Shown here: piece by piece, positions 1 to 64,000 of the stretch
Layout: each line of letters begins with the position of its first letter
Position numbering within the stretch: position 1 is the first letter of the stretch
Source of the DNA: a virus
Taxonomy: Duplodnaviria; Caudoviricetes
Strand: one strand, 5' to 3'
Virus record (IMG/VR): IMGVR_UViG_3300043450_000376
DNA length: 64,000 bases
Translations under genes and position numbers: made by a program
The notes under the pieces: model-generated
What the model was told of the DNA's origin: nothing
The model's input: the letters and a program-made list of their open reading frames with translations, nothing else
The model's database searches: none

Positions 1-40
1 AATAATTGAAGATACAAATAATGTTAAGCCAATCTCAGAG

Positions 41-550
41 TTGCCTACATTTAATTGTGTAATTGAACACCCTCACTATACAGGTTCAGCATATGCTATT
101 AATATGAACATGAATCTTATTGAGATTATTGCTGGAATGGAAAAAATTCCAAGAGAAGAGCGTGGAGATTACCGTAAAAAACACAATATCCTAACTCCTC
201 AAATGGTTGCTACGGCATTTGCAAACTGGGCAGCATTTCATGGTTGTGAAGTTGATGGAGACCGAGTAATTATTAATGCAGCTGGAAAAAACTTTGCATC
301 ATTTGATAAAGTTTGGTTAGAGACCCTAATTCCAACTTGGAATACTAAGATTAAAATTAGAAATCGTATTATTGATCCAGCTGTATTGGTTACAGATTGG
401 AAAAACGATCAAGCTTTGCCTGGTCTTGGAAAATGCAAAGAACGCATTGGTCTTGAAAATCATGTTACGCACGATGGATTAGATGATGCAATTGATGTTG
501 TTGAGGTAATCCGTAAAGCCACAAATAATTATCAGAATGCGAACTATTGA
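41..550 (+). CDS. DEDDh-type 3'-5' exonuclease/exoribonuclease, C-terminal part (frame is open to the window edge)
   Basis: GKNFASFD (ExoII-like) and HDGLDDA (ExoIII H..D) motifs; reading frame open from base 2. Confidence 0.55.
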   Translation: MPTFNCVIEHPHYTGSAYAINMNMNLIEIIAGMEKIPREERGDYRKKHNILTPQMVATAFANWAAFHGCEVDGDRVIINAAGKNFASFDKVWLETLIPTWNTKIKIRNRIIDPAVLVTDWKNDQALPGLGKCKERIGLENHVTHDGLDDAIDVVEVIRKATNNYQNANY

Positions 551-755
551 TTATAGTGCAGCTTTAGAAAGCATGTACCTTGACATGATGGAAGAAATGT
601 ACAAACACCTAAGTGCAAATTCTTTTACATGGCCAACTGATATTCCATTTGATGAAAAAGAAAAAGCAGACCTTTTAGTTGAAATGATTGACTATTTTGA
701 AGAAAAGGAAGAATTTGAAAAGTGTGAAGAGCTCACAAAAATGAATAGTATTTAG
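537..755 (+). CDS. small protein with UvrB/UvrC(UVR)-like C-terminal motif
   Basis: EEKEEFEKCEEL; overlaps upstream ORF. Confidence 0.5.
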   Translation: MRTIDYSAALESMYLDMMEEMYKHLSANSFTWPTDIPFDEKEKADLLVEMIDYFEEKEEFEKCEELTKMNSI

Positions 756-767
756 TATATTAGTTTT

Positions 768-1727
768 ATGATAAACGAAACAACTCGCCTTGGCTATTGC
801 TGCATTAACTTGTCACTAGATAGAAAGGTTACTGCAAATCGTGGAATGATTAAAAAAACCTTTCAACAAAAGGGCGTGCAATATTGCAGCGAGTTGGCTC
901 ATCAAAATATCAAAGATATCTTAACTATTTTGGAATGGAATCTTGCAAATGGCATTTACGTTTATCGTATGTCTAGCGATGTTTTTCCATGGATGTCAGA
1001 ATATGAAATTCAAGAGCTTCCTAATTTCCAAGAAATTTTACCAGATATGCAGGCCATTGGCAAATTTGTACTTGCAAATAATATCAGGTTATCAATGCAC
1101 CCAGGTCAGTTTGATGTTTTACCATCACCAACGCCAAGTGTTGTTACTAAAACAATCAAGGATCTAAACCAACACGCTGAAATTATGGATCTTATGGGTT
1201 TACCAACCGATCATAGATTTCCTATTAATATCCATGTAGGTGGAACATATGGAGATAAAGAATCCGCAGCTGATAGATTTTGCCAAAATTTTAGGTTACT
1301 CAGTAAAGCTGCGCAAAGCCGGCTTGTGGTTGAAAATGATGATAAGGCTACTCAATACTCAGTACAAGACTTGTTTGACTTAATTACTGCAAGAATTGGT
1401 ACACCAATCACCTTTGATTTTCACCATCACCGATTTAATACTAGTGGCTTAACTGAAGAGGCTGCACTAAAACTTGCAGCTTCAACTTGGTCATGTACGC
1501 CGCTAACTCACTACTCAAGTTCAAGGAAAACATTCGAGGATTCTTCAGTTATTGCCAGATCCCATGCTGATTATATCTATGAAAAAATTAATCCATATGG
1601 CCTAACTCTAGATATTGAGGTCGAGGCAAAAGCCAAAGACTTAGCTGTTCTAAAATATCGTGAGCAGTATAATACTTTATTAGAAAATTATATTCAACTT
1701 GATCATGAGCGATTGCAAGAACTGTAA
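768..1727 (+). CDS. uvsE: UV DNA damage endonuclease (UvsE/UVDE family)
   Basis: RLGYCC, YRMSSD, RLSMHPGQF, INIHVGG, RLVVENDD, FDFHHH, EVEAKAKD. Confidence 0.92.
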   Translation: MINETTRLGYCCINLSLDRKVTANRGMIKKTFQQKGVQYCSELAHQNIKDILTILEWNLANGIYVYRMSSDVFPWMSEYEIQELPNFQEILPDMQAIGKFVLANNIRLSMHPGQFDVLPSPTPSVVTKTIKDLNQHAEIMDLMGLPTDHRFPINIHVGGTYGDKESAADRFCQNFRLLSKAAQSRLVVENDDKATQYSVQDLFDLITARIGTPITFDFHHHRFNTSGLTEEAALKLAASTWSCTPLTHYSSSRKTFEDSSVIARSHADYIYEKINPYGLTLDIEVEAKAKDLAVLKYREQYNTLLENYIQLDHERLQEL

Positions 1728-1932
1728 CTCAACCGAGGTACGAACAAAAATCAAAGGAATCTTTGATGATTTATTTGTTGGCGACGATATTAGAAATGAA
1801 AGGCTCTCTATTTGTTATGAGTGCGACAAATTTCTAGGAGCAAGTGGTCAGTGCGGTGAGTGCGGCTGCTATATTTTTGCAAAGACTGCAACTAAAGGCG
1901 AGGCCTGTCCATTGGAAGAACCTAAGTGGTAA
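1699..1932 (+). CDS. small Cys-rich zinc-binding protein (DUF6171-like)
   Basis: RLSICYECDKF..QCGECGC..AK....EACP..KW. Confidence 0.6.
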   Translation: MIMSDCKNCNSTEVRTKIKGIFDDLFVGDDIRNERLSICYECDKFLGASGQCGECGCYIFAKTATKGEACPLEEPKW

Positions 1933-2014
1933 TAAATAATTAAGATTTCTACAAATCCTCAGTTTATTCAATTAATCCTTTTCTCTACTGAGAAAATATC
2001 TAATACCATGGAAA

Positions 2015-2239
2015 GTGACAGTATTCACCAAATTAAAAAACAATCAGAAGAGCCTGATAGGGACATGGATCCTGATCCTAGCTACATTCTTCAACCCTCT
2101 TGGATTCGATGCCCTCTTTGCTCTGGTAATGAAATGGACCGGTTCATACTGGATTACGGACGCTATTTTCTATTGCCTATCGGCATTCTTTTTTGGACTT
2201 TATTTTTTATTCTTTAGGGAAAAACCAAAGAAATCTTAG
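2015..2239 (+). CDS. small membrane protein
   Basis: two hydrophobic segments; FFNPLGFD motif. Confidence 0.55.
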   Translation: MTVFTKLKNNQKSLIGTWILILATFFNPLGFDALFALVMKWTGSYWITDAIFYCLSAFFFGLYFLFFREKPKKS

Positions 2240-2265
2240 TATATTATCTCTATAAACTTATTAAT

Positions 2266-2481
2266 ATGAATGTAGAATTAACCTCAGTAACATCATCAAC
2301 TGTTGATGCATTTGGATATGACCAGTCCCTAAACGAACTTTACGTTCAATTTAAAAGTGGCACAACCTATACCTATGTTGGAGTTTCCGAATCAGTCTAT
2401 GCTGAGTTGTGTGAAGCTGAATCATTTGGTAAATTTCTAAACGCCAATATCAAAGGCACATACGATTACCTTAAATCATAA
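2266..2481 (+). CDS. KTSC domain protein
   Basis: SSTVDAFGYD....LYVQFKSGTTYTYVGV....YAEL..AESFGKFLN..IKG.Y. Confidence 0.9.
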   Translation: MNVELTSVTSSTVDAFGYDQSLNELYVQFKSGTTYTYVGVSESVYAELCEAESFGKFLNANIKGTYDYLKS

Positions 2482-2484
2482 ACC

Positions 2485-2700
2485 ATGGGATTCAACAAGT
2501 ATTTTATTCCAGACCCTATTGATTTTATTGAACGACTTGAAACTGGCACTGGCCCTAGAGAGTTTGTTGCAATTAAAAAAATTGATGCAGTAATGGGCGA
2601 TAGTCTATCTGTAGATATGCTCGATAAAATGTATGAAATGGTCAGAGCCGGTCGCACAAACGAGGAAGTTTTAACAGAACTTAAATCAATGTTAAAGTAG
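2485..2700 (+). CDS. hypothetical protein
   Basis: co-oriented, 3-bp gap after KTSC gene. Confidence 0.6.
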   Translation: MGFNKYFIPDPIDFIERLETGTGPREFVAIKKIDAVMGDSLSVDMLDKMYEMVRAGRTNEEVLTELKSMLK

Positions 2701-2723
2701 AATAACCTATAAATCAAAAACCT

Positions 2724-2921
2724 ATGTATTATTTAGTAAGAATCAAATTTGAGACCGAAACCGAAAGCGGTAAACGTAAATTCATTAAAGAATTGTATGT
2801 CGTAAGTGCAACCTCTGTATCTGATGCAGAATCAAAAATCCGAGCTAGATTTGGAGATGGAATTTCAGCAATGACAGTTGAAGCAGTTCAAGAATCTAAG
2901 ATTCTTGGAATTATCGAATAA
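2724..2921 (+). CDS. hypothetical protein (resembles Bacteroidota DUF4494-like short beta proteins)
   Basis: YYLVRIKFE..ESGK.KFIKELYVV.A.SVSDAE. Confidence 0.5.
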   Translation: MYYLVRIKFETETESGKRKFIKELYVVSATSVSDAESKIRARFGDGISAMTVEAVQESKILGIIE

Positions 2922-2943
2922 TCTTATACCTCATGTAAAAAAG

Positions 2944-2973
2944 AAAGGGACGGCTAATAGCTGTCCCTTTTTT
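2944..2973. terminator. bidirectional intrinsic terminator
   Basis: AAAGGGAC-N11-GTCCCTTT flanked by A and T runs between convergent genes. Confidence 0.8.
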
Positions 2974-3012
2974 ATTGTGTAACAAATTTATTCAATATTT
3001 GTTACAGTTAAA

Positions 3013-3414
3013 CTATTTCATAATGTAGAGATATCCTAAGCTACCAATTAATATTCCACTAATAACTTTAGTAAATGTTAATTTGGTTTTAAGTTTCTTA
3101 TTTTGCTTTTGAAGATCTTTAACCCATAATCCTTGAGTTTCAAATTTCAATTGCTCGTTTTTAATACGATCTTCGTACATACTGCCCTTTTGAACATGTC
3201 CAGAAATAATACTGTCCTTTAATACTATTTTTTGATTAAGTAAAAAAAGTTGTTTATTTACAAGAGTAAGTTCAGCTTTTGCGCTATCACCACTAATTAA
3301 ATCTTTAACAATCTGTTTTGCAACAGGTGCTGGAATTTTAACTGTATCTTGTGGTGCAGTTTGTGCAAATGCAAAAACTGGAAATAGTGCAATTATAAAA
3401 AGTAAGTTCTTCAT
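3013..3414 (-). CDS. signal-peptide/coiled-coil membrane protein (possible lysis/spanin-like partner)
   Basis: likely start MKNLLFIIALFPVFAFAQ at 3414; coiled coil; C-terminal TM. Confidence 0.55.
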   Translation of the reverse strand: MKNLLFIIALFPVFAFAQTAPQDTVKIPAPVAKQIVKDLISGDSAKAELTLVNKQLFLLNQKIVLKDSIISGHVQKGSMYEDRIKNEQLKFETQGLWVKDLQKQNKKLKTKLTFTKVISGILIGSLGYLYIMK

Positions 3415-3415
3415 A

Positions 3416-3823
3416 TTAATAATTGTATCTAGCTTTAAAGAAAGAATCAATTTGGGTTGAATTGTAAGTAGAAGCGGCTGCGCTTTTTTCATGATAAAAT
3501 TCACGAATAATTGTAGTCTTTTCTTTAATATTATCAACCTGAAAATCAATCGCCTTTACTTCGGTTTCATAAACCTTAATTGAACTATCGATTTTTAGTT
3601 GTTTTGCCTCTAACTCTTTATTTGCAACAGTTAACGAATCAATAATTGCTTTATACTCTACTGGCATTTGTGGCTTTGGAGTAAAAACATAAACTAATCC
3701 ATAAAAAACAAGTAGGCCGCCTATTACATATAGAATATAGCGCCACTTACTTTTATTTGCTTTTGCAAATTCAACAATTTTGATACCCTCTTCTTTAAGC
3801 TTTGCTTTTTGTTGAGATTTCAT
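3416..3823 (-). CDS. N-anchored membrane coiled-coil protein (possible spanin-like)
   Basis: single TM (YILYVIGGLLVFYGLVYVF) followed by coiled coil. Confidence 0.55.
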   Translation of the reverse strand: MKSQQKAKLKEEGIKIVEFAKANKSKWRYILYVIGGLLVFYGLVYVFTPKPQMPVEYKAIIDSLTVANKELEAKQLKIDSSIKVYETEVKAIDFQVDNIKEKTTIIREFYHEKSAAASTYNSTQIDSFFKARYNY

Positions 3824-3836
3824 AGGAAAAATTTAA

Positions 3837-4259
3837 TTATGCTTCTGGAGTTTCCTCAGCAGCTGGTTCTTCAGCAGGTTCTTCACCTTCTTCAGGAGCT
3901 TCTTCTTCTTTCTCTTCTTCGCCTAATTGGAACATATCCTTAATTTTATTAAGAATCTCTTCTTTTTTAGCTTCCTTTTCTTCACCATCTTCCATTTCTT
4001 TCCACTCTTTGAATTCGCTAGAATAGAATGAATCGAAATCATCAGATGAAAGTTCATTGAACATTACATCAAGGTGTTCTTTTTTGAAAGCTTCTAAATC
4101 AGCACCTTCTTCAGGAGCTTCTTCAGTTGGCTCTTCTTCAACTGGAGCATCAGCTTCTGCCGCATCTTCTTCTTCAGTTAAACCGAATTTGTTTAAAAAC
4201 TCATTAGAGTTTACGTTCTCGTCAACCTTAGTAACGAAATCTTTGAAATTGTAAATCAT
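3837..4259 (-). CDS. highly acidic late protein with capsid-targeting-like leader
   Basis: likely start MIYNFKDFVTKVDE at 4259; E/A/P-rich; ATAAATA upstream at 4283-4289. Confidence 0.65.
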   Translation of the reverse strand: MIYNFKDFVTKVDENVNSNEFLNKFGLTEEEDAAEADAPVEEEPTEEAPEEGADLEAFKKEHLDVMFNELSSDDFDSFYSSEFKEWKEMEDGEEKEAKKEEILNKIKDMFQLGEEEKEEEAPEEGEEPAEEPAAEETPEA

Positions 4260-4324
4260 TTTAAATAGATCTATTTTACAGTTATTTATTTGCGCAAATA
4301 GGTATAATATTAAAAACAACAATT

Positions 4325-5125
4325 ATGCCAGAAGGACCTGAGTGCAGACGAGTATATGAAGGTTTAAGAAACCACTGCATTAATAAAAAATTAGTTAACG
4401 TAGAAATACTTGGAGGGCGCTTCCTAAAGACTCCCCCAAGCGGCCTGGAGACCCTGGGGCTGCCCCTGGAGGTAGTTGGAGGCGGAGTTAAGGGTAAATT
4501 CATCTGGCTGGAATTAGAAGAGGGCATGTCTATCTGGATTACTCTAGGTATGAGCGGCTTTTGGTCAATCTATGAAAAGCCGCATTCTCATATTAAATTA
4601 GTATTTGATGATGGCCTAGAGCTATTTTTTGTTGACCAGCGCCGATTTGGTACGCTTAAATTTGCAACTAAGGTTGAATTGGATGCAAAATTAAAAACCC
4701 TAGGGGTTGATGCACTCAATGACCAAAGTGCAACTATGTATGATACAATAAGATCGTTTGAACGGGTTCCAAACAAAACTATAGTTGAGGCACTAATGGA
4801 TCAGCGCCTTTTTGCAGGAATAGGAAACTATATTAAATGCGAAATGTTATACAGAACAAAGATCTCCCCACATAGATTAGTTAGAGACCTTACTGATAAT
4901 GACGTTTCTTTATTATGGGATTATGCTAAGCTAATAAGTAGGTCATCCTATAAGCAAGGTGGAGCAAGTATTAGAAACTATCAACAGGTGACAGGCGAAA
5001 CTGGCGACTTTGTGTTTGAATTTGAAGTATATGGCAAACGGGAAGATCCTCATGGAAATACAGTAATTAGAGAAAAAACAGCAGACGGCAGAACTACTCA
5101 TTGGGTACCAAGCCTACAACAATAA
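4325..5125 (+). CDS. mutM: formamidopyrimidine-DNA glycosylase / endonuclease VIII (Fpg/Nei family)
   Basis: N-terminal catalytic PEGPE, KGKFIW, LGMSG, DQRRFG, H2TH LMDQ..FAGIGNYIKCE. Confidence 0.92.
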   Translation: MPEGPECRRVYEGLRNHCINKKLVNVEILGGRFLKTPPSGLETLGLPLEVVGGGVKGKFIWLELEEGMSIWITLGMSGFWSIYEKPHSHIKLVFDDGLELFFVDQRRFGTLKFATKVELDAKLKTLGVDALNDQSATMYDTIRSFERVPNKTIVEALMDQRLFAGIGNYIKCEMLYRTKISPHRLVRDLTDNDVSLLWDYAKLISRSSYKQGGASIRNYQQVTGETGDFVFEFEVYGKREDPHGNTVIREKTADGRTTHWVPSLQQ

Positions 5126-5132
5126 ATATAAT

Positions 5133-5690
5133 ATGCAACACATTAAACCATACACACAATTTAATGAGAGTGTCCAGACAGCGCGAATATTTTGCGATAT
5201 GGATGGAGTACTTTCAGATTGGGATTCTCAGTTTGAAAAGGAGGCTGGAATGACAATAGCTGAATTTCAAAAGGAATATTCAAAAAATGCAAGTTGGAAA
5301 CTGGTTGGAAAAGCCGGCGAACCATTTTGGGCCGGCATGGAATGGATGACTGATGGTATTGACCTTTGGACATTTATTCGAAAGTTTAACCCAACTATCC
5401 TGTCTTCACCATCGCTTGATCCTAATTCAATTACAGGTAAAGCAAAATGGCTTAAGCGCAATCTAAACTGGGACTTTCCATATATTACAAAACTAGAGGA
5501 CTGGACCGGTAAAGAAAGGACTATTTTTTATAGTAACAAATTTGAATTTGCAACTGGCCCAAGCGATATCTTGATTGATGATACTCCAAAGAAATTAGAT
5601 GCATGGATTGCAGCTGGAGGAACTGGCATTTTACATACTAGTGCCAAGGAAACTATTGCAGAGCTAAAGAAATTAGGTTTCGATAAATAA
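5133..5690 (+). CDS. HAD-family 5'(3')-nucleotidase-like protein with capsid-targeting-like leader
   Basis: IFCDMDGVL (HAD motif I), ILSSP, LIDDT; leader MQHIKPYTQFNE|S. Confidence 0.8.
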   Translation: MQHIKPYTQFNESVQTARIFCDMDGVLSDWDSQFEKEAGMTIAEFQKEYSKNASWKLVGKAGEPFWAGMEWMTDGIDLWTFIRKFNPTILSSPSLDPNSITGKAKWLKRNLNWDFPYITKLEDWTGKERTIFYSNKFEFATGPSDILIDDTPKKLDAWIAAGGTGILHTSAKETIAELKKLGFDK

Positions 5691-5709
5691 CTAAAATTAC
5701 TTAATCGCA

Positions 5710-6786
5710 GTGAGAATCATTGAATCTTTTACAGGATTTTTAAAAATACAGGAAATGGGAGGTTGGGCAACAACAAAAACTCAGGGGACTAAAATTACAC
5801 CAACTGTTCTACAGGAGTCAGTTAAAGTATTGGAATTTATTTTTGGTAAATTTAATACTCATCTAGAAAAATTGGATATGGCTCCGCTAAAAGTACTTGG
5901 TCCAGGTGGATCTGGCGTTTATTTTAAACAGGATTTAGAAGAGAACCCAGACAAAGCATACGGCGACGTTGACATTTTAGTTGAATATCCATTAACTGAA
6001 CCTCAATCAAGACGAGTTGAAATTGATACCATGAAAGAATACAATCAGCTTATGCTGAAGTGGATTCAGGCAAATCCTCAACCTGAAATTGATGCAGAGG
6101 AGAGCGATGCAATTTCAGATGGCAGTCTAAAACTTGTAATTAACCTAAGCGCAGGCCCAGTTCAAGTTGATATTATTCCAACATTTACCTATTCAGCCGA
6201 ATGGGCAAAGGCTCGATATACTCCAATTAGAGGAATTAAAGGTTTTGTAGTAGGATTTTTATATCAATCTTTTGGCAATGCGCTAGACGTATCTGTTACT
6301 GATCGTGGAGTTGTTGCTAAAATTAAAAATGGAGAATTGGTTGGACCCAATATGCGTAAAGATGTTGAGGAAAAGATTATCACAAGAGATTTCTCTAAAT
6401 TTATTTTACATCTTGCTGAATTTGTTGATGAATTCTCTGGAACTAAACGCGAACTTGTAATTGATGATTACCTAAATGAACATCCTGGAATTGATGTAAC
6501 ACAACTTTCACTTGAACAAATTTGTAATGGAATCTTAGGATTTGCCAGAACTCTTGAAAAAACTGGCACGTATGATTTACCAAATTTTAAGTATAATAGT
6601 TCAAAGGAACTTTTAGAAGAGGTTGTTAAGATTTATGCACAAAAACTACATAAACACAGAACTTCATCTAAATACGATAAAGCCTTAACTGATTTAGCTA
6701 ACCAACAGAAAGATAAAGTAATGCAAGACGCTGAAACTGCATTCGAGTATGTTAGTAATAAACTATTAGATGGAACAAATATTTAG
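5710..6786 (+). CDS. Pol beta-superfamily nucleotidyltransferase with capsid-targeting-like leader
   Basis: GGSG..., YGDVDILV (DxD), VQVDII third acidic residue. Confidence 0.65.
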   Translation: MRIIESFTGFLKIQEMGGWATTKTQGTKITPTVLQESVKVLEFIFGKFNTHLEKLDMAPLKVLGPGGSGVYFKQDLEENPDKAYGDVDILVEYPLTEPQSRRVEIDTMKEYNQLMLKWIQANPQPEIDAEESDAISDGSLKLVINLSAGPVQVDIIPTFTYSAEWAKARYTPIRGIKGFVVGFLYQSFGNALDVSVTDRGVVAKIKNGELVGPNMRKDVEEKIITRDFSKFILHLAEFVDEFSGTKRELVIDDYLNEHPGIDVTQLSLEQICNGILGFARTLEKTGTYDLPNFKYNSSKELLEEVVKIYAQKLHKHRTSSKYDKALTDLANQQKDKVMQDAETAFEYVSNKLLDGTNI

Positions 6787-7399
6787 TGCAGAAAACACAT
6801 TTGACAGAGCCACCACTTGGTTCATTAGCGATTTACATATAGGACATGGAAATGTCTTACGATTCGAAGAAGGATTACACAACTTTGCTGATATTAAAGA
6901 GCACGACCAAACCATTGCCAAAAACTGGCATGAGACAGTAGGCGAAGACGATCACGTTTTTTTCTTAGGTGATCTTGCAATGGAGCGAACTAAATTTAAA
7001 CACATTCGTGAAAACCTAGGAAAATTTGGAAAACTTCCTGGAAAAGTCCACTGGATTATTGGTAACCATGATCTTCACATAGATCAAGCCTGGCTCTATA
7101 ATTTAAGAGAAGTAATGGATATTGTAGAATTTACAAACTACAAAGAAATTATGATTAAAGACGATAGCGATTGGGGTTTTAAAAGATTTGTGCTATTTCA
7201 CTATCCTCTTTATGAATGGAATGGCAAATATCGTGGAGCATACCACCTATATGGACACTCTCACAGGCACATCCACCCATTAGCGGGAACCATGTCAGCT
7301 TGTGCGTGTATAACAGATTATAAACCAGTCAACGTCGATTGGATGATTGACAAGATAGAAGAACTACGATGCAAACTAACGACACAATTAAGCGAGTAA
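6770..7399 (+). CDS. calcineurin-like metallophosphoesterase
   Basis: SDLHIGH, LGDL, GNHD, HYP, GHSH. Confidence 0.9.
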   Translation: MEQIFSAENTFDRATTWFISDLHIGHGNVLRFEEGLHNFADIKEHDQTIAKNWHETVGEDDHVFFLGDLAMERTKFKHIRENLGKFGKLPGKVHWIIGNHDLHIDQAWLYNLREVMDIVEFTNYKEIMIKDDSDWGFKRFVLFHYPLYEWNGKYRGAYHLYGHSHRHIHPLAGTMSACACITDYKPVNVDWMIDKIEELRCKLTTQLSE

Positions 7400-8124
7400 C
7401 GCTTAACAATAAAAGATATTACCAAGTAAATTCTGAAGAACATGGTCAATTGGGACCATTTCCAAGTGTAACGACTATTTTAGGATCAACTGCCGATACT
7501 ACAGGTATTGATAAATGGAAAGAACGGGTTGGCGAAGCTGAGGCAACTCGAGTAAGTCAAAATGCACTAGACCGTGGCAATATTATGCACAGACTTTGCG
7601 AAATTTATCTTAATCTTCCAGGTTCAATGACTACTCAAACTCGATTAGAGGAAACATTGGGACTTACCCGATTAGACGAGGAAATTGACAAACAGGATAA
7701 TCGTGCTAAGATTGTTGGCGGAATGATGTTCTATAATTACATTAGATCAGGTTCGTTTGACCGAATCAAGAAAACTGTAATGCAGGAACAGTTTCTGTGG
7801 ACTCATAGAAACGGCGGATATGCTGGAACTGTTGATAATGTTTCAGAATTAGTTGATGGTTCGTTTGCGGTAATTGATTTTAAAACTTCACGTAAACCAA
7901 AAAGGGAAGAGTGGATTGAAGATTATAAACTTCAAGTTGCAGCGTACTCAGTTGCGGTTTGGGATAGATATAAAATTAAGATTTCTCAGGCACAGATTTG
8001 GATCTCTAACGAGCAAACAATGGATCCTCAATATTTCGAAATGAATACTGAGGATCTTAAATTGTATTATAATAAATTCTTAGAAAGGCTTGATAAATTC
8101 TACGAAATGTTTCCTGTTAATTAA
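7369..8124 (+). CDS. PD-(D/E)XK exonuclease (T4-like phage type)
   Basis: FPSVTTIL, RGNIMH, YAGTVD, VIDFKTS, LQVAAY. Confidence 0.85.
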   Translation: MQTNDTIKRVTLNNKRYYQVNSEEHGQLGPFPSVTTILGSTADTTGIDKWKERVGEAEATRVSQNALDRGNIMHRLCEIYLNLPGSMTTQTRLEETLGLTRLDEEIDKQDNRAKIVGGMMFYNYIRSGSFDRIKKTVMQEQFLWTHRNGGYAGTVDNVSELVDGSFAVIDFKTSRKPKREEWIEDYKLQVAAYSVAVWDRYKIKISQAQIWISNEQTMDPQYFEMNTEDLKLYYNKFLERLDKFYEMFPVN

Positions 8125-9932
8125 TAGGCAACGATTTTACGTAGTGCAGCAACCCTAATTGCAATTTTTCTTGCACGACCGCTTGTATTATCAAAAACTC
8201 TTAAGTAAATATACTCTTCGTTTCTAGCACGGTTAACTACATAATAGTCAACTGGTGCAACAATTCCATAATATGTATTATGCGATGCAATATAGAGCAT
8301 TTCGTTTGGTGTAGTTGCACGCTTGCTATCAAATCTTTCTAAACGGAATCTTGTAAGACCTAATCCATCAATTGGTTCTTCGATTGAATATCCATTGATT
8401 GTATTTAAATAGTTGGTTCTAACTGGTGCAAATACTGGTGTAGATTTTCTTCTATTAAATCTATCCATTTGATCTGGTGAAAGTGCAATATCTGTCATTT
8501 GACCACGCTTAAGTTGCTTGGTACCGTATGTTCCACCTGGACTACGACCTTCTAGTGATGCTTTATATTGATCGTCTAAGAAAGTTTCTACGCTTGGCCC
8601 AAATCTTTCTTCATTTTGTGCACGCTGTATTTGACGTTCAGCTTCAATTCTTTCGCGCTCTTCTCTTTCAGTACGTTCCCTTTCTTCACGTTCAGCTCTT
8701 ATTCTAGCTGCAACTTCTGGATCAATTAGGTTTATAATAAAATCTTTAACTATTCGCCAATCAGTTGAACTATATCTGCTTCTAATCACAGTTGAATCAT
8801 CCTCGATTCCTGGGATTTGTGCAGGATCTACTTTAACAAATTGAGCTTTAATTGCTTCAGGATTATTGTTACAGGTTCTAGTATCAAAAGAAGAAAGTTG
8901 GCTTGCCTCGCTACCTCTTTCAACCCAATCAATATAATTTGGAACTGTAATTGCAATTACAGTATTATTAAGAACTCCGGCTAATACCCTAACTGGAATT
9001 GAGGTATCTCTGCCGTTTGCATATTGTCTAACATAAACAATATCTCCAATTTCTGGTTGAGCTTCCCATTGAATTCCTCGTTCAGTGCCATATGCTCTTG
9101 CGCGTTCAGCTGCTTCAAGATTTTCTCTTTCTCTACGTTCGCGTTCTAATCTTTCTCTTTCAGCTGGATCAAACCTTGCCATTACATCAGCTGGTAAAAT
9201 AGCTTTTAATTCATCATCAATTCCAAAATTTCTTGGAGTTACATTATTGTAGCTAACATTATTATCTAGGAAACTTGTTGCAAATCTAATTTTTTGATCA
9301 TTACTGATTGTTTTAATCATTGCAAATACACAGTCTGGTCCAAGAATTGCATGTACGTCATCCTCACTAAGGGATCCGTCTGCATTTAATTTTGGAGAAA
9401 TTAAAGATGCCCATGCATTATCTTTTTCTAGGGTTCCAGCCGTATTTGATTTTAACCATTTCTTTTGTTCAAGTAGGGCTCTATACAATTTATAACCAAG
9501 CCGAGCTCCTCTGAGCGAACTTGGAATTCCTCCACCTGGAAAGTGTGAACGACCGCTTGAGTCTACTTCCATATGAATACAGTCGCTTTGGTTATTAGCA
9601 TCAGCCCATTTACCAAAATTACTATTCATATAATTACTAATAAATGAATCGCCGCCTCCAGTAATTTTACCTTTAGCCTCAGTATAGATTGCCATAATTG
9701 GTGCAGGCAGCAGTGGATAGAATGAGCTTCCTCTGGTTTGCCAGGTAATTTCTCTCCAATTTAAATTAACCAAAGCTTCTTGAAAGCTTTTAGCCAATGG
9801 CGCAATTTCTCTAGCAAGGGCTTGACGGTCCTTTGCCTTCTTTAGATAATTATCTGGAAACTGTTCTGGCTGTAGAGCCATTTCTTCGACTTGATTAGAC
9901 TCTAGTACTAGGTCCAGGAATGATTTGTGCAT
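8121..9932 (-). CDS. large late protein with GNAT-like acetyltransferase segment and coiled coils
   Basis: LRGARLGYKLYRAL resembles GNAT motif A; ERER repeats; leader MHKSFLDLVLE|S. Confidence 0.45.
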   Translation of the reverse strand: MHKSFLDLVLESNQVEEMALQPEQFPDNYLKKAKDRQALAREIAPLAKSFQEALVNLNWREITWQTRGSSFYPLLPAPIMAIYTEAKGKITGGGDSFISNYMNSNFGKWADANNQSDCIHMEVDSSGRSHFPGGGIPSSLRGARLGYKLYRALLEQKKWLKSNTAGTLEKDNAWASLISPKLNADGSLSEDDVHAILGPDCVFAMIKTISNDQKIRFATSFLDNNVSYNNVTPRNFGIDDELKAILPADVMARFDPAERERLERERRERENLEAAERARAYGTERGIQWEAQPEIGDIVYVRQYANGRDTSIPVRVLAGVLNNTVIAITVPNYIDWVERGSEASQLSSFDTRTCNNNPEAIKAQFVKVDPAQIPGIEDDSTVIRSRYSSTDWRIVKDFIINLIDPEVAARIRAEREERERTEREERERIEAERQIQRAQNEERFGPSVETFLDDQYKASLEGRSPGGTYGTKQLKRGQMTDIALSPDQMDRFNRRKSTPVFAPVRTNYLNTINGYSIEEPIDGLGLTRFRLERFDSKRATTPNEMLYIASHNTYYGIVAPVDYYVVNRARNEEYIYLRVFDNTSGRARKIAIRVAALRKIVAY

Positions 9933-10012
9933 AGTTTATTAAATATTTCTATAGATATTTATTTGGGTTCAAAATATTTTTCTAGAGTATAAAAAATAAA
10001 AATTCGGTACCT

Positions 10013-10750
10013 GTGATACACAAGAGCATTTTAATAAAGTCCGATGGATTCTATCAAGTTGATTGGGATCCAGAAACTGGCCAGCCCATTAAAGAAACCA
10101 GAATAACTGGAAGACTATCAAGCTATTTTGGTAATTTTGCTGAATTTGATAATGACGTTACAGTTAGCAATCTTCTTTTAATAATTGGAGACTTTGCTGA
10201 TGAAGTTAACTTAATTTTTAATGGTTATCTTAATGAAGTAGATTTTGACCTTTTTTTACAAGAGGCGTATATGGCCTCAATTAAACAACCGGCGCTCGAT
10301 TATATCGAATTGGCGTGGAAAGTCAGAATGACGGCATCTTCGGATATGACGATTTTAGATATTGTTCCAAATCTACTTGGAGTTAGCACAATAGTAGGCA
10401 GTGACTCGGATGTTATTACTGACCTAGATTTTATTATGTTAAGGGACCTATGTAAATTTGTAATATGCGAACAGACTGCTCTAGATATTCCAAACGATCA
10501 AACTTATGAAATTGCAGTTGAAGCTGAACGCAGATGGACCCTATTTGATATTATTTCTGGGTTTTTGCTTGAAATTGCAAGGTACGGTTCGCCAGAAGAA
10601 AAAGAATATATGATTGACGAACTAAATAAAGAAGCTAAGCTTTCATTTACTGAATTAATGGAATATGTTGATGAAATTGAAGAGCTTAGTAAAGAAATAG
10701 AAATCGGCTCACCAGATGATTTCTTAGATGATGAGGACGATGACAACTAG
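10013..10750 (+). CDS. hypothetical acidic protein
   Basis: 245-aa ORF with acidic tail. Confidence 0.65.
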   Translation: MIHKSILIKSDGFYQVDWDPETGQPIKETRITGRLSSYFGNFAEFDNDVTVSNLLLIIGDFADEVNLIFNGYLNEVDFDLFLQEAYMASIKQPALDYIELAWKVRMTASSDMTILDIVPNLLGVSTIVGSDSDVITDLDFIMLRDLCKFVICEQTALDIPNDQTYEIAVEAERRWTLFDIISGFLLEIARYGSPEEKEYMIDELNKEAKLSFTELMEYVDEIEELSKEIEIGSPDDFLDDEDDDN

Positions 10751-10937
10751 TTACCTAATTCGGGTTCCAAATGAGTCCCTGGCAGTCACCAGAGTAGCCC
10801 TGGAGCAGCTAGAGAGTCTAATTGAATACGAATACCCAGGTGCCATTTTTACAGATCTTTTGGTATTATTAGATATAGAAAGGCTAGACCAATTGGTCTC
10901 GGCCATTTCTGGTATCACTATATTACAAGGATTATGA
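10728..10937 (+). CDS. hypothetical protein
   Basis: overlaps both neighbours in the same direction. Confidence 0.4.
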   Translation: MMRTMTTSYLIRVPNESLAVTRVALEQLESLIEYEYPGAIFTDLLVLLDIERLDQLVSAISGITILQGL

Positions 10938-11911
10938 GAAAAAATACAATTAAAGTACACTACACACCTAAACAGGTCCTAGCAAAGGACTCCGGTGGTA
11001 ATTTTAGCAAGTCTCCGCTAAAACCAAAGAGGTTACTTGAAAATTTTGAGGCAGAGGGATTAGGCGAACATTTTGATATTGTTGAAGATTTTACACCATA
11101 TACAAATAAAGATTTTAAGATTGCCCACACTAAAAGATATGTAAATTCATTCTTTAGTGGACAAAAAGGCTGTGAATCAAATGGACTCGACTGGTCTACT
11201 CAATTTGCAGAGTCAGTTCGCTATACTAATGCATCACTGCACGCTGCAATACGGGGTTCTATTGTAGAACCAGATCAGGTTCATTTTAGTCCAACTAGCG
11301 GATTTCACCATGCTCGACCAGATGGAGGCAGCGGCTTCTGTACATTTAGTGGTCAAGTTATTGCATCAATTAAAATCCTACAAGAGTTTGGATTAAGCGG
11401 AGCTTATTTAGATCTAGACGGACACTTTGGAAATTCGGTTGAAGATGCTAGGGCATTTGTTAAAGATTTAGATAAAGCTGTTCCTTCTGAATTTAATATT
11501 AATCCAATTGGCAGAGGTACTTCATATATTAATAATCTTAAATGGAATCTACAAAAATTAGAAGAGGCTATCTTAACTGGCCAAATTGGATATGTTGTAT
11601 GGTGTCATGGTGCAGACTCGCATGAATGGGATGATTTAGGATTTCAGTGTTCAACTGAACAATGGTTAGAGTGCTCTACAATTTTTTGGAATTGGGTTAA
11701 ATCCATGGATAAAAAGTTAGGCAGGCCTCTTCCAGTAAGTTGCGCTCTATTTGGAGGATATCGTAAAGACGATTATCAAAGTGTCTTGAATTTGCATACA
11801 GCGGACTTTGTTGAGTGCATGAATATTTTGCTTAACCTTGAGGTTAAATATACTATAAAGGTACAGCCAAAATATTCATATTCGCATGGTAAAGAAGAAT
11901 ACGTCCGATGA
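10934..11911 (+). CDS. Zn-dependent histone-deacetylase-family amidohydrolase (HDAC/AcuC-like)
   Basis: SGFHHA, GFCTF, LDLDGHFGNS, GADSH..DDLG, FGGY. Confidence 0.88.
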   Translation: MRKNTIKVHYTPKQVLAKDSGGNFSKSPLKPKRLLENFEAEGLGEHFDIVEDFTPYTNKDFKIAHTKRYVNSFFSGQKGCESNGLDWSTQFAESVRYTNASLHAAIRGSIVEPDQVHFSPTSGFHHARPDGGSGFCTFSGQVIASIKILQEFGLSGAYLDLDGHFGNSVEDARAFVKDLDKAVPSEFNINPIGRGTSYINNLKWNLQKLEEAILTGQIGYVVWCHGADSHEWDDLGFQCSTEQWLECSTIFWNWVKSMDKKLGRPLPVSCALFGGYRKDDYQSVLNLHTADFVECMNILLNLEVKYTIKVQPKYSYSHGKEEYVR

Positions 11912-12074
11912 GGAAATGGAAAAGGTCTTTAAGGACCTTGATAAGTATGGATATAATTCCAAATACTGGTCAAGAATAGATGAAGTAATCCACTGGTTAG
12001 AATCCAGGGAAGAATATGAAAAGTGTGCGGATCTTTATGACTATAAAAAGTTTTACATAGACCCCATAAAATGA
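11886..12074 (+). CDS. small protein with UVR-like motif
   Basis: ESREEYEKCADL. Confidence 0.55.
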   Translation: MVKKNTSDEEMEKVFKDLDKYGYNSKYWSRIDEVIHWLESREEYEKCADLYDYKKFYIDPIK

Positions 12075-12331
12075 TAACACACAAACTCTGCCTAACCCTA
12101 ACAATTACACTGCATGGACTTTTACTTTTTTGTATGGCATGCTACCTACCTCATCTACTCATACATTCTCCAGCATGGGTTGCATTTCCAGTAATCTTTA
12201 TGTTAATAAATTTTATTTGGACTGGAGGCGCTCAACCACTAACTGATTTAGAAAATTCATTTAGGGCAAAATTAGGCTGGCCCAGAATACACTGCTTTAT
12301 TGGACACTACCTTACAAACATGTTAAAATAA
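12071..12331 (+). CDS. small membrane protein
   Basis: two hydrophobic helices; PLTDLEN motif. Confidence 0.55.
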   Translation: MITHKLCLTLTITLHGLLLFCMACYLPHLLIHSPAWVAFPVIFMLINFIWTGGAQPLTDLENSFRAKLGWPRIHCFIGHYLTNMLK

Positions 12332-12357
12332 AAAAGAGGAGACTGGGTCTCCTCTTT
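12329..12357. terminator. intrinsic terminator
   Basis: AAAGAGGAGAC-TGG-GTCTCCTCTTT perfect 11-bp stem between convergent genes. Confidence 0.75.
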
Positions 12358-12380
12358 CAGTTTATCAATATTGGATAATC

Positions 12381-12677
12381 TTATTTAGGTTCGTCAGTTG
12401 GAGTTTCTTCGGTTAAAGTTTCAGATTTCTTACCTCCCACAATATTCTTAACACCAAGCAAAGCTGCTCCGATTGTTGTAAACATTACAGATTGGTTGAT
12501 AATGTCAATAGATTTATCTAAAAACATTTTGTCAATGCAACCTAATAGGAAACATAGACCTCCAATAAAAATAATGTAAACTCCAGCCGTTGAGGTAGAA
12601 GAAGTTTTGCCAGTATCGTTTGAAGTCATTTCACCAAATGAAAACTTCTTAATATCTCCGATTTTAGGTATTGCCAT
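12381..12677 (-). CDS. holin-like two-TM membrane protein
   Basis: 98 aa, two TM helices, charged C-terminus, late promoter at 12696-12703. Confidence 0.4.
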   Translation of the reverse strand: MAIPKIGDIKKFSFGEMTSNDTGKTSSTSTAGVYIIFIGGLCFLLGCIDKMFLDKSIDIINQSVMFTTIGAALLGVKNIVGGKKSETLTEETPTDEPK

Positions 12678-12694
12678 AATTAAAGGATTTTTTA

Positions 12695-13546
12695 TTATTT
12701 ATCTGATAAGTAATCTTCAAGGAACTCAGTAAGCTTCTCGGAATCAGATAATTCTGTGTAATCCATTTTGTATTGTTGGTTAAATCTTTCGGCTAATAGA
12801 TTAGAAGCCTTTGTTTTATTGTGCTGAATTAATAGATTAATACCAAGCCAATCTGCCTCCTGCTCCTGTCTTGTTGAATAGTAAGGTTCGCCTTGATGAT
12901 TTGCAATTGAGTGACCAATTTCATGAGCCTCAACCGCAAGCATATGATCCTTTGTAAAATATGATTCGCTTACCTCTGATCCATCAAAATAGATAGTTTG
13001 ATTTTCTAAATTGGCAAATGCAATTCCAAGTTTTTCAAAGTATGGTTTAGTAGTATTGTATAAACTATCATTTGGATAGGTAATAACTAGAGTCCAGCTT
13101 GGATCCAGTTGAGCTGACATTGTAATAGGTTCTTCAATACTTTCACTAAGGCTTAGGTCTCTAACTTCATCTTCAGTATCTTCGTTTCCCTTAAATGGAT
13201 CTTTAAAATTAACTTGGCCCTTGACTTTGCTTGCATTACGACCCATCATGTCTCTCCATAATTCTCTAACATCAGGCTGGCCCATTTGATCGGCTAACGC
13301 GGCTGAATAAAATCCTTTGTCTTCGATTTGCGCAATTTCAAACCATTTCTCAACTCCAATTCTTTTTCCGTGTTTATCACGAATTGAGGCTAGGTGCTTA
13401 AACCTTAAAAACAGGTCTGTATTATAAGTATCACCTATGTATTTACGTTGAGGATTCAGCTCAGACAGTTTTTTTGTATATGGCTTTGCTGGTGCGATTG
13501 CTTCGGTTATCCAGTCAGTAAATTGTTTAACTTGCATGTTTTGCAT
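12695..13546 (-). CDS. HExxH zinc-metallopeptidase-like late protein
   Basis: AHEIGH plus downstream EQEAD; leader MQVKQFTDWITE|A. Confidence 0.6.
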   Translation of the reverse strand: MQNMQVKQFTDWITEAIAPAKPYTKKLSELNPQRKYIGDTYNTDLFLRFKHLASIRDKHGKRIGVEKWFEIAQIEDKGFYSAALADQMGQPDVRELWRDMMGRNASKVKGQVNFKDPFKGNEDTEDEVRDLSLSESIEEPITMSAQLDPSWTLVITYPNDSLYNTTKPYFEKLGIAFANLENQTIYFDGSEVSESYFTKDHMLAVEAHEIGHSIANHQGEPYYSTRQEQEADWLGINLLIQHNKTKASNLLAERFNQQYKMDYTELSDSEKLTEFLEDYLSDK

Positions 13547-13622
13547 ATTGTTTAATTATCTTGTACTACATTATTATTTATCGTCACTAAGATAGATAAA
13601 CTAAAATAACGAGTCTATTCCA

Positions 13623-14246
13623 ATGAAACCTAGATTCCATGAAGAAGACGACCTGGAGTTCAACCCAGACGACTTTGACACAATTCCAGCTGCAAACTTT
13701 GATTTTGCAGATGAGTTTGAACCAATTGAAAAAGAAGAACCAGAGTATGGATCTGGTGATGAAGCTGAGCTAAAATCACTACAAGCTAAACTTAGAGAAC
13801 TTCCAAAAGGTCACCCTATGAAAAAAGATCTTGCAATTAAAATACTAGATCTACATAAAAAACTTTCAGCCGAAGATACTGGTTATAATAGCCGTAGAGA
13901 ACAGGCTGAAGTAAAAGCGCAAAGAGCGAATCAGAAAAAACAGCAATGGATTGATTCTGTAGTAGACGACGAGCCCTCCTACAATGGTTTTGAAAGTAGA
14001 CGTGTTATGAAGTGCTCAGACTTTATTATCTTAGAAAAGAAAAGAGCAGAAGTTTTAAAGGATGCCGATAAGAAATTTCCAAATCTAAAAAAAGCAGAAA
14101 TGAAAAAAATGCTTAGAGATCAGGAAGCTGGCTCAAAAGATTTTAAACAAAAATCTAAAAAATATTTTGGTTGGGCGAAGGATCCTGAAGCAGCAGCCGC
14201 TGCTTTTATAAGAAAAGCGACCGGCAAAGAACCAAAAGATCTTTAA
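13623..14246 (+). CDS. hypothetical protein (acidic N-terminus, basic C-terminus)
   Basis: 207-aa ORF followed by terminator. Confidence 0.65.
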   Translation: MKPRFHEEDDLEFNPDDFDTIPAANFDFADEFEPIEKEEPEYGSGDEAELKSLQAKLRELPKGHPMKKDLAIKILDLHKKLSAEDTGYNSRREQAEVKAQRANQKKQQWIDSVVDDEPSYNGFESRRVMKCSDFIILEKKRAEVLKDADKKFPNLKKAEMKKMLRDQEAGSKDFKQKSKKYFGWAKDPEAAAAAFIRKATGKEPKDL

Positions 14247-14258
14247 TTAAAAATTTAG

Positions 14259-14286
14259 AGCCGAGCGTAAAACCTCGGCTTTTTTT
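14259..14286 (+). terminator. intrinsic terminator
   Basis: AGCCGAG-N8-CTCGGCT + T6. Confidence 0.75.
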
Positions 14287-14290
14287 AGCT

Positions 14291-14773
14291 ATGTTGAGAC
14301 ATTTTTTAATTATAATTATCCTGTTTTTTATAACTAATTGGGCAAATGCTCAAATAGTTGTCGATAAAGGCGGAGACAGTTGGTCGACTAAAGTTGATTC
14401 AGCTCTAGTTTTAATTAAGAAAACTTCGCCGAAGCATTGGCAAATGGTTCAAGAATCGTGCAATCATATTTCAATGTGGAATGGAAAAACTTCAACTACA
14501 CAACCTGGCAAAGGAAGTGAACTGGGTACAATCGTAATATCCAGGGATGATTTTAAATTAAATTCAATAAACAATATAGCTGCAGTAATTGTTCACGAGA
14601 GCAAACACCTATGGATCTCTATTAATACTATTAATTATAGTAGCGGTAGTGCAGAAGAGGCAGACTGCTATTTATGGGAACTTGAATTTTTACAAATGAT
14701 TCCAAACGTTGAACCATGGTTAGTCCAACATGTCTTTAACCAATTTATTGGTAACACTGAACCTCGTAAATAA
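14291..14773 (+). CDS. secreted HExxH metallopeptidase-like protein
   Basis: signal peptide ...WANA|Q; VHESKH; EEADC. Confidence 0.55.
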   Translation: MLRHFLIIIILFFITNWANAQIVVDKGGDSWSTKVDSALVLIKKTSPKHWQMVQESCNHISMWNGKTSTTQPGKGSELGTIVISRDDFKLNSINNIAAVIVHESKHLWISINTINYSSGSAEEADCYLWELEFLQMIPNVEPWLVQHVFNQFIGNTEPRK

Positions 14774-14860
14774 AAAAGGGCAGAGATAGTAGCGAACTTT
14801 TCTCTGCCCAACCCGTGAACTAGTCCCGGTCCTAAAGTGAGGTATTAAACCTCAACTATC
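14772..14860 (-). ncRNA. candidate structured RNA/3' element containing 23S rRNA H69/H71-like segments and a terminator hairpin
   Basis: stems GGGCAGAGA/TCTCTGCCC (14778-14809) and TGAGGT/ACCTCA (14838-14854); GATAGT(14785-90)/ACTATC(14855-60); CGGTCCTAA and GTAGCGAA. Confidence 0.5.
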
Positions 14861-15496
14861 TTAATCTTTATCAGGATCTTTTTCGTCGTCGTCTTCTTCA
14901 TCGTCTTCATTTGGTCCAGAGATTTCGTCTAATTCTTCTTGAACTCTCTCGTGTAACATCCAAGTATTTTCATCTCGCCAATCGTTAAGAGTTTCTACAA
15001 GTTCACTACAAAAAGAGTCAATATCATCTAAATTATTCATGGAACCGCCAGTAAGATCTTCAATTGATATAAATTCATAACTACTTAAATCGCCATCGGC
15101 AATGTCTAATTGCGAAACGTCCTTTGAATCAATTTGAAATGCCCATGAATGGTTAAATCCTTTAATTAAATCTGTAACTGGGGCTAAGCCCAATTTCCAA
15201 AGTCTAACTAATTCTGGTGATAATTCGGATTCATCATCTTGAAAAGCAAGCCTAAGTCTAACTGCATAACTTGCATAAACCCTAGGTTCTTCGCCCTGAA
15301 AGTTTAGGTCATCAATATTCCAATCCTGATCAATATGTAGCGTGCTATTATTTTCATCTAGATATGCCCGGTAACCGCTCCAGCTATCCATACCATCTGC
15401 AATTTGTTCTAAGATTTCGTTAAATGCTGAATCGGCTGGTTCTTCTAGATAACCGTCGCTTTCATTTATAAATTGATTAAATCTTTTAATTTTCAT
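14861..15496 (-). CDS. acidic late protein with capsid-targeting-like leader
   Basis: MKIKRFNQFINE|S; RLWKLGL motif. Confidence 0.7.
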   Translation of the reverse strand: MKIKRFNQFINESDGYLEEPADSAFNEILEQIADGMDSWSGYRAYLDENNSTLHIDQDWNIDDLNFQGEEPRVYASYAVRLRLAFQDDESELSPELVRLWKLGLAPVTDLIKGFNHSWAFQIDSKDVSQLDIADGDLSSYEFISIEDLTGGSMNNLDDIDSFCSELVETLNDWRDENTWMLHERVQEELDEISGPNEDDEEDDDEKDPDKD

Positions 15497-15497
15497 A

Positions 15498-16787
15498 TTA
15501 ATCTAAATATTTTGCAAGTTTTCCAACCTCAGCGTAATCGCCTGCATCTAGAGCAGCATCCAGTAATTCCTGAATTTCTCTTTTACTTAATTGTGATAGG
15601 TCAGCTGGTTCGTTTTGAGTAGGAGCCATTCCAAAATCTGGAACCTCTTCATCAAATTGGCCTCTTTCCCAATCCTTTATCTCTTGTTGAATTTCTAGAA
15701 TAATATCTTTTATTTTTGCAGTTGCTCCAGCATCTTCACTAAAGATTTCTTTCATTAACTGTAAAAATTGCGTAGATTCCATTTGCATTAGTTTGCCAAA
15801 TACATGTTCTCTAATATTTTCAACCTCAACGTTATCTGTAAATCTGTTTATAAAATCTCTAAGATCTGCCGCTAAATATGGCCCATATCTTAAATCTTCT
15901 AATTCATCGCTAAGTGTTCCAGTACTTGCAATCACCTTTTCTGCCTCTTCTTCATCTTCGGGAATTGCAGCAGCACCAATTAATTTGTAAATACCTTTAA
16001 TTGTTTCATGTAATAACATTGCAAAATCTGTACCAAGTGCAGTAATGGTAGGTTCCATTTCATTAAGCGAATCTTCGATTTCTGGAGTTTGGATATCTCC
16101 ACTCTCTAAGGACTTAATGATTTCGTCTGCAGTTTGCTCGTCATTCTTAATTGGTTTCCAATCAACATCAACTGAACCACTAAATCCACTCTTATCTCGT
16201 TCCCACATCTGCTTTTGAACTTCCATTGGAATTCTCCAATCAAGTGCAGATGCAATATCTGTAATTTTCTTAAGAAGATCTATCATTTTTGCAGCACCAG
16301 CTGGTCCAAAAATCTTAATCATTCCATCCATAGTTTCAGGTAAAGCTAACATAAGTTTTGCATTTTTAGCTTCGCCCTGCATAATTGCATTGCCTATTTT
16401 ACGTTTATTAATTGCGGCAATTGTACCTGCATCAGTAATTTCCTTTTGGTCAGCTGGTGTTTCCATTTCAACTGGTTCCATCATTTGTTGGATTTCTCCC
16501 TCTTTTGGAAATTTAATAATTAATTTAGTTTGACCCAAGATTGAACCATACTGTTGCAAAATAATATATTCTGCAAGTTTTTCTAATTGAGCCTTAACCT
16601 GAGGGGTTTGCATTTGCTGAACTTGTCCAACCAACTGCATAAACTGACCCATTTCTCTGCCCAGTCTCTGCTCAGTACCTTGAACATCTTGCATTGCTCG
16701 GCGTTCAACTCCTTTTAAATATTCGCCAGGCGTGCCAGGATTTCCCTGTAAACTTGCCTCTTGTAAAAATTGTTTTATTGTTTTCAT
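15498..16787 (-). CDS. late protein with capsid-targeting-like leader
   Basis: MKTIKQFLQE|A; 429 aa helical. Confidence 0.7.
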   Translation of the reverse strand: MKTIKQFLQEASLQGNPGTPGEYLKGVERRAMQDVQGTEQRLGREMGQFMQLVGQVQQMQTPQVKAQLEKLAEYIILQQYGSILGQTKLIIKFPKEGEIQQMMEPVEMETPADQKEITDAGTIAAINKRKIGNAIMQGEAKNAKLMLALPETMDGMIKIFGPAGAAKMIDLLKKITDIASALDWRIPMEVQKQMWERDKSGFSGSVDVDWKPIKNDEQTADEIIKSLESGDIQTPEIEDSLNEMEPTITALGTDFAMLLHETIKGIYKLIGAAAIPEDEEEAEKVIASTGTLSDELEDLRYGPYLAADLRDFINRFTDNVEVENIREHVFGKLMQMESTQFLQLMKEIFSEDAGATAKIKDIILEIQQEIKDWERGQFDEEVPDFGMAPTQNEPADLSQLSKREIQELLDAALDAGDYAEVGKLAKYLD

Positions 16788-16788
16788 A

Positions 16789-18420
16789 TTACTTAAGGAA
16801 TTCCTTTGGTGTAGTACCTAATTTTTTTAATTCCATTTCAAACCTCTTAATAACATCTTCAGCAGTTGCGCTTGGTTCAGGCTTAACTGATGGTTTTTTA
16901 GTTGGGATTGGCCCTGGTCTTGGTGTTACTTTAGGTTTAGTTACTGGCTCTTTAATTGCAGGTTCAGCTGCATAGAACTCATTTACAATACTTTCACCAA
17001 GTAGTTCTAAAATTTTAGGTTCACTCTTAACGGCATTTAGTAATTGTGGATATTTAAATAATCCAGTACTGGCATAACCTTTAATCTCATCTAAAATTGC
17101 CTTTGCATTTTGAATAACCTCAGCTTTGGTTTGAGGATTAATATTTGGAAGTAACATATTAAATAGTTTAGCAGAGAAAATTGACATTACACCAAACTTC
17201 ATATATAGAGTAACAATCTCTTCTTCCTTAACTGCTGGTGCAATTCTTTCCATTAGGATATTAAGAATTACTCTAGCAGATTCTTGGTCGTCTTCTGGAT
17301 TTACTTTATAACTTGCCTTAATAACTGATTCCAATACTTGGATTGGAGATTTTTTATCAAGGTTTAATTCAGTAATTACCTTTTTAATCATTGCTTCAAT
17401 TGGAAATACTGTAATTAAGGTTTTGATTAATTTTTCTGGATAGCCAAACTGGTTAAAGTGTTTAGTAATATCGTCAGTTTGTTTAACACTTTTATCATTA
17501 ATATCATGACTATATGTAACTTTACCATCATAGGAAATAGTTGTTCCAATTAGGTGACGTGGATCAGTTGGCGGTAAACCAAAATCAAATGTATTAATTT
17601 GCACAGCGCCTCCGCCATATGAACTATTATTAAAACTTCCTCTGTTAATACACCAACTTGCAACTGAACATAATTCCTTTTGAGCTTTTTCAGTTCGGGC
17701 ACTTAACATTAAGTAGCGATCATCTGCATAAATTACAGAACCTTCTGGTTCTAATTCTTCTAATTTATCAATTTTACTTTGAACATCAGAATTTAGGTAA
17801 CCTTTAACATAGCTTTCAGCATAAACAATAAAATCAATTGGATTAGTAAAAGCTTTTGCTTTCTTTAAGAGACGCACTTTAACTTCTTGACCTAAATCAT
17901 TCATGATTGTTGCTGCATTAAATAGTCTCTGTAAGTCTTCTTTTGGTAATTCTCTAGCAGCTCTACGTAAATTTCCTGGCAATTCGTTAAGAATCCATTT
18001 TGATTTACGGCGAGTTTCAATTTGACTAAACTCATCCATTAAGGCTTCAAATGCAGGAACTCCATTTACTTTATCTTGATTTGGAAACTCAATAAGTGGA
18101 ATTGATAATTCTCCAAGAAATTGGGAATTTGCTTTGATTTTATCAAGCAATTGCTGCAACTGTTCAAATGAAACTCGGTGGTCAAATTTAAATTTAACAA
18201 AGGTTGAAGCATATCCAGGAAGTGGCTGAATTAACTGAAGAACTTTTTTATAATCTTCATTTGCAAAAACTCTAGCCTGATCCTCTGGCGCAATTTCAGA
18301 AACTTCAATTCCTTTTGCTTGTGCAAAACGTTTTAACATATATTGCTTAGCTGCCTGAACATTCTCAGTTAAGAGTCTGCTCGAACGTTTCCAGCTATTA
18401 AATGATTCTATTATTCTCAT
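16789..18420 (-). CDS. late protein with capsid-targeting-like leader
   Basis: MRIIESFNSWKRSSRLLTE|N; ELCS.ASWCI motif; Pro/Lys-rich C-terminus. Confidence 0.7.
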   Translation of the reverse strand: MRIIESFNSWKRSSRLLTENVQAAKQYMLKRFAQAKGIEVSEIAPEDQARVFANEDYKKVLQLIQPLPGYASTFVKFKFDHRVSFEQLQQLLDKIKANSQFLGELSIPLIEFPNQDKVNGVPAFEALMDEFSQIETRRKSKWILNELPGNLRRAARELPKEDLQRLFNAATIMNDLGQEVKVRLLKKAKAFTNPIDFIVYAESYVKGYLNSDVQSKIDKLEELEPEGSVIYADDRYLMLSARTEKAQKELCSVASWCINRGSFNNSSYGGGAVQINTFDFGLPPTDPRHLIGTTISYDGKVTYSHDINDKSVKQTDDITKHFNQFGYPEKLIKTLITVFPIEAMIKKVITELNLDKKSPIQVLESVIKASYKVNPEDDQESARVILNILMERIAPAVKEEEIVTLYMKFGVMSIFSAKLFNMLLPNINPQTKAEVIQNAKAILDEIKGYASTGLFKYPQLLNAVKSEPKILELLGESIVNEFYAAEPAIKEPVTKPKVTPRPGPIPTKKPSVKPEPSATAEDVIKRFEMELKKLGTTPKEFLK

Positions 18421-19027
18421 CGTTAAAATAACCTTGTTTAGTTTTTCCTTTTACATAATATCTCCAATCTTCACGACTCTTTCTTTCAGCCATTTCCAAT
18501 TGATCCCAATCAATATGTTCAGCTGCCCATTTCATTGCAACTCTATAAAATTCAGTTTCATTCGAGTACGCTGATTTTGGGATAGCTTTCATTTCGATAT
18601 CCATTGAACCTATACGGCGGCCCCATACTCCAATATTAATTCCTTTAGGAGTCATTCTGCGAATTTTACTTGGACCGGGAAAAAATCCTATACCCCAACC
18701 AGTTGATCTTGTATAACCCGGTTTTGCCCAAACAAGGGTACCATTTAAGAGTTGAGTTGGGCTTGAAACTACTGCAAGACCTTTGGCCTTTAGTAATTGA
18801 GCTTCTGGTGAATCTAAAACTTCTCTAATTTCCGGAAGCGCTGTTCCTGCGTGTTCGCCTCTAGACGTAGCCGAAAGCATTGCATCCTTTCGGATATTCT
18901 TGGAATCTTGTCTATATTGATCTGTATCAAGTAAACCAAGTTCCTTTAATCTAGCAAGCTTGGCCAATTTCTCTTCGGAAGATTCGTCTTCATTGATAAA
19001 TGCACCAAATTTTTTAAAGTATGACAT
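18398..19027 (-). CDS. late protein with capsid-targeting-like leader and RLxxLGL motif
   Basis: MSYFKKFGAFINE|D...ARLKELGL; GATAAATA at 19049-19056. Confidence 0.7.
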   Translation of the reverse strand: MSYFKKFGAFINEDESSEEKLAKLARLKELGLLDTDQYRQDSKNIRKDAMLSATSRGEHAGTALPEIREVLDSPEAQLLKAKGLAVVSSPTQLLNGTLVWAKPGYTRSTGWGIGFFPGPSKIRRMTPKGINIGVWGRRIGSMDIEMKAIPKSAYSNETEFYRVAMKWAAEHIDWDQLEMAERKSREDWRYYVKGKTKQGYFNDENNRII

Positions 19028-19098
19028 TGAATTTATCCTATTTGTAGTTATTTATCCAGATCTAGTACTATTAGTCTGACATTAGGTATAATAGAATT

Positions 19099-19317
19099 AT
19101 GATAGAATTAGGAAAACTTTTTACGTATTTGGTTTTAGTAGTAACATCTGGCTCAGGTACACCAGATTTTCAAGGTACATACCAATATAGTGTATATGAT
19201 GCAGAAACCTGTATTGAAGGAACTGTGTATTGTAGAACTGCACACCAGGCTGGCGATACTATTAGAATACAGATAGAAAAACCACAAGTTGCACGAAAGG
19301 TGCCAGTAAAGAATTAG
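19099..19317 (+). CDS. hypothetical protein
   Basis: follows GGTATAAT motif. Confidence 0.5.
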   Translation: MIELGKLFTYLVLVVTSGSGTPDFQGTYQYSVYDAETCIEGTVYCRTAHQAGDTIRIQIEKPQVARKVPVKN

Positions 19318-19871
19318 TAGTTACCTTGTACAATCATAAATTCTAGTTCGCCAAGATCGTCAACACCTTGTTCGTTCATCCATTCACGGCGTTGGTCCCA
19401 CTCTACTTCGTCCTCCGGATCGCCAAAATCAATATGCTTATTGATAATTTCGCTAGTTTTTCTTCTAAGAGCTTGGATTGCTTGGTCAATTTCTGGATCG
19501 CTACCCCACTCGTCTATCATATTATCCCAACGCTCGTCAAATTCTTCCTTAGGCGCAAGCCCTAGGTCTCTAAGGCGGTCTTCAATTTTAGCAGAATCCT
19601 CTTCACTTTCATATACGTCGCCTCCTTCATAATCGGCGTCAGCTTCTTCTGGAGTTGCAAAATCGCCGCAGTCTGAACAAACGCCGTAGTTTAAATTAAA
19701 TTGAGCTCCACAACAATTTGAGTGTAGACCTTGCCAAGAAGTTGGATCGTCTAAATCAATTTCACGCTTAGGGCGCAGGCCTAATTCACCTAGTCTGGCC
19801 TTTATCTTTTCTTCTTCTGGAGAATCAAAGACCCCTTCGTTAAGAAACTGTTTAAATTTTAGTGCTTTCAT
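19314..19871 (-). CDS. late protein, two RLxxLGL modules flanking a Zn-ribbon
   Basis: MKALKFKQFLNE|G; SNCCGA..GVCSDCGD; ARLGELGL and DRLRDLGL. Confidence 0.7.
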   Translation of the reverse strand: MKALKFKQFLNEGVFDSPEEEKIKARLGELGLRPKREIDLDDPTSWQGLHSNCCGAQFNLNYGVCSDCGDFATPEEADADYEGGDVYESEEDSAKIEDRLRDLGLAPKEEFDERWDNMIDEWGSDPEIDQAIQALRRKTSEIINKHIDFGDPEDEVEWDQRREWMNEQGVDDLGELEFMIVQGNY

Positions 19872-19928
19872 AATTATATTTATTTGCGCAATAGAGGATC
19901 AAATAGCCTAATTTGTGTATAATAAAAC

Positions 19929-20339
19929 ATGTCGATCATTAACTGGGAACTGTGGCACAGGATTAAAGGTGCAAATATACCGATCGTAACAAAACTCGAT
20001 CCACGATTTAAGATGAAAAAGAAAACAAAAATACAGCAAATTGTCAGGGATTGGCAAGAGGCTAGTCCGGCTGAGGTTTGGGAAGGGGTAAGAGATAATT
20101 TTCTCTTTGGATTTATTGGTGCTACCCTAGTGGTGTTTATTGCAACGCGAACAGACCTTGCCGTTTTTATCGGCTATATTACCTATTATTTTTATATGGG
20201 CCGAATTGTCAATCGACCTAAATATGTAACTGACCTTGGTAAATTGGTAGTGTTTCCAATTCCTAGTGCACTGGGTGCTTTTACTGGATATAAACTTTCA
20301 TACTTATTAATACAACTAACTAATCAATGGCTGGCATAG
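19929..20339 (+). CDS. membrane protein
   Basis: three hydrophobic segments. Confidence 0.6.
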   Translation: MSIINWELWHRIKGANIPIVTKLDPRFKMKKKTKIQQIVRDWQEASPAEVWEGVRDNFLFGFIGATLVVFIATRTDLAVFIGYITYYFYMGRIVNRPKYVTDLGKLVVFPIPSALGAFTGYKLSYLLIQLTNQWLA

Positions 20340-20638
20340 TTAAATCACTTAATTTAGGTCACTTTAAAGCGACCATGGTAATTCGTCACAAGTGGGAAAA
20401 TTACCGAAATTCTGAATACTCAACCAAAATGATGGATGACATTACACTATGGCATCGACGTTATCAGTTAGGTATTTGGTTTAAAAAAGACATGGCAGTC
20501 GGCACCCGTAAAAAGGGTAAGGCGATGTTTGCCAAGTCAAACCTATCGCCAAGTTGGTATATTGGATTCGACCTAATCTGGATTAAAGTTTGGTTTAACT
20601 TTAACTGGAAGGTCTTAACCTTTAAAATAGATGACTAG
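20327..20638 (+). CDS. hypothetical protein
   Basis: coupled to neighbours. Confidence 0.55.
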   Translation: MAGIVKSLNLGHFKATMVIRHKWENYRNSEYSTKMMDDITLWHRRYQLGIWFKKDMAVGTRKKGKAMFAKSNLSPSWYIGFDLIWIKVWFNFNWKVLTFKIDD

Positions 20639-21246
20639 TGACTAATAATTTTAGCCAAATTTCCAAGCTACTTCAATTCCGAAGTGATGATGATTTCTAT
20701 CATCTACAAATTATCAAGCGTAAAAAGGACCATCCAGAAATTGGATCAAATTCGCTTGTGGTCAAGACATATTATATTAAGTCCCATGACCACTTAGCCA
20801 AAGTTGGCCCAGAAATTATTGCACTTTGCGATTTTCATGGAGCGCGAGCCTGTATTAATCTTAATCGTCGATCATTTGAAAGGATGGCTTTTCATACCCT
20901 AAAGAAAATAACTGATCAAATTATGAACAGGGATTTTAGGTCTGTTCGTAAAGCTTATGAATCAGTTTGTGGAGCCTACTCAAATGAACCTAACAAAAGT
21001 TGGATAATTGATATTGACAATATTTCGCTTGATGGATTTAATCATAGCCCTGATATGATTGCATTAAGAGAAAAGATTATTGAACTACAGCTTGAAATTG
21101 GTGGAGAACCACGAATGGATTTTATTAAGACTCGCAGCGGAGTTCATATTATTTGTCGACCATTTAATCTACAAAAATTTAAGGAAGAATTTCCAGAGGT
21201 TGATGTACATAAAGATAATCCAACAATTTTATACATATCAGCATGA
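20638..21246 (+). CDS. archaeo-eukaryotic primase (AEP)-like fold protein
   Basis: WIIDID (motif I-like) and TRSGVH (motif II-like). Confidence 0.45.
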   Translation: MTNNFSQISKLLQFRSDDDFYHLQIIKRKKDHPEIGSNSLVVKTYYIKSHDHLAKVGPEIIALCDFHGARACINLNRRSFERMAFHTLKKITDQIMNRDFRSVRKAYESVCGAYSNEPNKSWIIDIDNISLDGFNHSPDMIALREKIIELQLEIGGEPRMDFIKTRSGVHIICRPFNLQKFKEEFPEVDVHKDNPTILYISA

Positions 21247-21482
21247 AGACTAGACTATCAAGAAAGGGAGTTGACCTAGGTGAAGACCGACAAGGCGGCA
21301 TGTTTGGGCTATTTGATTCCCTAATTAAGGAGACTTGCCGAATTAGTGAAGATGAATTGGATCTACTATGCGAAACTGCAACTGAAGATGAGCTTGATTT
21401 AGCAGTAGCGGATCGGCTATCATTTGCAGACAAGAGACTACTCTTAAAATTTTTAGAAGAAAAAATTTATAATAAATCATGA
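21243..21482 (+). CDS. hypothetical protein
   Basis: ATGA overlap. Confidence 0.55.
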   Translation: MKTRLSRKGVDLGEDRQGGMFGLFDSLIKETCRISEDELDLLCETATEDELDLAVADRLSFADKRLLLKFLEEKIYNKS

Positions 21483-21850
21483 CATACGAAAATTTCTTAA
21501 AACTGACACTGGGTCTACAAAAGACCTCTAGACAATTAGAAGACCTCAATAAATTAGGGGTCGACCTGATTGATTTTACTGATCCTTATAGTACAATCAT
21601 CCATAACCTATTGGGTGAAATCTGGACTCCCGAGGGTGTCGACTGGCTAACCTGGTTTATGTGGGAAGCTGACTTTGGCACCAAAGATTTTAGCAAAACC
21701 CCAAGTTATAAAAAGGTCGATGGCAAAATGGTTAAAGTCGAAGGGGACAGGTGGGGAGCACATGACGAAAATGGCGAACCTATTTGCTATTCTCATGAAT
21801 CTACTTGGGAATTCCTAAAACAATATGAACTTGCCAAAGGCGCAGAGTAG
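21479..21850 (+). CDS. hypothetical protein
   Basis: ATGA overlap; DWLTWFMWE.DFG. Confidence 0.6.
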   Translation: MTYENFLKLTLGLQKTSRQLEDLNKLGVDLIDFTDPYSTIIHNLLGEIWTPEGVDWLTWFMWEADFGTKDFSKTPSYKKVDGKMVKVEGDRWGAHDENGEPICYSHESTWEFLKQYELAKGAE

Positions 21851-21885
21851 TTAGTATATTAAATTTAACCAAAATTAGATTTAAT

Positions 21886-22287
21886 ATGAAAAAGCAAATT
21901 TTAACTATCTTAACCTGTTTAGCGTCAATCACAGTATTTTCGCAAACTACCGAAATTAACTTAAGTTTAAGTGCAGTTGAAACTGCAAGTGTTAGTAAAG
22001 TTAATGGATATTTAGTATGGAGTAATCAAATTAACACTAAATCATCGGCCTTAATCACTGACAGCTGTGTAGTATTAACTGACGATATTGGTAAAGAAAC
22101 TAACTATCGGGTCCTAACTACTTCAACTGGATTTACCGAAACTACTATTAAGCTTTTTGTAATCAACGATTTATCTGGTAAATTCTACAATATTGAATTC
22201 TTTACTACAGATAATAACACGACTGCCGTAGTATTGCACATATCCAATATGGAAAGTGTTATCCACTACACAGGTTCTAAATTATAA
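21886..22287 (+). CDS. secreted protein
   Basis: signal peptide ...ITVFS|Q. Confidence 0.6.
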   Translation: MKKQILTILTCLASITVFSQTTEINLSLSAVETASVSKVNGYLVWSNQINTKSSALITDSCVVLTDDIGKETNYRVLTTSTGFTETTIKLFVINDLSGKFYNIEFFTTDNNTTAVVLHISNMESVIHYTGSKL

Positions 22288-22304
22288 TTGACTCTATTTA
22301 AATA

Positions 22305-22331
22305 AAAAGTCCTGCCATTGGCAGGACTTTT
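22305..22331. terminator. bidirectional terminator
   Basis: AAAAGTCCTGCC-AT-TGGCAGGACTTTT. Confidence 0.8.
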
Positions 22332-22357
22332 GTTGTTTTATATTAAGCTTGATACTA

Positions 22358-23902
22358 TTAACTGTTAGGGACAGCTGGCTGAGCTATAACTGTTCCCTTA
22401 GGTAAAATTTTATTAATAACATCACCTTTATTGTATTGAACATTATTTATTGTAAATACCTTATTTACTAGATAGGTATTATCTTTTTGTTTAGCAACTG
22501 TGCCGTTTGTTAGGTAATTTTGAAGAGCTTGGTCAGAATTAAGTGTTCCAACTTTATTTGCTGCAAATGCTACTTTAACTCCAGTTAAGGTAGGCCCGGT
22601 TGCAGTAGTAACTGCTCCTTTAGCGTCTGCACTTTTTGGAACCGCTGTATTTTGAACTCCTAGGTTATTTCCGCATAGGTCAGTTTTAGCAAGTTCGCCA
22701 TTATCAGTTTTAGGATAAGTTGGGAAACCTTTTGTAATATTACCGTCAGATCCATATATCCATACGTGAGGTGCATCTGTATGACAAGCTAACCCTTTAG
22801 GTACACTATAGCCATCACCATTTTTTATACACCTAGCTCTAACTACCAGTGTCTTACCGTCGCCGGCTGATGCAATTTTCTTAACTAGGGCAGCATCATC
22901 TAAACGAAATACGTTTCGTCTAACACCGCCGTTAACCGCACCGCTATAGACTTTGTATAATTCATCGGTTGGCCCTTTTGAATTACTCATACTTGCAAAA
23001 GGCAGACCGGCTGGAATATAGCCCGACTCAGTCTTTCCACCATATGAAGTTTTTAGAGGAATTCCATTCACGGTTATTTCAAAATTTGCATGGTCACATG
23101 AATGACCAATTGTTGTATCATCATAGTTAACATAAATTTTCATACCTAATGCGCATTGACCTATTCCTGCATCTTGAACTACTATAAATTGAACAGTTGT
23201 TTTTTGATCTGCGTCATAACCCTTTTTAAGTCTAGTATATTCAAGATTAATTGCCATTGCTGCCTTTTTTACAGGGTCAGCTTCTCTCATCCATGTGCGA
23301 TAATCATCCCAGCCGCCAGACGGTTCAGTTAAGGTTTTGGCCTCTTCAAAAATAAGTCTAGCCTCTGGTAATTTAGAAATAGTTCCAGCCTGAAATAATG
23401 GTTTAAGTACATCACTAACATATGCTGCAATTTTCTCTTTACGCTTTTCAGATAACCAACCGGTTGCCTTTTGGCCAGTGCCGCCTTCCATATCAAAGTT
23501 TGGAATAATTGATTCGCTAGATTTAATAATAACTTTAGATACCCAAGTTTTAGCAGGTTCCGCTTTAAGGAAAGCTATCATATTATCAAGAGTTTCTTTA
23601 AATCTGTCTGAGTTTTTAAATGTTTTAGGCTCGCCAACCTTTGGTTTGGTTGTATGGTCTACTGAATAGTAACCTGATCCATAAAGACATAAAATATCTT
23701 TAGAGTTTCCGCCTTTGCCTGCAACAAACGGGCCAAATGTCTCGCCGGCTTCGTCAATTGGTTGAATCGCATTTGCTTCGTGATTGGCCATTACCTGGTC
23801 AATACTAATACTTTCGGTAATAAATGAGTGACTTGCACAACCGCACTCGCTAATTGGGTTTTGTTTTTCAAATAACCAATCGTGGTATTTCTTAATTTCC
23901 AT
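22358..23902 (-). CDS. late protein with OmpA-C-like domain and capsid-targeting-like leader
   Basis: MEIKKYHDWLFE|K; VIIKSSES..WLSEKRKEKIAAYV..YDADQ. Confidence 0.55.
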   Translation of the reverse strand: MEIKKYHDWLFEKQNPISECGCASHSFITESISIDQVMANHEANAIQPIDEAGETFGPFVAGKGGNSKDILCLYGSGYYSVDHTTKPKVGEPKTFKNSDRFKETLDNMIAFLKAEPAKTWVSKVIIKSSESIIPNFDMEGGTGQKATGWLSEKRKEKIAAYVSDVLKPLFQAGTISKLPEARLIFEEAKTLTEPSGGWDDYRTWMREADPVKKAAMAINLEYTRLKKGYDADQKTTVQFIVVQDAGIGQCALGMKIYVNYDDTTIGHSCDHANFEITVNGIPLKTSYGGKTESGYIPAGLPFASMSNSKGPTDELYKVYSGAVNGGVRRNVFRLDDAALVKKIASAGDGKTLVVRARCIKNGDGYSVPKGLACHTDAPHVWIYGSDGNITKGFPTYPKTDNGELAKTDLCGNNLGVQNTAVPKSADAKGAVTTATGPTLTGVKVAFAANKVGTLNSDQALQNYLTNGTVAKQKDNTYLVNKVFTINNVQYNKGDVINKILPKGTVIAQPAVPNS

Positions 23903-23994
23903 TAACTTTTTAGTTTATTTGTAGTTATTTATCTTTCCAGGAAAGATCTTGTTTATTATACTTAGGTATAAGATCTTGAACAAAATTTAATATA

Positions 23995-24273
23995 ATGAAA
24001 AAATCAAGTATTGTTGCCGCCGTTGCAACTGGGTTAGTACTTTTAACCATTGCGGTTAGCTCAATTGTGTCAAACCGCAAACTGGCTGGGCAAGTCGCCG
24101 CACAAAAGCAATTTATTGAACAGCGCGAGGCCCTAATTGATTCGCTGCATGCCGAACTATTTATTGCCAATGTTACAATTGCCCGTACTGAATTTACGCT
24201 CGAGTGGCTAAACGAGGTCAATCCACCAGCATTTATTCAGTTTAGTCAGTACTATGATCATCAGACTGAATAG
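23995..24273 (+). CDS. N-anchored membrane protein
   Basis: N-terminal TM. Confidence 0.55.
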   Translation: MKKSSIVAAVATGLVLLTIAVSSIVSNRKLAGQVAAQKQFIEQREALIDSLHAELFIANVTIARTEFTLEWLNEVNPPAFIQFSQYYDHQTE

Positions 24274-24308
24274 TGGCAAATAAATAACTCAAATAAATCT
24301 ATTATAGG

Positions 24309-24944
24309 ATGCCACAACACATTAAATTATTTGAAAGCTGGTTAGGCGATATCGCAGATAAGGTAAAGTCTGCCTTTACTGGCGAACCGGGAGCAGACTC
24401 TGCCGAAGTCTCAGATTCGGAATTTAAACAGGAGTTTAAACAAGAAATTGAAGATATTTCAGCCCAAGCGACCCAGCCACGAATGGACCCGCTAAAAGAC
24501 GACAAATATTTTGTTGTACACCATACTGCAGGTCGAGGCCGTGCTGAGGATGTAGTTAATGTTTTAAATGATCGCGGACTTGGAGTCCAGTGGGTTATTG
24601 ATCGTGATGGTAAAGTATTTCAAACCTTACCTGATGGTGTAGTTGGCTGGCATGCTGGTCATAGTGATCAAAAGGATGCCCCACATGACTTGCAGAATCA
24701 AACTGCTCAGGGCGTAGAGGTTATTGCTAAAGACGATGCTGATGTTTTACCTATCCAGGTGGTTGCAGCTTTTAAACTAATGAAATATCTTGGTTATGAA
24801 AAGGATGCAGTTTGGGGACATGGTGAAGTAACCTATAATAAACAGGCAACTGAGGGCCAAACTATAGTTGATTACTGGCGAGAAAATTTTGATAAGACCC
24901 CAGCCCAGGTTGAGGCGGATCTTATTGGTGGAGACCTAGCCTAG
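24309..24944 (+). CDS. N-acetylmuramoyl-L-alanine amidase (Amidase_2/PGRP type)
   Basis: VVHHTAG, VQWVIDRDG, GWHAG, GVE, WGHGEV Zn ligands; leader MPQHIKLFE|S. Confidence 0.8.
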   Translation: MPQHIKLFESWLGDIADKVKSAFTGEPGADSAEVSDSEFKQEFKQEIEDISAQATQPRMDPLKDDKYFVVHHTAGRGRAEDVVNVLNDRGLGVQWVIDRDGKVFQTLPDGVVGWHAGHSDQKDAPHDLQNQTAQGVEVIAKDDADVLPIQVVAAFKLMKYLGYEKDAVWGHGEVTYNKQATEGQTIVDYWRENFDKTPAQVEADLIGGDLA

Positions 24945-24971
24945 CTAGACTCACCTATATCTTAAATTACT

Positions 24972-24996
24972 AAAGAGGCGCCTAGCCTCTTTTTTT
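24972..24996 (+). terminator. intrinsic terminator
   Basis: AAAGAGGC-N5-GCCTCTTT + T run. Confidence 0.7.
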
Positions 24997-25062
24997 ATGC
25001 AGTATTCCTGGACCCCGCCGAGTGCGCCCGCGCAAGGGGGTTGGGGTTAAGAGTGGTGAGGC

Positions 25063-25635
25063 CTAGCGCCTACCCCAGCGCCAACTACGACCATGGGCAT
25101 CAAGTGCAACTTGGTACATAAATCTGGCCAGGGCTGTACCCGGCTCAGTTAAGCCATCGAATATAACCTGACGGTTAGAGGTTGGTTGGCCAATTCGACC
25201 AGAGTTACGTAGAGAACCTGGGAAAATCCAGTATTCAAACCTAGAGCTCAATGAGGTCTCCATCTCCATTTGACGCTGCCACTGCTGCAGCTCCCCTTTT
25301 ATCTTTGCATAGCGTGCCTCTTGAGCAGGGCTTAAGCCCTTAGGCAAGTCAGCAGTAAAGAGAATTTCGGCTGCATCAGCTGGGCTAATTTTAAGCACGA
25401 CTGTACCATTATCCGCCTGGCGGCCTGTTGCCCAATCCCGCCACTCTAGCCCAAGATCCGCAAATAGGGTCTTGAGGGCGGCAACAAATTCGCTACGATA
25501 CTGTTTATCCAAACCAAGCTCCTGTAATTTCTGTTTAAAATCCTCGGGTTCTATTAAGCCTAGTGCCAACATGCGCCTAGCTGCGGCAATCTCTTCAGCG
25601 GATTCAAATAGGCGGTATGGTTTTAAATATTTCAT
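25063..25635 (-). CDS. late protein with leader and RLxxLGL-like motifs
   Basis: MKYLKPYRLFE|S..RRMLALGL, KLQELGL. Confidence 0.65.
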   Translation of the reverse strand: MKYLKPYRLFESAEEIAAARRMLALGLIEPEDFKQKLQELGLDKQYRSEFVAALKTLFADLGLEWRDWATGRQADNGTVVLKISPADAAEILFTADLPKGLSPAQEARYAKIKGELQQWQRQMEMETSLSSRFEYWIFPGSLRNSGRIGQPTSNRQVIFDGLTEPGTALARFMYQVALDAHGRSWRWGRR

Positions 25636-25637
25636 AG

Positions 25638-26288
25638 TTAGTTGGTTTCTTCTATTTCAACACCGATAAATGGTACAAAGACCTTGTCCATCCACTTGAT
25701 AATTTCGTCTGCTATCCACCTACTCTGTGCAACCGTGCTTGGTATCCATTGATACCCACCAATTGGTCTTTCCCAGAAATAGTCAGGTACCGTAATAAGC
25801 TGACTACTATCAAGTCGACCGGCTGCCTTTTGAAAACGAATTACCAATCTGCAATTCCATACCTTATAACTATAGTTAACGCCCTTATCAATATAGACAC
25901 TATAATAAGGATCGCGCCCGCCTTTACCCTGCTGGTGGATCCTGATTTCGTCAAATGCCAGTTTTTCTACATCTAAATTAGGGTAGTGACTGGCTAACCG
26001 CTCCTTAACTAGCAATACTACATCATCTTTAATCTTGCTCCAATCCTCTAGATCAATCATACCTAGATCAACAAGTCTAACATATTGGGTCCAGAAAGGA
26101 TCCGCAGATTCGGTAATAGCAGGGGTATTGTCATGCCAGCACTTGTGACATAGATAGGGATTGGTTTCGCCGCCATCCAAGCCATCCGCTAGATTCCAAC
26201 TCCAGTTACAGCTTTTACCACTGCAGTGCACAACACCAGACTGGACCTCTTCGGTAATAAAATCTTTGTATAGTCTGATATGTTTCAT
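25638..26288 (-). CDS. late protein with leader, Zn-ribbon and RLxxLG motif
   Basis: MKHIRLYKDFITE|E; CSGKSC..YLCHKC; ITE|S..VRLVDLGM. Confidence 0.65.
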   Translation of the reverse strand: MKHIRLYKDFITEEVQSGVVHCSGKSCNWSWNLADGLDGGETNPYLCHKCWHDNTPAITESADPFWTQYVRLVDLGMIDLEDWSKIKDDVVLLVKERLASHYPNLDVEKLAFDEIRIHQQGKGGRDPYYSVYIDKGVNYSYKVWNCRLVIRFQKAAGRLDSSQLITVPDYFWERPIGGYQWIPSTVAQSRWIADEIIKWMDKVFVPFIGVEIEETN

Positions 26289-26291
26289 AGA

Positions 26292-26717
26292 TTAATATCT
26301 ACTTGTTTTGATGCCTTTACCTGCTGTACTAAACTTAGCTAGGGTTGCTGTATCGGATTTAGCAAGACTCTGCTGTATTGCTGAAATAACTACCTTAACC
26401 ATTTCTTGTAGATCTGGAGTTGCATCGTCTACAATTGGATCTGCACCTAACCAGTCTGGATCAGGAGTTACCCCGTCCCTCTTGTCTTCAGCATAGATAT
26501 CAGTAACCTTAATAACTACCATGGCAGTTATCTTATCTCCAGTTGCCTTTTCTAAGCTGGTCTTAAGTTTTTCACGGTTAATATCTAGATAACCTCTAAC
26601 TGCTGACCAGTCTGTTACCCCCTCGATAGGTTCCACGGTACCACCTAATTGAGTAGCCAATTGATCTAAGGCTACTGCCTCTACTAGATACTCACTAAAT
26701 CTTTTAATCCTGTTCAT
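26292..26717 (-). CDS. late protein with capsid-targeting-like leader
   Basis: likely start MNRIKRFSEYLVE|A at 26717; ATAAATA at 26743-26749. Confidence 0.65.
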   Translation of the reverse strand: MNRIKRFSEYLVEAVALDQLATQLGGTVEPIEGVTDWSAVRGYLDINREKLKTSLEKATGDKITAMVVIKVTDIYAEDKRDGVTPDPDWLGADPIVDDATPDLQEMVKVVISAIQQSLAKSDTATLAKFSTAGKGIKTSRY

Positions 26718-26759
26718 AATAATATTGTTATAGTTATAAAGATATTTATTAGCAAAAGA

Positions 26760-27127
26760 CCTGGACAACAGCCCCCAAGCCAGGGGAAATTCGCCACCAG
26801 TAGAAATGCCCCGAGGAAAAGCCCCTGGATAAATGAATCTAGGCAAAAAGGTCTGGACCACTAGCCAAGCCGGGGAGACAAGAGAAAAAAGTAAAAATGC
26901 TTGCTTCCCCCTGGCTACAAAAACTTATACCAGGGATAGGCCCCGGGGCAGCCCCTGGACAGCTCCCCAGGGTCACCCAGGAGCAGTCTGGACCTGTCCT
27001 GGTGTACCCCAGGAGTCACCTGGAGACAGCTGCCAGGACGGTCCCCAGGGCAGCCAGGAGCAGTACCAGACCGGTCCTGGGTAGGTATTATATAGCCTCC
27101 TGGGCTAGCCTGACCAGCAGCTCCAGG
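26760..27127. repeat. GC-rich non-coding array of 17 CCWGG sites
   Basis: CCWGG at 26760,26780,26824,26910,26930,26954,26967,26977,26998,27009,27019,27033,27045,27054,27076,27099,27123. Confidence 0.85.
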
Positions 27128-27222
27128 CAGGTCTCCAGCCGGTCCAGCAGGAGGTATTGCACTAGCCCTGTACCTACTCTGCGCAGGTAAACCTATACCC
27201 CTAGCCTAGTATAATAACTATA

Positions 27223-27528
27223 ATGCTAAACCAAAAGGAGATGCCTGAATACTTATCTACACTAATTAAAGACCGAATCCTTACTGGGCTGGAAGGAGTA
27301 GGTCGAGACCAGCAGGCGATACGCCACTGTCTAGGCAAGATAGTCGAAGACCTAGGTAAAACAGCAGGCGAAGAGGATTGGAGTGCAGAGTATCTTGAAT
27401 ACTTATTACATGCTCTATACCATGCCTGTATTACTGCGCTCGACGTGGCGGTTGCTAGGGAAGAATATGAATGGGCTGCTGAGTTATTCTATCGGGTTAA
27501 ACGCGAAGCAGCTATAAACAAACTATAA
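27223..27528 (+). CDS. small protein with UVR-like motif
   Basis: AVAREEYEWAAEL; after AGTATAAT. Confidence 0.55.
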   Translation: MLNQKEMPEYLSTLIKDRILTGLEGVGRDQQAIRHCLGKIVEDLGKTAGEEDWSAEYLEYLLHALYHACITALDVAVAREEYEWAAELFYRVKREAAINKL

Positions 27529-27531
27529 CAT

Positions 27532-27717
27532 ATGCAGATACAAGACTTTAAACCGGGAGATACTATCCAATGGTTACAGAAATTCGAAGAGCTAGAAGCC
27601 CCTATCACGGGTATTGTAGAAGTAGTAGCACCAGACGTGCTAACTGTGCGCGATAACCTTGGCCAGTTTTGGCAGGTAACAGCTGAAGATAGCCCGACTA
27701 GCTGGGATAATTGTTAA
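27532..27717 (+). CDS. hypothetical SH3-like small protein
   Basis: FKPGDTIQW..GIVEVV..LTV. Confidence 0.5.
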   Translation: MQIQDFKPGDTIQWLQKFEELEAPITGIVEVVAPDVLTVRDNLGQFWQVTAEDSPTSWDNC

Positions 27718-27758
27718 TAACTTTATTTTTGGGTGTCAAGTTAATTGGTTATATTTAC
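27711..27758 (+). promoter_or_regulatory. early promoter, copy 1 (TGTTAATAAC box 38 bp upstream of TATATTTAC)
   Basis: TTGTTAATAACTTT..GTGTCAAG..TATATTTAC. Confidence 0.75.
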
Positions 27759-27779
27759 TCTATAACTAAATGATATACG

Positions 27780-28082
27780 ATGATACACAAAGAATTTAAA
27801 TTAACCGTTACCGAACCTATTCGCGAAGAGTCAGGTCGTAGTGTAAAGCCTGTCCACTGGAGTATTGGGCAAGAGTTAACCCTTAGCGAGGCCGAGTTTA
27901 GCAGGCTAAGAGGTGGCGAAGTTGTCGAGAGATTTACCAACGAAGGGAGACTCAGATTTGATAAGCACCATTTTGCAAATGGGGTCAGGGTAATTGAAAT
28001 AGAAATTACCGAGAGCGAGGTAAAGCTTGGTAATACTAGAGGTCGTAAAGAGGTAAAGCTATTTTTCAACAGCAGCATATGA
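27780..28082 (+). CDS. hypothetical early protein
   Basis: directly follows promoter. Confidence 0.6.
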   Translation: MIHKEFKLTVTEPIREESGRSVKPVHWSIGQELTLSEAEFSRLRGGEVVERFTNEGRLRFDKHHFANGVRVIEIEITESEVKLGNTRGRKEVKLFFNSSI

Positions 28083-28187
28083 CCAGCCTCTTGTCAACTA
28101 TCGAGAAATTGGGTATATTAGCCCTAAAGATAATCGTGTTCTTTATAGTCGCGAAAGTATTATTTAAAATCTTAAACTGGATATAAT

Positions 28188-28415
28188 ATGTCAACTAAAA
28201 CAAAAGAAGCAATTTACAAACTATTTGTCGGTGTCTGTAGCTTTATGCTCGAAGCCTTTTTTCTTAAGGTAATATGGAATAGCATTGGCCCTGATCAAGG
28301 TCTACACGAAATTACCTGGCTCTCCGCAATGGGCTGGATGGTTATCGGCAAGACAGTAATGGGAACTGGTGCAATTAGGAGTGCTATCGCAGATGCCAAT
28401 AAGCCAAAGGGGTAG
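28188..28415 (+). CDS. small membrane protein
   Basis: two hydrophobic segments. Confidence 0.55.
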   Translation: MSTKTKEAIYKLFVGVCSFMLEAFFLKVIWNSIGPDQGLHEITWLSAMGWMVIGKTVMGTGAIRSAIADANKPKG

Positions 28416-28439
28416 GTATAATAATCTAAACAATATAAA

Positions 28440-28748
28440 ATGTCTATGTCTATAAAGAAAGCATTTGCAGCATTTACTGCAAAATTTAAAACCAAACCGA
28501 CTACAATGTCAAACACAGCAAACCAAACCAAGATAGGCATGACCTATCGCAAATTGCCTTACACAGCAAAATTAGCAGTTATTAACTCTCGTCTACGTCA
28601 AGGCGACTTAGTGAAAGTAGCTGCACGTACTGGATTCTCGCCTAACTACACAAGTGAAGTTATCGGTGGCTTGTACCAAAATGCAAAGATTGTAAACAAA
28701 GCTTTCGATATGACCCGCGGTCGTATCAAGAATTCTCAACTTGTCTAA
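28440..28748 (+). CDS. HTH DNA-binding protein
   Basis: LVKVAARTGFSPNYTSEVIGG helix-turn-helix-like; followed by terminator. Confidence 0.55.
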   Translation: MSMSIKKAFAAFTAKFKTKPTTMSNTANQTKIGMTYRKLPYTAKLAVINSRLRQGDLVKVAARTGFSPNYTSEVIGGLYQNAKIVNKAFDMTRGRIKNSQLV

Positions 28749-28770
28749 GTAGAGAATCTCTTAAGCCTTG

Positions 28771-28799
28771 AACCTGCCCCGTAAGGCAGGTTTTTTTTT
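28771..28799 (+). terminator. intrinsic terminator
   Basis: AACCTGCC-CCGTAA-GGCAGGTT + T run. Confidence 0.8.
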
Positions 28800-28800
28800 G

Positions 28801-28852
28801 AAAAATAAGTAATAAAAAGTTTTTTAGTGTCAACTTAATTGTTTATATTTAC
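28801..28852 (+). promoter_or_regulatory. early promoter (no upstream box)
   Basis: AAAAATAA..TTTTTTAGTGTCAACTTAATTGTTTATATTTAC. Confidence 0.7.
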
Positions 28853-28880
28853 ATATCATTAATAACCTAAACAATCTATT

Positions 28881-29090
28881 ATGAAAGCATCTATTAAATT
28901 TTTATTGGGTTCAGTCTTATTCTTATCAATTGCGTTCTTAACTGCGAGCGGTCATGTCGGAAAGGTTATCCCATTTGCAGGAACATTAAATGAAATGGGA
29001 TTCTTTATGTTAAGCGGAGCAATGGGAATACTATACGCGATTGCTGGATTCTCAAGAGAATCTAGTGATACTAAAGGGAGTATAAGATAA
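28881..29090 (+). CDS. small membrane protein
   Basis: two TM helices. Confidence 0.6.
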   Translation: MKASIKFLLGSVLFLSIAFLTASGHVGKVIPFAGTLNEMGFFMLSGAMGILYAIAGFSRESSDTKGSIR

Positions 29091-29091
29091 T

Positions 29092-29376
29092 ATGAAGACA
29101 AAGAAAGACAGGCTATGGTTAGTCGAGATCTGGAATTCAGATATCCTAACCGGTCGCAGCGTGCTAACCACACTGAAAGGGGTACACCAATTTACTAAGG
29201 TCCAACTGGATGCAAAGACCCTAAATATTGAATACAAAACCCTATGTCGAGAAGCGGCGAGCAGGCCAGTTCTCCTATGGGATAGGAGCAAGTGGAATAC
29301 TGAAGAAGAAGCATTATACAATCCCGAAGCCCAGCACTGCCAGGTCTCGATCGTACCCTTAATTAAAATGAAGTAA
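29092..29376 (+). CDS. hypothetical early protein
   Basis: 1-bp gap after upstream gene. Confidence 0.55.
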   Translation: MKTKKDRLWLVEIWNSDILTGRSVLTTLKGVHQFTKVQLDAKTLNIEYKTLCREAASRPVLLWDRSKWNTEEEALYNPEAQHCQVSIVPLIKMK

Positions 29377-29398
29377 TAATTATTAAACAACAAATATA

Positions 29399-29527
29399 AT
29401 GTCTAAATTCAAACTTATAGTAAAAGGTGCTGGAGTTTACAAGTGCGATAGCTTAGGTTCCCTAATAATCGAAGTATTAAAGCATAGGTTTTGGCATTTG
29501 ATACATGATGGTAAATGGATGGATTAA
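29399..29527 (+). CDS. small protein (42 aa, not in ORF track)
   Basis: MSKFKLIVKGAGVYKCDSLGSLIIEVLKHRFWHLIHDGKWMD. Confidence 0.5.
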   Translation: MSKFKLIVKGAGVYKCDSLGSLIIEVLKHRFWHLIHDGKWMD

Positions 29528-29577
29528 AAATAATCTATTAAAAATTTTTTACTGTCAAATAAAAGTATTATATTTAC
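29525..29577 (+). promoter_or_regulatory. early promoter
   Basis: TTTTTTACTGTCAAATAAAAGTATTATATTTAC. Confidence 0.75.
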
Positions 29578-29604
29578 AGTATAATCAATAAAAACAAAAA
29601 GGAT

Positions 29605-29751
29605 ATGGAAATTAAAACAACAAGAGAGTTAAAAGAAATTTTACAGTTTAACCTAATTACTTACTTAGATGGACATGATGACGAAGTACTTGATACCATT
29701 TGTAAAATAGTAATTGATGCAGTCAATAATTACGAAGTAAATAAAAAATAA
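29605..29751 (+). CDS. small protein (48 aa, not in ORF track)
   Basis: MEIKTTRELKEILQ..; follows promoter. Confidence 0.5.
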   Translation: MEIKTTRELKEILQFNLITYLDGHDDEVLDTICKIVIDAVNNYEVNKK

Positions 29752-29756
29752 AGGTT

Positions 29757-29933
29757 ATGGCAAAACTAACTAACGTAGAAAAAGAAGCACTAAGGGCTGG
29801 ATTAGAATTATGGGTCGAAGGAGTCCAAAAGGAGATTCAAGCAATCGAAGATCAAGGCAAGACCCCGCTATTTGCGAAAGCCTGGCCAGAAATGATTAAG
29901 AAAGAATTATTAACTAAACTTAAAGTTCAATAA
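29757..29933 (+). CDS. small protein (58 aa, not in ORF track)
   Basis: MAKLTNVEKEALRAGLELW..; fills gap in operon. Confidence 0.55.
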   Translation: MAKLTNVEKEALRAGLELWVEGVQKEIQAIEDQGKTPLFAKAWPEMIKKELLTKLKVQ

Positions 29934-29934
29934 T

Positions 29935-30174
29935 ATGACAAATAATAAACAACAATCGGCAGTGAAAAAGGTAAAAACAGGTATCATAAGATTCCTAAGC
30001 GGAATAGAGATGTTAATTCGTAGGAACATGATAACTGAGCCGGTTGGCGAAACCTTAGATCTTAGCTATGGTAATGGTCCTCGTGTTATGCGAACGGTTG
30101 AACCAAAGGAGCAGGCGGATTTTAATAGTTGGGCTAACCATGTCCATAGAGAAATCCTATCTAAATATAAGTAA
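29935..30174 (+). CDS. hypothetical protein
   Basis: FNSWANHV motif; coupled. Confidence 0.55.
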   Translation: MTNNKQQSAVKKVKTGIIRFLSGIEMLIRRNMITEPVGETLDLSYGNGPRVMRTVEPKEQADFNSWANHVHREILSKYK

Positions 30175-30290
30175 TACTATATTTAACATGACACATTGTC
30201 CTATTGACCTTGAGTTGGTAGGACACTTTGTCATAAAATAGTATTTGGCACCAAATTTGATCTATTAATATTAAAATAATTATATGTAAC

Positions 30291-30680
30291 ATGTTATTAC
30301 GTACTTTTTTCTCGGGAGAACCGAGCCTAACTCAAGAAATCCTAAAAGGATTACGCGACCCAATGTGGTCTACACTAATGTCAACTACACATCAGTCAGA
30401 CAACTATGATGTCAAAATTACAGACGAACTTGCACAGTATCGAATGATTATTGCTGGCCGTACTGAAGAAGAAATTGATATCGATATTGTTAATGATTAT
30501 CTAGTTGTTAAGGCTAAGAAAGCCAGTTGGATTCCTGCGCAGGAATTCCAGTTTGGTCTGCCTAGCCGTAGAGAATCTATTACAGCCAAGCTTATCGACG
30601 GAATCCTAACTGTTGATGTCGCTATTGCCAAAAGAGATTCTAAAGTTGGTAAGATAGTTATTAGTAGAGAGAAGAAATAA
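30291..30680 (+). CDS. small heat-shock protein (Hsp20/alpha-crystallin domain)
   Basis: IAGRTEEEIDIDI..YLVVK..F.LP....ITAKLIDGILTVDV. Confidence 0.8.
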   Translation: MLLRTFFSGEPSLTQEILKGLRDPMWSTLMSTTHQSDNYDVKITDELAQYRMIIAGRTEEEIDIDIVNDYLVVKAKKASWIPAQEFQFGLPSRRESITAKLIDGILTVDVAIAKRDSKVGKIVISREKK

Positions 30681-30822
30681 TAGTTTGATTGATTGGTTAA
30701 TAATGAGAGAGGGTCCTAGTAATAGGGCCTTTTTCTTTTAGGAAAGATTCCCTAAAATAAATTTTTTACTTTCAAGTATTTTAGTTATATTTACATATCA
30801 ATTAATAATTAAACCTTTTACT

Positions 30823-31011
30823 ATGAAACAATTTATCGGAACCCTTTTATTCTTTAGCTGGTTATTAGTCTTTATTCTTATGTGCGCAACTGATGGTCCA
30901 ATGGAAATTCCAGCCAAACCCTCGTCGCCAATCCTAGTTGCTATTTGTTTTTATGTTATAATCTTTGGCACCCCATTCCTTTCGATTTATTTAATGAAAG
31001 AAAAAAAGTGA
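30823..31011 (+). CDS. small membrane protein
   Basis: two TM helices; promoter TATATTTAC at 30786. Confidence 0.55.
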   Translation: MKQFIGTLLFFSWLLVFILMCATDGPMEIPAKPSSPILVAICFYVIIFGTPFLSIYLMKEKK

Positions 31012-31073
31012 TACAAAGTTTTTTAGTGTCAACTTAATTGGTTATATTTACTTATAACTTAAAACCTAATAAC

Positions 31074-31253
31074 ATGAAAAAGAAGCAAATTATTGAAAAG
31101 GCAGAGGCTTTCCTAAAGCTTTATGGATTTACCCAACAGGATTACATAGTTTCCCTACAGGGGCCAACGATAATTCTCTCAATTAGTGGCACTGAAAAAA
31201 TGCATGGAAACCTAAAAAACGAATTATTAAACGTAGGGATGCAGATCCTGTAA
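31074..31253 (+). CDS. hypothetical early protein
   Basis: likely start MKKKQ at 31074 after promoter 31043. Confidence 0.55.
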   Translation: MKKKQIIEKAEAFLKLYGFTQQDYIVSLQGPTIILSISGTEKMHGNLKNELLNVGMQIL

Positions 31254-31254
31254 A

Positions 31255-31323
31255 TTGTTAATAACTTTTAGGAAAATAAGTGCCTAAAAGTTTTTTACTG
31301 TCAAATAAAAGTATTATATTTAC
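31255..31323 (+). promoter_or_regulatory. early promoter with upstream box (59-bp spacing)
   Basis: TTGTTAATAACTTT..AAAATAA..TTTTTTACTGTCAAATAAAAGTATTATATTTAC. Confidence 0.8.
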
Positions 31324-31349
31324 TTATAACCAATTAAACCCTATAGATT

Positions 31350-31556
31350 ATGAAAAGATTATTTTGTACATCAGTTACAGACTTTGATGGAAATTTTGAA
31401 AGTCCAATTATCTTCCACATCCGTGCCGAAACAACGGACGATGCTGAGAAGTGTACGCGCGAACATTTAGTAGAGTCCGGCTATGATAAAGAAACAATTG
31501 ATGAAACCTTTGACATGGTTACATTTGAAGTAACTGAGATATTAGAACAAGACTAA
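31350..31556 (+). CDS. hypothetical early protein
   Basis: follows promoter. Confidence 0.6.
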   Translation: MKRLFCTSVTDFDGNFESPIIFHIRAETTDDAEKCTREHLVESGYDKETIDETFDMVTFEVTEILEQD

Positions 31557-31631
31557 TTATTAATAACTTTTGAAAAAAGATTTTTTACTGTCAATAATTT
31601 TAGTTATATTTACTTTATAAAATAAACAAAC

Positions 31632-32024
31632 ATGAAAATACTCTTAGAAAAAAATGAAGCGGAAGAAATATTCTTTAACGCAATGTGTAACGGCTTAGGC
31701 TACGTAACTAGCGGTTATGATTTAGAACTGGATTTCGACGACAAGGAATACCAAACCGCAGCTGCAAAACTAAAAGCAGGCGGTGCTAGCCCTTGTTTTG
31801 AAGATGTCTTAATGCAGATCTTACGTGATGGTAACAAGATTACCCTAGTAGATATTGGCTGTGAAGGCGAATACACTAGATCTGTAACCCTAGCGGATGT
31901 ACATGAACGCGTGGCCTTGACCCCAGCCAGCCATCTCCTAGATATGATAAACGAAAACGACGATGCATGCACTGCGGATGTTGTACTACAAAGCGTGTTC
32001 TTTGAAGATATAATCTTTGGCTAG
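31632..32024 (+). CDS. conserved hypothetical early protein
   Basis: follows promoter 31557-31613; ADVVLQSVFF..IIFG terminus. Confidence 0.65.
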   Translation: MKILLEKNEAEEIFFNAMCNGLGYVTSGYDLELDFDDKEYQTAAAKLKAGGASPCFEDVLMQILRDGNKITLVDIGCEGEYTRSVTLADVHERVALTPASHLLDMINENDDACTADVVLQSVFFEDIIFG

Positions 32025-32143
32025 ACCCCGGCTAGGGCCACTCCCTAGTAGACAATGTTAATAACTTTATTAAAAAACATTGTACTATGTCAAATAAAAG
32101 TATTATATTTAAATTATAAATCAATCAATCTAAAAAAATAACT

Positions 32144-32860
32144 ATGGCAAAATTTGAAGCATCAACCAACTTACCAGCATACTTTAAAAGTATTGACAAA
32201 CTGGCGAAGCCTTTAAGCAAGGCTGCGGAAAAAGAATTAGCTATCCGGATTCAGGCCGGCGACGAGGCTGCAATGCACTCCCTAGTAAATGCTAACCTTA
32301 AGTTCGCTGTCAGCTTAGCGAATAAGTTTATTGGACTAGGCTTGCCTGTCGACGATCTTATTATGGAAGCTAACTGCGGTCTTATCGAAGCTGCAAAGCG
32401 TTTTACTCCAGAAAAAGATGTTAAGTTTATTACCTATGCACAGTTCTGGATTCGTAAGAAGTTAAATACTGCACTAGGCGAGTATGGTCGTACTGTACGA
32501 TTACCTATGAATCAGGAATACGATATCTACAAGCGCAAAATGGCTGGCGAAGATATCAACTTAACTAATATTAGATTAGACAAGCCAATCGGCGAAGATG
32601 GTTCTAATACCTTAGGCGATCTTATTCTTCGTGCAGAATTCGTGGATCCATTTGAAGAACAAAGCGTTGAGCAACAAGTTGCCGCAGTGTTAAGCAAATT
32701 AAATGACCATGATCGCAAGGTAATCGAGACTTTCTATGGAATCGACAGAGGCGAAGCTCGCTCTGCTAAAGAAACTGCTGATGAATTAGGAATGGAAGTT
32801 TCTAAAGTAAATCAAACTCTTCGATTAGCTCGTCACAAATTACGTAAAACTTTTAACTAA
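32144..32860 (+). CDS. RNA polymerase sigma70-family factor (regions 1.2-4)
   Basis: LVNANLKFAVSLA, DDLIMEANCGLIEAAKRF, KFITYAQFWIR, VRLP, region 4 HTH SAKETADELG. Confidence 0.92.
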   Translation: MAKFEASTNLPAYFKSIDKLAKPLSKAAEKELAIRIQAGDEAAMHSLVNANLKFAVSLANKFIGLGLPVDDLIMEANCGLIEAAKRFTPEKDVKFITYAQFWIRKKLNTALGEYGRTVRLPMNQEYDIYKRKMAGEDINLTNIRLDKPIGEDGSNTLGDLILRAEFVDPFEEQSVEQQVAAVLSKLNDHDRKVIETFYGIDRGEARSAKETADELGMEVSKVNQTLRLARHKLRKTFN

Positions 32861-32876
32861 TTAAATCCTAAAGAAA

Positions 32877-33278
32877 ATGTCAGATCAAATTAAACAATGG
32901 ATAGCTAAAGGCTATGCGCTAGAAGTAACAGAAGTAATTATAGAGAATGATAAGGCAGGGGATCTAGATCAAGAAACTCTTTTACTTGATATAACTAATG
33001 CTGCACTGGAAAATATGAAGGATGATATAGTTCCTTTTGTAAATCCTAACTTGACTGAAGAGCAGGTCAGTGCAGTGATAGACTCTGCAGCGAAAGCCCA
33101 AATAAGAAATACTATTTCTGAAATGGTAGACGCTGGATTAATTGATGCAGCGCTTAGCGAATCAGGCGAGGTAATGTACAAGCAGTCTGCAAAAGGCGCA
33201 GCCTACGAAGACATGCTTCAAGATGGATTCATAAAGCCAGAAGACTTTACTAAACAATTAAAAGGAGGAAAACTATGA
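32877..33278 (+). CDS. hypothetical acidic protein
   Basis: coupled to sigma gene. Confidence 0.6.
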   Translation: MSDQIKQWIAKGYALEVTEVIIENDKAGDLDQETLLLDITNAALENMKDDIVPFVNPNLTEEQVSAVIDSAAKAQIRNTISEMVDAGLIDAALSESGEVMYKQSAKGAAYEDMLQDGFIKPEDFTKQLKGGKL

Positions 33279-33586
33279 TAAGTTATGTCGAAGAACAGGG
33301 TAGTATTGCAAGCGTGGTGCACGACAACGGGACCCGAACCCAGTTTGTATTAGGTAACTATGAACTTATAGGTTGGGATTCAGAAGAGGTCTGCTGCATG
33401 TCTCAAACAGGCGAGGTTAATTTCTTTACTGCAACCGGCGAGAATAGAGGTATGTATAGATTAGGATTACCCAATCAAGAACCTCTCTCTTTTAATAATG
33501 GTATATTACTTTACGAAGACCTTGGCCTAAGAGAAAAGTTTGCATATAATCGTCGCACAGGCGAAACCCGGCAGTCGAATCGATAG
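33275..33586 (+). CDS. hypothetical beta-rich protein
   Basis: ATGA overlap. Confidence 0.55.
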   Translation: MISYVEEQGSIASVVHDNGTRTQFVLGNYELIGWDSEEVCCMSQTGEVNFFTATGENRGMYRLGLPNQEPLSFNNGILLYEDLGLREKFAYNRRTGETRQSNR

Positions 33587-33623
33587 TACAATAATAGATA
33601 ATACTATAATATAACCAGGAATC

Positions 33624-33788
33624 ATGTCAGTAGGAACCTATTACTATTACTCAAAACTAGATAAATCAACCGAGGCTGTTGATAAAGTTTTTACAACTGG
33701 CAGATTGGCCGCCGCTAAACACTTCGCAAACCGTAAGAATCTGCCGCTAAAGGCATTCTTACAAATATGGGCAGTAAGCAAAAAATAA
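33624..33788 (+). CDS. small protein (54 aa, not in ORF track)
   Basis: MSVGTYYYYSKLDK..FANRKNLPL..FL. Confidence 0.5.
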   Translation: MSVGTYYYYSKLDKSTEAVDKVFTTGRLAAAKHFANRKNLPLKAFLQIWAVSKK

Positions 33789-33797
33789 TCTCGATGT

Positions 33798-33941
33798 ATG
33801 GATCCAAAAGAAAAAGAAGGGGCAGACTCAGCTGCGCAACAAGAGCTAGACCAATGGTTAAAGGATCTTGATAAAGAACTTGATAATCTTGAAGAAGAAC
33901 AAAAAGAGAGATGGGGACCAGATGGAAAACCTGAAGAATAA
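33798..33941 (+). CDS. small acidic protein (47 aa, not in ORF track)
   Basis: MDPKEKEGADSAAQQELDQWLKDLD.. Confidence 0.45.
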   Translation: MDPKEKEGADSAAQQELDQWLKDLDKELDNLEEEQKERWGPDGKPEE

Positions 33942-33943
33942 AA

Positions 33944-34011
33944 TGTTAATAACTTTTTTAAAAATAAATGAACCTGGATTTTTTTAATTCAGGTTTTTTT
34001 ATTATATTTAC
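33944..34011 (+). promoter_or_regulatory. early promoter, hairpin subclass; 65 bp identical to 39579-39643
   Basis: TGTTAATAAC..GAACCTGGATT-T5-AATTCAGGTTT..TATATTTAC. Confidence 0.8.
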
Positions 34012-34037
34012 ATATAACAAACTAACAAAGATATAAT

Positions 34038-34319
34038 ATGAACTACTCACAAATCCTTTCTCAAATCAACACCCTTTCTACTGCTGACCTTTCAAAGTTA
34101 AATGCAGATCTTATTGACATTATTAAATTACGTCGCAGACAAGAAGCGCGTATGGTAAAACGTTCTTTAATAATTGGGATGTCGGTTAGAGTTAACCATC
34201 CTAAAGCTGCGGGTAAAACGTTCGAAGTTGTTAAAATCAACCGCACCAAAATACATTTAAAAGAAGCTGGTAAATTAGGCATTATAATCGCTCCACTTAG
34301 TTTGACTGAGGCAATTTAA
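34038..34319 (+). CDS. hypothetical basic early protein
   Basis: follows promoter. Confidence 0.65.
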   Translation: MNYSQILSQINTLSTADLSKLNADLIDIIKLRRRQEARMVKRSLIIGMSVRVNHPKAAGKTFEVVKINRTKIHLKEAGKLGIIIAPLSLTEAI

Positions 34320-34335
34320 TAATAAACAAATCAAT

Positions 34336-34647
34336 ATGAAAATGACAAGAGAAGAACAGATTAACATCGTAAGGGCAGAGGTAGAAATATACCTTGATAA
34401 TAATGCTCAATGGACAGAACTCGTCGACCTATCGGAAAGTGAAAGAGTTCATATTATTGATATAGGAACCTCGATTCTCTGCACTAAGTGGAAGGTAGGA
34501 TATGAAGGTGGAAGCTTTGTACAGAGCTTTGTTGCTAACGATCTTATGGGTGCGATTGGTCGCGCAGATTATACAACATACAAAGGATTAAAATTCTTTG
34601 CAAACTTAGTCTATAATGTAGGAATACCAACTAAACTATTAAAATAA
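34336..34647 (+). CDS. hypothetical protein
   Basis: GGSFVQSFVANDLMGAIGRAD. Confidence 0.65.
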   Translation: MKMTREEQINIVRAEVEIYLDNNAQWTELVDLSESERVHIIDIGTSILCTKWKVGYEGGSFVQSFVANDLMGAIGRADYTTYKGLKFFANLVYNVGIPTKLLK

Positions 34648-34653
34648 AAAGAT

Positions 34654-34893
34654 ATGAAGATACACGAAAAGGCGAGAGCCTATGACGAATTAATGAAGGA
34701 TATAGATTCCTTTATTACTCAATTAGAGGAACACTCTAACTCCATTAAAGAAATCGATAAGGACGAAACTGGTAAAGACGGGATGGGATATTATCCTATG
34801 AAAGTAGGTCGTCTCGTTGGAAGCAACTTTGGTCTAGAGCTAAAGATTCAAAAAATGGTGGGTATATTAGAATGGTATAAGAAATTAAAGTAA
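34654..34893 (+). CDS. hypothetical protein
   Basis: coupled. Confidence 0.55.
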   Translation: MKIHEKARAYDELMKDIDSFITQLEEHSNSIKEIDKDETGKDGMGYYPMKVGRLVGSNFGLELKIQKMVGILEWYKKLK

Positions 34894-34914
34894 TCAATTA
34901 AATCAAATATAACT

Positions 34915-35217
34915 ATGGCAAAACTAAGCTTTAACCCTGGATCAGGAACCTCGTTCCACGACACTGTAATTACATGTTCTTATAACCAATTAGCCCAAGC
35001 AATTGGTGAGCCCCAGCATAGCGATAATACTGGCGAGGATAAAGTAAACTTCGACTGGAGGTGCGAGTTGGAAGACGGACAGATATTTACAATTTATGAT
35101 TGGAAAGAGTATAGACCAATTGGGAAAGACGAAATGATTGAATGGCATATTGGTGGTTACAACCATATTGTTACAGAGCAAGCTCTCATTGAGTTGACAG
35201 CACTCTTAGCACAGTAA
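34915..35217 (+). CDS. conserved phage hypothetical protein
   Basis: KVNFDW..FTIYDWK..EWHIGG. Confidence 0.65.
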   Translation: MAKLSFNPGSGTSFHDTVITCSYNQLAQAIGEPQHSDNTGEDKVNFDWRCELEDGQIFTIYDWKEYRPIGKDEMIEWHIGGYNHIVTEQALIELTALLAQ

Positions 35218-35341
35218 TATAGTTTCTATTATATCAAGAAATATAATCCAACAGGAGTGTCCCAGCGACCTCCTGTTCTGGGTTAGTATTAAAACCTTTT
35301 GGCTTATTCTAATAAAAGATATCAAAATAATACTTATATTC

Positions 35342-35701
35342 ATGTTTAAAGCGATCGCAAACTGGTTTAAAGGATTGTTAGGTAAAGCAGAACAAGAAGT
35401 AGTTAAGGACAAGCAAGTAGTAGATTCATTCGAGAAATGGTCAACTGTTGTTAATGAGATTCCTAAAGCAAAAGTTGAAGAGGTTAAAAAACCTTATCCA
35501 ATCGTAGCCGAAGAAACTGTAAAGCCTGCCCCTACTAAAGCTGAGAAGAACTCTCGTAAGAAAGATTCAACGAAGCCTGCTAAAGAGACAACTAAGACAA
35601 CTGCAAAGACGTCTAAGCCCTCTACAAAACCTGCGCAGAAGGCTGGCAAGCCAGCTGCAAAGACTACACCTAAGTCCAATACAACTAACACAACTAAGTA
35701 A
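35342..35701 (+). CDS. protein with histone-H1-like K/T/P/A-rich tail
   Basis: AKETTKTTAKTSKPSTKPAQKAGKPAAKTTPK. Confidence 0.6.
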   Translation: MFKAIANWFKGLLGKAEQEVVKDKQVVDSFEKWSTVVNEIPKAKVEEVKKPYPIVAEETVKPAPTKAEKNSRKKDSTKPAKETTKTTAKTSKPSTKPAQKAGKPAAKTTPKSNTTNTTK

Positions 35702-35928
35702 TGGTAAAGACACTAGTACTACACAGAGAAGACACAAAGGTAATATATTGCCTAGGTGGTGGCGAAGAAATCCAATTGAATAATGCGGTAATCCGTATTA
35801 CATTTCCGGAAACTACTCGTCAAATTAAGACCATTTCGTTTGGCACTCAAGAAGAAGCAGACTCTGCTTTTAAGGAGATTCAAGACTGGCTTGCTAGCAC
35901 GCTAGCCCAGTTGGTTATGGAACTATAA
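35701..35928 (+). CDS. hypothetical protein
   Basis: 1-bp overlap. Confidence 0.55.
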   Translation: MVKTLVLHREDTKVIYCLGGGEEIQLNNAVIRITFPETTRQIKTISFGTQEEADSAFKEIQDWLASTLAQLVMEL

Positions 35929-35931
35929 GAA

Positions 35932-36000
35932 TTGTTAATAACTTTTCTTAAAATAAGTCCTCAAAGATTTTTTTCTTTGAGGATTTTTTATTATATTAGC
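35932..36000 (+). promoter_or_regulatory. early promoter, hairpin subclass
   Basis: TCCTCAAAGA-T6-TCTTTGAGGA (35958-35983) before TATATTAGC. Confidence 0.8.
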
Positions 36001-36026
36001 TCTATAACCAATTAACTAAAGAAGAT

Positions 36027-36182
36027 ATGTGGACACTAGATTGCAGCTACTACAAGAAAGAATTCTCAACTCTACAAGAACTTATCGATGATGTCATGTC
36101 CAGCGGCATGGATCCAAATTACGAGATCCTGCGAGATGGCAAGCCTACGGGCGAAGAGCTATGGGATTTTATAGTCCCATAA
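36027..36182 (+). CDS. small protein (51 aa, not in ORF track)
   Basis: MWTLDCSYYKKEFSTLQELIDDVMSSGMDPNYEI..; between two promoters. Confidence 0.6.
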   Translation: MWTLDCSYYKKEFSTLQELIDDVMSSGMDPNYEILRDGKPTGEELWDFIVP

Positions 36183-36270
36183 TTTTTTGAAAATACGTGC
36201 TCAAATATTTTTTACTGTCAATTATTTTTATTATATTAGCTTTATATTAATCAACTAAACCCTTAAATGT

Positions 36271-36489
36271 ATGTATGTAATTATTAATCTTAATCACGAT
36301 GGTGATTCCTATTTCTTAACTGAAAACCTAGACAAAGCCCAAGCGGAGTTTAATGAGTGTTGCAAAGAAGACGAATATAACTTCAAAGTAATCCTATGTC
36401 GTCCAACTCTTGAAGGAACATTTGGATTTGGAAGTCGTGGCGAACTTTATGGTGCGGAGATCATTGAAGAATGGGAGAGAGAAGATTAG
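36271..36489 (+). CDS. hypothetical early protein
   Basis: follows promoter 36183-36240. Confidence 0.55.
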   Translation: MYVIINLNHDGDSYFLTENLDKAQAEFNECCKEDEYNFKVILCRPTLEGTFGFGSRGELYGAEIIEEWERED

Positions 36490-36500
36490 TCTCTCCCAAA

Positions 36501-36568
36501 TTGTTAATAACTTTATGAAAATAATTAATAAAAAGTTTTTTACTGTCAAATAAAAGTATTATATTTAC
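36501..36568 (+). promoter_or_regulatory. early promoter with upstream box (58-bp spacing)
   Basis: TTGTTAATAACTTT..TTTTTTACTGTCAAATAAAAGTATTATATTTAC. Confidence 0.8.
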
Positions 36569-36593
36569 TCTATAACCAATTAAAAAATAACAT

Positions 36594-37010
36594 ATGTCAA
36601 ATCAAATCGTGTTCGCCCGTTTCGGAATGGGACCAGACCCAAGAGTTTCAGAAGTATTAATGTCTGAAATTATTTTAAACAAAACTGACGCAAAAATTCT
36701 TCCACTTCCTGGAATTATTATCTCAGTTTTTAAAAGTGAGTTGACACCAACTCAAATTCGGGATCGTTTTAAAAACGATAGTGAGTTAAATGAAGTTCCA
36801 TTTATGGTTACGACCTTAGAAGATTTCGATATTAATCTTCCAGAAAAAATTCGTAAATCAGTTTTTGGTTTAGGTGAAACCTCATCACCAACAAGTTCCA
36901 CATCACACTTAACAATGGATGACTTATTGGAATTGATTTCAGTTAAAGGTTTAAGTGGACTAACCGTCGACGAAAAATCCAGACTCGATGTATTACGAAG
37001 TGAGTTTTAG
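36594..37010 (+). CDS. protein with DUF6576-like C-terminal helical domain
   Basis: MDDLLELISVKGLSGLTVDEKSRL. Confidence 0.55.
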   Translation: MSNQIVFARFGMGPDPRVSEVLMSEIILNKTDAKILPLPGIIISVFKSELTPTQIRDRFKNDSELNEVPFMVTTLEDFDINLPEKIRKSVFGLGETSSPTSSTSHLTMDDLLELISVKGLSGLTVDEKSRLDVLRSEF

Positions 37011-37033
37011 TTTAGTAGTTAATTGATAGAATT

Positions 37034-37060
37034 GGGAGAGCGAAAGTTCTCCCTTTTTTT
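37034..37060 (+). terminator. intrinsic terminator
   Basis: GGGAGA-GCGAAAGT-TCTCCC + T7. Confidence 0.8.
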
Positions 37061-37127
37061 GTTAATAACTTTTTGAAAAATAATTGACCCCAGATTTTTT
37101 AGTTTGGGGTTTTTTGTTTATATTTAC
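37059..37127 (+). promoter_or_regulatory. early promoter, hairpin subclass; no ORF downstream
   Basis: ACCCCAGATT-T4-AGTTTGGGGT (37087-37110) before TATATTTAC. Confidence 0.75.
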
Positions 37128-37222
37128 TATGTCAATCAATCAATAAGACGGGACGGTTCTGAACAAGGAAGCGGGAGGTATACTCCGACCTACCTCTATA
37201 TTTGGCTAGGATTACAGGAAAA

Positions 37223-37290
37223 TTGTTAATAACTTTTTGAAAATAAGTGTATAAAAGTTTTTTATTGTCAAACTAATTGCTTATATTTAC
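37223..37290 (+). promoter_or_regulatory. early promoter with upstream box
   Basis: TTGTTAATAACTTT..TTTTTTATTGTCAAAC..TATATTTAC. Confidence 0.75.
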
Positions 37291-37313
37291 TTAACCAATT
37301 AACTTAACTACAT

Positions 37314-37826
37314 ATGACAAATCAAATCAGAGCAGCTCGGCCAAACCTTAATCCAAAGTCACTACCAACCTTGGCGCTTGCAGGTAGAGCCAACATCACC
37401 TTCCGCAATAATGAACAACTTACCCACATGAACGTGCGTATCAAGCAGTTACGTGACAAGGAGGATCGCAAAAAGATGCTGCCTATTTACTACGTCAATA
37501 TCTCTCTATTGGCGGACGGGCGTAGCGGTCATCAGTTTGCAGGTACCCTATTTGCCGAGCCCTTAACCTATGTATTGGGCAAAGGAGTTACACCAAGCTC
37601 GCGACTGGCACAGGCTCTAGGCTGGGTGGTAGCTGCTATTAAGGACCCTACAATTTTGGGAACCCGAGTAGGTCTATTTCATAATGGGACCTGCTGCAAA
37701 TGTGGCTTGCCATTAACCCATCCAGAAAGTATCAATACTGCAATGGGACCTGTTTGTTTGGAGAGAGTAAAAGCCGCAATGACATCAGTAGACTTTTTCG
37801 ACACCTTTACCCCAATCGGGGTATAG
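37314..37826 (+). CDS. DUF6011-like Zn-finger protein
   Basis: CCKCGLPLTHPESINTAMGPVC. Confidence 0.7.
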   Translation: MTNQIRAARPNLNPKSLPTLALAGRANITFRNNEQLTHMNVRIKQLRDKEDRKKMLPIYYVNISLLADGRSGHQFAGTLFAEPLTYVLGKGVTPSSRLAQALGWVVAAIKDPTILGTRVGLFHNGTCCKCGLPLTHPESINTAMGPVCLERVKAAMTSVDFFDTFTPIGV

Positions 37827-37843
37827 GTTATACTTAGTTACAG

Positions 37844-37910
37844 TGTTAATAACTTTTTGAAAATAAGTAACAAAAAGTTTTTTACTGTCAAATAAAAGTA
37901 TTATATTTAC
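37844..37910 (+). promoter_or_regulatory. early promoter with upstream box
   Basis: TGTTAATAACTTT..TTTTTTACTGTCAAATAAAAGTATTATATTTAC. Confidence 0.8.
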
Positions 37911-37935
37911 TTATAACTAATTAAAACAAATAAAG

Positions 37936-38187
37936 ATGATTTTTCAAATAAAAAACGAAAGCAACGAGGTTGGACTGTTAAAAGTCGTTGAATGTATAGG
38001 AAATACCTGGTCTCCCGAGTCATATGGTGATATTATCAGTAAGTCATTAAAACTCTTTTCTGAAATAGGAGAGGCCGATGGATGGGATGTTGATGATCTT
38101 GATGATTTTGTGGAATTCAACAATCTGAGAAACGTATTAATTTTGGAGCATTTTTTTATAGTGGACGAAATACAATTTTATCAATAA
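37936..38187 (+). CDS. hypothetical acidic protein
   Basis: follows promoter. Confidence 0.55.
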   Translation: MIFQIKNESNEVGLLKVVECIGNTWSPESYGDIISKSLKLFSEIGEADGWDVDDLDDFVEFNNLRNVLILEHFFIVDEIQFYQ

Positions 38188-38229
38188 AATACTTATATTT
38201 ACTTTATAATCAATTAAACTATATACAAT

Positions 38230-38643
38230 ATGCAAGAAAATCAAGTAACTTTAGTGGACCAAATGTACGCATGGGGTCAAGGTGAATCAGCTCTCTACCC
38301 GCACTGTCATGACTTCTATGACTGGTTCTGTAGCGATGCTTCGCTCGATCGTAGAGCTAAATCCCTTCAGAGCAAGGTAATCAAGTTGGTAAAGTACTTT
38401 TGCAAAAATGGAAATCCAATCGATTGCAGCAAGGTGTATGTATTCTTTAAGAATAACTGTCCAATGGGCGGACCGCTTTATGATTCATTCTCTATCTGTG
38501 ATCGCGAATCAGGTGATGTTCTCTTTTGGGTAACTCCTAAATCCGGTCATAGCGGTAAAGCTGAAATCTTTTCACGCGCAAAGGGATTTAGCGATCCTTT
38601 GGCCGAAGCTGATAATTTCTCTCAACTCTTAAAATCTATCTAA
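38230..38643 (+). CDS. conserved phage hypothetical protein
   Basis: FYDWFC.D.SL, YVFFKNNCP..GPLYDSFSICD. Confidence 0.7.
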   Translation: MQENQVTLVDQMYAWGQGESALYPHCHDFYDWFCSDASLDRRAKSLQSKVIKLVKYFCKNGNPIDCSKVYVFFKNNCPMGGPLYDSFSICDRESGDVLFWVTPKSGHSGKAEIFSRAKGFSDPLAEADNFSQLLKSI

Positions 38644-38645
38644 CT

Positions 38646-38831
38646 ATGGCAACACAAGAAGCAATCGATGAAGCAATCGCGATATGGGGTCAAGACGCAG
38701 TCTATCAAGCAATGGAGGTCGTAGCAATGTCAGACCCCGATGGGGCCTACACAATGTTCGAAGATCTAGGAATCTTTGATCAAGCCGAGGTAGTAGAATT
38801 CCTCTATTTCGATGGGGCAGGTAATGAATAA
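38646..38831 (+). CDS. small acidic protein
   Basis: coupled. Confidence 0.55.
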   Translation: MATQEAIDEAIAIWGQDAVYQAMEVVAMSDPDGAYTMFEDLGIFDQAEVVEFLYFDGAGNE

Positions 38832-38881
38832 AGAGACTCCGTAGTAAGTATAATAATATTAATCAATTAAATCAAAGAACA

Positions 38882-39262
38882 ATGGGATTAGACATGTATG
38901 CACAGGTTCGCAGTAACAAGCCAAAAACTGCAGTAGACTTTAAAACTGAAGAAGGTGTTGAAGATCAGGAGTTACACTACTGGCGTAAGCACCCTAACCT
39001 GCACGGTTGGATGGAAAACCTATACTACCTTAAGGGCGGTACGGCCGAGAGTTTCAACTGCGTAAACGTGCTAATTGAGTCAGATGACTTAGACCAGTTA
39101 GAGCGTCATATTAAAGAGCGTCACCTACCTCAAACCGCTGGATTCTTTTTTGGTAATAGCCAATCCGATGAGCGTGAGATAGAAGACGATCTACAGTTTA
39201 TTAAAGAGGCGAGGAGAACGATCGCGGCTGGAGAGTATGTCTACTATACTTCATGGTGGTAG
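38882..39262 (+). CDS. conserved phage hypothetical protein
   Basis: MGLDMY..YWRKHPNLHGWM..GFFFG..Y.SWW. Confidence 0.7.
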   Translation: MGLDMYAQVRSNKPKTAVDFKTEEGVEDQELHYWRKHPNLHGWMENLYYLKGGTAESFNCVNVLIESDDLDQLERHIKERHLPQTAGFFFGNSQSDEREIEDDLQFIKEARRTIAAGEYVYYTSWW

Positions 39263-39322
39263 GCCCGCCTGCCCACTCCCTAGTAGATTAGGTATATTAA
39301 TAACTAGATAAATAACCCATAC

Positions 39323-39577
39323 ATGAACGAAATAAAAAGAGACCTTAAGACTTCACAAATGCTAGCCGAGCTGGTAAGTCTTCGTCATACAGATTTCGAT
39401 GCATTTATGAATCTGTTATATGATGCACTACAGCGCGAACTTAGCGGTGCTATCTTTGATGAGACTCCACTTACTGAAAAACAGGAAGCACTCAACTCAA
39501 TGATTCAATACTTTCAAGATAAGGAAGAATACGAGAAGTGTGCAGTGCTTAGGGACATGGTCCTAACGATCGAATAA
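39323..39577 (+). CDS. small protein with UVR-like motif
   Basis: QDKEEYEKCAVLRD. Confidence 0.6.
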   Translation: MNEIKRDLKTSQMLAELVSLRHTDFDAFMNLLYDALQRELSGAIFDETPLTEKQEALNSMIQYFQDKEEYEKCAVLRDMVLTIE

Positions 39578-39646
39578 TTGTTAATAACTTTTTTAAAAAT
39601 AAATGAACCTGGATTTTTTTAATTCAGGTTTTTTTATTATATTAGC
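39578..39646 (+). promoter_or_regulatory. early promoter, hairpin subclass (duplicate of 33944)
   Basis: 65-bp identity with 33944-34008; TATATTAGC. Confidence 0.8.
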
Positions 39647-39757
39647 TTATGTAGTTTAGACCCCAGCCGGACTCCGTAGTAAATAGATAACTAAAGAGCA
39701 GTGCCAAAAACTACTCTACATTAGTATAATAATAGTAATCAATTAAAAATCAAACAT

Positions 39758-40876
39758 ATGACAGGAAAAAAAGAAGTCCAAGTCCGCAAGTATTTCTCAC
39801 AGGAATTCGGCGGCGAAGTTCCAACCGGCAAGGTATTGGATCTATTCCAAAACTTTCAGACCCATCCTCTAGGCGAGGGTATCTCTTATTCGCTCTTTAA
39901 CGGAGTTATAAAGAAGTTACGCGGTCCACAAACCCCAGCTGATGTAACACAAACCAGCCGAGTAGTTGCAACACCAGCTGCAGCAACCAAGGATTTTGAA
40001 TTAGAGATTGTCGAGATTGGCAATATGGAATTTCCTGATTTTAAATGCTTTAAGACTGGTACCCTATTAGACAAGTTATTTTCAGACCACGAAGATGGCG
40101 GAGGTATCTATGGTGGTACTGCTAATATTGTAATCGGCGAGTCGGGCGTGGGTAAATCAACTGTAATGCTAGATGTTCTTGCTAAGATTAAGCGTAATCA
40201 ACCTGAAGCAAAGATCCTCTATATCTCTAGCGAAATGACTCGTAATGATCTCTTCTTCTACTACAGTAAAATGCCGATTATTGCCGAGGTTCCTACCTTA
40301 CTCTTAATGGATTATATCCAAACGGGTTTTGTGAAAGCAATTGAAAAGGCCTTGACTGGAGAACACGATGTAATCCTTATTGACTCGCACCAAGATATTA
40401 TTGTAAAGCTAAAGGATGTCTTAGGCTGGAAGTCAACCTATGCAGAGGCATGGTTAACTAATCTTGTAATCAAAGCTGCAGACGGTATGGGTAAATCAAT
40501 CTTCTGTATTCAACACATGACAAAGGGCGGTACCTATGTAGGAAGTACTTATCTTAAACATGCGACTACCTCAATGATGGAGATTAAGTTTGGCCCAGGC
40601 AATCGCAGATACTTAGAGTTCACAAAGAACCGTAGAGGCGGCAGCTTAGTAAATAAACCCCTCTTCTATTCAATGGCAGATGGTCAAGTAGTTTACGATC
40701 AAGCAAGTTGGGATCTTCAAATCCGAGCTGAGGATGTTGCACATACCGAAGAGGCAAGGCGAGAAGAATTAGAGAGCGAGTTTGATGCTCTATTTCTAAG
40801 CGCAACCTTAGCAACCTCATCAGTAGAGGAGCCAACTGAATTTACTGAAGAAAATAAAGTTGAGGTAGAGCAGTAA
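39758..40876 (+). CDS. RadA/Sms-like RecA-fold ATPase (no Zn finger or Lon domain)
   Basis: Walker A GESGVGKST, LYISSEM, Walker B ILIDS, HMTKGG.YVGS..LKH. Confidence 0.75.
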   Translation: MTGKKEVQVRKYFSQEFGGEVPTGKVLDLFQNFQTHPLGEGISYSLFNGVIKKLRGPQTPADVTQTSRVVATPAAATKDFELEIVEIGNMEFPDFKCFKTGTLLDKLFSDHEDGGGIYGGTANIVIGESGVGKSTVMLDVLAKIKRNQPEAKILYISSEMTRNDLFFYYSKMPIIAEVPTLLLMDYIQTGFVKAIEKALTGEHDVILIDSHQDIIVKLKDVLGWKSTYAEAWLTNLVIKAADGMGKSIFCIQHMTKGGTYVGSTYLKHATTSMMEIKFGPGNRRYLEFTKNRRGGSLVNKPLFYSMADGQVVYDQASWDLQIRAEDVAHTEEARREELESEFDALFLSATLATSSVEEPTEFTEENKVEVEQ

Positions 40877-40930
40877 CTCTGCCTACTTCTTTAGTATAAT
40901 AGTATTAACCAAAAAAACCAAATAAAATAT

Positions 40931-42052
40931 ATGTTATCACAAGCACAATTTAACGAGGCAAAATTAGCCGCAATCAACACTGAACCGCTGACTAAACCCG
41001 TAATGCTAAGTGAGATCAAATTGAGTGACAATTCACAGAAGGATGGCTTCATCCACTTGAATGACTCAAGGGTCCCAGCTAGCGGCGCGTTTTTTAAACA
41101 GCTGGCTTCCCTACTTAACATCAACCAAACCTTAAACTCTAAGTTTGAGAAGAATGGTGATGCTGCAATCGGTAATAAACTTATCGGCGCAGTCAAGCAC
41201 TACACAGAGAACCGAGGTGGAGATGTTCCCCTAATGATGGTTGCAAATCGTGATCATCGCGAAATTACAGGTATCGTAAAGGCAGACAAGTTTGCACGTA
41301 TCTCTAATGAGACTCTATTTAAAACTGCAGAAGGAATCCTTAACGAGGTACCGGACATGCATATTGAGTCTATTGACAATGGTAACGGCACCAGTCGTAT
41401 TAACTTGATCCATACCAGTGAGGTAGGTTTTGAGCGTATCGGCCCAGACGAAGTATTCCGTTTCGGAGTTTCATTAGTGAACAGCCCTACACAAACTCAA
41501 GTAGATGATTTCTTCTACAGATTAGTATGTGCTAATGGCGCAGTTGCTAAAGACATGACAGCAGCCTTCCAATTAAAACAGGCAAATGCTACAGGTATTG
41601 CCGAGTTATTCCAATCCCTTAAAGCTTATGGTAAAACAGGTTTTGTACCGCGTGCCTTTGCTGAAAGATTAGAACGTGCAACCGGTACACGCGCAAGTTT
41701 GCAAGAGGTACAAAGAGCAGTGGACTCCGTAGTAGGTAACCTTAAACATGAGGATCCGGAAATGAGACGTCGTCTACAGGAAAGCGTAGTGGACAACCAC
41801 TTCCCAATGTATAAGTCTACCATGGCCAGAGTATTTAATGCAGGCCATAACCCAGATTTCTTAACAGACAAGCAAAAGAGTTTCGTTAAGACAGGTATGA
41901 GTGTATGGGATCTTGTCAACGAGTTGACTTGGTTAGGTAGCCATAACACTGTTGAAGAGTATGAAAACCGTGCACGCTTTAAAGCTGCAGGTGGAAGCCT
42001 CTTCGCTAAGAGTAACTATGATTTAGAAGCAGCACAGTTTGCGACTATATAG
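40931..42052 (+). CDS. DUF932/DUF945-like protein
   Basis: GVSLVNS....FYRLVCANG; WDLVNELTWLGSH. Confidence 0.6.
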   Translation: MLSQAQFNEAKLAAINTEPLTKPVMLSEIKLSDNSQKDGFIHLNDSRVPASGAFFKQLASLLNINQTLNSKFEKNGDAAIGNKLIGAVKHYTENRGGDVPLMMVANRDHREITGIVKADKFARISNETLFKTAEGILNEVPDMHIESIDNGNGTSRINLIHTSEVGFERIGPDEVFRFGVSLVNSPTQTQVDDFFYRLVCANGAVAKDMTAAFQLKQANATGIAELFQSLKAYGKTGFVPRAFAERLERATGTRASLQEVQRAVDSVVGNLKHEDPEMRRRLQESVVDNHFPMYKSTMARVFNAGHNPDFLTDKQKSFVKTGMSVWDLVNELTWLGSHNTVEEYENRARFKAAGGSLFAKSNYDLEAAQFATI

Positions 42053-42076
42053 TTTGATGATTGATTGATTAGGATT

Positions 42077-42100
42077 AGGCCCTCTACAAGAGGGCCTTTT
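42077..42100 (+). terminator. intrinsic terminator ending the early island
   Basis: AGGCCCTCT-ACA-AGAGGGCCT + T run. Confidence 0.8.
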
Positions 42101-42231
42101 TCTTTTAGGATAAAACCGTACTCCGTAGTAGAGTACAAGATCTTGGAGTTCTTATCCAGCTATTTAAATCTAGACCGTTTCAATAGCAAACCCAAAGGGA
42201 TCTGCGCAAGCTGATCCCTTCTTTTTTGGAG

Positions 42232-42360
42232 TCAGCGACCTTGTCCTTGATACTTCTTAGGTTTCTGTTCCTTAGGACCGAAGCTCTTCTTTGCCTTGCC
42301 AACCTTCTTTACAGTAGGACGGAAGGTAGAGCCAGCAGTTGCGCCTTTCTTTGTTGCCAT
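42232..42360 (-). CDS. small basic late protein (42 aa, not in ORF track)
   Basis: MATKKGATAGSTFRPTVKKVGKAKKSFGPKEQKPKKYQGQGR; TATAAATA at 42385-42392; hairpin 42195-42220 downstream. Confidence 0.7.
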   Translation of the reverse strand: MATKKGATAGSTFRPTVKKVGKAKKSFGPKEQKPKKYQGQGR

Positions 42361-42524
42361 TTCTAGACCGGGTTATTTTGCAATTATTTATAAGTTATAG
42401 GTATAATAGAAATAGGCCCAAAAGCCCGGGCCCATGCCGACGGGGCATAGGTATTTATGGTGACCCCGCTCCGTGGGGATCCCCGGCCCCTGGAGAAATG
42501 CTCCTCTATTAGGGCCGCCAGAAA

Positions 42525-42582
42525 TTGTTAATAACTTTATGCAAAAAGATTGTCAGGAGTCATGGAAAAGTGGTATATTAGC
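42525..42582 (+). promoter_or_regulatory. early-type promoter (48-bp spacing) with no convincing downstream ORF
   Basis: TTGTTAATAACTTT..TTGTCA..TATATTAGC. Confidence 0.6.
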
Positions 42583-42734
42583 TATAGGTAACCGGTTAAG
42601 AACTCCGACCCAGGGCTGGACCCAGCATAAGGATCCAGAAGAGTATACTCCGACCTGCCTCTCTCTAGGGGGCAGGACTAATGTACTACTCTATACAACG
42701 CATTAGTTTTGAACCAGTTAGACAACCCTAAGTG

Positions 42735-43367
42735 CTAGATACCAAGCTCCTTGGCGCTAGCGATTATATCGACCAGCTCCTCCTTGATTTCGTCGATATA
42801 TTCCTGTCGGCCAACCTTCGGCTGGATTATATGTATATCTACACCATGATAAATCAGTACCCGTTCAAGTATATCCCAAGCAAGGAATCTGGCTAGCCTG
42901 TCCGGGGTCTCGATAATCAGGGTGCTGACCTTTTTACGTACAACCAGATCCATAATTCGGTTCAAGCCCGGTGCATTATCATCTAGCCTGTTCGCGCGCC
43001 TAACCTCTTGGATTACCTCATCGACCCTGATACCCCGGGCTGTGCAGTAACCCTGTACCCGGTCTAGCTGGCTACGCAGCCTGCTCGTACTGGATATTCC
43101 GGCTGCCCCAGAGTCTGGAATGGGGCTCGTTCTACAATATATTATTACTAGCCTGTCTTGAGGTACTCTACTCCCTAGTAGATATAGTATCTGGTCTGAG
43201 TCTATATAGACCCTACCATTAACCCGGTTCTTCATAGGTGTTATCTTACCCTGTTCTATATAGCGACCTAGAGTTCGGGTAGTTACACCTAGTCTCTGCG
43301 CGGCTTCGCGACTACTTATTAATTCGCCAGTAGGCAAGGTCTGCGGTATCGTAGGTTCTATCTTCAT
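42735..43367 (-). CDS. tnpA: IS607-type serine recombinase (MerR-like HTH + resolvase catalytic domain), no adjacent tnpB
   Basis: SSREAAQRLGVTTRTL.RY, YCRTS nucleophile, DRLARF; GATAAATAA at 43374-43382. Confidence 0.8.
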   Translation of the reverse strand: MKIEPTIPQTLPTGELISSREAAQRLGVTTRTLGRYIEQGKITPMKNRVNGRVYIDSDQILYLLGSRVPQDRLVIIYCRTSPIPDSGAAGISSTSRLRSQLDRVQGYCTARGIRVDEVIQEVRRANRLDDNAPGLNRIMDLVVRKKVSTLIIETPDRLARFLAWDILERVLIYHGVDIHIIQPKVGRQEYIDEIKEELVDIIASAKELGI

Positions 43368-43500
43368 ATAGGGTTATTTATCTAGCCCCATACAGACAGC
43401 CTGGAACCCGGTGTCAGCGGATGTCTACTAGTGTCTACAGTTCCGGGTGGATCGCCCGACCCGAGGATTCCGTTGCGGGCCCCGAGTCGAGAGGCGCACC

Positions 43501-43630
43501 ACTCCGTAGTCCTTAAGTAGGACCAAGTGGGTCAGTCTGGGTCGGCTGGCTGCTGGCACTCCGTAGTCCCGGTATCTAGGCTAGGTGCTGGCTGGGGTCT
43601 AGCCTATATAGGTTACTCCGTAGTCCCGGT
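43501..43630 (+). repeat. three ACTCCGTAGTCC direct repeats at exact 57-bp period
   Basis: copies at 43501, 43558, 43615; last two extend to ACTCCGTAGTCCCGGT. Confidence 0.85.
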
Positions 43631-43843
43631 CTGGGCAGGTAGAGTCTATATAGGATTGGTGATAATATAGAGAAGAGTAGACTAGGAGGGTCTTATACCT
43701 AGGGTTAGGCTTGTTCTTTCTATTATTAATATAAGTAGAGAAAGTATCTATAGAAACAGGAGTAGTCTAGATATAGGTAGTATTATTATTGGTAAAGAGC
43801 CGCCCCTTTGAGTTTAGAGGCGGCAAAATACCTAGACCCGGTT

Positions 43844-44458
43844 TTAGCAGGCAAAATAGCCATGTACCCAGCCGCAATTATTAACCTGTAAGGTTGTACC
43901 GCCAGATGGAATATCAACATCATTAACATGGTACCAGCTACCCCCACCAAGGAAGGGCTGAGTCAAGGACTGGTCTAGCCAGATGCGGTCGACCTGTTGC
44001 CACTCCTCGCGCTGTACCCATACCGTCTGATTATACGGCCCTTGTAGATTACACTGGGTTGAGCTTGGCTGGGTGATCCTGACCTGGATAGCCTCGGGCT
44101 GGGCAATAGTTTCAATCGCTGCAATACCCGACGCGTTGTATTTTATTAGCTGGCTATCAATGCGATACCAGTTACCGTTAATTAAGGTCGCAATCTCTTG
44201 GCTTAGGCCGCTATCTAGATAGAGTCGGGCGCCAACCTCTAGGGTAGGGCTGCTTGGCCATACTTGAGCAAAGCTGCTATTGTTGCCGGCTAGACTCCAC
44301 CAGTCATTAATATCGCCATCGCCTTGTGCGCCAACAAATAGGCTGTCAAATTCATAGCCGTATCGCAATTGTAGAGAGTTGGTACAGGCAACAGTTAGTG
44401 TGGCGGCTGCTCCACCTGCTCGGCGGCCTAATAGGGTATAGTAGTAGTTATGATTCAT
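43844..44458 (-). CDS. hypothetical late beta-rich protein
   Basis: ATAAATA at 44482-44488; W/Y/G-rich. Confidence 0.6.
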   Translation of the reverse strand: MNHNYYYTLLGRRAGGAAATLTVACTNSLQLRYGYEFDSLFVGAQGDGDINDWWSLAGNNSSFAQVWPSSPTLEVGARLYLDSGLSQEIATLINGNWYRIDSQLIKYNASGIAAIETIAQPEAIQVRITQPSSTQCNLQGPYNQTVWVQREEWQQVDRIWLDQSLTQPFLGGGSWYHVNDVDIPSGGTTLQVNNCGWVHGYFAC

Positions 44459-44481
44459 AGGTATAGAGACTTTGTTATAGC

Positions 44482-44503
44482 TATTTATTATCCGGATAAA
44501 TAA
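44482..44503. promoter_or_regulatory. back-to-back T4-type late promoters
   Basis: TATTTAT-TATCCG-GATAAATAA between divergent genes. Confidence 0.65.
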
Positions 44504-44525
44504 TAAGAAAAGAGTTCTACTCTAT

Positions 44526-44948
44526 ATGAAGGCAAAATCATTTAGTCAATTTATTACCGAAGACCACAACGATGATGCACAACAACATCAGGTTTATCGC
44601 AGACTACAGGGGCTTGGACTTGCTGACTCTCCACTTGAAGGATTGGAGAAGATGTTGATACAGCGCCGCTGGAAATGGGAAAAGGTTGATAGCGACCGCA
44701 CCTTTGCAATTGAGCTAACCCGATGGGAAGCTGAGTCGACCTATCTGTCGCGAATGGGTGCGCGCCACCAAAAGAAATATCCTAATGTCTACTATTTTAG
44801 TGTAACTGATCTAGGTGCCGAGCCCAATCAGGTTCGAATCCTGTGGTATTCAAGTAAAGACTCTGTTAAGGAGGTGCAGGTTGCCGCAGAGCCAGAGGTA
44901 ATAGTACGCAAGATTGAACAATTATTTGGTGAACGCAGTGCAGATTAA
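44526..44948 (+). CDS. late protein with leader and RLxxLGL motif
   Basis: MKAKSFSQFITE|D..RRLQGLGL. Confidence 0.7.
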   Translation: MKAKSFSQFITEDHNDDAQQHQVYRRLQGLGLADSPLEGLEKMLIQRRWKWEKVDSDRTFAIELTRWEAESTYLSRMGARHQKKYPNVYYFSVTDLGAEPNQVRILWYSSKDSVKEVQVAAEPEVIVRKIEQLFGERSAD

Positions 44949-45375
44949 CAGAGCCAACATATCAGAAGCATTTTCATTTGGGGCATGGCAGCGACTACAG
45001 GATCTGGGCCTAAGCGAAGAAGGTATTGTTGCAAAGCGTATTGAACTATATCGCAAGCTGGTAAGTCAGGTTGTAGATCCAGAAGAATTTAAAAGGGTTC
45101 TAGTTGAACTTGGTCTCGCTATTATTAAGGTTAACGTTACCCGCAATAAAGGCTATGCTATGCACCAATCGGTTGCCATTGCTGGGCCAGAAGAGGCGTT
45201 TGAAGAATTAGATAGGTGGTGGCATAGTCAAACTGGTCGAGACTGTCCACTATACCTGCACCTTGAGCCTCACCATGCAAATAGCCCGCTGGTTAGGGAT
45301 CGTTGGGAAAGGGCAGTTTCAAGCGGAACCCCATTTACAGTTGGTGCGCTTAGCGACCATGCTGCAAAATTATAA
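44914..45375 (+). CDS. protein with RLxxLGL motif
   Basis: NISE|A..QRLQDLGL; start codon uncertain. Confidence 0.55.
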   Translation: MNNYLVNAVQINRANISEAFSFGAWQRLQDLGLSEEGIVAKRIELYRKLVSQVVDPEEFKRVLVELGLAIIKVNVTRNKGYAMHQSVAIAGPEEAFEELDRWWHSQTGRDCPLYLHLEPHHANSPLVRDRWERAVSSGTPFTVGALSDHAAKL

Positions 45376-45384
45376 TTAAGTACT

Positions 45385-46260
45385 ATGAAAAAATTAATAC
45401 TATTAACCCTATTGGTCCTAACCTGCTTTACTGCCACTTCACAAGTTGCGCAAGATACGGTTAAGCTTACTCCGCAAGAACTATTTGAATTTAATTCAGA
45501 GTGGTTGAGCTTGGGCACAACACAGTCCTATATTGATTTTTCAAAGGATGTCCTAAATACATCAGATCTTTCGCTTGGTATAGTTGGTCGTAAGGTTTCA
45601 ACTACCCTCAACTTGACCCTTAACAGGGCGTCAACTAGTGGTAAGTGGAGCCATGCTGGTATACTATCCATAAATCCAGGTTGGAAATATTATGGTGTAG
45701 GTTATGGCCTTACCCGAAAGCGGGCCAATCGCAGCACAACTTTACAAGTAGTTGGTTCGGCCGACTTTGATTTTCAGAAAAATATTAACATTTCGCTAAT
45801 CGATATGGTTAAAACCCGCCGCTTTGGTAACTTTGGTTATAACCTAACTGCAAGCCAAACCTGGTGGGGTGAGTGGCAAGGCCCATGGCAAGGTGAATAC
45901 ACAGTAGATTCGCTAGGCAATTGGGTTGCTAACATCTATCCAACGATGCCACCTTCTAGACAGCTAACAACCCGTGCGATGATTGTCTATTCCTATCCGG
46001 TTAAATTAAGACGGGTTACCCTTTCACCACAACTTATTTTAGTTAGTGATATTCATAAATCATTTAGTGATGGTACTCTTAATATTAGTTATCTAGCAGA
46101 TTTTAACATTGATGCCTATTATGGGGTACAGGCTGACTGGAAAATAGGCAAGCACTTTATCCTAAATAGCGGTCTTAGATTTAATAGCACAATTGAAAAA
46201 AACAGTCAAGATTTTAAAAAGAGTAATCCAATTCTTTTTTCAATCGGCACCGGCTTCTAG
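45385..46260 (+). CDS. predicted outer-membrane beta-barrel protein
   Basis: signal peptide ..TATS|Q; alternating beta strands; C-terminal ILFSIGTGF. Confidence 0.55.
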   Translation: MKKLILLTLLVLTCFTATSQVAQDTVKLTPQELFEFNSEWLSLGTTQSYIDFSKDVLNTSDLSLGIVGRKVSTTLNLTLNRASTSGKWSHAGILSINPGWKYYGVGYGLTRKRANRSTTLQVVGSADFDFQKNINISLIDMVKTRRFGNFGYNLTASQTWWGEWQGPWQGEYTVDSLGNWVANIYPTMPPSRQLTTRAMIVYSYPVKLRRVTLSPQLILVSDIHKSFSDGTLNISYLADFNIDAYYGVQADWKIGKHFILNSGLRFNSTIEKNSQDFKKSNPILFSIGTGF

Positions 46261-46269
46261 AAATAAATA

Positions 46270-46614
46270 ATGTATATGAAACACGTATCAAACTTTGGAG
46301 GCTGGAAAGCCGAAAATAATATTAATGAAAGCTTGATTCTTACTATTCAAGCTGGTATTGTACTTGGTCTACTTGGTATAAAGGGCCTTATGATGATTGT
46401 ACGCAAGGTTGCGCAAAAGGTTGGTGAAGGGGTTGAACTGCCTAAAGCTGAACTAAAATCCCTAGTTGATGACATTATCTCCGATATTAAAAAGGCAGAT
46501 AAGGGTAACTCATCATTTGCTGAATTAGAACGCGAACTAAAAAAGAGGATTGATGGTGGTGAAATTACCAAAGCCAAAGATATTATTCCTGTAATTAAAG
46601 AATTTACTAAATGA
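46270..46614 (+). CDS. late protein with leader and TM helix
   Basis: MKHVSNFGGWKAENNINE|S; ATAAATA at 46263. Confidence 0.6.
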   Translation: MYMKHVSNFGGWKAENNINESLILTIQAGIVLGLLGIKGLMMIVRKVAQKVGEGVELPKAELKSLVDDIISDIKKADKGNSSFAELERELKKRIDGGEITKAKDIIPVIKEFTK

Positions 46615-47444
46615 AACACTTAATGCTCTATGAAGAGTGGTGTGCAGCTGGTAAGTTAGACACCGATTCATATCAAATAGACGAACAGCTTTCTGATATC
46701 CTACATTTTGTTGGTGATGTTGCAGCTGCCGTGGCCGATGTAGTCGTACCTGGTTCGGGCGCTGTACTTGATGTTATTAATATGCTTTCCTATTGGGTGC
46801 AGGCTCATCTAGCAACAGACGGTCTTGACAAAACCAAATACATACTTAGTGGTATAATTCAGGCATTTGCTATATTTGATCCAATTAATGCGCTTAGTAC
46901 AATACTTAAAACTGGTCTTAACAAGGTAATTGCCGCAATCGCAACCAAGAGCCCAGCCACACTTGCTGCCGCCAGGATTGCAGCACGCCAAGTTGCAGAT
47001 GGCCTAACTACACTGCTAGGAGCCTTAACTGGCTTTGCAACCAAAATGATAACTGGGCTAAGTGGTTCAAAATTTGGCTCAGCTGTTGCATGGCTAAGTA
47101 CAAAATTAGGCATGACTAATGTACTTGCCTGGCTAAAGACTTTTATTACCCAAACTGCGCCAACTTATATTAAACAGTTTCTAACCCGAATCCGCGATAC
47201 ATTTAATCCAGCTCAAGCTGGTGCAAATACTGCTGCAACTGAATTTAATCAGGTACTAAGCCGAAATATTGCAAAGACAGTTGTTAACTATGGTGCAGCT
47301 AATGCTATTCACCAAAAGGTATCAACCTTTGCTCAAAACTGGAATAGTTCAATCCAAAATATTAAGAACTATCCAGATCCAAGAATTATGGCTAGGGACA
47401 ATACTTATGTTGCTCAAAACCACAGACTACCTGGTTTAAACTAG
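46611..47444 (+). CDS. Ala/Gly-rich amphipathic late protein (pre-toxin/pore-former-like helices)
   Basis: MKHLMLYEEW; VGDVAAAVADVVVPGSGAVLDVINMLSY. Confidence 0.5.
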   Translation: MKHLMLYEEWCAAGKLDTDSYQIDEQLSDILHFVGDVAAAVADVVVPGSGAVLDVINMLSYWVQAHLATDGLDKTKYILSGIIQAFAIFDPINALSTILKTGLNKVIAAIATKSPATLAAARIAARQVADGLTTLLGALTGFATKMITGLSGSKFGSAVAWLSTKLGMTNVLAWLKTFITQTAPTYIKQFLTRIRDTFNPAQAGANTAATEFNQVLSRNIAKTVVNYGAANAIHQKVSTFAQNWNSSIQNIKNYPDPRIMARDNTYVAQNHRLPGLN

Positions 47445-47507
47445 ACTTAATCCAAATTCATGGTATCTAGTACAAGATAAATAATTACAAATAAACATTA
47501 TCTTAAA

Positions 47508-48779
47508 ATGTCTACAATTAAATCATTTGAATCCTTTGTTAATGAAGGTCTAACCAATCAATACCTAACTCAACTTAATGAGGGGTTTGAAAAAGATAGC
47601 TATACATATCGCACAGAATCTACTAATTTAAGACCAATGCAATATTTTGACCAGGTTACCACGGTTTTGCAAACTGGAACTTTAACCAAAGGAAATATTC
47701 CACCGTGGTTGGGTCGATATGGTAATTTTGAAGGAAAATCTGCTAACGAAATTTATCAAGTGTTAATGGCAAAGGAGGCCCTAATTGAAATAGATTTAAT
47801 TATTACAGCTAAGGCTCAAAAAAGTAATACTGCAGAAGAGCTTATCAAATGGAAAGCTGACCCAACTAAGAATTTATTGTATGCAATGGTTTTGCTTGAT
47901 CTAAACTCAAATAATCGTGAATCTTGGCGAAGCTCTCTAGACAAAGGTAGAACCTCTGTAATTGTTTCTGATATTGAAACAAAGAAAAAAATTACTAAAC
48001 CAGGTTCTTCCGTAACTACACCGGGTACACAATCTGCGCCAAATGCAACATCTGTTCCATTTAGTCATTCACAAGATGGTTCTAAAGGAGATGTGTTTGT
48101 AATTAATGAATGGATTTTAAGTGATTCATTTAAATCTGAGCTTGATGCTAGAATTCAAGATATTAAACAAACGGTTGATTTATTAAATCCGCCTTCAGGT
48201 AAGCCTAAAGCATTTTGCTCAAATATTGAAATTGAATCCAGTTGTTCAACCGCTCCAAATGGTACACCAAAATCTTCACCTGGTGCTTCAAAATATGCAG
48301 GAACAAAAATCTCTTTTATGGATTTGTCTAAAGAGCGAGCAAATGCAATTTTAACATATCTTAAAACTGGATTATCTTCAGTTGGAGTTTTAATTGATAC
48401 TGATACTAAAGTTACAATTAAAGCTGATGGTCAAAATGCAGATGGTACAAGCGGACCAGCTTGGAATAGTGTAAAGGGTAATTCAAATGAAGAAAAACTT
48501 GCACAAGTTAAAAAATATCAAATGGCAAAGTTTGATTTTACAATTCTATTTAATGATACAACGGCGTCAATTACTCCATCTGAGGAAACAAAACCCGAAG
48601 GTTCGGTTGTTCCGCCAGAAATGGTTGAAGTACCGGTTGGAGAATACAAATTGACTCTTGCAATTAACACATTTAGATTCCACTTGCCTGAAATTACTTT
48701 ACCTAGAATCAAAATCAGACTTCCTAAATTAGGTAGTGGTCGACGTAATTGGGGTTCAACTAAATGTTATAAATTCTAA
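47508..48779 (+). CDS. late protein with OmpA-C-like domain and leader
   Basis: MSTIKSFESFVNE|G; IEIESSCS..MDLSKERANAILTYL..YQ. Confidence 0.6.
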   Translation: MSTIKSFESFVNEGLTNQYLTQLNEGFEKDSYTYRTESTNLRPMQYFDQVTTVLQTGTLTKGNIPPWLGRYGNFEGKSANEIYQVLMAKEALIEIDLIITAKAQKSNTAEELIKWKADPTKNLLYAMVLLDLNSNNRESWRSSLDKGRTSVIVSDIETKKKITKPGSSVTTPGTQSAPNATSVPFSHSQDGSKGDVFVINEWILSDSFKSELDARIQDIKQTVDLLNPPSGKPKAFCSNIEIESSCSTAPNGTPKSSPGASKYAGTKISFMDLSKERANAILTYLKTGLSSVGVLIDTDTKVTIKADGQNADGTSGPAWNSVKGNSNEEKLAQVKKYQMAKFDFTILFNDTTASITPSEETKPEGSVVPPEMVEVPVGEYKLTLAINTFRFHLPEITLPRIKIRLPKLGSGRRNWGSTKCYKF

Positions 48780-48798
48780 TAGCTAAATACTTTATTGT

Positions 48799-48829
48799 AA
48801 AAAGCCGGGAAAATCTCTCGGCTTTTTTT
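48799..48829 (+). terminator. intrinsic terminator
   Basis: AAAAGCCGGGA..TCTCGGCTTTT + T run. Confidence 0.7.
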
Positions 48830-49337
48830 GTATATTAGATATATGAAGAAGTTGCTAATTATAGGAATCTTTGCAATAAGTCCACTTGCAAAAGCACAGG
48901 TAAAAACCGATTCAGTTTATACTGTAATTCGTGAATTGGTTGCTCCATCTACCAAAATAACCAGAACATCAAACCTTGATTCTGCTGCAGCCTTTCACGC
49001 AAATTACCTAATCTCTGGTAAAAAGACTGGCCACTATGAAGAAGAGTGCCCTCTAACCAAAACCCCAATGCGCAGAGCAGAAAAGTTTGGAGATGAAGGA
49101 TTGGGTATCTATGAAGTATGCTGGGCTGGAACCCCAAAGTATGGAAATCTGCCGGCCTCAGTACGATCGGCTATCTATTATTTTAAACTTAGTGATAAAC
49201 ACTGGGATATTATGACCAGAGCAGTTAGTCAATTTACTGAAATCAGATTCGGCTATAGCCGAATTGAAACTAAAGACTGGAGTGTATGCGTTATTATCTA
49301 CTCAACTGGTCCAGAACCGGTTGGATCTAACAGATAA
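48828..49337 (+). CDS. secreted CAP/SCP-like domain protein
   Basis: signal ..LAKA|Q; LDSAAAFHANYL..GH, PMRRA, EVC, SDKHWDIM. Confidence 0.55.
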   Translation: MYIRYMKKLLIIGIFAISPLAKAQVKTDSVYTVIRELVAPSTKITRTSNLDSAAAFHANYLISGKKTGHYEEECPLTKTPMRRAEKFGDEGLGIYEVCWAGTPKYGNLPASVRSAIYYFKLSDKHWDIMTRAVSQFTEIRFGYSRIETKDWSVCVIIYSTGPEPVGSNR

Positions 49338-49364
49338 ATAACTACAAACAAACATTAATGTACA

Positions 49365-50714
49365 ATGTCAAACATTTTAAGATACCAAACTTGGTTAAAT
49401 GAAAACCGTATCTTTGAGGCAGACTCTAGTCTCTTCATTGATTGGAAAGGAAAATTAAGCGGAGCATTTCCTAAATTAGGATTAGCTGGAGAAGGCAAAC
49501 GAATAATTGGAATTGGTGCAAAGTCCGGAAAAGAAGACGCAATGGGAATAACATTTGGCTCAGCTGCAAATCGCGGAACTAAGTGGTCAGTAATTACACC
49601 GCCTAAATCTACTCCGCCAGTTGCAACTACTCCACAATTAACACCGCCTACTATTACCCCATCTGTTGATTTTAAAGGAACAGATTTTCCTTATCCAGAT
49701 AATATTATTACCCCAAACTGGACCATTGCACAAGGTGCAAAGACTCTATTTGATGGTTTTATTATAAATCTGGTTGACTATTTTAAATTAGATCCAACTC
49801 AAGCTAAAAACAATTTTAAATCAATTGCAATTGAAGGAGCAGCCGACGTTGCAACTGCAACGCTAGATGTTCCAGCTGGATATACGAAGCTAGATCATAA
49901 TTATGGTGGAGCTAAACCCAGTAACGAATTTCTTGCAGAGAATCGTGCACTTAAAATGAAAGAAGCAATTGTTAAAGCCCTAACTGCAAATGGCGGACTT
50001 ACTCCAGAATTAGTTACTTTTATATCAGGTAAAATTACAACCACTTTTAAAACAGGTTTACCGAGAGGCGGTCGTTATGTTAAAATCACAACTGCAGCTA
50101 CTCCATATGATGTAAAAACAGCAGGCACAGCAATTCCAGCCACAACTACACCAGGAACAGAAACTCCAGGCCAAGTTGGACCTAGCGGAGAAATTTCTAA
50201 AACCTATTCGGTTCTAACTGATAATTTATTAGAATTCTTTTTTGGAGATGCCAGTACGCATAAAATTGAATCTAGTGCAATTACTCCATTTAGACCAGAT
50301 AAAAATGGTAAATCTGATTTTGTAAAAATTGAAATTTCAGCTTTACAAAATTGGGCTAAAGCATATTTAGGTGGTGAGCTATTAAGTTCAGCTGAAGTTG
50401 CTAATCTTACTGCAACTATTGAAATGGGTGAAGCTGAGACTCGTCAAAATGCATACGGTAAAGAAAGAACCTATTCAATTTCATTTAATGTTCCATCTGG
50501 AAAAGTATTTGCTCCATCTGATGAAGGTAATACTGTTACATGCTCAACTCAAAATAGTAGATATCTAAACCAATTTGGTTATGGAACAGATCAGCAAGGA
50601 ATAAAAACAGGTATGCCATTTGTAATATTCTATACTGCAATTGGAGACGGTCAGTGGGGAATATTAGAAATGAATTCAATTGCAATTGCAAAAGAAACTT
50701 TAATAATGGGATAA
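49365..50714 (+). CDS. late protein with OmpA-C-like domain and leader
   Basis: MSNILRYQTWLNE|N; IAIEGAAD..NEFLAENRALKMKEAI..RYVKI. Confidence 0.6.
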   Translation: MSNILRYQTWLNENRIFEADSSLFIDWKGKLSGAFPKLGLAGEGKRIIGIGAKSGKEDAMGITFGSAANRGTKWSVITPPKSTPPVATTPQLTPPTITPSVDFKGTDFPYPDNIITPNWTIAQGAKTLFDGFIINLVDYFKLDPTQAKNNFKSIAIEGAADVATATLDVPAGYTKLDHNYGGAKPSNEFLAENRALKMKEAIVKALTANGGLTPELVTFISGKITTTFKTGLPRGGRYVKITTAATPYDVKTAGTAIPATTTPGTETPGQVGPSGEISKTYSVLTDNLLEFFFGDASTHKIESSAITPFRPDKNGKSDFVKIEISALQNWAKAYLGGELLSSAEVANLTATIEMGEAETRQNAYGKERTYSISFNVPSGKVFAPSDEGNTVTCSTQNSRYLNQFGYGTDQQGIKTGMPFVIFYTAIGDGQWGILEMNSIAIAKETLIMG

Positions 50715-50721
50715 TTTACTT

Positions 50722-51486
50722 ATGCGATACATCAAACTATTTGAAGACCTAGAACCATTTTATCAGCCGAGCCTTAACCCAAGGGTTTGGGGAGTTACTG
50801 ATGTAAATACTGCACCTAAAATCCATCCAGGTTTAAGAAACAGGCTACTTGTTATTGCGCAAGATTTCTATGAAGCCCTTAAAGTTGAGATTCCAATTGA
50901 GGATATCCACTTAACTGGCTCGCTTGCTAATTATAACTGGACTAAGTATTCAGATTTTGATGTGCATGTTCTATTTGATTTTACTAAGATTAATGAAGAT
51001 ACTGCACTAGTTAAAAAAGCACTCGACGGTCAACGATTTATGTGGAATCAGCGTCATCCAGTCCAAATCTTAAGTCATGATGTTGAACTATATGCCCAAG
51101 ATATTAGTGAACCACACATCGCAAGCGGTCTCTATTCTCTCCTAAAAGACGAGTGGATTACAATTCCTCGCTTTACTCCACCTTCAATTGATCCTAAAGA
51201 CGTTAGTCGTAGAGTTGAAGCACTAGAAACTGAAATTGAAATGCTGGCTAAAGAGATTGTTACGGGCGATTTCGGGTTAATTCAGGAGCCTCTAATCTCA
51301 AGAGTTGATTGGCTTAAAGAGAAAATCATGAAAGCTCGCAAGGATGGTCTAAGTGCACGAGGAGAGTTCTCAGTTGAGAACCTAACGTTTAAAGCGCTTA
51401 GAAATTCAGGCCATATTGAAAAACTAATTGATCTAGGCAAAGAAGCCTATCGACGTCGTCACTCAGACGGAAACCCTATTGTATAG
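50722..51486 (+). CDS. Pol beta-superfamily nucleotidyltransferase with leader
   Basis: MRYIKLFE|D; IHLTGSLANYNW..SDFDVH (GS, DxD), DVELY. Confidence 0.75.
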   Translation: MRYIKLFEDLEPFYQPSLNPRVWGVTDVNTAPKIHPGLRNRLLVIAQDFYEALKVEIPIEDIHLTGSLANYNWTKYSDFDVHVLFDFTKINEDTALVKKALDGQRFMWNQRHPVQILSHDVELYAQDISEPHIASGLYSLLKDEWITIPRFTPPSIDPKDVSRRVEALETEIEMLAKEIVTGDFGLIQEPLISRVDWLKEKIMKARKDGLSARGEFSVENLTFKALRNSGHIEKLIDLGKEAYRRRHSDGNPIV

Positions 51487-51653
51487 TAGAGTAGAATATA
51501 GAATAAATCTCTATACTATGCGATCAAAAATTAAAGCCCTTTCGAATTTTGCACTATCAAGCATTTGGAATTTTGTCTTTACCTTATTAGGCATAAGCCT
51601 TGCACTTCGTTTTATTGCACTATTCGTTAAGTACTGTATATTACAGAATTAGT

Positions 51654-51860
51654 ATGAAAGAATTAGACTATATCGAAATCGCTAAGTGGATTAACCGAAT
51701 AGTCGAATCCTCTACCACTAACGCTCATCTTAAATGTTGCGAAAAGTTATTGGATCAATATCAAGATCTAATTATCAAACAACGGGATTCTCAATTGTGG
51801 ACACTGCACCACCAAATTCGCAACCATATTTTTACCAAAGCCTGTAAAATTAAAGTATAA
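51654..51860 (+). CDS. hypothetical protein
   Basis: likely start MKELDY at 51654. Confidence 0.5.
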   Translation: MKELDYIEIAKWINRIVESSTTNAHLKCCEKLLDQYQDLIIKQRDSQLWTLHHQIRNHIFTKACKIKV

Positions 51861-52000
51861 TAATACTATGAAAATAGTGTACATGGAGCAGACCATTAAT
51901 TGGCTTGCTCAAATAGATCCTGAGCGGGTCAATGAACTTATAAAAGTCAGTACTGTTAAAAAGACAGAATCTGGTATTAATTATTTAGTAATAGAAGAAG

Positions 52001-52201
52001 ATGGAAACACAAACACAAAAGGCAATTAACGAAGCTCGTGAAATTATGGAAAGCTTTGATCCAAGTCCAGCAATGACAATTGGATTTGACTTGCCGACTT
52101 ATACCCTAACCGCAGAGCAAATGATTAAAATCGCTGGCGCTCTTTACCTGGCCGATTGCGAAATTGGCGAACTTACAATTAATAAATGCAAATGTAACTA
52201 A
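52001..52201 (+). CDS. hypothetical protein
   Basis: co-oriented ORF. Confidence 0.45.
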   Translation: METQTQKAINEAREIMESFDPSPAMTIGFDLPTYTLTAEQMIKIAGALYLADCEIGELTINKCKCN

Positions 52202-52502
52202 TATGCCAACTCTAATTAAAATACACCAAGACGGCCGAGAAGAATTTAAGGAACAGGGCCAAAGAGTAGAGGCAATTGCTTGGAATGAAGACAAGACTTT
52301 TAAAGAAATTGTTGATTCAAAACCAGTGGTTGGCTGTTCTCTCTTAGTAGGATCAGTTACCGCTAGATCTTATTCAAGTCAAGATTATTGGTTAACGACA
52401 GTCGTAACTGAAATCTTAGAAGAGAAAAAAGATGCAGAAGGTCATTTAGAATTTGTAAAATTCAAGACCAAAAACTCAGATTATATCTTAACGAACAGAT
52501 AA
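52164..52502 (+). CDS. hypothetical protein
   Basis: YWLTT.VTEI..KFKT.NS.Y. Confidence 0.6.
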   Translation: MANLQLINANVTNMPTLIKIHQDGREEFKEQGQRVEAIAWNEDKTFKEIVDSKPVVGCSLLVGSVTARSYSSQDYWLTTVVTEILEEKKDAEGHLEFVKFKTKNSDYILTNR

Positions 52503-52503
52503 A

Positions 52504-53076
52504 ATGAAAGTAATATTTTTAGATCATGATGGAGTTATTTGCTTAGCCACTGAATGGGGCGGCAGATTTAAAAAGCAACAAAAACACGGCCGAAAACTGA
52601 GTCAATCTGTTTTGTCTCTTCCAGTAGATTGTAGGTTTGATAACTTTAATAAGAAAGCTATTCTAATCTTAAATGAAATTATCCAAGAAACTGGCGCAGA
52701 GATTGTTGTAAGTTCAGATTGGAAACGTTGGGCAACCTGCGAAGAGATGGGAGACTATTATGAAGCTAAAGGCATCTGTAAGAAACCTATTGCATTTACA
52801 CCTGATCTTAGAGACTGTACAATACATGGTACTAATTTTATATGGAGTCCTCAATGGGATTTGGAACAAACCAGATCTATTGAAATCAAACAATATTTAC
52901 ACGACCATCCTGAAGTAACGCATTGGGTTGCAATCGATGACTTAAATATGGGAATGGATGAGGACCATAAAGTTTGGGGTTTATCAAATTTTGTCTTAAC
53001 TCCAAAATCAAGAGAAGGCATAAAACAAAGCGGAATAAAAGAATCAATTTTAAAATTTTTAAAAGATGGGAACTAA
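52504..53076 (+). CDS. HAD-superfamily phosphatase (Swiss-Army-knife RNA-repair HAD type)
   Basis: IFLDHDGV, IVVSSDW, WVAIDDL. Confidence 0.8.
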   Translation: MKVIFLDHDGVICLATEWGGRFKKQQKHGRKLSQSVLSLPVDCRFDNFNKKAILILNEIIQETGAEIVVSSDWKRWATCEEMGDYYEAKGICKKPIAFTPDLRDCTIHGTNFIWSPQWDLEQTRSIEIKQYLHDHPEVTHWVAIDDLNMGMDEDHKVWGLSNFVLTPKSREGIKQSGIKESILKFLKDGN

Positions 53077-53563
53077 TTATTATAGAATTCCGACTGAATC
53101 GGAAATGCAAGAGCGTAAAGCTCGTTTAGAAAATCGTATTCAAGAATTAGAGATGACGGCTGGAAATATTGAACGCAAATTTAATACGATTCCAACTCAT
53201 GATTCAGATTATGTTTGGGAATATGAAACTCCATGGGACGAGTTTTGTAACAACACTAATATCCATTTAGGAAAACGCAGCAGCGGCTGGAAGTTTAGCT
53301 GGAATTTCCATAAGAATAAGTTTTACAATAACAAAGAAACCCTATTCGCCTTTATTAGAGCGGGCCGAATTGTTGATGAATATGGTACAGAACTTCCAGC
53401 AGAAGAATTTATTCAAATGGCCATGGAATGGGGTCAACCCGATGGCTTAATTGCAGATGAAGCTTACCTAAGAAAGTACGAACGTAATATTGGTAATTGG
53501 CAAGACTATGTGGATCGGGACATTGACGGGCTTAGGGTTTCTTCTTCAACTGAATTCTGTTAA
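53066..53563 (+). CDS. conserved phage hypothetical protein
   Basis: MGTNYY..IHLGKRSSGWKF. Confidence 0.65.
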   Translation: MGTNYYRIPTESEMQERKARLENRIQELEMTAGNIERKFNTIPTHDSDYVWEYETPWDEFCNNTNIHLGKRSSGWKFSWNFHKNKFYNNKETLFAFIRAGRIVDEYGTELPAEEFIQMAMEWGQPDGLIADEAYLRKYERNIGNWQDYVDRDIDGLRVSSSTEFC

Positions 53564-53604
53564 AATTAACTAGACCCTAGTCAATAATTAAAGTATAATA
53601 CAGT

Positions 53605-53910
53605 ATGGAAAACCAAGAAGTTTTAATATGTGAATGTCACTCAACTGATCATCAGATCCTATTTATGTGGGAACACGATCCATTTATCGATGATCAATTG
53701 GCTTTTATGCACATACACTTATCGAATTACCGAGGTTTTTGGCAAAGACTTCGCTATGGCTTAGCCTATGCGTTTGGTAGAAAGAGCCGCTTTGGGGCTT
53801 TTGATGAAATTATCTTAGATCCAAAGGATGCTGATAAACTACAAAAGGTAGTTAATCACCTCAAAAATATAAAGAAACAACGTGAAAAGAAAGTTAAGAG
53901 AACTGTTTGA
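53605..53910 (+). CDS. hypothetical protein
   Basis: CECHSTDH..FWQRL..AFG. Confidence 0.6.
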   Translation: MENQEVLICECHSTDHQILFMWEHDPFIDDQLAFMHIHLSNYRGFWQRLRYGLAYAFGRKSRFGAFDEIILDPKDADKLQKVVNHLKNIKKQREKKVKRTV

Positions 53911-54085
53911 TAATCTTGCTAAAAAAGCAGGATATGTAACAGTTGCCGAGGCTGAGAAACTTGTAATAGACCAGCGCGAAAGATGCGCGGTTAGAGCAAG
54001 TCAAAGATTCCAACATGCTAAAAGTAATAGAGACATGTTTGGTGCAGTAATAAACACATGGTTAGTAACAGAAAAACAAGACTAG
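53882..54085 (+). CDS. hypothetical protein
   Basis: overlapping co-oriented ORF. Confidence 0.45.
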   Translation: MKRKLRELFDNLAKKAGYVTVAEAEKLVIDQRERCAVRASQRFQHAKSNRDMFGAVINTWLVTEKQD

Positions 54086-54090
54086 AAAAC

Positions 54091-54456
54091 ATGCAAATTG
54101 CCCTAATTGCACACGATGGAAAGAAAGCCGAAATGGTTGCCTTCCTAATGGAAAATCGTGAAGCACTTAACGGAATTAATCTTATCTCAACCGGTACTAC
54201 CGGAAAATTTGTTGAGCAGGCAGGACTTAAGGTAACGCGAGTCCTGTCTGGCCCAATGGGTGGAGACGCCCAAATTGCAGCTAAGATTGCTGAAAAGGAA
54301 ATCGAAGCAGTAATATTTTTTAGAGATCCACTCAATGCCCATCCACACGAACCAGATGTTCAAATGTTAATGCGTATTTGTGATGTACATAATATCCCGC
54401 TTGCAACAAATCCTAGTTGTGCTCGCCTTATCTTAAAAGGCCTACATAGTAATTGA
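54091..54456 (+). CDS. mgsA: methylglyoxal synthase
   Basis: IALIAHDGKK, STGTTG, SGPMGGDAQI, FFRDPL..HPHEPDV..L.RICDV.NIPLATN; start MQIAL at 54091. Confidence 0.95.
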   Translation: MQIALIAHDGKKAEMVAFLMENREALNGINLISTGTTGKFVEQAGLKVTRVLSGPMGGDAQIAAKIAEKEIEAVIFFRDPLNAHPHEPDVQMLMRICDVHNIPLATNPSCARLILKGLHSN

Positions 54457-54471
54457 TAAATATTTACAGTT

Positions 54472-54723
54472 ATGCAATTTATAGAATTTTATATTACAAC
54501 GTACAACTCTACAACAGAAAGAGTTATTGAAACTATCCTTGTTCAACTAGCTGATGCTGGCATGGTTAAAAAGTGGAAGACTCACGAAAGTGATTCGACT
54601 CTGCACTGGACTGTAACTGGCAGCTGGGCTGCGTATTCAACAGTTTCAGCAGTCGATAAGAATAAATTTATTTCAGAATCAGAACCAATCTCTTTTAGTC
54701 TAGAGCACTTCGAGGAAGATTAA
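54472..54723 (+). CDS. hypothetical protein
   Basis: GATAAATA upstream at 54455. Confidence 0.5.
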   Translation: MQFIEFYITTYNSTTERVIETILVQLADAGMVKKWKTHESDSTLHWTVTGSWAAYSTVSAVDKNKFISESEPISFSLEHFEED

Positions 54724-54795
54724 TAAACATAGTGTTAATGATTTGATAATCCTAAAACAGATTATCGGATTGGCAAAGCCAATAGATAACCTTAT

Positions 54796-55500
54796 ATGAT
54801 TAGTACCAAATTAACTATAGTTATTCCATGTAAAAACGAGGGCAATACAATTTATGCCTGCCTACTTGCCATCTCGAACCAAGTAGATTCCAACAACCTT
54901 TCCATTATTATTGCAGATAGTTCAGATAACCAAGAGTCTCTTGATATTTTAGCTAAGTGCAAATTTGATTTTAAAAATCTAGATATTCAAATAGTAAATG
55001 GCGGATTTCCAGCTCAAGCCAGATTAAATGGTTCGTATCTAGTTAAAACAGATTATCTACTCTTTTTAGATGCAGATATTATGCTAACTGATATTAATAC
55101 ACTAATACAGTCTATAATTTATTGCTGCGCTAACCCACATATTGATTTACTTACAATACCTTTTTACACAGATCCTAAATGGAACTGGGCTTTTAAAGCG
55201 TTTAAATTCTTTCAAATGATTGGCCCACCATTTGCAATAGGCGGCTTTCAATTATGGAAAACCTCAGCCTATTGGAAAACTGGCGGTTATAATCCAGCTG
55301 AAATATTTGCAGAAGACTATTCAATTTCTTCTAAAGTAGATCGAGCTAATTTTAAAATGCTAAAGTCTAGTCTTGCATATACTTCGCCAAGACGATTTGA
55401 GAATAAGGGTATCTTTTATATGTTTAAGTTAATGATCTTAAGCTATCTTAACCGAAATAAACCAGACTTTTTTAAAAAACACCATGATTATTGGACATGA
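54796..55500 (+). CDS. glycosyltransferase family 2
   Basis: IVIPCKNE, IIIADS, ARLNG, LLFLDAD, AED, TSPRRF. Confidence 0.85.
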   Translation: MISTKLTIVIPCKNEGNTIYACLLAISNQVDSNNLSIIIADSSDNQESLDILAKCKFDFKNLDIQIVNGGFPAQARLNGSYLVKTDYLLFLDADIMLTDINTLIQSIIYCCANPHIDLLTIPFYTDPKWNWAFKAFKFFQMIGPPFAIGGFQLWKTSAYWKTGGYNPAEIFAEDYSISSKVDRANFKMLKSSLAYTSPRRFENKGIFYMFKLMILSYLNRNKPDFFKKHHDYWT

Positions 55501-56240
55501 CCTATCAATCTATAATAGTATCTGACCTACACTTAGGAACAAAAGATTCTAAATGTGAAGAGTTCTTGGAATTCTTAGATACACATAAAACCCATCAGCT
55601 AATTCTTAATGGAGACATTATAGATGGTTGGGCCATTAATAGAGGAGGCAAGTGGAGAAAAGAACACACTAAAGTTCTTGGTAAATTACTAAGACTTTCA
55701 AATGATATTCAAATTATTTGGATTAGAGGAAACCACGACGACTTCTTAACTGAATTTATTGGCAATGCCTTTGGCGGAATTGAATTTAGAGAAGACTATA
55801 CGCTAGAATATTCTGAATGGATTGAATCTGATGTATGGAAGCGCAAAAGTTACTATGTTTTTCATGGAGATGTTATTGATGTTTTTATTACTAACTATAA
55901 ATGGTTAGCCAAAATTGGAGCAGTAGGCTACGACTTTGCACTATGGTTAAATCGTATCTACAATGGATATAGAAAATGGAGAAATCTTCCATATCAATCA
56001 ATTTCTCAGAAAATAAAGGCTGGAGTTAAAGTTGCAACCAATTATGTTAATGATTTTGAAGTAACAGCTCTGCGTATGGCAGAAAAGAAAGGCTGTCATG
56101 GAGTTATTTGTGGTCACATTCACCAACCAGCTGACCGCTATATCAATGGTCACCACTACCTAAACTCTGGAGACTGGGTTGAAAACATGTCTGCTATCTT
56201 AATTGATAACAAGGGCCATGTTAAATTATATCAAGCTTAA
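55491..56240 (+). CDS. LpxH-like (UDP-2,3-diacylglucosamine hydrolase family) metallophosphoesterase
   Basis: SDLHLG, NGDIIDGW, RGNHD, HGD, CGHIH, NSGDW. Confidence 0.8.
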   Translation: MDMTYQSIIVSDLHLGTKDSKCEEFLEFLDTHKTHQLILNGDIIDGWAINRGGKWRKEHTKVLGKLLRLSNDIQIIWIRGNHDDFLTEFIGNAFGGIEFREDYTLEYSEWIESDVWKRKSYYVFHGDVIDVFITNYKWLAKIGAVGYDFALWLNRIYNGYRKWRNLPYQSISQKIKAGVKVATNYVNDFEVTALRMAEKKGCHGVICGHIHQPADRYINGHHYLNSGDWVENMSAILIDNKGHVKLYQA

Positions 56241-56423
56241 ACTCTTTCAGCGTACACCAGTATAATAATCCATGAAATGGAAGAAATATAACTGGACTTT
56301 CCTTGTTACATGGGTACTTGTCCTAATTACAGCAGGCTTTCTTTGGGGTAAGCTAATCGCCTGGTTAACGTCTTAGCCAAACCCAATAGTATTGGGTATA
56401 TTAATTTAAATTACGTCTAAACG

Positions 56424-58259
56424 ATGGCATCAACAAAAGAAATTAGTAAGAAATACCAGCTGCTTGATGAGATCGAGCACGTCCTAAAAAGACCTGGCAT
56501 GTATATTGGTTCAACTAAACCTCATACAAGTCAGGAGTGGATCCTTAAAGATGGTATGTATGAGAAAGAGGAATTGACTTACAATCCCGGCTTTCTAAAG
56601 TTATTTGATGAGATTATCTCAAACTCAGTCGACGAGCATAAACGCTCAGGTAAAATTAACCAGATCAAAGTTGTTATTAAAGACAACCTTATTTCAGTTT
56701 GGGATAATGGCGGAATTCCAGTAGTTCAGCATCCAGAACATAAAGTCTGGATTCCCGAATTAATCTTTTCTAACCTTAGAGCTGGCTCTAATTTTAATGA
56801 TGATGAAGGTAGAATTGTAGCTGGAACAAATGGAGTTGGTGCATCACTAGTTAATATCTTTTCTAATAAGTTTAAGATTGAAACAGCTGATGGTAAAAAG
56901 AGACTAGTTCAGCTTTTTACCAAAAACATGTCAGTTAAGGGTGTTGCAAAGATTTCTGCATCAACTCAAGGTTTTACTGAAATTTCATATGAAACAGATT
57001 TAAGCAGATTTGAAATGAAATCTCTTGATGAAGCTCATATTAAAATGATGCGTAAACGTGTTATTGATATTGCAGCAGCAAATCCGGGTCTTAAGCTAGA
57101 ATTTAATGGCGAGAAATTTAGATTTAAAAATTTCAAAGAATACGTTGAGCTCTATGTTCAAGCTCCAGTTTGGGAAAAGAGCGAGCATTGGGAATTTGCA
57201 GTTGGCCATTCAAAAGATGGCTATCAATCTATTTCATTTGTTAATTCAATTGAAACTAAAGATGGCGGTACCCATGAAAACTATATCTTAAATCAGGTAA
57301 TTGAAGACCTAAGAGTCTTAATTAAAAAGAAACATAAGGTTGAAGTTAAACCTTCGGAAATTCGTAATCATGTTTTCTTATTCATAAACTGTACAGTAAT
57401 TAATCCGGCGTTTTCTTCTCAAACCAAAGAAAAACTAATTACTGAACCTAAAGAATTTGGAACAGCCCATACTGTTTCAGACAAATTTGCTAAAGCAGTT
57501 TTTGCATCAGAAATAATTGAATCATTATTAGATTGGATTCAACAAAAGAAACAGGCTGAAGAGAGAGCTGAGTTACGTAAACTTAATAAATCTCTTGCAA
57601 CAACTAAAGTTCTTAAGTTAATTGATGCTAAAGGCAAGGACAGAAGCAAGTGTTCGCTTGGAATATTTGAAGGTATGTCTGCCCTATCAGCAGTTCGTAA
57701 GTTTAGAGATCCTCAGGTATTTGGAGCATTTCCACTTAAAGGTAAATTTCTTAATGTAAGTGAGATGAAGAATACTGAAGTTATTAAGAACGAAGAAGTA
57801 GTTCAGCTGATGGCATCGTTAGGAATTAAATTAGGAGAAGATCCCAAGGAAATGCGTTATAATAAAATCCTAATCTATACTGATGCTGATCCAGATGGAG
57901 ACTCGATTGCAGGTTTACTAATTAACTTTTTTAATAGGTATTGGCCAGAATTAGTAACAGAAGGCAAGGTCTTTAAAGTAATGACGCCGCTTGTTGTTGC
58001 AAAGAAAGGTAAAGAAATCATGCCATTTTATACAGCCGATTCTTATTTAAAATGGGAAGCTGAAACTAAAATGACAGGCTGGACAGTTGAATACAAAAAA
58101 GGTCTTGCAGCACTTGAAGATGCAGAGTATCGAGAGATTATTCATAACCCAAATTTAGTACAATTAACTAACGATAAACAGGCAGCGAAATCACTAGACG
58201 ACTGGTTCGGAAATGATTCAGCTCCTCGAAAAGCACGTCTTTTACAATTTTCAATATGA
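56424..58259 (+). CDS. type II DNA topoisomerase, ATPase/TOPRIM subunit (GyrB/ParE; T4 gp39+gp60-like)
   Basis: EHVLKRPGMYIGS, DEIISNSVDE, GTNGVGA, FEGMSA, PLKGK, TDADPDG. Confidence 0.95.
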   Translation: MASTKEISKKYQLLDEIEHVLKRPGMYIGSTKPHTSQEWILKDGMYEKEELTYNPGFLKLFDEIISNSVDEHKRSGKINQIKVVIKDNLISVWDNGGIPVVQHPEHKVWIPELIFSNLRAGSNFNDDEGRIVAGTNGVGASLVNIFSNKFKIETADGKKRLVQLFTKNMSVKGVAKISASTQGFTEISYETDLSRFEMKSLDEAHIKMMRKRVIDIAAANPGLKLEFNGEKFRFKNFKEYVELYVQAPVWEKSEHWEFAVGHSKDGYQSISFVNSIETKDGGTHENYILNQVIEDLRVLIKKKHKVEVKPSEIRNHVFLFINCTVINPAFSSQTKEKLITEPKEFGTAHTVSDKFAKAVFASEIIESLLDWIQQKKQAEERAELRKLNKSLATTKVLKLIDAKGKDRSKCSLGIFEGMSALSAVRKFRDPQVFGAFPLKGKFLNVSEMKNTEVIKNEEVVQLMASLGIKLGEDPKEMRYNKILIYTDADPDGDSIAGLLINFFNRYWPELVTEGKVFKVMTPLVVAKKGKEIMPFYTADSYLKWEAETKMTGWTVEYKKGLAALEDAEYREIIHNPNLVQLTNDKQAAKSLDDWFGNDSAPRKARLLQFSI

Positions 58260-59611
58260 TGATTAAAGCAGAATTAAAATCAGTATCTCAATTTCTAGAT
58301 CAGGACTATGCAGCCTATGGTATGTACACTCTTGAAAACAGAGCAATTCCCTCAGTTATAGATGGATTTAAGCCAACTCAGCGTAAAATTATTTTTATTG
58401 CAGATAAAGTTTGGAAAGGTTCTAATGATAAACCACTAAAGATATTTCAGCTAGGCGGCCGAATTGCAGCAGATGCACACTATCATCATGGAGATGGATC
58501 TCTTAATGGAGCTATTATTGGAATGGCTCAATCATTTAAAAACTCCCTTCCGTTATTGGATGAGGTTGGCCAATTTGGATCAATGCGATCTCCCGAAGCA
58601 GGTGCTGCTCGTTATATTTCAACCAAACTTACTCCAAATTTTAGATTACTCTATAAAGATTTTGAACTATTAACTTCGCAAATCGAAGAAGGTAATGAAA
58701 TCGAACCTAAATATTTCTTACCAATTATTCCAACTGTCCTCCTAAATGGAAGTTCAGGTATTGCAGTAGGTTTTGCTACAAATATTTTGAACAGAAATCC
58801 TGCTCAATTAATAGAAGCTTGCACTAAAGTATTAGATGGTAAAAAGATTGGAGAATTACTTCCATGGTTTAAGGATTTCAATGGGCCAATCTCTAGAATT
58901 GGAGATAACCAATATCAATTTAAAGGAGTTGCTCGAGTAGTTAATACAACAACGGTTGAAATTACCGAGTTACCTCCATCAATGACATTCCAAAAATATG
59001 AGAACCATTTAAATAATTTACAAGAGCGTGGAGTTATTTTCTCATATGAAGATAACTGTTCAAACGGAATTTCATATACCCTTAAATTTCAACGAGCTAG
59101 CCTTGCTGACTTGATTGCAAAAGATAAATTAGAGACAACTCTTAAATTAGTAGAAACTGATAGTGAGAATTTAACATGTCTAGATGAAAGAGGTAAACTT
59201 AAAATATTTTCAAGTCTACCAGAATTAGTTGATTACTTTGTTAAATTTCGTTTAGCGTATTATGATAAACGCAAGGCTTACTTAATTGATACATTAGAAA
59301 AAGATTTAGTGTATCTTTCAAATAGAGCCAGATTTATTAAGATGATTATTGATGGTAAACTTAAATTAGGTAATCGCCCAAAACAAGAAATCGTTTTAGA
59401 ATTAGATGAGCTTAAGTTTGACCGTATCAATTCAGGCTTTGACTATTTGCTAAGCATGCAAATTCAAACTTTAACTAAGGAGAAATACGAGCAGTTAGTC
59501 AATGAAGTTAAAGAAAAATCTGCAGAATTGGTAACTGTAAAAAAGACTGCACCAATTGATATGTATAGAACCGATCTTGCAGAATTAAAGAAAAATCTTA
59601 AGACTAAATAA
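58256..59611 (+). CDS. type II DNA topoisomerase, breakage-reunion subunit (GyrA/ParC; T4 gp52-like)
   Basis: RAIPSVIDGFKPTQRK, YHHGD.S, GQFGS, AARYI catalytic Tyr, NGSSGIAVGFAT. Confidence 0.95.
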   Translation: MMIKAELKSVSQFLDQDYAAYGMYTLENRAIPSVIDGFKPTQRKIIFIADKVWKGSNDKPLKIFQLGGRIAADAHYHHGDGSLNGAIIGMAQSFKNSLPLLDEVGQFGSMRSPEAGAARYISTKLTPNFRLLYKDFELLTSQIEEGNEIEPKYFLPIIPTVLLNGSSGIAVGFATNILNRNPAQLIEACTKVLDGKKIGELLPWFKDFNGPISRIGDNQYQFKGVARVVNTTTVEITELPPSMTFQKYENHLNNLQERGVIFSYEDNCSNGISYTLKFQRASLADLIAKDKLETTLKLVETDSENLTCLDERGKLKIFSSLPELVDYFVKFRLAYYDKRKAYLIDTLEKDLVYLSNRARFIKMIIDGKLKLGNRPKQEIVLELDELKFDRINSGFDYLLSMQIQTLTKEKYEQLVNEVKEKSAELVTVKKTAPIDMYRTDLAELKKNLKTK

Positions 59612-60018
59612 TGAAGTTTTTAAATCAACACCCTATCAAGAAATCTGATCTTGGATTTCATGGTAATTTATTTGGAGGTAAACTCCTAGCCTGGATTGAT
59701 GCAGCGGCAGCCGGTTATGCAATGGAATATGCACATAATCGTAGAATGGTTACAGTTAAAATTGATGAATGTATATTTAAAAAGCCAGCCAAAGAGGGCA
59801 GTCTACTTAAAATTTATGGTTCTATAACAAAGGTTGGTAATACCAGTATTACTCTGTACATAGAGGCAAGATCCTTTAATGTCTATACGCACGACGAAGA
59901 TATTGTCCTGTCCACTCATATTACATTTGTTAGAATAGATGAAGACGGTAGTCCTATTCCAATTTCAGATAAGGTTCGAAACGGCTTTCATTATGAAGTA
60001 GCATCGAAAGATAAATAA
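59611..60018 (+). CDS. acyl-CoA thioesterase (HotDog fold)
   Basis: GNLFGGKLLAWIDAAA, VTV, FKKP, VGNTS. Confidence 0.85.
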   Translation: MKFLNQHPIKKSDLGFHGNLFGGKLLAWIDAAAAGYAMEYAHNRRMVTVKIDECIFKKPAKEGSLLKIYGSITKVGNTSITLYIEARSFNVYTHDEDIVLSTHITFVRIDEDGSPIPISDKVRNGFHYEVASKDK

Positions 60019-60040
60019 TACTGAAAAAAGAACTATTAAT

Positions 60041-60913
60041 ATGTCATTAGTAACTAGCTTCGATAAATTTAATGTAAACGAAGAAGAAATTGAAACTCCT
60101 ACTCCAGCCCCGGCTGAAGATCCAATGGCTGAACCTGCTGCTTCTGAAGAAGTTAAAGTAGAAGAGCCTGCTGCTGAAGAAGCTCCAACCGAAGAAGTTA
60201 AAGCGGACGAACCTCAAGCTGAAGAACACGAATACTATTTTACATGGTATGGCTGGGTTCCTAGTTATGGAGATTTTGACCAAGACTGGATGTCAGTTAA
60301 AGCAAAATCGGATAGCGAAGCAATTGAAAAATTATCTGAATACAAACCACTTCAATATTCAAAAGGTGGAGTTGGTCTTGATACACTAGACGGAGAAAAA
60401 CCTAAAGGTGCATCTGTTGCTGGATGGGACGAACAAGAAGATGGTTCTAAAATTGCAAAATCTTATGAAGTAGATTTTAAAAACAAGAAATTTGTTCTTA
60501 ATGTTACTACATATCCAAAGGATCACTTTGCTAATCCTAAAGAAAACCCTAAAAAGAATGAAAAACAGGACGTTGAACCATTCTTTAGTGGAGAAACTAA
60601 AACTAATGAAGGAATGGATTCTATGATGGAAGTTTCTCTTGAAGAGAAGTACGATACATTTGTAGAGTCAATTCGCAAAAGCGGTAAAGGCGCAAAGCTT
60701 ACCTTAACACCTAACGATATTATTGTTGAATTTGGATTTGACTATCCAGATGAATTAGCTCAGCTTGCATTTGAAACTGCAGATGAATTAGGAATTTCTA
60801 GTAGAGAACTTTCAGTTTGTGCAGAATCTAGCGGACACAAAGCTATTAAGATCAATAGAGTTAACGGTGGCCCTAAGAACTGGAACATGCTAAATAGATA
60901 CGGGCGTCGTTAA
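60041..60913 (+). CDS. acidic late protein with leader
   Basis: MSLVTSFDKFNVNE|E; E/P/A-rich; GATAAATAA at 60010. Confidence 0.65.
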   Translation: MSLVTSFDKFNVNEEEIETPTPAPAEDPMAEPAASEEVKVEEPAAEEAPTEEVKADEPQAEEHEYYFTWYGWVPSYGDFDQDWMSVKAKSDSEAIEKLSEYKPLQYSKGGVGLDTLDGEKPKGASVAGWDEQEDGSKIAKSYEVDFKNKKFVLNVTTYPKDHFANPKENPKKNEKQDVEPFFSGETKTNEGMDSMMEVSLEEKYDTFVESIRKSGKGAKLTLTPNDIIVEFGFDYPDELAQLAFETADELGISSRELSVCAESSGHKAIKINRVNGGPKNWNMLNRYGRR

Positions 60914-60916
60914 TCA

Positions 60917-61174
60917 GTGCCAAAGGTATTATCATATAACGAGTGGGCTGATCTTAAGCAAGCCAATCATGTAAACCACGATGGCTATCTAGACTCATCT
61001 CCAAATAATACAAACCCCTATAATATTATTCCTTCTGCTGACATCACAATGGATGGCGTTAGCAGAAGGCTTAAACTTACCCCCGAAAAAGGCGAATCTA
61101 TTATCGCTGAACCAAACTCAGGTTCATATAATTTCGGAGACTCTAGTTGGGTACTAGAAATTCCTCAAGATTAA
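60917..61174 (+). CDS. small protein (weak leader-like start)
   Basis: MPKVLSYNEW; NIIPS..ITM.GV. Confidence 0.55.
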   Translation: MPKVLSYNEWADLKQANHVNHDGYLDSSPNNTNPYNIIPSADITMDGVSRRLKLTPEKGESIIAEPNSGSYNFGDSSWVLEIPQD

Positions 61175-61228
61175 GTTAATCTAATTCAAGTTTTTTAGTA
61201 TAATAGTTTAGATACTAATTATAACTAT

Positions 61229-61951
61229 ATGAAACTTGGACACTGGTTTTGCGAAATGGTTGGAATTAAAATTAGATCGTTTTATTTAGGCGACCTATAT
61301 TTTACCATTACCAAAGATTCCCCTTACTATTCATCAGGCAATGATGTTTTAAACACCCTACATTTTAAATTTCTAGGTCTTTATTTTGCCAGTCGGCTAA
61401 AGAAGCGAAAAACTAAAGCTGGTTTTAGGAAAAATCAAAAATTAATTAAGATTTTTGAATCTACATGCGGAGTTATTGTTGGTAACTATCAAGTTAAAGA
61501 TAACTCTAGCAATACATATGATGATTGGGCTTTACCGGATGCAGTTGTTACCATACAGGATAAAAAATTAGTTGGCACACTAAGCGATTGTTACTGGCTT
61601 CTAGAGAAATCTGTAGTAGTTTGCGAAGAGTTCCCAAGTGCAGGCTATTCAATGACTGATAACATGTGGGTAGGCTGGTCTCATAGAGCAACTGCAGGTT
61701 TCAAAAAAGGTGATCGTCTTTTTGATGAAACATATAAACCAATCGAATCTGATTATACACAAGCTGAGTGGAAAGACTGGACAGTTAAATTTCAAAAGGC
61801 AATCAATAAAGCTGACGATCTTGAAAAGAAGTGGATTATTGAAGATGGTATGTCTTATGTAATACCGTTTAAACAAAGAGGGCCAAAGATTATTGAAACA
61901 AATCAGGAAGCTAAACAGGCAGCAATTAATTTTTCTAAATACGTATCATAA
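61229..61951 (+). CDS. hypothetical protein
   Basis: WVGWSHRA..GF..GD; AAINFSKYVS. Confidence 0.65.
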   Translation: MKLGHWFCEMVGIKIRSFYLGDLYFTITKDSPYYSSGNDVLNTLHFKFLGLYFASRLKKRKTKAGFRKNQKLIKIFESTCGVIVGNYQVKDNSSNTYDDWALPDAVVTIQDKKLVGTLSDCYWLLEKSVVVCEEFPSAGYSMTDNMWVGWSHRATAGFKKGDRLFDETYKPIESDYTQAEWKDWTVKFQKAINKADDLEKKWIIEDGMSYVIPFKQRGPKIIETNQEAKQAAINFSKYVS

Positions 61952-61952
61952 T

Positions 61953-62258
61953 ATGAAATTAACAACCGAATTCCAATCAATTAGAGATTGGGCAGAAGAA
62001 AAAGGAATCTACTCTAAAGGGGATCCTAAAACACAATACATTAAACTATGTGAAGAGATGGGAGAGCTGGCTCAATCTATCTTAAAGCAGGACGAAGCAG
62101 AATTTAAGGATGCAGTTGGAGATTGTGTTGTAGTCTTAACAAACTTAGCCAAATTAAAGGGTTATACAATCGAAGAGTGCATTAACGGATCTTATGATGT
62201 TATTGCAAAGCGTACAGGTAAAATGGTTAATGGAACATTTGTTAAAGAACAAAACTAA
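61953..62258 (+). CDS. MazG-like NTP pyrophosphohydrolase
   Basis: KLCEEMGELA, KDAVGDC, IEECI; start MKLTTEF at 61953. Confidence 0.85.
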   Translation: MKLTTEFQSIRDWAEEKGIYSKGDPKTQYIKLCEEMGELAQSILKQDEAEFKDAVGDCVVVLTNLAKLKGYTIEECINGSYDVIAKRTGKMVNGTFVKEQN

Positions 62259-62260
62259 TA

Positions 62261-63229
62261 ATGAAACAATATAAACTTTTCTCAATTGACGGTCGTCCAC
62301 TCGCAAACGAAATTTGCGAACATCTTTCAACCCTAACTGACTCTGATATTAGAGTCGGTAAATTTAAAATTGATCAATTCTCAGATGGAGAATTTAGTCC
62401 ACAGTTTTTAGAATCAATTAGAGACAAGTCTGTATTTTTAACAACTACTTTAACTAGTTCAGATGCTATTATTAAATTAGTACTTTCAATTGATGCAGCA
62501 AAGCGAGCATCTGCATCTGAAATTATTATAGTACTGCCATACCTTGCATATTCGCGACAAGATCGAAGAGAAGGCCATCGTGGTTCAATCGGCGGAAAGG
62601 CGATTGCCGATCTTATTAAAAACGCAGGTGCTGATAAAGCAATTCTATTTGATCTACACTCAGAACAGATTCAGGGTTTCTTTGATATGCCAGTTGAACA
62701 CATTCCTGGCTGGGTTGCATTTACTGATTATGTAAAAGACTTGGATCCAACTTGTGATTGGACAGTATGCTCGCCAGATGCCGGCGGTGTTAAACGAGCA
62801 AACCGTTTTTATCAGCACTTTGTTAAAACACATGAGACGGCAACCTTTTCAATGTTATCTAAACTAAGAGACAAGCCAAATTCAATTGAACGAATGGATC
62901 TGATTGGAGATGTTAATGGTCGATGCGTAATCTTAATTGATGATATGGTTGATACTGGCGGAACTCTTCTACTTGCAGCTAAACTGCTAAAAGAAGCAGG
63001 CGCGCTAAAGGTTCATGCAATCTGTACGCATGGAGTTTTATCTGGCCCTGCATATGACCGACTAAGCGGAGAAAATGGTCAATATCTAGATTCGTTAGTT
63101 ATTAGTACTTCAATTCCATCTAATTTTCACGATAAAATAAAAACCGTAAGCTGTGCTCAGCCCATTGCTAAAACTATTTTTGCAATGACTAGATCTGTAT
63201 CTGTAGCACAAACTCTATTACCACTATGA
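62261..63229 (+). CDS. prs: ribose-phosphate pyrophosphokinase (PRPP synthetase family)
   Basis: FSDGE, PYLAYSRQDRR, DLHSEQIQGFF, SPDAGG, DDMVDTGGT, THGVLSG. Confidence 0.9.
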   Translation: MKQYKLFSIDGRPLANEICEHLSTLTDSDIRVGKFKIDQFSDGEFSPQFLESIRDKSVFLTTTLTSSDAIIKLVLSIDAAKRASASEIIIVLPYLAYSRQDRREGHRGSIGGKAIADLIKNAGADKAILFDLHSEQIQGFFDMPVEHIPGWVAFTDYVKDLDPTCDWTVCSPDAGGVKRANRFYQHFVKTHETATFSMLSKLRDKPNSIERMDLIGDVNGRCVILIDDMVDTGGTLLLAAKLLKEAGALKVHAICTHGVLSGPAYDRLSGENGQYLDSLVISTSIPSNFHDKIKTVSCAQPIAKTIFAMTRSVSVAQTLLPL

Positions 63230-63960
63230 AGAAATTAATTTTTATCCTATGCTTTTTGCCAAGCTTGGCAGGAGCACAAACCCAAATCTATTCCCTAACT
63301 GGAATGTTAAATATTGGTAACCGTGCAGGTTATCTGGTCGGAACAAAGGCAGAATACAAATCAAAGGACACTGGCAAAATTGGTTTAGTTAGCAATGCAT
63401 CAGGTCAAATTCAATATGCATCAGTCAATGACGCGATGCTATTACAGAGAAGAGATATTAACCTTTCTGTGTATGGCTGGAAGACTCTGGATAAGGTACA
63501 GTCACTTATATTTTTTAGTGAAGGTGAACATTCATATACCAGAAAGGTTGAATTCAGGGTGACCGGAGGAGCTGGTTATAAAAAGGTTCTAGTTGATATT
63601 CCAGGTAAAAAGATTGAAGTTTCACAAGCAGTTACGACCGAGCAACTTCAATTAATAGATGGCAATCGTAGCTGGACCATTCGCAGTTCAACTAGAGGTA
63701 AACTTGTGTTGGGTACAGACACTAAATTAACAATCATTGCCACCATACAGCCGCCCCTTGCCTCTAATACTGGAGCAGACGTTAAGAACAATATGGTAGG
63801 TCGAGTTATTGCTCAATTGGAGCACCCATTATCAAAAAGTCTGTCATTTTCAGTTAGTAGCGATATAAACTATCAAACATATCAGTCTTGGGTTAAACCA
63901 GACGTTAAACCTTACGACGGAGTTATTCAGCTTGGCCTAATGTGGAGGCCGAATAAATAA
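63226..63960 (+). CDS. predicted outer-membrane beta-barrel protein (DUF481-like)
   Basis: signal ..LAGA|Q; R.TGGAGYK; alternating strands. Confidence 0.5.
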   Translation: MKKLIFILCFLPSLAGAQTQIYSLTGMLNIGNRAGYLVGTKAEYKSKDTGKIGLVSNASGQIQYASVNDAMLLQRRDINLSVYGWKTLDKVQSLIFFSEGEHSYTRKVEFRVTGGAGYKKVLVDIPGKKIEVSQAVTTEQLQLIDGNRSWTIRSSTRGKLVLGTDTKLTIIATIQPPLASNTGADVKNNMVGRVIAQLEHPLSKSLSFSVSSDINYQTYQSWVKPDVKPYDGVIQLGLMWRPNK

Positions 63961-64000
63961 TCCTATATGACAACTGCCAGTCGACTAGAACATCCACGTA

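Follow-up and report, generated by a model that had tools for sequence, protein, structure and literature searches.

The window (the whole stretch of 64,000 nt that was analyzed) contains a gap of 505 bp between the ATG codon of a minus-strand late gene (position 26717) and the ATG codon of the first plus-strand early gene (position 27223). Most of this gap is occupied by an array of CCWGG sites (table 1). Starting from the late gene, the gap is organized into an ATAAATA-type promoter, a hairpin with a T-run, a variable part with small hairpins, an 85-bp block and the core of the array.

Table 1. Features in and around the gap that holds the CCWGG array (positions in the window).
Feature	Position	Strand	Description
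Late gene, 141 aa	26292..26717	-	Left bound of the gap; homologs down to 53% identity, all beside the same gap
Terminator-like hairpin and T-run	26748..26781	-	Next to the ATAAATA-type late promoter of the 141-aa gene, on its upstream side
Three outlying CCWGG sites	26760..26828		Left, more variable part; 26760 (kept in 19/21 sequences), 26780 (21/21) and 26824 (variable)
Ultraconserved 85-bp block	26867..26952		Purine/A-rich tract, GCTTGCTTCCCCCTGGCTAC, A-run, then TATACCAGGGATAG...CCCCGGGG; includes sites 26910 and 26930
Core array, 12 slots	26954..27080		10 CCWGG and 2 degenerate slots
Core CCWGG sites	26954, 26967, 26977, 26998, 27009, 27019, 27033, 27045, 27054, 27076		
Degenerate core slots	26987, 27066		TCTGG at 26987; CCAGA at 27066
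AT island TAGGTATTATATAG	27081..27094	+	Fills two array slots in phase; window's family only
Rightward continuation of the array	27099..27170		CCTGG 27099, CCTGA 27109, CCAGG 27123, then degenerate CCWG words
Putative early promoter	27188..27215	+	-35-like TAAACC (27188-27193), 16-nt spacer, TAG + TATAAT (27207-27215)
First early gene, 101 aa	27223..27528	+	Acidic, no family; homologs mark the array in every lineage
Basic HTH-like protein, 102 aa	28440..28748	+	Own TAGGTATAAT promoter at 28413; candidate array reader

Seventeen of the 86 CCWGG sites of the window fall within 368 bp (26760-27127) at this switch between the late and the early strand, each of them where the original prediction had placed it, and the spacings of 10, 21, 11 and 10 bp that had been given for core sites were also correct. 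The chance expectation had been described as low and was computed as approximately 1.1 sites in 368 bp at the composition of the core (0.29^4 x 0.42 x 364). Outside the array region no 368-bp stretch of the window contains more than four CCWGG. The G+C content of the core is 58% compared with 37.5% for the window, and the other G+C-rich islands of the window show no CCWGG enrichment. The array is also present as a single copy in a 141.9-kb contig of a relative (G001), with 22 CCWGG per 400 bp at the array and at most four elsewhere. The sites had been said not to form a tandem repeat, which stands insofar as Tandem Repeats Finder detected almost nothing at the array and has to be modified insofar as the array is a loose direct repeat with oriented flanks: the flanks of the sites are strand-asymmetric (5' C-rich, 3' purine, with G-Y-A-G often following the site), indicating that the array units are oriented and iteron-like. 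No description of such a CCWGG array was found in the published literature.

A search of the GenBank phages with the DNA of positions 25000-29000 gave no match, and IMG/VR contained one relative, the 141.9-kb contig, whose rating of 55% completeness corresponds to a genome of about 260 kb. A total of 20 distinct close relatives were collected from JGI, ENA and Logan assemblies by protein look-ups and one metagenome word scan; the sample origin, judged by the runs that contain the window, is freshwater throughout. The comparison set consisted of 21 sequences (the window and the 20 close relatives) and three distant lineages that were reached through homologs of the 101-aa protein (37-49% identical). 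In all 20 close relatives the gap persists at about 510 bp and contains 16-24 CCWGG, even though the identity of the 141-aa protein falls to 53%. The presence of the same array in contigs of many independent samples (JGI, ENA and Logan) excludes the assembly artifact that had been considered. Among the distant lineages, L037/L038 contain 15-16 CCWGG (almost all of them CCTGG in L037), L036 contains 8 CCWGG in the 120 bp present on its contig, and L039-L046 contain 11 CCWGG and 8 CCSGG that occupy the same slots; in lineage D, CCSGG and CCTGY are mixed into the array slots. The spacers are wholly replaced in the distant lineages while the sites and their spacing persist. Overall, the array is kept in the whole clade of freshwater jumbo phages of about 250-290 kb (16-24 CCWGG, one per 11.3 bases). 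The phage encodes T4-type topoisomerase II subunits with best matches in uncultured huge phages of 634-735 kb and is, judged by these subunits, probably distantly T4-like; it looks lytic, without sign of plasmid maintenance.

Evolutionary changes were counted by parsimony on a FastTree phylogeny of the 21 sequences, restricted to the 19 sites found in 14 or more of them. Per column, the CC and GG letters display 0.21 changes, the center letter 1.21 and the spacers 1.42; the outer letters evolve approximately seven times slower than the spacers and the center at about the spacer rate. The center of equally conserved control windows of five columns, chosen by the same rule, displays 0.40 changes per column. 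The majority of the resolved center changes (18 out of 21) are A<->T, compared with an A<->T share of 18% among the changes that involve A or T in the spacers. Center switches occurred independently at eight sites and without matching complementary switches elsewhere, which together with the almost exclusive use of CCTGG in L037 indicates that the switches do not maintain CCAGG:CCUGG pairing, and CCWGG is probably read as DNA, or at least not as the partner in a helix. Identity to the window, based on the pairs with L002, L017, L019, L020 and L024, is 92-95% in the 85-bp block, 74-79% in the array, 65-71% in its right-hand extension and 49-63% at the third codon positions of the 101-aa gene. 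The spacers remain G+C-rich despite their sequence drift, which a reading of CCWGG alone does not explain.

The period of the array was determined by a Rayleigh scan, and its significance was assessed against 2000 random placements of the sites. The best period in the window is 11.20 bp (R = 0.80, reached by 1 out of 2000 random placements), and similar values were obtained for L013 (11.25 bp, R = 0.82), L002 (11.25 bp, R = 0.84), L039 (11.30 bp, R = 0.79), L037 (11.40 bp, R = 0.92) and L036 (11.45 bp, R = 0.94). Across these six sequences the observed R was reached by 0 to 15 out of 2000 random placements, and R at 10.5 bp is only 0.05-0.32 (0.05 in the window). Pooled site-to-site distances cluster at approximately 11, 22, 33, 44, 56 and 67 bp and the intervals between the clusters are empty. 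Four of the five indels identified within the array among the relatives are unit-sized (10, 11, 12 and 23 nt) and the fifth is 1 nt; the 23-nt deletion removes exactly two units, the 12-nt insertion carries its own CCWGG, and the 10-, 11- and 12-nt indels are located in the rightward continuation of the array.

The slow CC and GG letters, the A<->T centers, the replaced spacers, the stable period and the unit-sized indels together argue that the word CCWGG and its phase are both under selection. The proposal that the sites lie on one helical face holds with respect to the phasing of the sites, and requires correction with respect to the period, which is 11.2-11.45 bp and not 10.5 bp. In relaxed B-DNA, a row of 14 sites with a pitch of 11.3 bp would make one turn around the helix, and a placement on one face would require underwound DNA or a superhelical or wrapped path. 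On the level of sequence, the array is well supported as a selected element and is apparently a phased array of binding sites, whose mechanism we infer below.

The 85-bp block to the left of the core is far more conserved than the array and than any nearby protein. It is 92-100% identical among relatives that have 49-63% identity at the third codon positions of the neighboring gene, and it is nearly unchanged in L037, where the flanking protein is 37% identical. Exact words of the block were found in none of 185,579 prokaryote genomes and, within IMG/VR, only in the one known relative. Further left, every one of the 21 sequences has the hairpin followed by TTTT(T)G, which is formed by different stems in L021-L024; the minus strand of the hairpin is the more stable one in 20 out of 21. 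A minus-strand hairpin with a T-run at the left edge hints at minus-strand transcription through the array.

On its right side the array abuts or overlaps a promoter-like element of the AAACC type. The motif AAACC-N16/17-TATAnT stands ahead of the 101-aa homolog in four out of four lineages and takes the form TAAACC-N16-TAGTATAAT in the window, where it represents the early promoter as judged from this consensus. The ATG at 27223 stands 7 nt past the -10 element, which makes it probable that the mRNA of the first early gene is leaderless. In L036 and L037 the array leads straight into the promoter, and a CCWGG is located inside the promoter spacer in L036, L037 and 9 out of 20 close relatives, so that sites lie over the -35/-10 region as in an operator; the corresponding slot in the window is CCTAG. 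The AT island matches 9 out of 10 positions of TAG(G)TATAAT, an extended -10 word that recurs in this phage (eight plus-strand copies in the window), and its sequence TAGGTATTAT may be an additional promoter inside the array in the window's family. Lineage D contains a second set of phased iterons (four copies of ATGTCTA approximately 12 bp apart) between the array and the same promoter, which suggests a modular operator zone ahead of this promoter.

Lineages A and D have only four early proteins in common: the 101-aa family (42% identical), a 79-aa protein (32%), a sigma factor (62%) and the basic protein encoded at 28440-28748 (65% in its core). The distance downstream from the array is approximately 5 kb for the sigma factor gene, also in lineage D, and 0.6-1.2 kb for the gene of the basic protein in lineages A, B and D (1.2 kb in the window). 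Identity in the 78-aa core of the basic protein is 91% within A and falls to 76% in B and 65% in D. The middle of the protein reads like a helix-turn-helix (HTH) and JGI names one member an IscR-family regulator; the Pfam matches to HTH_26, HTH_31, Rrf2 and HTH_3 are below threshold, the best matches of a profile search against the PDB are Cro-type antirepressors (E = 0.2-0.3), and the ESM Atlas neighbors are HTH families. Structure models reached a pLDDT of 40 for the 102-aa protein (8 sequences) and of 56 for an all-helical 79-aa core (20 sequences), and a Foldseek search with the core model gave no match at E <= 0.001, with mostly XRE/Cro domains in the nonsignificant list. Each of these indications of an HTH is weak, and the protein is a putative reader of the array that is a reasonable first protein to test, and no more. 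A search for MotA (PF09158) gave no match, and the control genomes were likewise without match.

The array block had been described as non-coding, which agrees with the indels among the relatives, the distribution of variable columns over codon positions and a stop codon in one relative. CCWGG sites occur in all three frames. A minus-strand frame is open over 78-96 codons in 19 out of 21 sequences; its variable columns at codon positions 1, 2 and 3 number 8, 19 and 19, it contains a stop in L023, and the center switches within it translate into Arg<->Trp changes. Coding through TAG read-through from an ATG at 26897 was also considered and was rejected by six-frame, conserved-ORF and codon-position tests. 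CCW-GGN reads as Pro-Gly, and the array might in principle be a remnant or cryptic gene for a collagen-like protein that uses this minus-strand frame, an explanation with next to no probability given a period of 11 nt and not 9, the spread of sites over three frames, the 8/19/19 pattern, the stop, the Arg<->Trp changes and a 1-nt indel that shifts the frame upstream. An RNA as the functional molecule, either as a structured transcript over the 85-bp block and the array or with CCWGG as binding sites of an RNA-binding protein (a CsrB-type sponge), is unlikely as well. Its best arguments are a G+C-rich island in an A+T-rich genome of which both strands fold better than shuffled sequences (z = -4.7 and -4.2), a hairpin in the 85-bp block with which a double change from A:T to C:G in L010 and G.U pairs on the plus strand are compatible, the terminator-like hairpin on the minus strand, the C(A/T)GGA that about half of the sites form on the plus strand, and array words in the metatranscriptome assemblies of two studies, where DNA carry-over is possible. 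However, a palindrome-rich sequence has low folding energies by itself, and the predicted CCAGG:CCUGG pairs are broken by uncompensated center switches and by the nearly pure CCTGG array of L037. The conserved letters are those of CC..GG and not GGA. Rfam was without match at gathering scores across the window, and matches with E of up to 5 in 26500-27400 were only noise; no tRNA or tmRNA was found, and consensus folds of 10 and 20 sequences together with an all-against-all covariation scan of both strands revealed no supported array structure and almost no covariation. Compared with CsrB/RsmZ, only about half of the sites give GGA and there is neither a plus-strand terminator nor an Rfam match. 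The folding energies of the two strands were also compared in a sliding scan, which was dropped because the purine/pyrimidine asymmetry between the strands confounds it. In metatranscriptome run X15 one contig of 852 nt spans 26505-27356 (contigs give no strand or ends, and DNA carry-over is possible); runs X16 and X17, which contain the identical strain, have contigs over both flanking genes and from 27123 onward, without 26672-27122. The uncovered parts are uninformative and the contig cover of the three runs was used neither for nor against transcription.

The functions originally suggested for the array were a restriction-enzyme sponge, a methylation sensor and a protein-loading platform serving as an origin, a packaging signal or an injection-stop signal. 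The sponge, a decoy for a CCWGG-specific restriction enzyme, is suggested by the identity of the word only and has a negligible probability. The expected depletion of CCWGG elsewhere was not observed: the observed/expected ratios outside the array (Markov) are 0.64 for CCAGG and 0.94 for CCTGG in the window and 1.10 and 0.97 in G001, which removes the rationale for a sponge. Furthermore, clustered sites activate EcoRII-type enzymes and do not block them, and the strict phase and the promoter linkage would be without a role. The 142-kb relative, which samples about 55% of its genome, gave no match to PF00145, PF01555, PF09019 or PF09217 (EcoRII controls were also without match), and no methylase motif (xPPY, PCQ + ENV) was present in ORFs of at least 120 aa in the window or the relative. 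A CCWGG methylase of the phage had been considered as well, and the approximately 178 kb searched in the window and/or the relative revealed no C5 or N4/N6 methylase, methylase motif or EcoRII domain. These results, the roughly expected frequency of CCWGG elsewhere and the CCSGG and CCTGY in the array slots of lineage D make a methylation sensor distinctly improbable, in which the host would methylate CCWGG and a SeqA-like reader would use phased sites in the un- or hemimethylated state to time early expression or replication, even though a CCWGG with a free W center is the specificity of Dcm and EcoRII and the logic of the array resembles that of SeqA and GATC with another word. SeqA requires pairs of GATC whose spacing is a whole number of helical turns, and oriC and the P1 oriR are marked by clusters of this word. 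A pac signal that is wrapped on a small-terminase ring, or an injection-stop signal, could make use of an array that is unique in the genome and whose 12-16 phased sites are comparable to the 8-12 subunits of such rings; both are very unlikely, as the gene for the terminase large subunit is located about 50 kb from the array (52.7-53.3 kb and 2.4-2.9 kb, respectively, in G001), which argues against a pac site, and as each lineage has the array linked to the early promoter. A replication origin of the iteron type, with CCWGG units that bind a phage initiator and an A-rich purine tract or the AT island as the melting segment, is a minor possibility. The array is single-copy, phased and direct-repeat-like (12-16 slots with a period of 11.2-11.45 bp, where at least three phased repeats are expected of iterons), A/T-rich segments are located within and beside it, and the phage is distantly T4-like, with T4 origins pairing a promoter with an unwinding element. 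The array also lies where gene orientation and GC skew switch; the change in gene orientation alone is sufficient to explain the switch in skew. Against an origin, there is no DnaA box (TTWTNCACA) within 7 kb, no adjacent initiator gene was recognized (the neighboring small proteins are without family), and the AT island is only about 12 bp long and absent from L036, L037 and L039. The length of the core (127 bp) and its 11.2-bp period would also suit a strong topoisomerase site, where about 130 bp of periodically deformable DNA wrap the enzyme and determine the local supercoiling at the early promoter. In E. coli, the gyrase motif is 130 bp long and its G/C content is phased, and a strong gyrase site is present in phage Mu (PMC6379681). 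A gyrase motif is degenerate and based on composition, however, and the array pentamer is conserved by letter with a center limited to A or T, which leaves this explanation with very little probability.

Overall, the general idea of a protein-loading platform fits the selected word and phase and the single copy of the array, and the specific proposals made for it were not supported. The array is most likely a docking track for a protein rather than a restriction or methylation device, and the comparison of relatives demonstrates selection on the word, on the phase and on the position next to the promoter. Our preferred explanation, which is favored tentatively and at somewhat less than even confidence, is that the array may serve a DNA-binding protein as a cooperative operator or filament track. 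Numerous molecules of this protein would each read one CCWGG, with specificity for CC and GG and a center that can only be A or T, and would sit next to each other at a pitch of 11.3 bp along a single face of DNA that is underwound or gently wrapped. They would form a cooperative filament that extends from about -250 into the first early promoter as far as its -35/-10 region. Occupancy of the array would most likely shut the first early promoter and the embedded TAGGTATTAT promoter and help to end early transcription. The likeliest reader would be the HTH-like protein encoded at 28440-28748, and a protein of the host or a co-injected protein could also serve. We infer protein binding, the identity of the reader and the repressive effect, the last from the CCWGG sites in the promoter spacer. 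HTH proteins usually read sites that are longer than 5 bp, and the window's own promoter spacer contains CCTAG rather than CCWGG; both observations speak against an operator. The 85-bp block and the minus-strand terminator-like hairpin are left unexplained by an operator or filament. It is also conceivable, with low probability, that the array is a cytosine-methylation counterpart of GATC/SeqA or the track of an undescribed filament (about 150 bp at 11.3 bp per turn), whose occupancy, governed by the methylation of the sites or by a phage protein, would store or release approximately one turn of twist beside the first early promoter and thereby time the switch from early to late expression.

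Several known systems resemble such an operator or filament track in part. The pho boxes of OmpR/PhoB-type regulators are 7-bp direct repeats every 11 bp that overlap the -35 element, occur in 2-4 copies and are activating. Like the array, they are oriented short words with an 11-bp pitch that lead into a promoter and recruit many copies of one protein, as is proposed here for the array, whereas the array has 12-16 consecutive slots and a 5-bp palindrome with a free A/T center, and no response-regulator gene was seen. The iterons of R1 parC are 11 bp long. They are phased repeats around a promoter, comparable to the array and the promoter-like AT island embedded in phase within it, and the general arrangement of a type II centromere (about 10 iterons of 10-11 bp around a promoter) is found in the array, which embeds or abuts promoter-like words. 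In R1 parC/ParR, two sets of five iterons flank the promoter, and one small protein both coats the iterons and represses the promoter (PMC2241845). The candidate reader of the array is HTH-like, in contrast to the ribbon-helix-helix of ParR, and no ParM (PF06406) was matched in G001 (nor in the control genomes) and no early ORF is long enough for it. The SeqA-GATC system shares with the array a methylase-type palindrome that is clustered and helically phased at one control locus; the word of the array is different, neither a methylase gene nor a SeqA-like one was detected, and the array is linked to a promoter and not to a recognized origin. Dcm, EcoRII and PspGI have the same specificity as the array word, including the center of only A or T, but theirs is a genome-wide relation between enzyme and substrate and the array is fixed in phase and place. 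The phi29 proteins p4 and p6 form a nucleoprotein complex on a divergent early/late region with a period of more than 10.5 bp and wrapped DNA, as the array may do; p6 recognizes bendability with a 12/24-bp period rather than a fixed word, and there is no sequence relationship. At the level of genes, the array does not qualify, or cannot be shown to qualify, as a member of the pho-box, parC/ParR, SeqA or Dcm/EcoRII families.

To our knowledge, almost nothing is known about the control of early gene expression in uncultured jumbo phages. The grammar of the array can be read from its evolution: a 5-bp palindrome with a free A/T center, 12-16 slots and a pitch of 11.3 bp that leads into the first early promoter. 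The array also shows that clusters of methylase or restriction sites need not be related to restriction. If a filament does form on the array, it would represent an unusually long pentamer-based operator and would provide a clean system for the in vivo selection of helical phase (11.3 compared with 10.5 bp).

Beside the CCWGG array lies a non-coding block of 85 bp that is almost identical in the more distant L037-type lineage despite a flanking protein at 37% identity, and the block therefore exceeds every nearby gene in conservation (see table). It includes a purine/A-rich tract and could form a hairpin, for which a single compensatory change was identified in the close relative L010. No exact copy of the block was found among 185,579 prokaryote genomes. 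Four short contigs from distant relatives (L036, L037, L038 and the ERZ27275580 contig) all end 70-300 bp upstream of the gene for the homologue of the 101-aa first early gene product, with break points inside the array, which seems to be a place where assemblers fail.

In three lineages the first early gene starts just 7-11 nt after the TATAAT of its promoter, so that a leaderless or almost leaderless mRNA is probable, and a -35-like word, AAACC, is common to four lineages. The extended -10 word TAG(G)TATAAT recurs in the window, frequently with (A/G)GCAG(T) 17-22 nt upstream, and these sites look like an early promoter class of the phage. The word GAGCAG is found again within the spacers of the CCWGG array. 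In the distant lineage L039, the four (A/T)TGTCTA copies form a second phased iteron set.

Features of the window and of related lineages (window coordinates unless a lineage is named)
Feature	Location	Strand	Remarks
85-bp non-coding block	26867-26952; L037:1-90		92-100% conserved
TATAAT to first early gene	27207-27225; L037:261-302; L036:80-123
TAG(G)TATAAT	4299, 19083, 27207, 28413, 39722, 40892, 42398, 61196	+	extended -10 word
(A/T)TGTCTA, four copies	L039:5885-5940		~12 bp apart; between CCNGG array and early promoter
100-aa early protein	27780-28082
102-aa early protein	28440-28748	+	HTH-like
UvdE UV-endonuclease	768-1727		DNA repair; E 2e-58
Fpg/Nei glycosylase	4325-5125		DNA repair; complete, three Pfam domains
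Histone-deacetylase-family protein	10934-11911
Serine recombinase	42735-43367		MerR-type HTH
Topoisomerase II, large and medium subunits	56424-59611		T4-type
PRPP synthetase	62261-63229

Elsewhere in the window, three CCTGG sites (4444-4469) belong to the coding sequence of the Fpg/Nei glycosylase and have no connection with the array.

The 102-aa early protein, a candidate reader of the array, is 25% identical to the 100-aa early protein and shares with it the motif SRLRxGxVV...TRGR. The two are distant paralogues, and the HTH-like family may thus count two members per genome.

Follow-up and report, generated by a model that had tools for sequence, protein, structure and literature searches.

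The window, that is, the whole 64-kb stretch of viral DNA that was analysed, carries a repeated promoter that starts about 18 early gene units. The virus is an uncultured large phage whose hosts are bacteria of the Flavobacteria type. A scan of both strands found 11 exact copies of the 10-letter box TGTTAATAAC, all on the + strand, starting at 27712, 31256, 32056, 33944, 35933, 36502, 37060, 37224, 37844, 39579 and 42526. No exact copy was found on either strand of the window outside 27712-42526, and Markov-1 simulations gave a mean of 0.3 copies and a maximum of 2 by chance. A one-mismatch form, TATTAATAAC, lies at 31558 in the same promoter context as the exact boxes. The core T[TA]ATATT[TA][AG]C occurs 16 times on the + strand and never on the - strand, spanning 27749-39637, and core variants at 32103 and 42573 bring the promoter total to 18; an exact full 30-mer is present four times, against zero expected. 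The box accompanies 12 of the 18 promoter copies (11 exact and one variant). The units are listed below, with distances from the box start to TTATATT.

27712..27770, + strand: unit 1; box 27712-27721, directly adjoining the -33 T-run; core TTATATTTAC at 27749; distance 37; gene 27780-28082
28808..28864, + strand: unit without box; core 28843, with a GC hairpin and T-run 5' of the core; gene 28881-29090
29533..29589, + strand: unit without box; exact 30-mer 29545-29574; core 29568; gene 29605-29751
30750..30806, + strand: unit without box; core 30785; gene 30823-31011; strain-variant breakpoint at 30814
31007..31063, + strand: unit without box; core 31042; gene 31074-31253
31256..31335, + strand: unit; box 31256-31265; core 31314; distance 58; gene 31350-31556
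31558..31625, + strand: unit; variant box TATTAATAAC at 31558; core 31604; distance 46; gene 31632-32024
32056..32124, + strand: unit; box 32056; core TTATATTTAA at 32103; distance 47; phage sigma-factor gene 32144-32860 downstream
33944..34023, + strand: hairpin-class unit; box 33944; terminator-like hairpin 33963-34003, its T-rich loop falling at -33; core 34002; distance 58; gene 34038-34319
35933..36012, + strand: hairpin-class unit; box 35933; hairpin 35955-35986; core TTATATTAGC at 35991; distance 58; gene 36027-36182
36196..36252, + strand: unit without box; core 36231; gene 36271-36489
36502..36580, + strand: unit; box 36502; core 36559; distance 57; gene 36594-37010
37060..37139, + strand: hairpin-class unit; box 37060; hairpin 37078-37119; core 37118; distance 58; no ORF of at least 30 aa behind
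37224..37302, + strand: unit; box 37224; core 37281; distance 57; gene 37314-37826 (DUF6011)
37844..37922, + strand: unit; box 37844; core 37901; distance 57; gene 37936-38187
38158..38214, + strand: unit without box; core 38193; gene 38230-38643
39579..39658, + strand: hairpin-class unit; box 39579; hairpin 39598-39638; core TTATATTAGC at 39637; distance 58; 121-nt leader, then a P-loop ATPase gene, 39758-40876 (weak PHROG matches, helicase/recombinase-like)
42526..42594, + strand: unit; box 42526; core variant GTATATTAGC at 42573; distance 47; no ORF close downstream

The distance is 37 nt at 27712, 46-47 nt at 31558, 32056 and 42526, and 57-58 nt at the other eight boxes; these values equal the 38, 47-48 and 58-59 given in the initial annotation, which measured to TATATT. 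The claim made there of an approximately 18-copy early promoter with an upstream box agrees with the 18 cores and 12 boxes counted here, and re-measurement on the window returned the same three classes, in steps of one helical turn. Confinement of the box to the early region is seen both in this phage and in a 254-kb relative.

Housekeeping promoters of Bacteroidota carry TTG/TTTG at -33 and TAnnTTTG at -7, with about 19 nt between the two elements. The phage -7 element, TATATTTA or TATATTAG, agrees with TAnnTTTG at seven of eight positions, and the perfect form, TATATTTG, is found in relatives. The T-run TTTTTTAC occupies the expected -33 place, its G usually missing, at a fixed 23 nt 5' of TTATATT even where the T-run is a hairpin loop; the host hup promoter, for comparison, reads TTG-N19-TAAATTTG. 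Because the core corresponds to the Bacteroidota -7 element, the phage units are predicted to be promoters for the host RNA polymerase. A special phage promoter was considered for the core and rejected, given its identity with the host -7 element and the T-run at -33.

Four of the box-core spacers form strong hairpins (-16 to -19 kcal/mol, z -3.9 to -4.9) and the remaining ones are unstructured, yet the distance is equal, which makes the spacing independent of spacer content. Hairpins also lie just upstream of some other cassette copies. Strain breakpoints (29387/29523, 30814/31655 and 37314/38183) adjoin the repeats or fall within them, as do contig joints, which may be assembly artefacts. 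The repeats fit a PeSL-type terminator/promoter cassette, in which stem-loops are joined to early promoters, with 18 copies standing before small ORFs. The PeSL (promoter-early stem-loop) cassettes of T4-type phages (Arbiol 2010, PMC2839356; Comeau 2014, PMC4122927) are likewise short, repeated, composite terminator/early-promoter modules that precede small, mostly unknown genes of a variable region, and strain differences stop at the repeats in both cases. PeSL promoters, in contrast, are of the sigma-70 type (TTGACA/TATAAT), whereas those described here are of the Bacteroidota -33/-7 type; moreover, the -33 T-run doubles as the hairpin loop in the hairpin class, and two-thirds of the copies add an invariant, helically phased upstream box, an addition that goes unmentioned in the accessible text of PMC4122927.

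The box and its spacings are not confined to this phage. A scan of IMG/VR returned at least 118 stretches with the box, and box plus spacings recur in more than 70 contigs. Among the matches listed, the distances of boxes with a following TT cluster at 37, 46-47 and 56-58 nt, against a flat distribution for chance boxes, and 221 cores comprise 119 with the exact box, seven with one mismatch and the rest without a box. All of the 113 box-promoter pairs among these matches show distances of 36-37, 45-48 or 55-59 nt, with none out of class apart from tandem upstream copies. The classes average 36.9, 46.9 and 57.3 nt, and the best-fitting period is 10.25-10.5 bp; since the phage copies share ancestry, these spacing counts are not fully independent. 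Phages with a sigma factor just 61-63% identical keep the exact box, frequently as a double copy with a period of 12 bp. In two relatives tandem boxes stand 5' of one conserved small gene, which is absent from the 64-kb window. The box is dispensable, because one relative (L006) has the same promoters with no box at all.

In host genomes, the pattern TGTTAATAACN{46,49}TANNTTTG matches 98 of 151 genomes of one Bacteroidota family, with about 118 matches in the phage orientation vs about 11 in the control, and in the distance range below this one a sharp peak stands at 38, with a hump at 46-49. This family is probably Flavobacteriaceae, the name borne by one titled genome with the gyrB form of the box. 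The genes behind the box are gyrB, dnaX, lexA, pyrG, trxB, purH, dnaN, dinB and rpiB; in addition, the box at hup is inverted and stands at 58 nt, with a second copy another 20 bp upstream, and dnaB, in one genome, has two boxes 20 bp apart. The box is inverted at hup and rpiB and direct at gyrB and dnaX, at the same distance. Taken together, host boxes lie 38, 46-49 and 57-59 nt from TAnnTTTG, and the whole-turn positions of the phage classes (36.9, 46.9 and 57.3 nt) recur in the host. We found no description of a host regulon under this box in the searchable literature.

Since an identical box precedes host gyrB, dnaX, hup, trxB and purH at identical TAnnTTTG distances, the factor is expected to be a host protein, and the phage would have copied the box, as the site of that host factor, rather than invented it. 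The host factor that had been suggested earlier is thus backed by conservation of the box before these and other host genes, and the proposed action from one face of the helix by three classes one turn apart, held across unrelated phage spacers and host promoters; the injected phage protein offered as an alternative becomes unneeded, given the box at core host genes.

With regard to the identity of the factor, the reverse strand of the box reads TTATTAACA and matches the DnaA box TT(A/T)TNCACA at eight of nine positions, with A for C at position 6; it lies one mismatch from the consensus, as claimed before, and is a variant of it. Among 27 gyrB promoters taken irrespective of the box, the box is TGTT(A/G)ATAAC and varies solely at the N of TTATNCACA. 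These promoters also hold a canonical DnaA box, TTTTCCACA, in the form TTTT(C/T)CACA, 5-6 bp from the box. The distal hup box is TTATTAACA, TTATCAACA or TTGTTAACA, varying at positions 3 and 5, which DnaA tolerates. The gyrB and distal hup boxes thus vary as DnaA boxes do (position 5 free, position 3 tolerated) and keep the company expected of them, namely a canonical box and replication genes (gyrB, dnaX, dnaN, dnaB and hup). The variant also has a precedent, as T5-like phages carry DnaA-box pairs 3 bp apart that include TTATTAACA (10.1101/866236). Host DnaA differs from that of E. coli by P423A and T435A, two changes among the base-contact residues listed in PMC5043019. The case for DnaA, named earlier as a possible factor, gains from the variation at the gyrB N position, the adjoining TTTTCCACA and the replication/nucleotide regulon: the box is probably a DnaA-box variant, and we lean, if only modestly, towards DnaA as its binder.

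Several observations count against DnaA, and some of them would suit another host regulator, a dimeric protein reading GTTA-N-TAAC and running the replication/nucleotide regulon, with DnaA acting only at the canonical gyrB box and the phage still copying a host site. A dimer would be suited equally well by the core GTTAATAAC, a perfect 4+1+4 palindrome, and both orientations serve at the same distance. The conserved tenth base falls outside the DnaA 9-mer, and the next T is conserved as well; phage copies are nearly invariant, which is unusual for DnaA boxes, and they are all-or-none. Phased upstream action is not the classic DnaA mode. Upstream of host dnaA, where the initial annotation had proposed to look for the box along with oriC, there is only a CACA-type box, TTGTTCACA, and not the AACA form, and a search for a dense, origin-marking cluster of the box found none. 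On the other hand, the gyrB variation at position 5 of the 10-mer breaks the palindrome and falls on the free position of the DnaA box, the outer G is lost in distal hup boxes (TTTATTAACA), the gene set is as expected of a DnaA regulon and no candidate regulator is known, all of which makes such a protein the less likely reader of the box, although one we take seriously as a minority reading.

Readings that dispense with a host factor fare far worse. An operator for a phage-encoded or injected protein that switches the early promoters off or on would be in keeping with the many phages whose own proteins shut off early promoters, with the restriction of the box to the early region and with the tandem boxes before one small gene in two relatives; it cannot explain why most genomes of a host family have the box before core genes, a search of 20 early ORFs found no helix-turn-helix protein, and the gene behind the relatives' tandem boxes is missing from the window, so that we consider it very improbable. 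It is just as hard to credit that the box binds no protein, either hitchhiking with a duplicating and recombining cassette or acting in RNA at the 3' end of the upstream transcript. Strains do differ by swaps and deletions that the cassettes mediate, and the box often directly follows a stop codon and lies 5' of the terminator hairpin in four copies. Nevertheless, unrelated spacers keep three fixed distance classes to the -7 element, the terminator lies 5' of the box in some relatives and is absent from the 37 class, and at host promoters that lack a gene end upstream, the box keeps the same distances.

These findings allow us to propose a model for the early promoters, in which the repeat would be a mobile early-gene cassette consisting, 5' to 3', of an optional terminator hairpin, the -33 T-run, the TAnnTTTG-type -7 element (TATATTTA/TATATTAG) and a conserved A-rich leader. 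Host RNA polymerase with the housekeeping sigma factor would read the cassette, and in infected cells transcription is predicted to begin 5-10 nt 3' of TATATTTN; judging from the -7 element, the box centre would lie about 45, 55 or 65 bp 5' of the start site, on one helix face, where a host DNA-binding protein may dock and contact RNA polymerase. Flavobacteriaceae-type hosts would use the box before replication, nucleoid and nucleotide-supply genes at the same three TAnnTTTG distances, and the phage would have copied this design, its early genes being read like host replication genes. Activation is the favoured effect of the box, because the sites are helically phased and placed 5' of the core promoter. 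This model as a whole, in which the host replication-gene box was copied onto a mobile early cassette and is most likely bound by DnaA, appears likely from the sequence comparisons, and the overall reading of the initial annotation is largely supported. More tentatively, a wider circuit is possible, in which DnaA at TTATNAACA on fixed helix faces would drive replication, nucleoid and nucleotide promoters in Flavobacteriaceae, and a wide phage clade, very large phages included, would have copied the module onto early cassettes; phage early transcription could then sense the host replication state, and the many boxes, multiplying with the phage genome, could titrate DnaA.

Upstream activators of class I and II show comparable geometry, CRP acting at -41.5, -61.5 and -71.5 and Fis at rRNA promoters. 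Compared by geometry only, these systems likewise allow upstream sites just at one-turn intervals, but with a different protein and polymerase, the centres here being near -45, -55 and -65. Among phages, DnaA acts at lambda pR/ori-lambda. T5-like phages resemble the present one in carrying several host-initiator boxes, variant TTATTAACA included; their boxes form one non-coding cluster in the first-step-transfer DNA and were proposed to stop injection (10.1101/866236), whereas in the present phage every box belongs to a single promoter at a phased distance and the boxes are spread over 15 kb of early genes, binding being putative in both. The tandem boxes of the relatives, with their 12-bp period, are a further point of likeness. 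In phi29-family phages, host Spo0A boxes at early promoters (PMC2731898) similarly couple phage early transcription to host state through the sites of a host regulator, but Spo0A represses and reports sporulation, whereas the sites described here appear to copy replication-gene promoters, in a position that suggests activation.

Our results bring into view a host regulon marked by an exact 10-letter box in helical phase before gyrB, dnaX, dnaN, hup, trxB, purH and other genes, and box plus spacing offer a simple marker by which early regions can be recognised and such phage contigs assigned to hosts. Should DnaA be the binder, its box preference would have shifted in a major phylum, with two DNA-contact residues changed, and phages would have a way of sensing the initiator or draining it. 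The testable rule that follows is that uncultured phages of an abundant aquatic group may time their early genes by mimicking the promoters of host replication genes.

The box TGTTAATAAC is present in 11 exact copies in the window, all on the + strand from 27712 to 42526, against a mean of 0.3 copies in simulated sequence, and no exact copy lies outside this interval on either strand. A further copy with one mismatch, at 31558, has the promoter context of the exact copies. The core T[TA]ATATT[TA][AG]C occurs 16 times on the + strand and never on the - strand; adding two core variants, at 32103 and 42573, gives 18 promoters, the number that the initial annotation had estimated. From box start to TTATATT the distance is 37 nt once, 46-47 nt three times and 57-58 nt eight times; the three distances described earlier (38, 47-48 and 58-59) are thus confirmed, the one-base difference lying in the measuring point. 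The exact 30-mer of the repeat is absent from IMG/VR. Canonical DnaA boxes are at chance level in the window overall, with none in the early region.

The cores hold TATATTTA or TATATTAG, compatible with the Bacteroidota -7 element TAnnTTTG, and relatives carry the perfect form TATATTTG. A T-run lies upstream of TTATATT at a fixed 23 nt. In 4 copies it is looped out by a strong hairpin resembling a terminator, with energies of -16 to -19 kcal/mol and z-scores of -3.9 to -4.9. For the remaining copies the box distance is unchanged and the structure of the spacer is no better than that of shuffled sequence, for which reason an AT-rich hairpin between box and T-run was rejected for this class. Downstream of the core the leader is A-rich and reads TATAAC(C)AATTAA. 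Two other readings of the box were dropped: that it is a further -7 element (in tandem copies, TAACTTTG), since the G is mostly absent and the host data account better for the box, and that it is an IHF-like site (TAACTTTTTGAAA), whose conservation pattern would be the opposite of that found. Among the genes with a box-bearing promoter are the phage sigma factor gene (32144) and the gene for a P-loop ATPase (39758) with weak, helicase/recombinase-like matches.

Features of the early region
32144-32860: phage sigma factor gene, 238 aa, regions 2 and 4, within the early cluster with a box promoter ahead; hundreds of metagenome homologues
39323-39577 (also 537-755): protein of 84 aa whose C terminus bears an EE(Y/F)EKC...L(K/R)D motif resembling a UVR domain; the most widely shared early gene across box-bearing contigs, located after a DnaJ-like gene in other phages
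42735-43367 (-): serine recombinase with an HTH_17/MerR-like domain, closing the early region; position kept in the related phage contigs L007 and L009
37118-37230 and 42573-42700: no ORF of at least 30 aa behind promoters 37118 and 42573
39637-39757: 121-nt leader of promoter 39637

The last three promoters may give rise to small early RNAs or structured leaders.

The window encodes a two-subunit type II topoisomerase, together with an endolysin-like amidase, the sigma factor and the serine recombinase, and holds no tRNA genes. Since the best topoisomerase matches are uncultured phages of 460-640 kb (50-61% identity), and both a 201-kb metagenome contig and freshwater samples carry proteins identical to those of the window, it is a piece of a large uncultured freshwater phage. 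The phage collection contains no near match, and in its closest huge phages, LR756500 and LR745206, the box count is at chance level only. Compared with strain variants, whole gene cassettes are exchanged or deleted, with ends within or next to repeats.

Breakpoints against the strain variants L003 and L002, at promoter repeats
29387-29523
30814-31655
37314-38183

In one variant a chorismate-mutase-like gene substitutes for a 42-aa ORF. The region was also found as contigs in four freshwater metatranscriptomes, the ends and joints of which lie at repeats and are uninformative on transcription starts.

The exact box is also present in relatives reached through the sigma factor (61-63% identity), in many cases as two copies with a period of 12 bp, and one relative (74% identity) has the same promoters with the box entirely absent. 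In L007 (13904-14260) and L009 (9250-9617), tandem boxes of this period lie ahead of a small WYL_2 (PF10902) gene that the window lacks. In IMG/VR, at least 118 stretches have the box with TTATATT 25-55 nt behind it. Among the matches listed, distances for boxes followed by TT cluster at 37, 46-47 and 56-58 nt, and those for boxes not followed by TT, which are chance matches, are evenly spread. At loci of the typical design, again among the matches listed, the exact box accompanies 119 of 221 promoter cores and a one-mismatch form 7, the others having nothing similar. The 113 box-promoter pairs among these matches, a set that leaves out tandem upstream copies and whose members are only partly independent owing to common ancestry, show distances of solely 36-37, 45-48 and 55-59 nt, with class means of 36.9, 46.9 and 57.3 nt and a best period of 10.25-10.5 bp, which bears out the earlier proposal of steps of one helical turn. 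Because these distances are kept while the spacer sequences are highly divergent among phages, it is the spacing that is conserved and not the sequence. The cultured 213-kb Chryseobacterium phage MA9V-1 (L360) has cassettes at 141.7-146.2 kb with about 81% identity, sharing the A-tract, the T-run and the TTATATTTGT core with the window; these lack the box, the genome-wide count of which is at control level.

In a scan of one genome per species, the full phage design was restricted to phage-like or misbinned contigs of Flavobacteriia/Bacteroidota bins. The box itself is found ahead of host genes, and the spacer upstream of hup (HU gene) was reached by searching for closely spaced box pairs.

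Box promoters in host genomes
Exact box upstream of hup, 90-120 nt from its start: present in 39 of the 151 genomes from a single family, 0 in the control
Distance between hup box and -7 element TAAATTTG: 58 nt, as in the phage main class; second box 20 bp further upstream
Phage orientation, spacing of the phage main class: present in 98 of the 151 genomes, with about 118 matches versus about 11 in the control
Phage orientation, shorter spacings: distances peak sharply at 38, with a hump at 46-49
Inverted orientation: rpiB (47) in addition to hup (58)

The genes downstream are gyrB, dnaX, a LexA-like repressor, pyrG, trxB, purH, dnaN, dinB and rpiB; dnaB has a box pair in one genome. The gyrB form is present in a complete genome titled Flavobacteriaceae bacterium, which suggests that the family is Flavobacteriaceae, and in the host gyrB promoter an inverted repeat flanks the T-rich -33 region, a design matching the phage hairpin class. 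The reading of the box as an origin or titration cluster in hosts was set aside: among 401 Bacteroidota genomes, just 3 have direct box pairs no more than 40 bp apart, and relaxed pairs in five complete genomes lie chiefly at hup, dnaB and one rplS-icd spacer. Just after rplS, a three-box cluster (TTATNAACA, mixed orientation) is conserved in the host genomes L290 (1028-1071) and L292 (1040-1072); this spacer is non-coding, 680-830 bp long and 10-20 kb from dnaA, and the cluster is a possible DnaA-binding site or candidate origin. At a YtxH-like gene (L306, L309, L321, L322 and L325) an inverted box lies 31 nt from the -7 element and covers the -33 region, a geometry that differs from that of the other promoters and possibly leads to repression.

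Conservation ahead of core host genes indicates that the box is read by a host protein and that the phage promoters copy the module. Of the two binders put forward in the initial annotation, host DnaA or an injected protein, the host protein is therefore retained and the injected one is not. A phage-encoded binder was rejected, as Pfam finds no DNA-binding domain among 20 early ORFs; the most widely shared early protein, with its UVR-like motif, was judged an unlikely binder, and any explanation other than a host regulator is very improbable. We lean towards DnaA. On the opposite strand the box reads TTATTAACA, which differs from the DnaA box TTATNCACA, as noted at the outset, at one position (A for C at position 6).

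Counted for DnaA are three observations in host promoters: 27 gyrB upstream regions, gathered via the protein and blind to the box, share the element TGTT(A/G)ATAAC, variable at the free N position only; a canonical DnaA box, TTTT(C/T)CACA, lies head to head 5-6 bp from it; and the distal hup box shows changes at positions 3 and 5, where DnaA boxes tolerate them. Also counted in its favour is that host DnaA (...ASLASIG...KRDHATVLHA), aligned to E. coli DnaA, presumably has A in place of P423 and of T435. These residues are among the base contacts of DnaA (PMC5043019). A last point for DnaA is that T5-like phages are reported to carry DnaA box pairs 3 bp apart, TTATTAACA included (10.1101/866236), and so with a period of 12 bp, which the tandem boxes of the relatives share. 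What was counted against DnaA, and leaves another host regulator as a possible though rather unlikely binder, is that the core, GTTA-A-TAAC, is perfectly palindromic, that the tenth base is conserved though outside the DnaA 9-mer, and that phage copies are nearly invariant. Additionally, of the host sites suggested for scanning, the dnaA upstream region holds TTGTTCACA with the AACA form absent, and no dense origin-like cluster was found in the host genomes searched.

In searchable papers we found no description of a host replication-gene regulon with this box, nor of DnaA boxes or origins of Flavobacteria, and searches for the box string returned unrelated matches only. Phage lambda uses host DnaA; the PeSL cassette idea and early promoters exploiting host regulators (phi29 with Spo0A, lambda and T5 with DnaA) are already known. 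Early promoters of phi29 use Spo0A (PMC2731898), and the present cassettes match the PeSL cassettes of T4-type phages (PMC4122927), but with a promoter of Bacteroidota type. What is new, as far as the searchable papers go, is the combination of cassette and host-regulator use, the strict helical phasing and the correspondence with a replication-gene regulon of the host.

Together, these findings allow us to propose a model in which the housekeeping sigma factor would direct host RNA polymerase to the cassette promoters upon DNA entry, with transcription expected to start 5-10 nt past TATATTTN. At two thirds of the promoters, a host factor at about -45, -55 or -65 would contact polymerase from a single helix face. 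The factor may repress, or switch between repression and activation by its own state; activation is favoured because the boxes are placed ahead of the core promoter and the design copies promoters of genes that growing cells need. As the phage DNA multiplies, it could plausibly titrate the factor. Activation by the box factor would couple early phage expression to replicating hosts.

Follow-up and report, generated by a model that had tools for sequence, protein, structure and literature searches.

A hairpin found inside four copies of a repeated early phage promoter is probably the Rho-independent terminator of the upstream gene, embedded in the early promoter of the next gene; we put the chance of this reading at roughly 0.8. 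We describe the anatomy, conservation, covariation, strand asymmetry and genomic context of the hairpin, and these sequence features predict that the hairpin copies would both terminate and initiate transcription. The DNA analysed, referred to as the window, is a 64,000-nucleotide stretch of a large freshwater phage whose host most likely belongs to the Flavobacteria. It is most closely related to uncultured jumbo and huge phages, and it encodes T4-like topoisomerase II subunits. The early promoter occurs about 18 times on the + strand between 27.7 and 42.6 kb of the window. The ORFs behind these copies are 47-372 aa long, and the majority of ORFs behind early promoter copies have no Pfam or PHROG match. 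One copy precedes a phage gene for a sigma-70-family factor with regions 1.2, 2 and 4 (32144..32860, + strand), a context suggesting that sigma factors are needed for transcription here.

Promoter copies with and without a hairpin

Judged by its motifs, the early promoter appears to follow the Bacteroidota -33/-7 pattern, with TATATTTA serving as the -7 box. A T-run located ~20 bp upstream of the box, where TTTG is expected, is the putative -33 element; since it lacks the G of the TTTG consensus, it is assigned by spacing only. The upstream part is AT-rich and contains TTTTTGAAAATAA and often also TGTTAATAAC. Parts of the element are also present in cultured Chryseobacterium, Flavobacterium and Cellulophaga phages. 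The exact 23-mer TGTTAATAACTTTTTGAAAATAA is found in at least 119 IMG/VR stretches, and 185,579 bacterial species genomes contain it in a single contig. A representative hairpin-free copy (36502..36568, + strand) consists of TGTTAATAAC followed further downstream by AAAAAG, TTTTTT, ACTGTCAAATAAAAGTAT and TATATTTAC, and folds at -0.9 kcal/mol. Other hairpin-free copies of the same promoter are located on the + strand at 37224..37290 and 37844..37910.

In the four hairpin copies (HP1 to HP4), a 10-12-bp stem with a T-only loop and a T-tract occupies the slot of AAAAG-TTTTTT-ACTGTCAAA found in the other copies. After each hairpin come 6-7 T and the common box TATATT(T/A)(A/G)C, and a co-directional ORF stops 29-76 nt before the hairpin. 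The HP1 element (33944..34011, + strand) begins with the upstream box TGTTAATAAC at 33944-33953. Its hairpin (33970-33996) has arms at 33970-33980 and 33986-33996 that form 11 pairs, two of them G.U, around a TTTTT loop (33981-33985); the T-tract extends to 34000 and the -7 box TATATTTA is at 34003-34010. The element is flanked by an ORF stop upstream, at 33939-33941, and an ORF start downstream, at 34038. The HP2 element (35933..36000, + strand) contains a hairpin at 35956-35985 with 12-13 pairs between 35956-35967 and 35974-35985, a loop of 6 T (35968-35973), a T-tract and the -7 box TATATTAG at 35992-35999, and lies between an ORF stop at 35926-35928 and an ORF start at 36027. In the HP3 element (37060..37127, + strand), the hairpin (37086-37111) has 11 pairs, again two of them G.U, between 37086-37096 and 37101-37111, with a TTTT loop (37097-37100), a T-tract and a -7 box at 37119-37126. 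The HP4 element (39579..39646, + strand) follows an ORF stop at 39575-39577; its hairpin (39605-39631) has arms at 39605-39615 and 39621-39631 and a loop at 39616-39620, and its -7 box, TATATTAG, is at 39638-39645. HP1 and HP4 are parts of an exact 65-bp repeat (33944-34008 and 39579-39643) and are thus not independent, leaving three distinct stems in the window, of which those of HP1/HP4 and HP3 contain G.U pairs.

Measured from TGTTAATAAC, the box is 59 bp away in all four hairpin copies and 58-59 bp away in the hairpin-free copies. This constant spacing indicates that the hairpin is a replacement and not an insertion. The preliminary description of this DNA, made from the sequence of the window, had the -33 region replaced. 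This holds for the AAAAG flank and the ACTGTCAAA spacer, but the T-run at -33 is retained in the loop and the top of the stem.

Folding of the + strand RNA, together with the coordinates, confirmed the four hairpins where they had first been noticed. HP1 to HP4 fold at -14.3, -17.3, -17.0 and -14.3 kcal/mol, with z-scores of -5.1 to -6.3, and none of 200 shuffles reaches their stability, whereas four hairpin-free copies fold at -0.9 to -1.1 kcal/mol (z > 0). The minus strand pairs less stably (-7.7, -13.6 and -8.2 kcal/mol). These data bear on whether the repeats act as DNA, as a cruciform at -33 that is extruded by supercoiling, gates sigma binding and tunes promoter firing. Inverted repeats of 10-12 bp with AT-rich centres lying exactly on -33 would suit such a structure, and HP2, a perfect palindrome, folds on either strand. 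A cruciform needs pairing on both strands, yet HP1 and HP3 lose about half of their folding energy on the minus strand, where a + strand G.U wobble becomes an A.C mismatch in the template. The 33 distinct stems of the family survey described below contain 305 Watson-Crick pairs, 23 G.T and only 2 A.C. Cruciform gating also gives no role to the downstream T-tract or the upstream co-directional gene, and in one relative (L132) the HP3 site is a hairpin-free promoter with a terminator upstream in place of the embedded hairpin. We therefore consider it very unlikely.

Conservation across related promoters

A search with an nhmmer model yielded 205 unique promoters from the window and IMG/VR contigs; one relative, G002, has 11 copies in 8 kb. 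A strong inverted repeat is present in 53 of the 205 (5.9 expected from shuffles), and 35 of these 53 have their loop centre 20.5-21.5 nt upstream of the box. The hairpin occupies the same slot in 44 of the 205 promoters, with 33 distinct stems, many of them related by descent, so that such counts overstate the number of independent events. Covariation was tested on a box-anchored, ungapped alignment (A3). In this alignment 80.5% of the cells are paired, compared with 25-43% when the partner is slid, a percentage that is partly circular because the set was chosen for having a hairpin. Both sides have changed at seven of nine pairs, and double-change cells number 43 against 17.9 in shuffles, with 0 of 500 shuffles reaching 43. 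The structure is thus under selection, as had been proposed from the three stems of the window, and the family covariation supports this more strongly than those stems alone.

The tests of position, T-tract, asymmetry and context are not circular. Comparing the 44 hairpin copies with 124 hairpin-free copies (168 in all), at least five T occur in the 7 nt before the box in 40/44 and 22/124, respectively (p = 3e-18); the four hairpin copies without a T-tract include one in contig L088. All 44 hairpin copies have a co-directional ORF stop no more than 110 nt upstream of the box, compared with 95/124 hairpin-free copies (p = 1e-4). A stable + strand hairpin directly before a U-tract, with a co-directional gene upstream, is the anatomy of an intrinsic terminator. 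Of the alternatives raised in the preliminary description, a fused terminator-promoter insulator is the one these results favour: hairpin and T-tract occur together, wobble pairs are on the + strand, a co-directional gene always ends a short distance upstream, both the -7 box and the gene behind it are preserved, and one relative has its terminator upstream instead.

The hairpin copies might instead be terminators only, in which replacement of the -33 flanks killed the promoter and left the box as a relic. ACTGTCAAA, conserved in the hairpin-free copies of the window, is lost in all four hairpin copies, and neither HP3 nor HP4 has a gene directly after it: HP3 is followed by ~95 nt of conserved sequence without a conserved reading frame, which is not a gene, and at HP4 non-coding sequence and another promoter type precede the next gene. 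However, the -7 box is equally intact in both classes. It is TATATTTA, the box of most copies, in 27 of the 44 hairpin copies and TATATTTG, found in 17 of all 168, in 12. An ORF starts ~33 nt after the box in 39/44 hairpin copies and 117/124 hairpin-free copies; an ORF behind a terminator that lacks a promoter would go untranscribed, which argues against a loss of promoter function. In addition, TTT at -24 to -22 from the box (-36 to -34 in F. johnsoniae numbering) is conserved in both classes, and many relatives retain TGTC within the 3' arm. Loss of the promoter is therefore improbable.

Terminators adjoining these promoters occupy slots in which the promoter supplies the T-run. The slot centred on -33 holds 37 of the 47 terminators near these promoters. 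Their 3' ends fall at -10 to -6 (37 copies), -66 to -63 (5) and -53 to -51 (3). The window has examples of the upstream slots, all on the + strand. A separate terminator-like hairpin of 8 pairs at 37034..37060, about -66 from the box, has a run of seven T that merges into TGTTAATAAC of the HP3 promoter. Another at 28770..28800 (about -52) merges its T-run into the TTTTTGAAAAATAA part of a promoter that has its box at 28844 and no TGTTAATAAC box. A third, at 36160..36188 (about -51), covers the end of the ORF at 36027-36182, and its T-run continues into TTTTTTGAAAATA of the promoter whose box is at 36232.

In the terminator-within-promoter arrangement that we propose, the two arms would flank the -33 T-run, which becomes the loop and stem top, and the terminator U-tract would fill the promoter spacer at about -19 to -13. 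As double-stranded DNA, the composite element should still act as a promoter. In RNA transcribed from upstream, the hairpin and U-tract would form, and the transcript would be released a few bases before the -7 box. Such a ~90-bp stop-and-restart cassette may insulate small early genes from one another and, being repeated, may also be a recombination site for gene gain and loss.

Exchange of hairpins and genes between relatives

Stem types change at orthologous sites. The HP4 site in relative L121 carries an HP3-type stem, in which both members of three pairs differ and all pairing is retained, and the HP3 site in L133-L136 and G002 carries an intermediate stem. Window positions 37303-38192, which hold two ORFs, are also missing from L121, and the junctions fall within two promoter copies; the box and leader of the copy at 37224..37290 form the left junction of this two-gene cassette deletion. 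Contigs from RNA runs connect position 28842 with 29568 and 37291 with 38216, and carry other sequence in place of 31338-31573. The metatranscriptome data are assembled contigs, which break at repeats. One contig from an RNA library (33979-36527) spans HP2 uninterrupted; because its run has flat depth, it could represent read-through or carried-over DNA.

These exchanges raise the question of whether the palindromes are instead bound or cut by a phage protein, for instance a recombinase or a homing enzyme that mobilises the gene cassettes, with RNA folding incidental. The junctions within these promoters and the swapped hairpin type would fit a protein site, an idea that was also raised for the G-rich stems of the PeSL elements discussed below by the authors who described them. 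A protein site predicts a kept sequence, yet the 33 different stems keep only their pairing, and they tolerate G.T but not A.C. Moreover, the observed junctions map to the box and leader, and some connect hairpin-free copies with each other, so that the whole repeat, not the hairpin, explains recombination. A role as protein sites is thus highly unlikely.

Relation to known systems

Sigma-A promoters of Bacteroidota have a -33 TTTG and a -7 TAnnTTTG, as in the F. johnsoniae data (PMC6847099). The phage promoter resembles them in its box (TATATTTA/G fits TAnnTTTG), its T-run ~20 bp upstream and its AT-rich upstream region. It differs in usually having A or T/C in place of the final G in both elements, and in a ~45-bp upstream part that is conserved far more strongly than in host promoters. 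The hairpins resemble intrinsic terminators in their GC-containing 9-12 bp stem, short loop, 3' T-tract of 5-7, position just past a co-directional stop codon and strand-specific G.U pairs. Unlike in intrinsic terminators, the U-tract is also the promoter spacer, and the loop is constrained to a T-run by its second role as a promoter element.

Phage N4 provides a precedent for a hairpin as part of a phage early promoter region. Its early promoters form a template-strand hairpin centred at -11, in which a stem of 5-7 bp carries a loop of 3 nt; the loop purines at -11/-10 are conserved, position -8 is G and +1 is C (PMC4496689). Reading of a template-strand DNA hairpin by a virion single-subunit RNA polymerase here as well would suit the location of the hairpins just upstream of early-type genes, and initiation at a fixed distance past the stem would land near the box. 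The hairpins differ from those of N4 in stem length (9-12 bp), loop size and sequence (4-8 T), paired strand (coding) and position relative to the start site (centre near -33), and on the template strand the wobble pairs turn into mismatches. The hairpin is also optional, as at least two thirds of the copies are hairpin-free with the same box. In tblastn searches, the N4 virion polymerase had no match in the window or in relatives G001 and G002 (E >= 5.8). PF00940 had no match in G001 and G002, in a search run without a positive control; PF00623, whose control matched in 14/14 genomes, was absent. G002, which is 94% complete, contains three sigma genes, and a sequence-level search detected no T7-like, multisubunit or N4-like RNA polymerase in it; its largest ORF (2039 aa) has no polymerase match. 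The virion polymerase sought at the suggestion of the preliminary description was thus not detected in the sequences of the window and these relatives, and its proposal of a cruciform or N4-type single-stranded hairpin promoter does not fit the template-strand mismatches, the stem, loop and centre, or the core shared with hairpin-free copies. An N4-type promoter is extremely unlikely.

The closest known counterparts are the promoter-early stem-loop (PeSL) cassettes of T4-type phages (Arbiol et al., 2010, PMC2839356; Comeau et al., 2014, PMC4122927). PeSL stem-loops overlap the -35 or sit between -35 and -10, and their promoter, terminator and mini-circle activities have been measured experimentally (PMC2839356; PMC4122927), whereas the present element is known from sequence. 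It has no sequence homology to PeSLs and follows the -33/-7 grammar of a different host phylum, the Bacteroidota, not the sigma-70 -35/-10 grammar. Its stems are not of the G-run/C-run type, and one slot on -33 dominates, whereas PeSLs fall into five position classes. In both systems, a ~90-100 bp intergenic element is repeated among small early genes, mostly of unknown function, and has an AT-rich upstream part and a stem-loop that can lie over the -35/-33 position. PeSLs combine a strong host-type early promoter with a terminator, and the sequence of the present element predicts a similar pairing. Stems in both contain G.T pairs, and junctions of gene gain and loss between close relatives fall in the elements. 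The element described here is probably a Bacteroidota-phage counterpart of the PeSL cassettes.

The early promoter family and its phage

The window has a GC content of ~36% and densely packed genes, and scans of it for Rfam families and tRNAs gave no matches. Its T4-like topoisomerase II subunits (encoded at 56424-59611) have their nearest relatives by tblastn in uncultured phages of 460-640 kb (~54% identity), followed by Chryseobacterium and other large phages (~37% identity). A megablast of 10 kb of the window against cultured phages found no match. The gene order is shared, at ~70% nucleotide identity, with G002, a 253-kb IMG/VR contig rated 94% complete, and the public runs containing the region are freshwater metagenomes and metatranscriptomes. 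The early-gene island has 35-36% GC and is flanked by two blocks of 45-47% GC (24000-28000 and 42000-46000). A search for relatives of the ORF at 36594-37010 found none.

About 18 intergenic promoter copies, all on the plus strand, are located between 27.7 and 42.6 kb. The layout starts with TGTTAATAAC (12 copies), followed by TTTTTGAAAATAA and a variable part, and ends with AAAAG, TTTTTT, ACTGTCAAATAAAAGTAT, TATATTTAC and a 20-30-nt leader with the ATG. The promoter box fits the Bacteroidota -7 element TAnnTTTG; in a homologous copy in Chryseobacterium phage MA9V-1 the box is TATATTTG. The F. johnsoniae -7 element spans -12 to -5 (PMC6847099). In this numbering a TTT conserved 22-24 nt 5' of the box falls at -36 to -34, the expected site of the -33 TTTG. 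Judged by this spacing, ACTGTCAAA is probably spacer and not the -33 element. Reading ACTGTCAAA as a sigma-70-like -35 element (TTGACA reversed) was rejected, since it lies 11 bp from TATATT and the host spacing puts -33 in the T-run.

In IMG/VR at least 119 stretches carry the exact 23-mer TGTTAATAACTTTTTGAAAATAA; their ~90 source contigs measure 4-294 kb. A search of 185,579 bacterial species genomes found it in a single contig of 11 kb, which was binned as Cryomorphaceae and is probably phage DNA. Contigs sharing the 23-mer (33944-33966 and other copies in the window; L001-L119) sometimes encode proteins only ~60% identical, and GTTAATAAC is a 9-bp palindrome. Conservation of the upstream element far above that of the genes suggests a putative protein-binding site. 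Scanning Chryseobacterium phage MA9V-1, Flavobacterium phage immuto and the huge phage LR756500 for the pattern gave one convincing promoter copy (in MA9V-1), zero hairpin copies and no cultured model for the hairpin class. The literature searches turned up neither this promoter nor its hairpin class. A second promoter-like class, composed of CTCCGTAGTAA or CTCCCTAGTAG, then GTATAATAAT and a TCAATTAAA leader, is located at 38833-38870, 39262-39320 and 39668-39745, precedes the ORFs at 38882, 39323 and 39758, and is conserved in the relative L121.

Hairpins embedded in the -33 region

Four promoter copies in the window (HP1 to HP4) contain a plus-strand hairpin, at 33970-33996, 35956-35985, 37086-37111 and 39605-39631, in agreement with the preliminary description. 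HP1 and HP4 lie inside one 65-bp exact repeat, so the four hairpins represent three distinct stems. The description had the hairpin replacing the -33 segment. The length is indeed kept, with the TGTTAATAAC-to-box distance unchanged at 58-59 bp, but the replaced ACTGTCAAA is probably spacer and the T-run at -36 to -34 is conserved. Insertion of a MITE or REP element was rejected on the same unchanged length. The HP1 hairpin had no exact match in IMG/VR, a collection without the window's own contig.

On the plus strand HP1 to HP4 fold with -14.3, -17.3, -17.0 and -14.3 kcal/mol (z -5.1 to -6.3), and none of 200 shuffles folds as well; four hairpin-free copies have about -1 kcal/mol and z > 0. 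On the minus strand, where the G.U pairs turn into C.A, HP1, HP2 and HP3 have -7.7, -13.6 and -8.2 kcal/mol. Hairpin promoters of the N4 virion RNA polymerase type had been proposed as an alternative. N4 promoters form a template-strand hairpin (stem 5-7 bp, loop 3 nt) centred at -11 (PMC4496689); the present elements match neither this geometry nor the strand, and this reading is not supported. The N4 virion RNA polymerase has no tblastn match in G002 or the window (E ≥ 5.8), and no polymerase match was obtained for the largest G002 ORFs (2039 and 1498 aa). An RNA polymerase beta-prime domain was not matched in G002, while the control matched in 14/14 genomes; PF00940 was also unmatched there, a weak result since zero control genomes matched. 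G002 (L138-L140) has three sigma-70-family genes and no RNA polymerase core subunit was found in it; the window has a sigma-70-family gene at 32144-32860. This fits a phage sigma cascade acting on the host core enzyme.

Searching with a profile of the promoter copies retrieved 205 unique promoters from the window and related loci. These form two classes by the folding energy of the 48 nt 5' of the box, and 53 contain a strong inverted repeat, where shuffles predict 5.9 (maximum 10). In 35 of these 53 copies the loop is centred 20.5-21.5 nt upstream of the box, at about -33. Hairpins in the -33 slot are present in 44 copies, with 33 distinct stems comprising 305 Watson-Crick, 23 G.T, 2 A.C and 3 other pairs. 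RNAalifold gave no consensus structure for the 33 hairpins because the copies are offset by one or two bases, giving two or three registers. Covariation was instead counted on the named structure, in a box-anchored, ungapped alignment of hairpin copies. Paired cells make up 80.5% at the named register vs 25-43% with the partner slid by 1-3 columns; as the set was selected for hairpins, the percentage is partly circular, a problem not shared by the register, asymmetry and association tests. Both sides have changed in 7/9 pairs. Double-change cells number 43, compared with 17.9 +/- 3.2 in shuffles (0/500 reach 43). Pairing is thus kept across the 33 stems, many of them related by descent, supporting the earlier proposal that the structure is under selection.

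Orthologous sites provided further insights. L121 is 88% identical to the window over 4.5 kb; at its HP4 site the flanks are nearly identical and the stem is HP3-type, with three pairs changed on both sides, two via wobble and zero broken. The HP3 site was traced through the conserved sequence 3' of the promoter. At that site the stem of L133-L136 and G002 is intermediate, one compensatory pair away from HP1 and two from HP3. L132 has a hairpin-free promoter and a separate terminator upstream, whose T-run merges into TTTTTGAAAA. Since relatives have either the embedded or the upstream form, a terminator is kept at this junction and its position relative to the promoter varies. In G002, 11 promoter copies lie inside 8 kb, and two of these have an embedded hairpin. 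Possible intermediates between hairpin and hairpin-free copies occur in L078, L088, L019 and L032, where an 8-bp hairpin occupies the same slot, lacks a T-tract and retains a GTCAAC end (decayed in L019). These forms hint at how the two classes interconvert.

A probable terminator and promoter in one element

The hairpin copies have the hallmarks of an intrinsic terminator. Of the 7 nt preceding the box, at least five are T in 40/44 hairpin vs 22/124 hairpin-free copies (p = 3e-18), and a co-directional upstream ORF ends no more than 110 nt from the box in 44/44 vs 95/124 (p = 1e-4). Terminator-like hairpins near promoters use discrete slots where the promoter supplies the T-run: 37 copies have 3' ends at -10 to -6 from the box, 5 are at -66 to -63, just 5' of TGTTAATAAC, and 3 at -53 to -51, just 5' of TTTTTGAAAA. 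All three slots occur in the window, represented by the four embedded copies, by 37034-37053, and by 28770-28792 and 36160-36181.

The promoter appears to be retained. The boxes of the 44 hairpin copies are intact (27 TATATTTA, 12 TATATTTG, 4 TATATTAG and 1 TATATTAA), and ~33 nt past the box an ORF of 35 or more codons begins in 39/44, similar to ~35 nt in 117/124 hairpin-free copies. A gene behind a promoterless terminator would be silent. The embedded promoter therefore likely fires. These features favor the fused terminator-promoter reading of the preliminary description, and we infer both functions from sequence.

Four freshwater metatranscriptome runs contain the region, and their Logan contigs break at the promoter repeats, with 30-nt overlaps at 33979/34008 and 39614. 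One RNA-library contig crosses HP2, which may reflect read-through or DNA. Among the contigs listed for runs X16-X18 none spans a hairpin copy; this was not counted as evidence. Contigs of RNA runs X16 and X17 end or begin with sequencing adapter at 34897, 35214, 35342, 28640 and 40816. Such ends can mark abundant, defined RNA ends. One of these positions, 35342, coincides with the start codon (ATG) of a 119-aa ORF rich in Lys, Thr and Pro, and the bin of this ORF is the deepest in three runs.

The HP3 promoter has no ORF behind it in the window, where an ATG and 5 codons are followed by TAA (37128-37223). The sequence from 37147 (GACGGGACGG...) is nearly base-for-base conserved in six IMG/VR contigs (L132-L137). 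The frame is not conserved: some have a 27-29-aa ORF, the window has a stop, and in L132 it is shifted. The conserved sequence could be a small early RNA; its fold z-score is only -0.8 and it has no Rfam match.

Possible coupling and relation to PeSL cassettes

The overlap could provide a functional coupling beyond compaction. With transcript release predicted only ~1-7 bp short of the -7 box, a just-terminated polymerase, perhaps with sigma, could be passed straight onto the embedded promoter and begin again while still bound to the DNA. In that case every hairpin copy would serve as a reset, turning upstream read-through into a new transcript with a defined 5' end. Post-termination polymerase recycling is known from single-molecule studies. 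We consider such coupling improbable, at roughly one chance in ten; if true, the hairpin copies would be a natural case of this recycling.

As a natural experiment, the elements also bear on the constraints of Bacteroidota promoters. The region from -45 to -13 appears rewritable into a terminator if the T-run at -36 to -34, the spacing and the -7 box are kept. At ~90 bp, the units could serve as compact promoter-terminator parts in Flavobacteria and other Bacteroidota, for which few genetic tools exist, and they readily mark early regions in an abundant uncultured group of freshwater and marine phages.

The closest known counterparts are the promoter-early stem-loop (PeSL) cassettes of T4-type phages, ~100-bp repeated intergenic cassettes in which a strong early promoter with AT-rich upstream sequence is combined with a terminator stem-loop located over -35, between -35 and -10, over -10, or upstream (PMC2839356, PMC4122927). 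Both activities of PeSLs were shown by reporters, and the cassettes mediate gene shuffling (PMC2839356, PMC4122927). Here, L121 lacks window 37303-38192 (two ORFs), with junctions that map to the box and leader sequences of two promoter copies. Public-run contigs join 28842 to 29568, join 37291 to 38216 with 13 other letters between, and replace 31338-31573 by 152 other letters. These junctions fall within promoter repeats, as in PeSLs. A further site among the missing or replaced cassettes between promoter copies is 31285/36531. As read from the contigs, the cassette loss and replacement is PeSL-like modular shuffling in natural populations.

The present elements thus resemble PeSLs in anatomy, context and evolutionary behaviour, and differ in host phylum, promoter grammar, sequence and the use of one dominant slot. 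They appear to be members of the PeSL-type kind, with a putative terminator and promoter function. The stop-and-restart design of T4-type PeSLs would then have also arisen in phages of another host phylum with another promoter grammar, and the composite design probably offers a general way of fitting in many small early genes that remain independently expressed and swappable.

Follow-up and report, generated by a model that had tools for sequence, protein, structure and literature searches.

A conserved single-copy IS607 TnpA-like gene and a one-strand cluster of short direct sites in freshwater jumbo phages

The locus and the predicted TnpA-like protein

The window, a 64,000-nucleotide stretch of a virus of the Caudoviricetes (IMG/VR record IMGVR_UViG_3300043450_000376), carries a gene of the IS607 TnpA type, here called TnpA-like (Table 1). 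Its product combines a MerR/Xis-type winged helix-turn-helix (HTH) at approximately residues 16-63 (Pfam HTH_17/MerR at 17-61) with an IS607-type serine recombinase catalytic domain at residues 73-207 (Pfam Resolvase at 74-204, E 8e-11). An earlier note, made from the sequence alone, had described an intact HTH and the motifs YCRTS and DRLARF; all are present in this ORF, the two motifs at residues 77-81 and 156-161, respectively. Against the NCBIfam equivalog model for the IS607 transposase (NF033518) the protein scores 94.8 bits, below the cut-off of 110 bits, and a sequence search of the PDB again led to the IS607 family. Compared with canonical IS607 TnpAs, the loop after the nucleophile motif has 6 additional residues and no S-T-x-x-Q context, and the C-terminal extension is absent. 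The HTH is the best-conserved part of the protein across lineages; it also shows a weak match to a small-terminase family (PHROG phrog_57, E 1.5e-4).

Table 1. Features of the window, and copies of the ACTASGGAGT site in four related records
Feature	Position or record size and completeness	Strand	Remarks
TnpA-like gene	42735..43367	-	210-aa ORF; IS607 TnpA type
ATAAATA late-promoter-type box	43375..43381	-	ends 7 nt before the TnpA-like ATG
Short inverted repeat	43393..43417	-	5-bp arms, GACAC/GTGTC type; just upstream of the late box
Lysine-rich 42-aa ORF	42232..42360	-	ends KKYQGQGR; TATAAATAA 24 nt before its ATG
Phased array, three sites	43501-43512, 43558-43569, 43615-43626	-	-143, -200 and -257 from the ATG; core ACTACGGAGT on the gene strand
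Site within the TnpA-like coding sequence	43170..43179	-	+188, codons for LLGSR; place kept in most lineages
Site past the terminator of the convergent 373-aa gene	42120..42129	-	equivalent in L001-L006, L009, L013 and L022
Six distal sites (32040, 32277, 38836, 39275, 39671, 41724)	32040..41733	-	same strand as the array
G001 (record of L001; 85% nucleotide identity to the window)	114 kb, 44%	one strand	9 copies, in the last 6 kb
G002	253 kb, 94%	one strand	12 copies, in a single 11-kb region
G003	271 kb, 100%	one strand	10 copies, in a single 8-kb region
G004	111 kb, 41%	one strand	12 copies, in a single 17-kb region

The AlphaFold2 model of the protein, computed from an input alignment of 85 sequences, has a mean pLDDT of 91.6 and places strand beta-1 at residues 73-80, a long loop at 81-92 and helix A at 93-110. 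Its best Foldseek matches were 6DGC, 3LHK, 3LHF, 3ILX and 6DGB (TM approximately 0.7 by target). The N-terminal domain matched Xis and BldC, two proteins that bind head-to-tail on direct repeats. Modelled as a homodimer, the protein reached a score of 0.48 against 0.00 for the best control, a level attained by 20 of 30 proteins solved as pairs and by 1 of 23 solved as single chains. The dimer runs had at least 47% of their contacts in common and a partner pLDDT of at least 71, and the predicted interface involves residues 159-174 and 191-210. The complex model supports a homodimer, although the pass may simply mirror the likeness to the solved IS607 TnpA dimers.

The ATAAATA box in front of the gene resembles the -10 box of T4-type late promoters (TATAAATA-like). 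It lies 4-7 nt from the TnpA-like ATG in all lineages, whereas in front of many window genes it typically ends approximately 21-25 nt before the ATG. The earlier note had placed a phage late promoter 6 bp before the ATG: the box itself stands, at 7 nt and conserved, whereas its late timing is a reading of the box. From this element we infer late, near-leaderless expression of the gene. In the inverted repeat at 43393..43417, 3 of 5 pairs changed on both sides between lineages (compensatory changes), and the repeat may serve as an operator or fold into a small hairpin. For the GC-rich block upstream, a structured RNA was not supported, as RNAalifold across 14 lineages (-140 to the ATG) retrieved only the 5-bp inverted repeat at -4 kcal/mol. 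An Rfam search of the whole window gave nothing at gathering thresholds, with only sub-threshold matches at chance level in 41.5-45 kb, and no tRNA genes were found in the window.

Equivalents of the 42-aa ORF, 39-48 aa long and ending in GQGR or VGQG, follow the TnpA-like gene in most lineages. The ORF was found only in this phage group, and no Pfam family or named homologue was retrieved for it. The non-coding stretch at 42400-42735 is 90% conserved with L001 and much shorter in L005 and L006. It contains an early-promoter-type TGTTAATAAC box at 42526 (+), directed antisense into the TnpA-like gene, and then a GC hairpin near 42660-42685. This stretch could be an early antisense or small RNA.

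Conservation of the gene and of the nucleophile position

All genome-wide statements rest on related IMG/VR records. In a large protein database the TnpA-like protein falls into a tight clade at 76-99% identity, with one member at 64% and the next ones down at 31%; an exhaustive profile search added intermediate homologues at 37-51% identity. Megablast of the 40-47 kb region against GenBank phages gave no match, and the nearest proteins of GenBank phages are IS607-type genes that are approximately 25% identical. The gene order is constant: the TnpA-like gene, a basic ORF of 39-48 aa, a convergent DUF932-like gene of 366-382 aa (373 aa in the window) and a KaiC/RecA-like ATPase of approximately 370-390 aa. 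This synteny is kept from 99% to 37% protein identity in all contigs with enough flank. A search of viral contigs with the 373-aa neighbour returned 18 loci, and in 17 of them the TnpA-like gene occupies the same convergent position. The exception is L024, a 4.4-kb fragment in which Zn-ribbon and HExxH genes occupy the slot. At L024:2388-3202, the Zn-ribbon ORF and the HExxH metallopeptidase-like ORF are accompanied by a 58-bp-spaced site pair that is still kept. As judged from these contigs, the TnpA-like gene is a conserved feature of a group of roughly 250-270 kb freshwater jumbo phages.

Three related records, of 114 kb, 253 kb (94% complete) and 271 kb (100% complete), contain exactly one Resolvase-domain gene each and no match to the TnpB models PF07282 and NF040570. 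Beside the window gene, no tnpB was found, and the flanking ORFs gave no Pfam match. The absence of tnpB on either side, as stated in the earlier note, thus holds for the flanking ORFs and extends to the three relatives, where a check for tnpB remnants and further IS copies came back negative but for the one Resolvase-domain gene per record. Pairwise dN/dS of the gene is 0.06-0.13. The sequence comparisons indicate that the gene is vertically inherited, under purifying selection and not an IS; this combination of inheritance and selection rules out a passive IS.

An ordinary or decaying IS607 copy that had lost tnpB would fit the IS607-type architecture and the sub-threshold NCBIfam match. However, the gene is single-copy, sits at the same site in relatives down to 37% identity with no clean empty site among close relatives, and is under strong purifying selection, and there is neither a tnpB remnant nor any IS-like end. 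Where mobility of an IS607 element would be expected to show, we found one copy per genome and identical neighbours in all loci but L024; where IS ends would be expected, the sites that we found are spaced 57-58 bp and keep one orientation left and right of the gene, direct and not inverted. For practical purposes, synteny and selection refute this reading. The suggestion that the gene is something other than a passive IS is therefore borne out by its single copy, fixed synteny, purifying selection and conserved late-type box.

The nucleophile position is far less constant. Where the motif could be read in close homologues, 34 have YCRTA, 3 have YCRAA and 5 have YCRTS, so Ala is present in about 37-38 of about 42-44. 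All five YCRTS homologues are 98-99% identical to the window protein, and P0001, also 99% identical, carries Ala. The relatives at 37-51% identity read YCRAA, YCRSA, YCRAG and similar; across P0047-P0054 and L013-L027 the column is A or G, with Ser in P0050 and L025 only. In the 85-sequence alignment, Ser occurs in 56 sequences, all of them distant, canonical-looking IS607 TnpAs, and a residue other than Ser in 29, among them almost every one of the nearest relatives. The canonical motif of IS607-type homologues is Y-C/A-R-V-S, as against YCRTS in the window, and the window codon for Ser81 is AGC versus GCC in relatives, a difference of two adjacent base changes.

Even where this Ser is missing, Y77, R79, Q100 and R157 show little or no variation, and most proteins retain D156 and R160. 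A second serine, S92 at the beginning of helix A, is widespread among relatives and missing from P0048, L019 and L025. With R79, D156, R157 and R160 kept and S92 in many relatives, the Ser-less proteins may use a noncanonical nucleophile. Because most relatives have Ala or Gly at the nucleophile position, the conserved function of the clade is, by this alignment, independent of the canonical nucleophile and of recombination chemistry. The window protein, with its Ser81, may have regained recombination between direct sites.

A phased array and a one-strand cluster of sites

Upstream of the TnpA-like gene, the exact 12-mer ACTCCGTAGTCC occurs three times, at 43501, 43558 and 43615 (spacing 57 + 57 bp), within CACTCCGTAGTCC at 43500 and 43557 and TACTCCGTAGTCC at 43614. 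The block is GC-rich (0.49 at 43-44 kb versus approximately 0.36 for the window). The three exact repeats with a 57-bp period that the earlier note reported in a GC-rich upstream block are thus real, the 12-mer being exact, but they are not confined to that block: with the array ends a one-strand cluster that is 11.6 kb long. In the window, the 10-mer ACTCCGTAGT has 7 copies where 0.02 are expected, always on the + strand. Its degenerate form ACTCCSTAGT (ACTASGGAGT on the gene strand) occurs 11 times between 32.0 and 43.6 kb, again always on the + strand and never on the other (starts in Table 1). In direct orientation to each other, the site at 42120 and the array flank the small ORF and the TnpA-like gene.

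The same arrangement was found in related records (Table 1). For instance, relatives that are 94-100% complete (253-271 kb) have 10-12 copies of ACTASGGAGT within 8-11 kb and none elsewhere, and the reversed control pattern gave 0-2 matches in G001-G004. Throughout the related lineages the cluster opens, directly upstream of the TnpA-like gene, with 2-5 copies spaced 57-58 bp, and it reaches only toward the early genes. Over 16 distinct loci, the strand tally of the sites is 102 versus 3. The logo of the 102 sites has its information within the 10-bp core, with weak G/T at -2 and -1 and A at +10, or approximately 12 bp in total. More than half of the sites (55%) lie outside ORFs, compared with a 20% non-ORF share of the span, a difference whose p-value is overstated because the lineages are not independent. 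Four sites of the window follow a stop codon at a distance of 5-94 nt, with an early-promoter element 13-54 nt further downstream. Over a range in which the TnpA-like protein diverges to 37-50% identity, the sequence of the sites and their 57-58 bp phasing are retained. From this co-occurrence and co-conservation we infer that the TnpA-like protein binds the ACTASGGAGT sites.

Several further elements lie close to the sites. Between the two proximal sites of the window, at 43530-43545, is a GTAC-containing element (CCACTTGGTCC), with GGTACC or GATAC in other lineages; all lineages have an element of this type, approximately 25-30 nt upstream of the proximal site, and it may be a second protein-binding or bending site. 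In L010, the region upstream of the 37%-identical homologue (L010:90-260) contains four tandem units of approximately 30 bp (AAATAGGATCTGA...TTTGCCC). Only one ACTAGGGAGT site precedes the gene at this locus, whereas a pair spaced 57 bp follows it. An 84-aa ORF of the early region, at 39323 (+), shares its unusual arrangement of box and site with the TnpA-like gene: its ATG comes 8 nt after the end of ATAAATAACCC, and a ACTCCCTAGT site lies approximately 33 nt upstream of that box.

Two other identities of the motif were tried and rejected. Its TAGGGAG likeness recalls a T7-type single-subunit RNA-polymerase promoter, but only approximately 12 bp are conserved and most copies are antisense to genes. 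As a part of the repeated early promoter it fails too, since sites are near only 2 of approximately 13 TGTTAATAAC boxes and 2 -10/leader elements.

We also considered that the cluster is read by another phage or host factor, or serves replication or transcription as a polar cis element, the TnpA-like protein being a mere neighbour that has other targets. This would explain why L024 keeps sites without the gene there, why sites adjoin some early promoters and why all copies are oriented with early transcription. Yet L024 is a mere 4.4-kb fragment, and the array is directly upstream of the TnpA-like gene in 17 of the 18 loci found through the neighbour and in every locus found through the protein, with one site kept within the TnpA-like coding sequence itself. 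The motif is also too short for a T7-type promoter and unlike the early and late promoter elements. Ultimately, we regard this reading as rather improbable.

Public data comprised assembled contigs from 20 freshwater runs of 13 studies with all or part of the stretch; 15 of these runs contain at least half of its sampled words, and in runs X1-X7 the share is 0.94-0.99. Contigs over 38.0-45.5 kb contain no join of two motif sites, a result that, coming from assembled contigs, is uninformative on absence. A single joint, from 39602 to 42526, was seen in one RNA-library run with a 27-nt side, and it falls at two early-promoter boxes, not at sites. In several runs, contigs leave the window sequence precisely at early-promoter boxes (39576-39643 and 42522-42555), which suggests strain variants that swap gene cassettes at repeated early promoters. 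RNA-library contigs overlap the TnpA-like gene in three metatranscriptomes; as contigs, they are silent on strand, ends and timing. In two runs of one study, RNA-library contigs start at 43837 with adapter in front, just past the stop codon of a 204-aa gene and before the terminator hairpin. Position 43837 may be an RNA end.

The earlier note had proposed a recombinase that would resolve concatemers, form termini or invert or excise the early island. With Ala at the nucleophile position in most of the clade and in nearly all deeper relatives, this proposal is left unsupported, and inversion is ruled out because all motif copies are direct. In a narrower form, the protein of the window sublineage would be an active site-specific serine recombinase on direct sites, for instance in multimer resolution or in excision of the 1.4 kb from 42120 to the array. 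Ser81 is indeed in the canonical position, two residues after R79 and right after strand beta-1, and R79, D156, R157 and R160 are kept; the AGC codon is only two bases off the GCC of relatives, Ser is found independently in P0050 and L025, and direct repeats flank the gene. Set against this, Ala and Ser toggle alone, as at a neutral site, with Ala in the 99% identical P0001 and in most of the clade. The protein has the 6-residue loop insertion and lacks the S-T-x-x-Q context and the C-terminal extension, and 11 direct sites would destabilise an early region that is nevertheless collinear in all relatives. We think such an activity very unlikely.

Relation to known systems and proposed role

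The IS607-family TnpAs (IS607, IS1535, ISC1926; 6DGB, 6DGC) have the same domain order and fold as the phage protein and a similar predicted dimer interface, and short direct repeats lie near the 5' side of the gene in both. TnpA dimers of IS1535 recognise four 9-bp direct repeats that are in helical phase; they also spread on the DNA and bring two segments of it together while their conformation is inactive for chemistry (PMC6188088). The ends of IS607-family insertion sequences carry several 9-bp subterminal motifs that are mostly 10-11 bp apart and inverted between left and right, and have GG termini (PMC6188088). In contrast, the phage gene is single-copy and immobile, has no tnpB, does not conserve the Ser, and encodes a 6-residue loop insertion and a shorter C-terminus. 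Its sites are 10-12 bp long, lie 57-58 bp or kilobases apart and are all direct, whereas IS ends have 9-bp motifs every 10-11 bp within 60 bp.

Like the phage protein, the Tn3/gamma-delta resolvase has a serine-recombinase fold and about three sites directly upstream of its own gene, a res arrangement that doubles as an autoregulatory operator. However, its DNA-binding domain is C-terminal, its res subsites are inverted repeats bound by dimers, it is active and it has no dispersed polar cluster. The phage protein is set apart from small serine resolvases and invertases by its N-terminal HTH and its single asymmetric 10-mer sites. The Xis/BldC-type MerR-like winged-helix proteins, structural matches of the phage N-terminal domain, act architecturally or as transcription factors on direct-repeat arrays, but each consists of a single domain, lacks a dimerisation domain of the recombinase fold and has closely packed sites. 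In domesticated transposase regulators, fold and cognate end-repeats are likewise kept for a host (here phage) function under purifying selection. Among DDE enzymes, there are well-known cases of transposases exapted as regulators. In full-text searches on IS607 and serine recombinases, we found no Ser-less, domesticated or exapted IS607-type TnpA, in phages or elsewhere.

We propose, with a probability of roughly 0.55, that the TnpA-like protein is an exapted IS607-family TnpA that acts as a late, dimeric, sequence-specific DNA-binding and bridging protein on the polar site cluster. The conservation of Ser-less proteins, together with a one-strand motif cluster beside the gene, argues for a DNA-binding or bridging role rather than for a recombinase or a mobile element. 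An IS607-family TnpA would have been captured long ago by a freshwater jumbo phage lineage and would since then have been inherited vertically as an ordinary single-copy gene, the array and the other sites being its former transposase end repeats. The MerR/Xis-type HTH of each subunit most probably recognises one 10-bp site, (G/T)(G/T)ACTA[C/G]GGAGT(A). The sites are solitary, at distances of 57-58 bp or of kilobases, unlike the adjacent pairs at 10-11 bp in IS1535 ends. One DNA-binding domain of a dimer anchored at a site would therefore stay free, which would allow bridging or looping between sites. Nucleating at the phased array that precedes the gene of the protein, the complex would extend over the right-hand 8-17 kb of the early region, and the outcome would be bridging or looping and a larger nucleoprotein complex, as for IS1535 TnpA at the left end. 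Counting against this explanation, L024 has sites without the gene in the slot, the other active-site residues stay conserved in the Ser-less proteins, and the window protein itself has the canonical Ser.

As to what such a complex does, our tentative preference, held with limited confidence, is late autoregulation together with silencing or insulation of the right-hand early region. A site adjoins only 4 of roughly 13 early-promoter boxes, and no general early shut-off follows from this.

A different role would make the protein and the array a cis landmark for packaging or replication, with a TerS-like or initiator-like protein and a cosB, pac or iteron-type array. The cluster occurs once per genome, is polar and starts at a phased array upstream of a late-type HTH gene, an arrangement that the lambda cosB-Nu1 pair resembles. 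The weak phrog_57 match and the RecA/DnaB-like ATPase and DUF932 neighbours fit as well. More broadly, ParB-parS and lambda gpNu1-cosB likewise pair a genome-unique site cluster with an adjacent gene whose HTH product nucleates a larger complex. The phage protein, however, has no homology to ParB or TerS beyond the weak HTH match and no ParA or TerL nearby, and parS is palindromic. There is no terminase large subunit nearby, and the sites extend over 8-17 kb and favour intergenic regions, which neither a pac site nor an origin needs. The cumulative GC skew turns at approximately 26-27 kb and not at 43.5 kb, and four assemblies of approximately 271 kb of one relative break at unrelated places. 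We consider a packaging or replication landmark distinctly unlikely.

Whatever the protein does at its sites, a whole clade of large, environmentally abundant phages keeps it under strong selection together with a regular cis feature, namely 10-12 one-strand copies of a 10-mer within approximately 4% of the genome and a 57-58-bp phased array. The occurrence of Ala and Ser at the nucleophile position of 99% identical proteins is a natural experiment on a serine-recombinase scaffold whose chemistry has become dispensable. The locus also offers a testable handle on how jumbo phages mark or organise one domain of their genome. In a more speculative form that we hold to be unlikely, a Ser-less IS607-type family would read the 10-12 one-strand sites as an 'address' at one end of the early region, fold or silence that domain or mark it for packaging or replication, and perhaps have been re-awakened in the window protein by Ser81. 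If this is true, an address-reading Ser-less transposase would be a new kind of phage chromosome-organising system, made from a transposase and its former end repeats.
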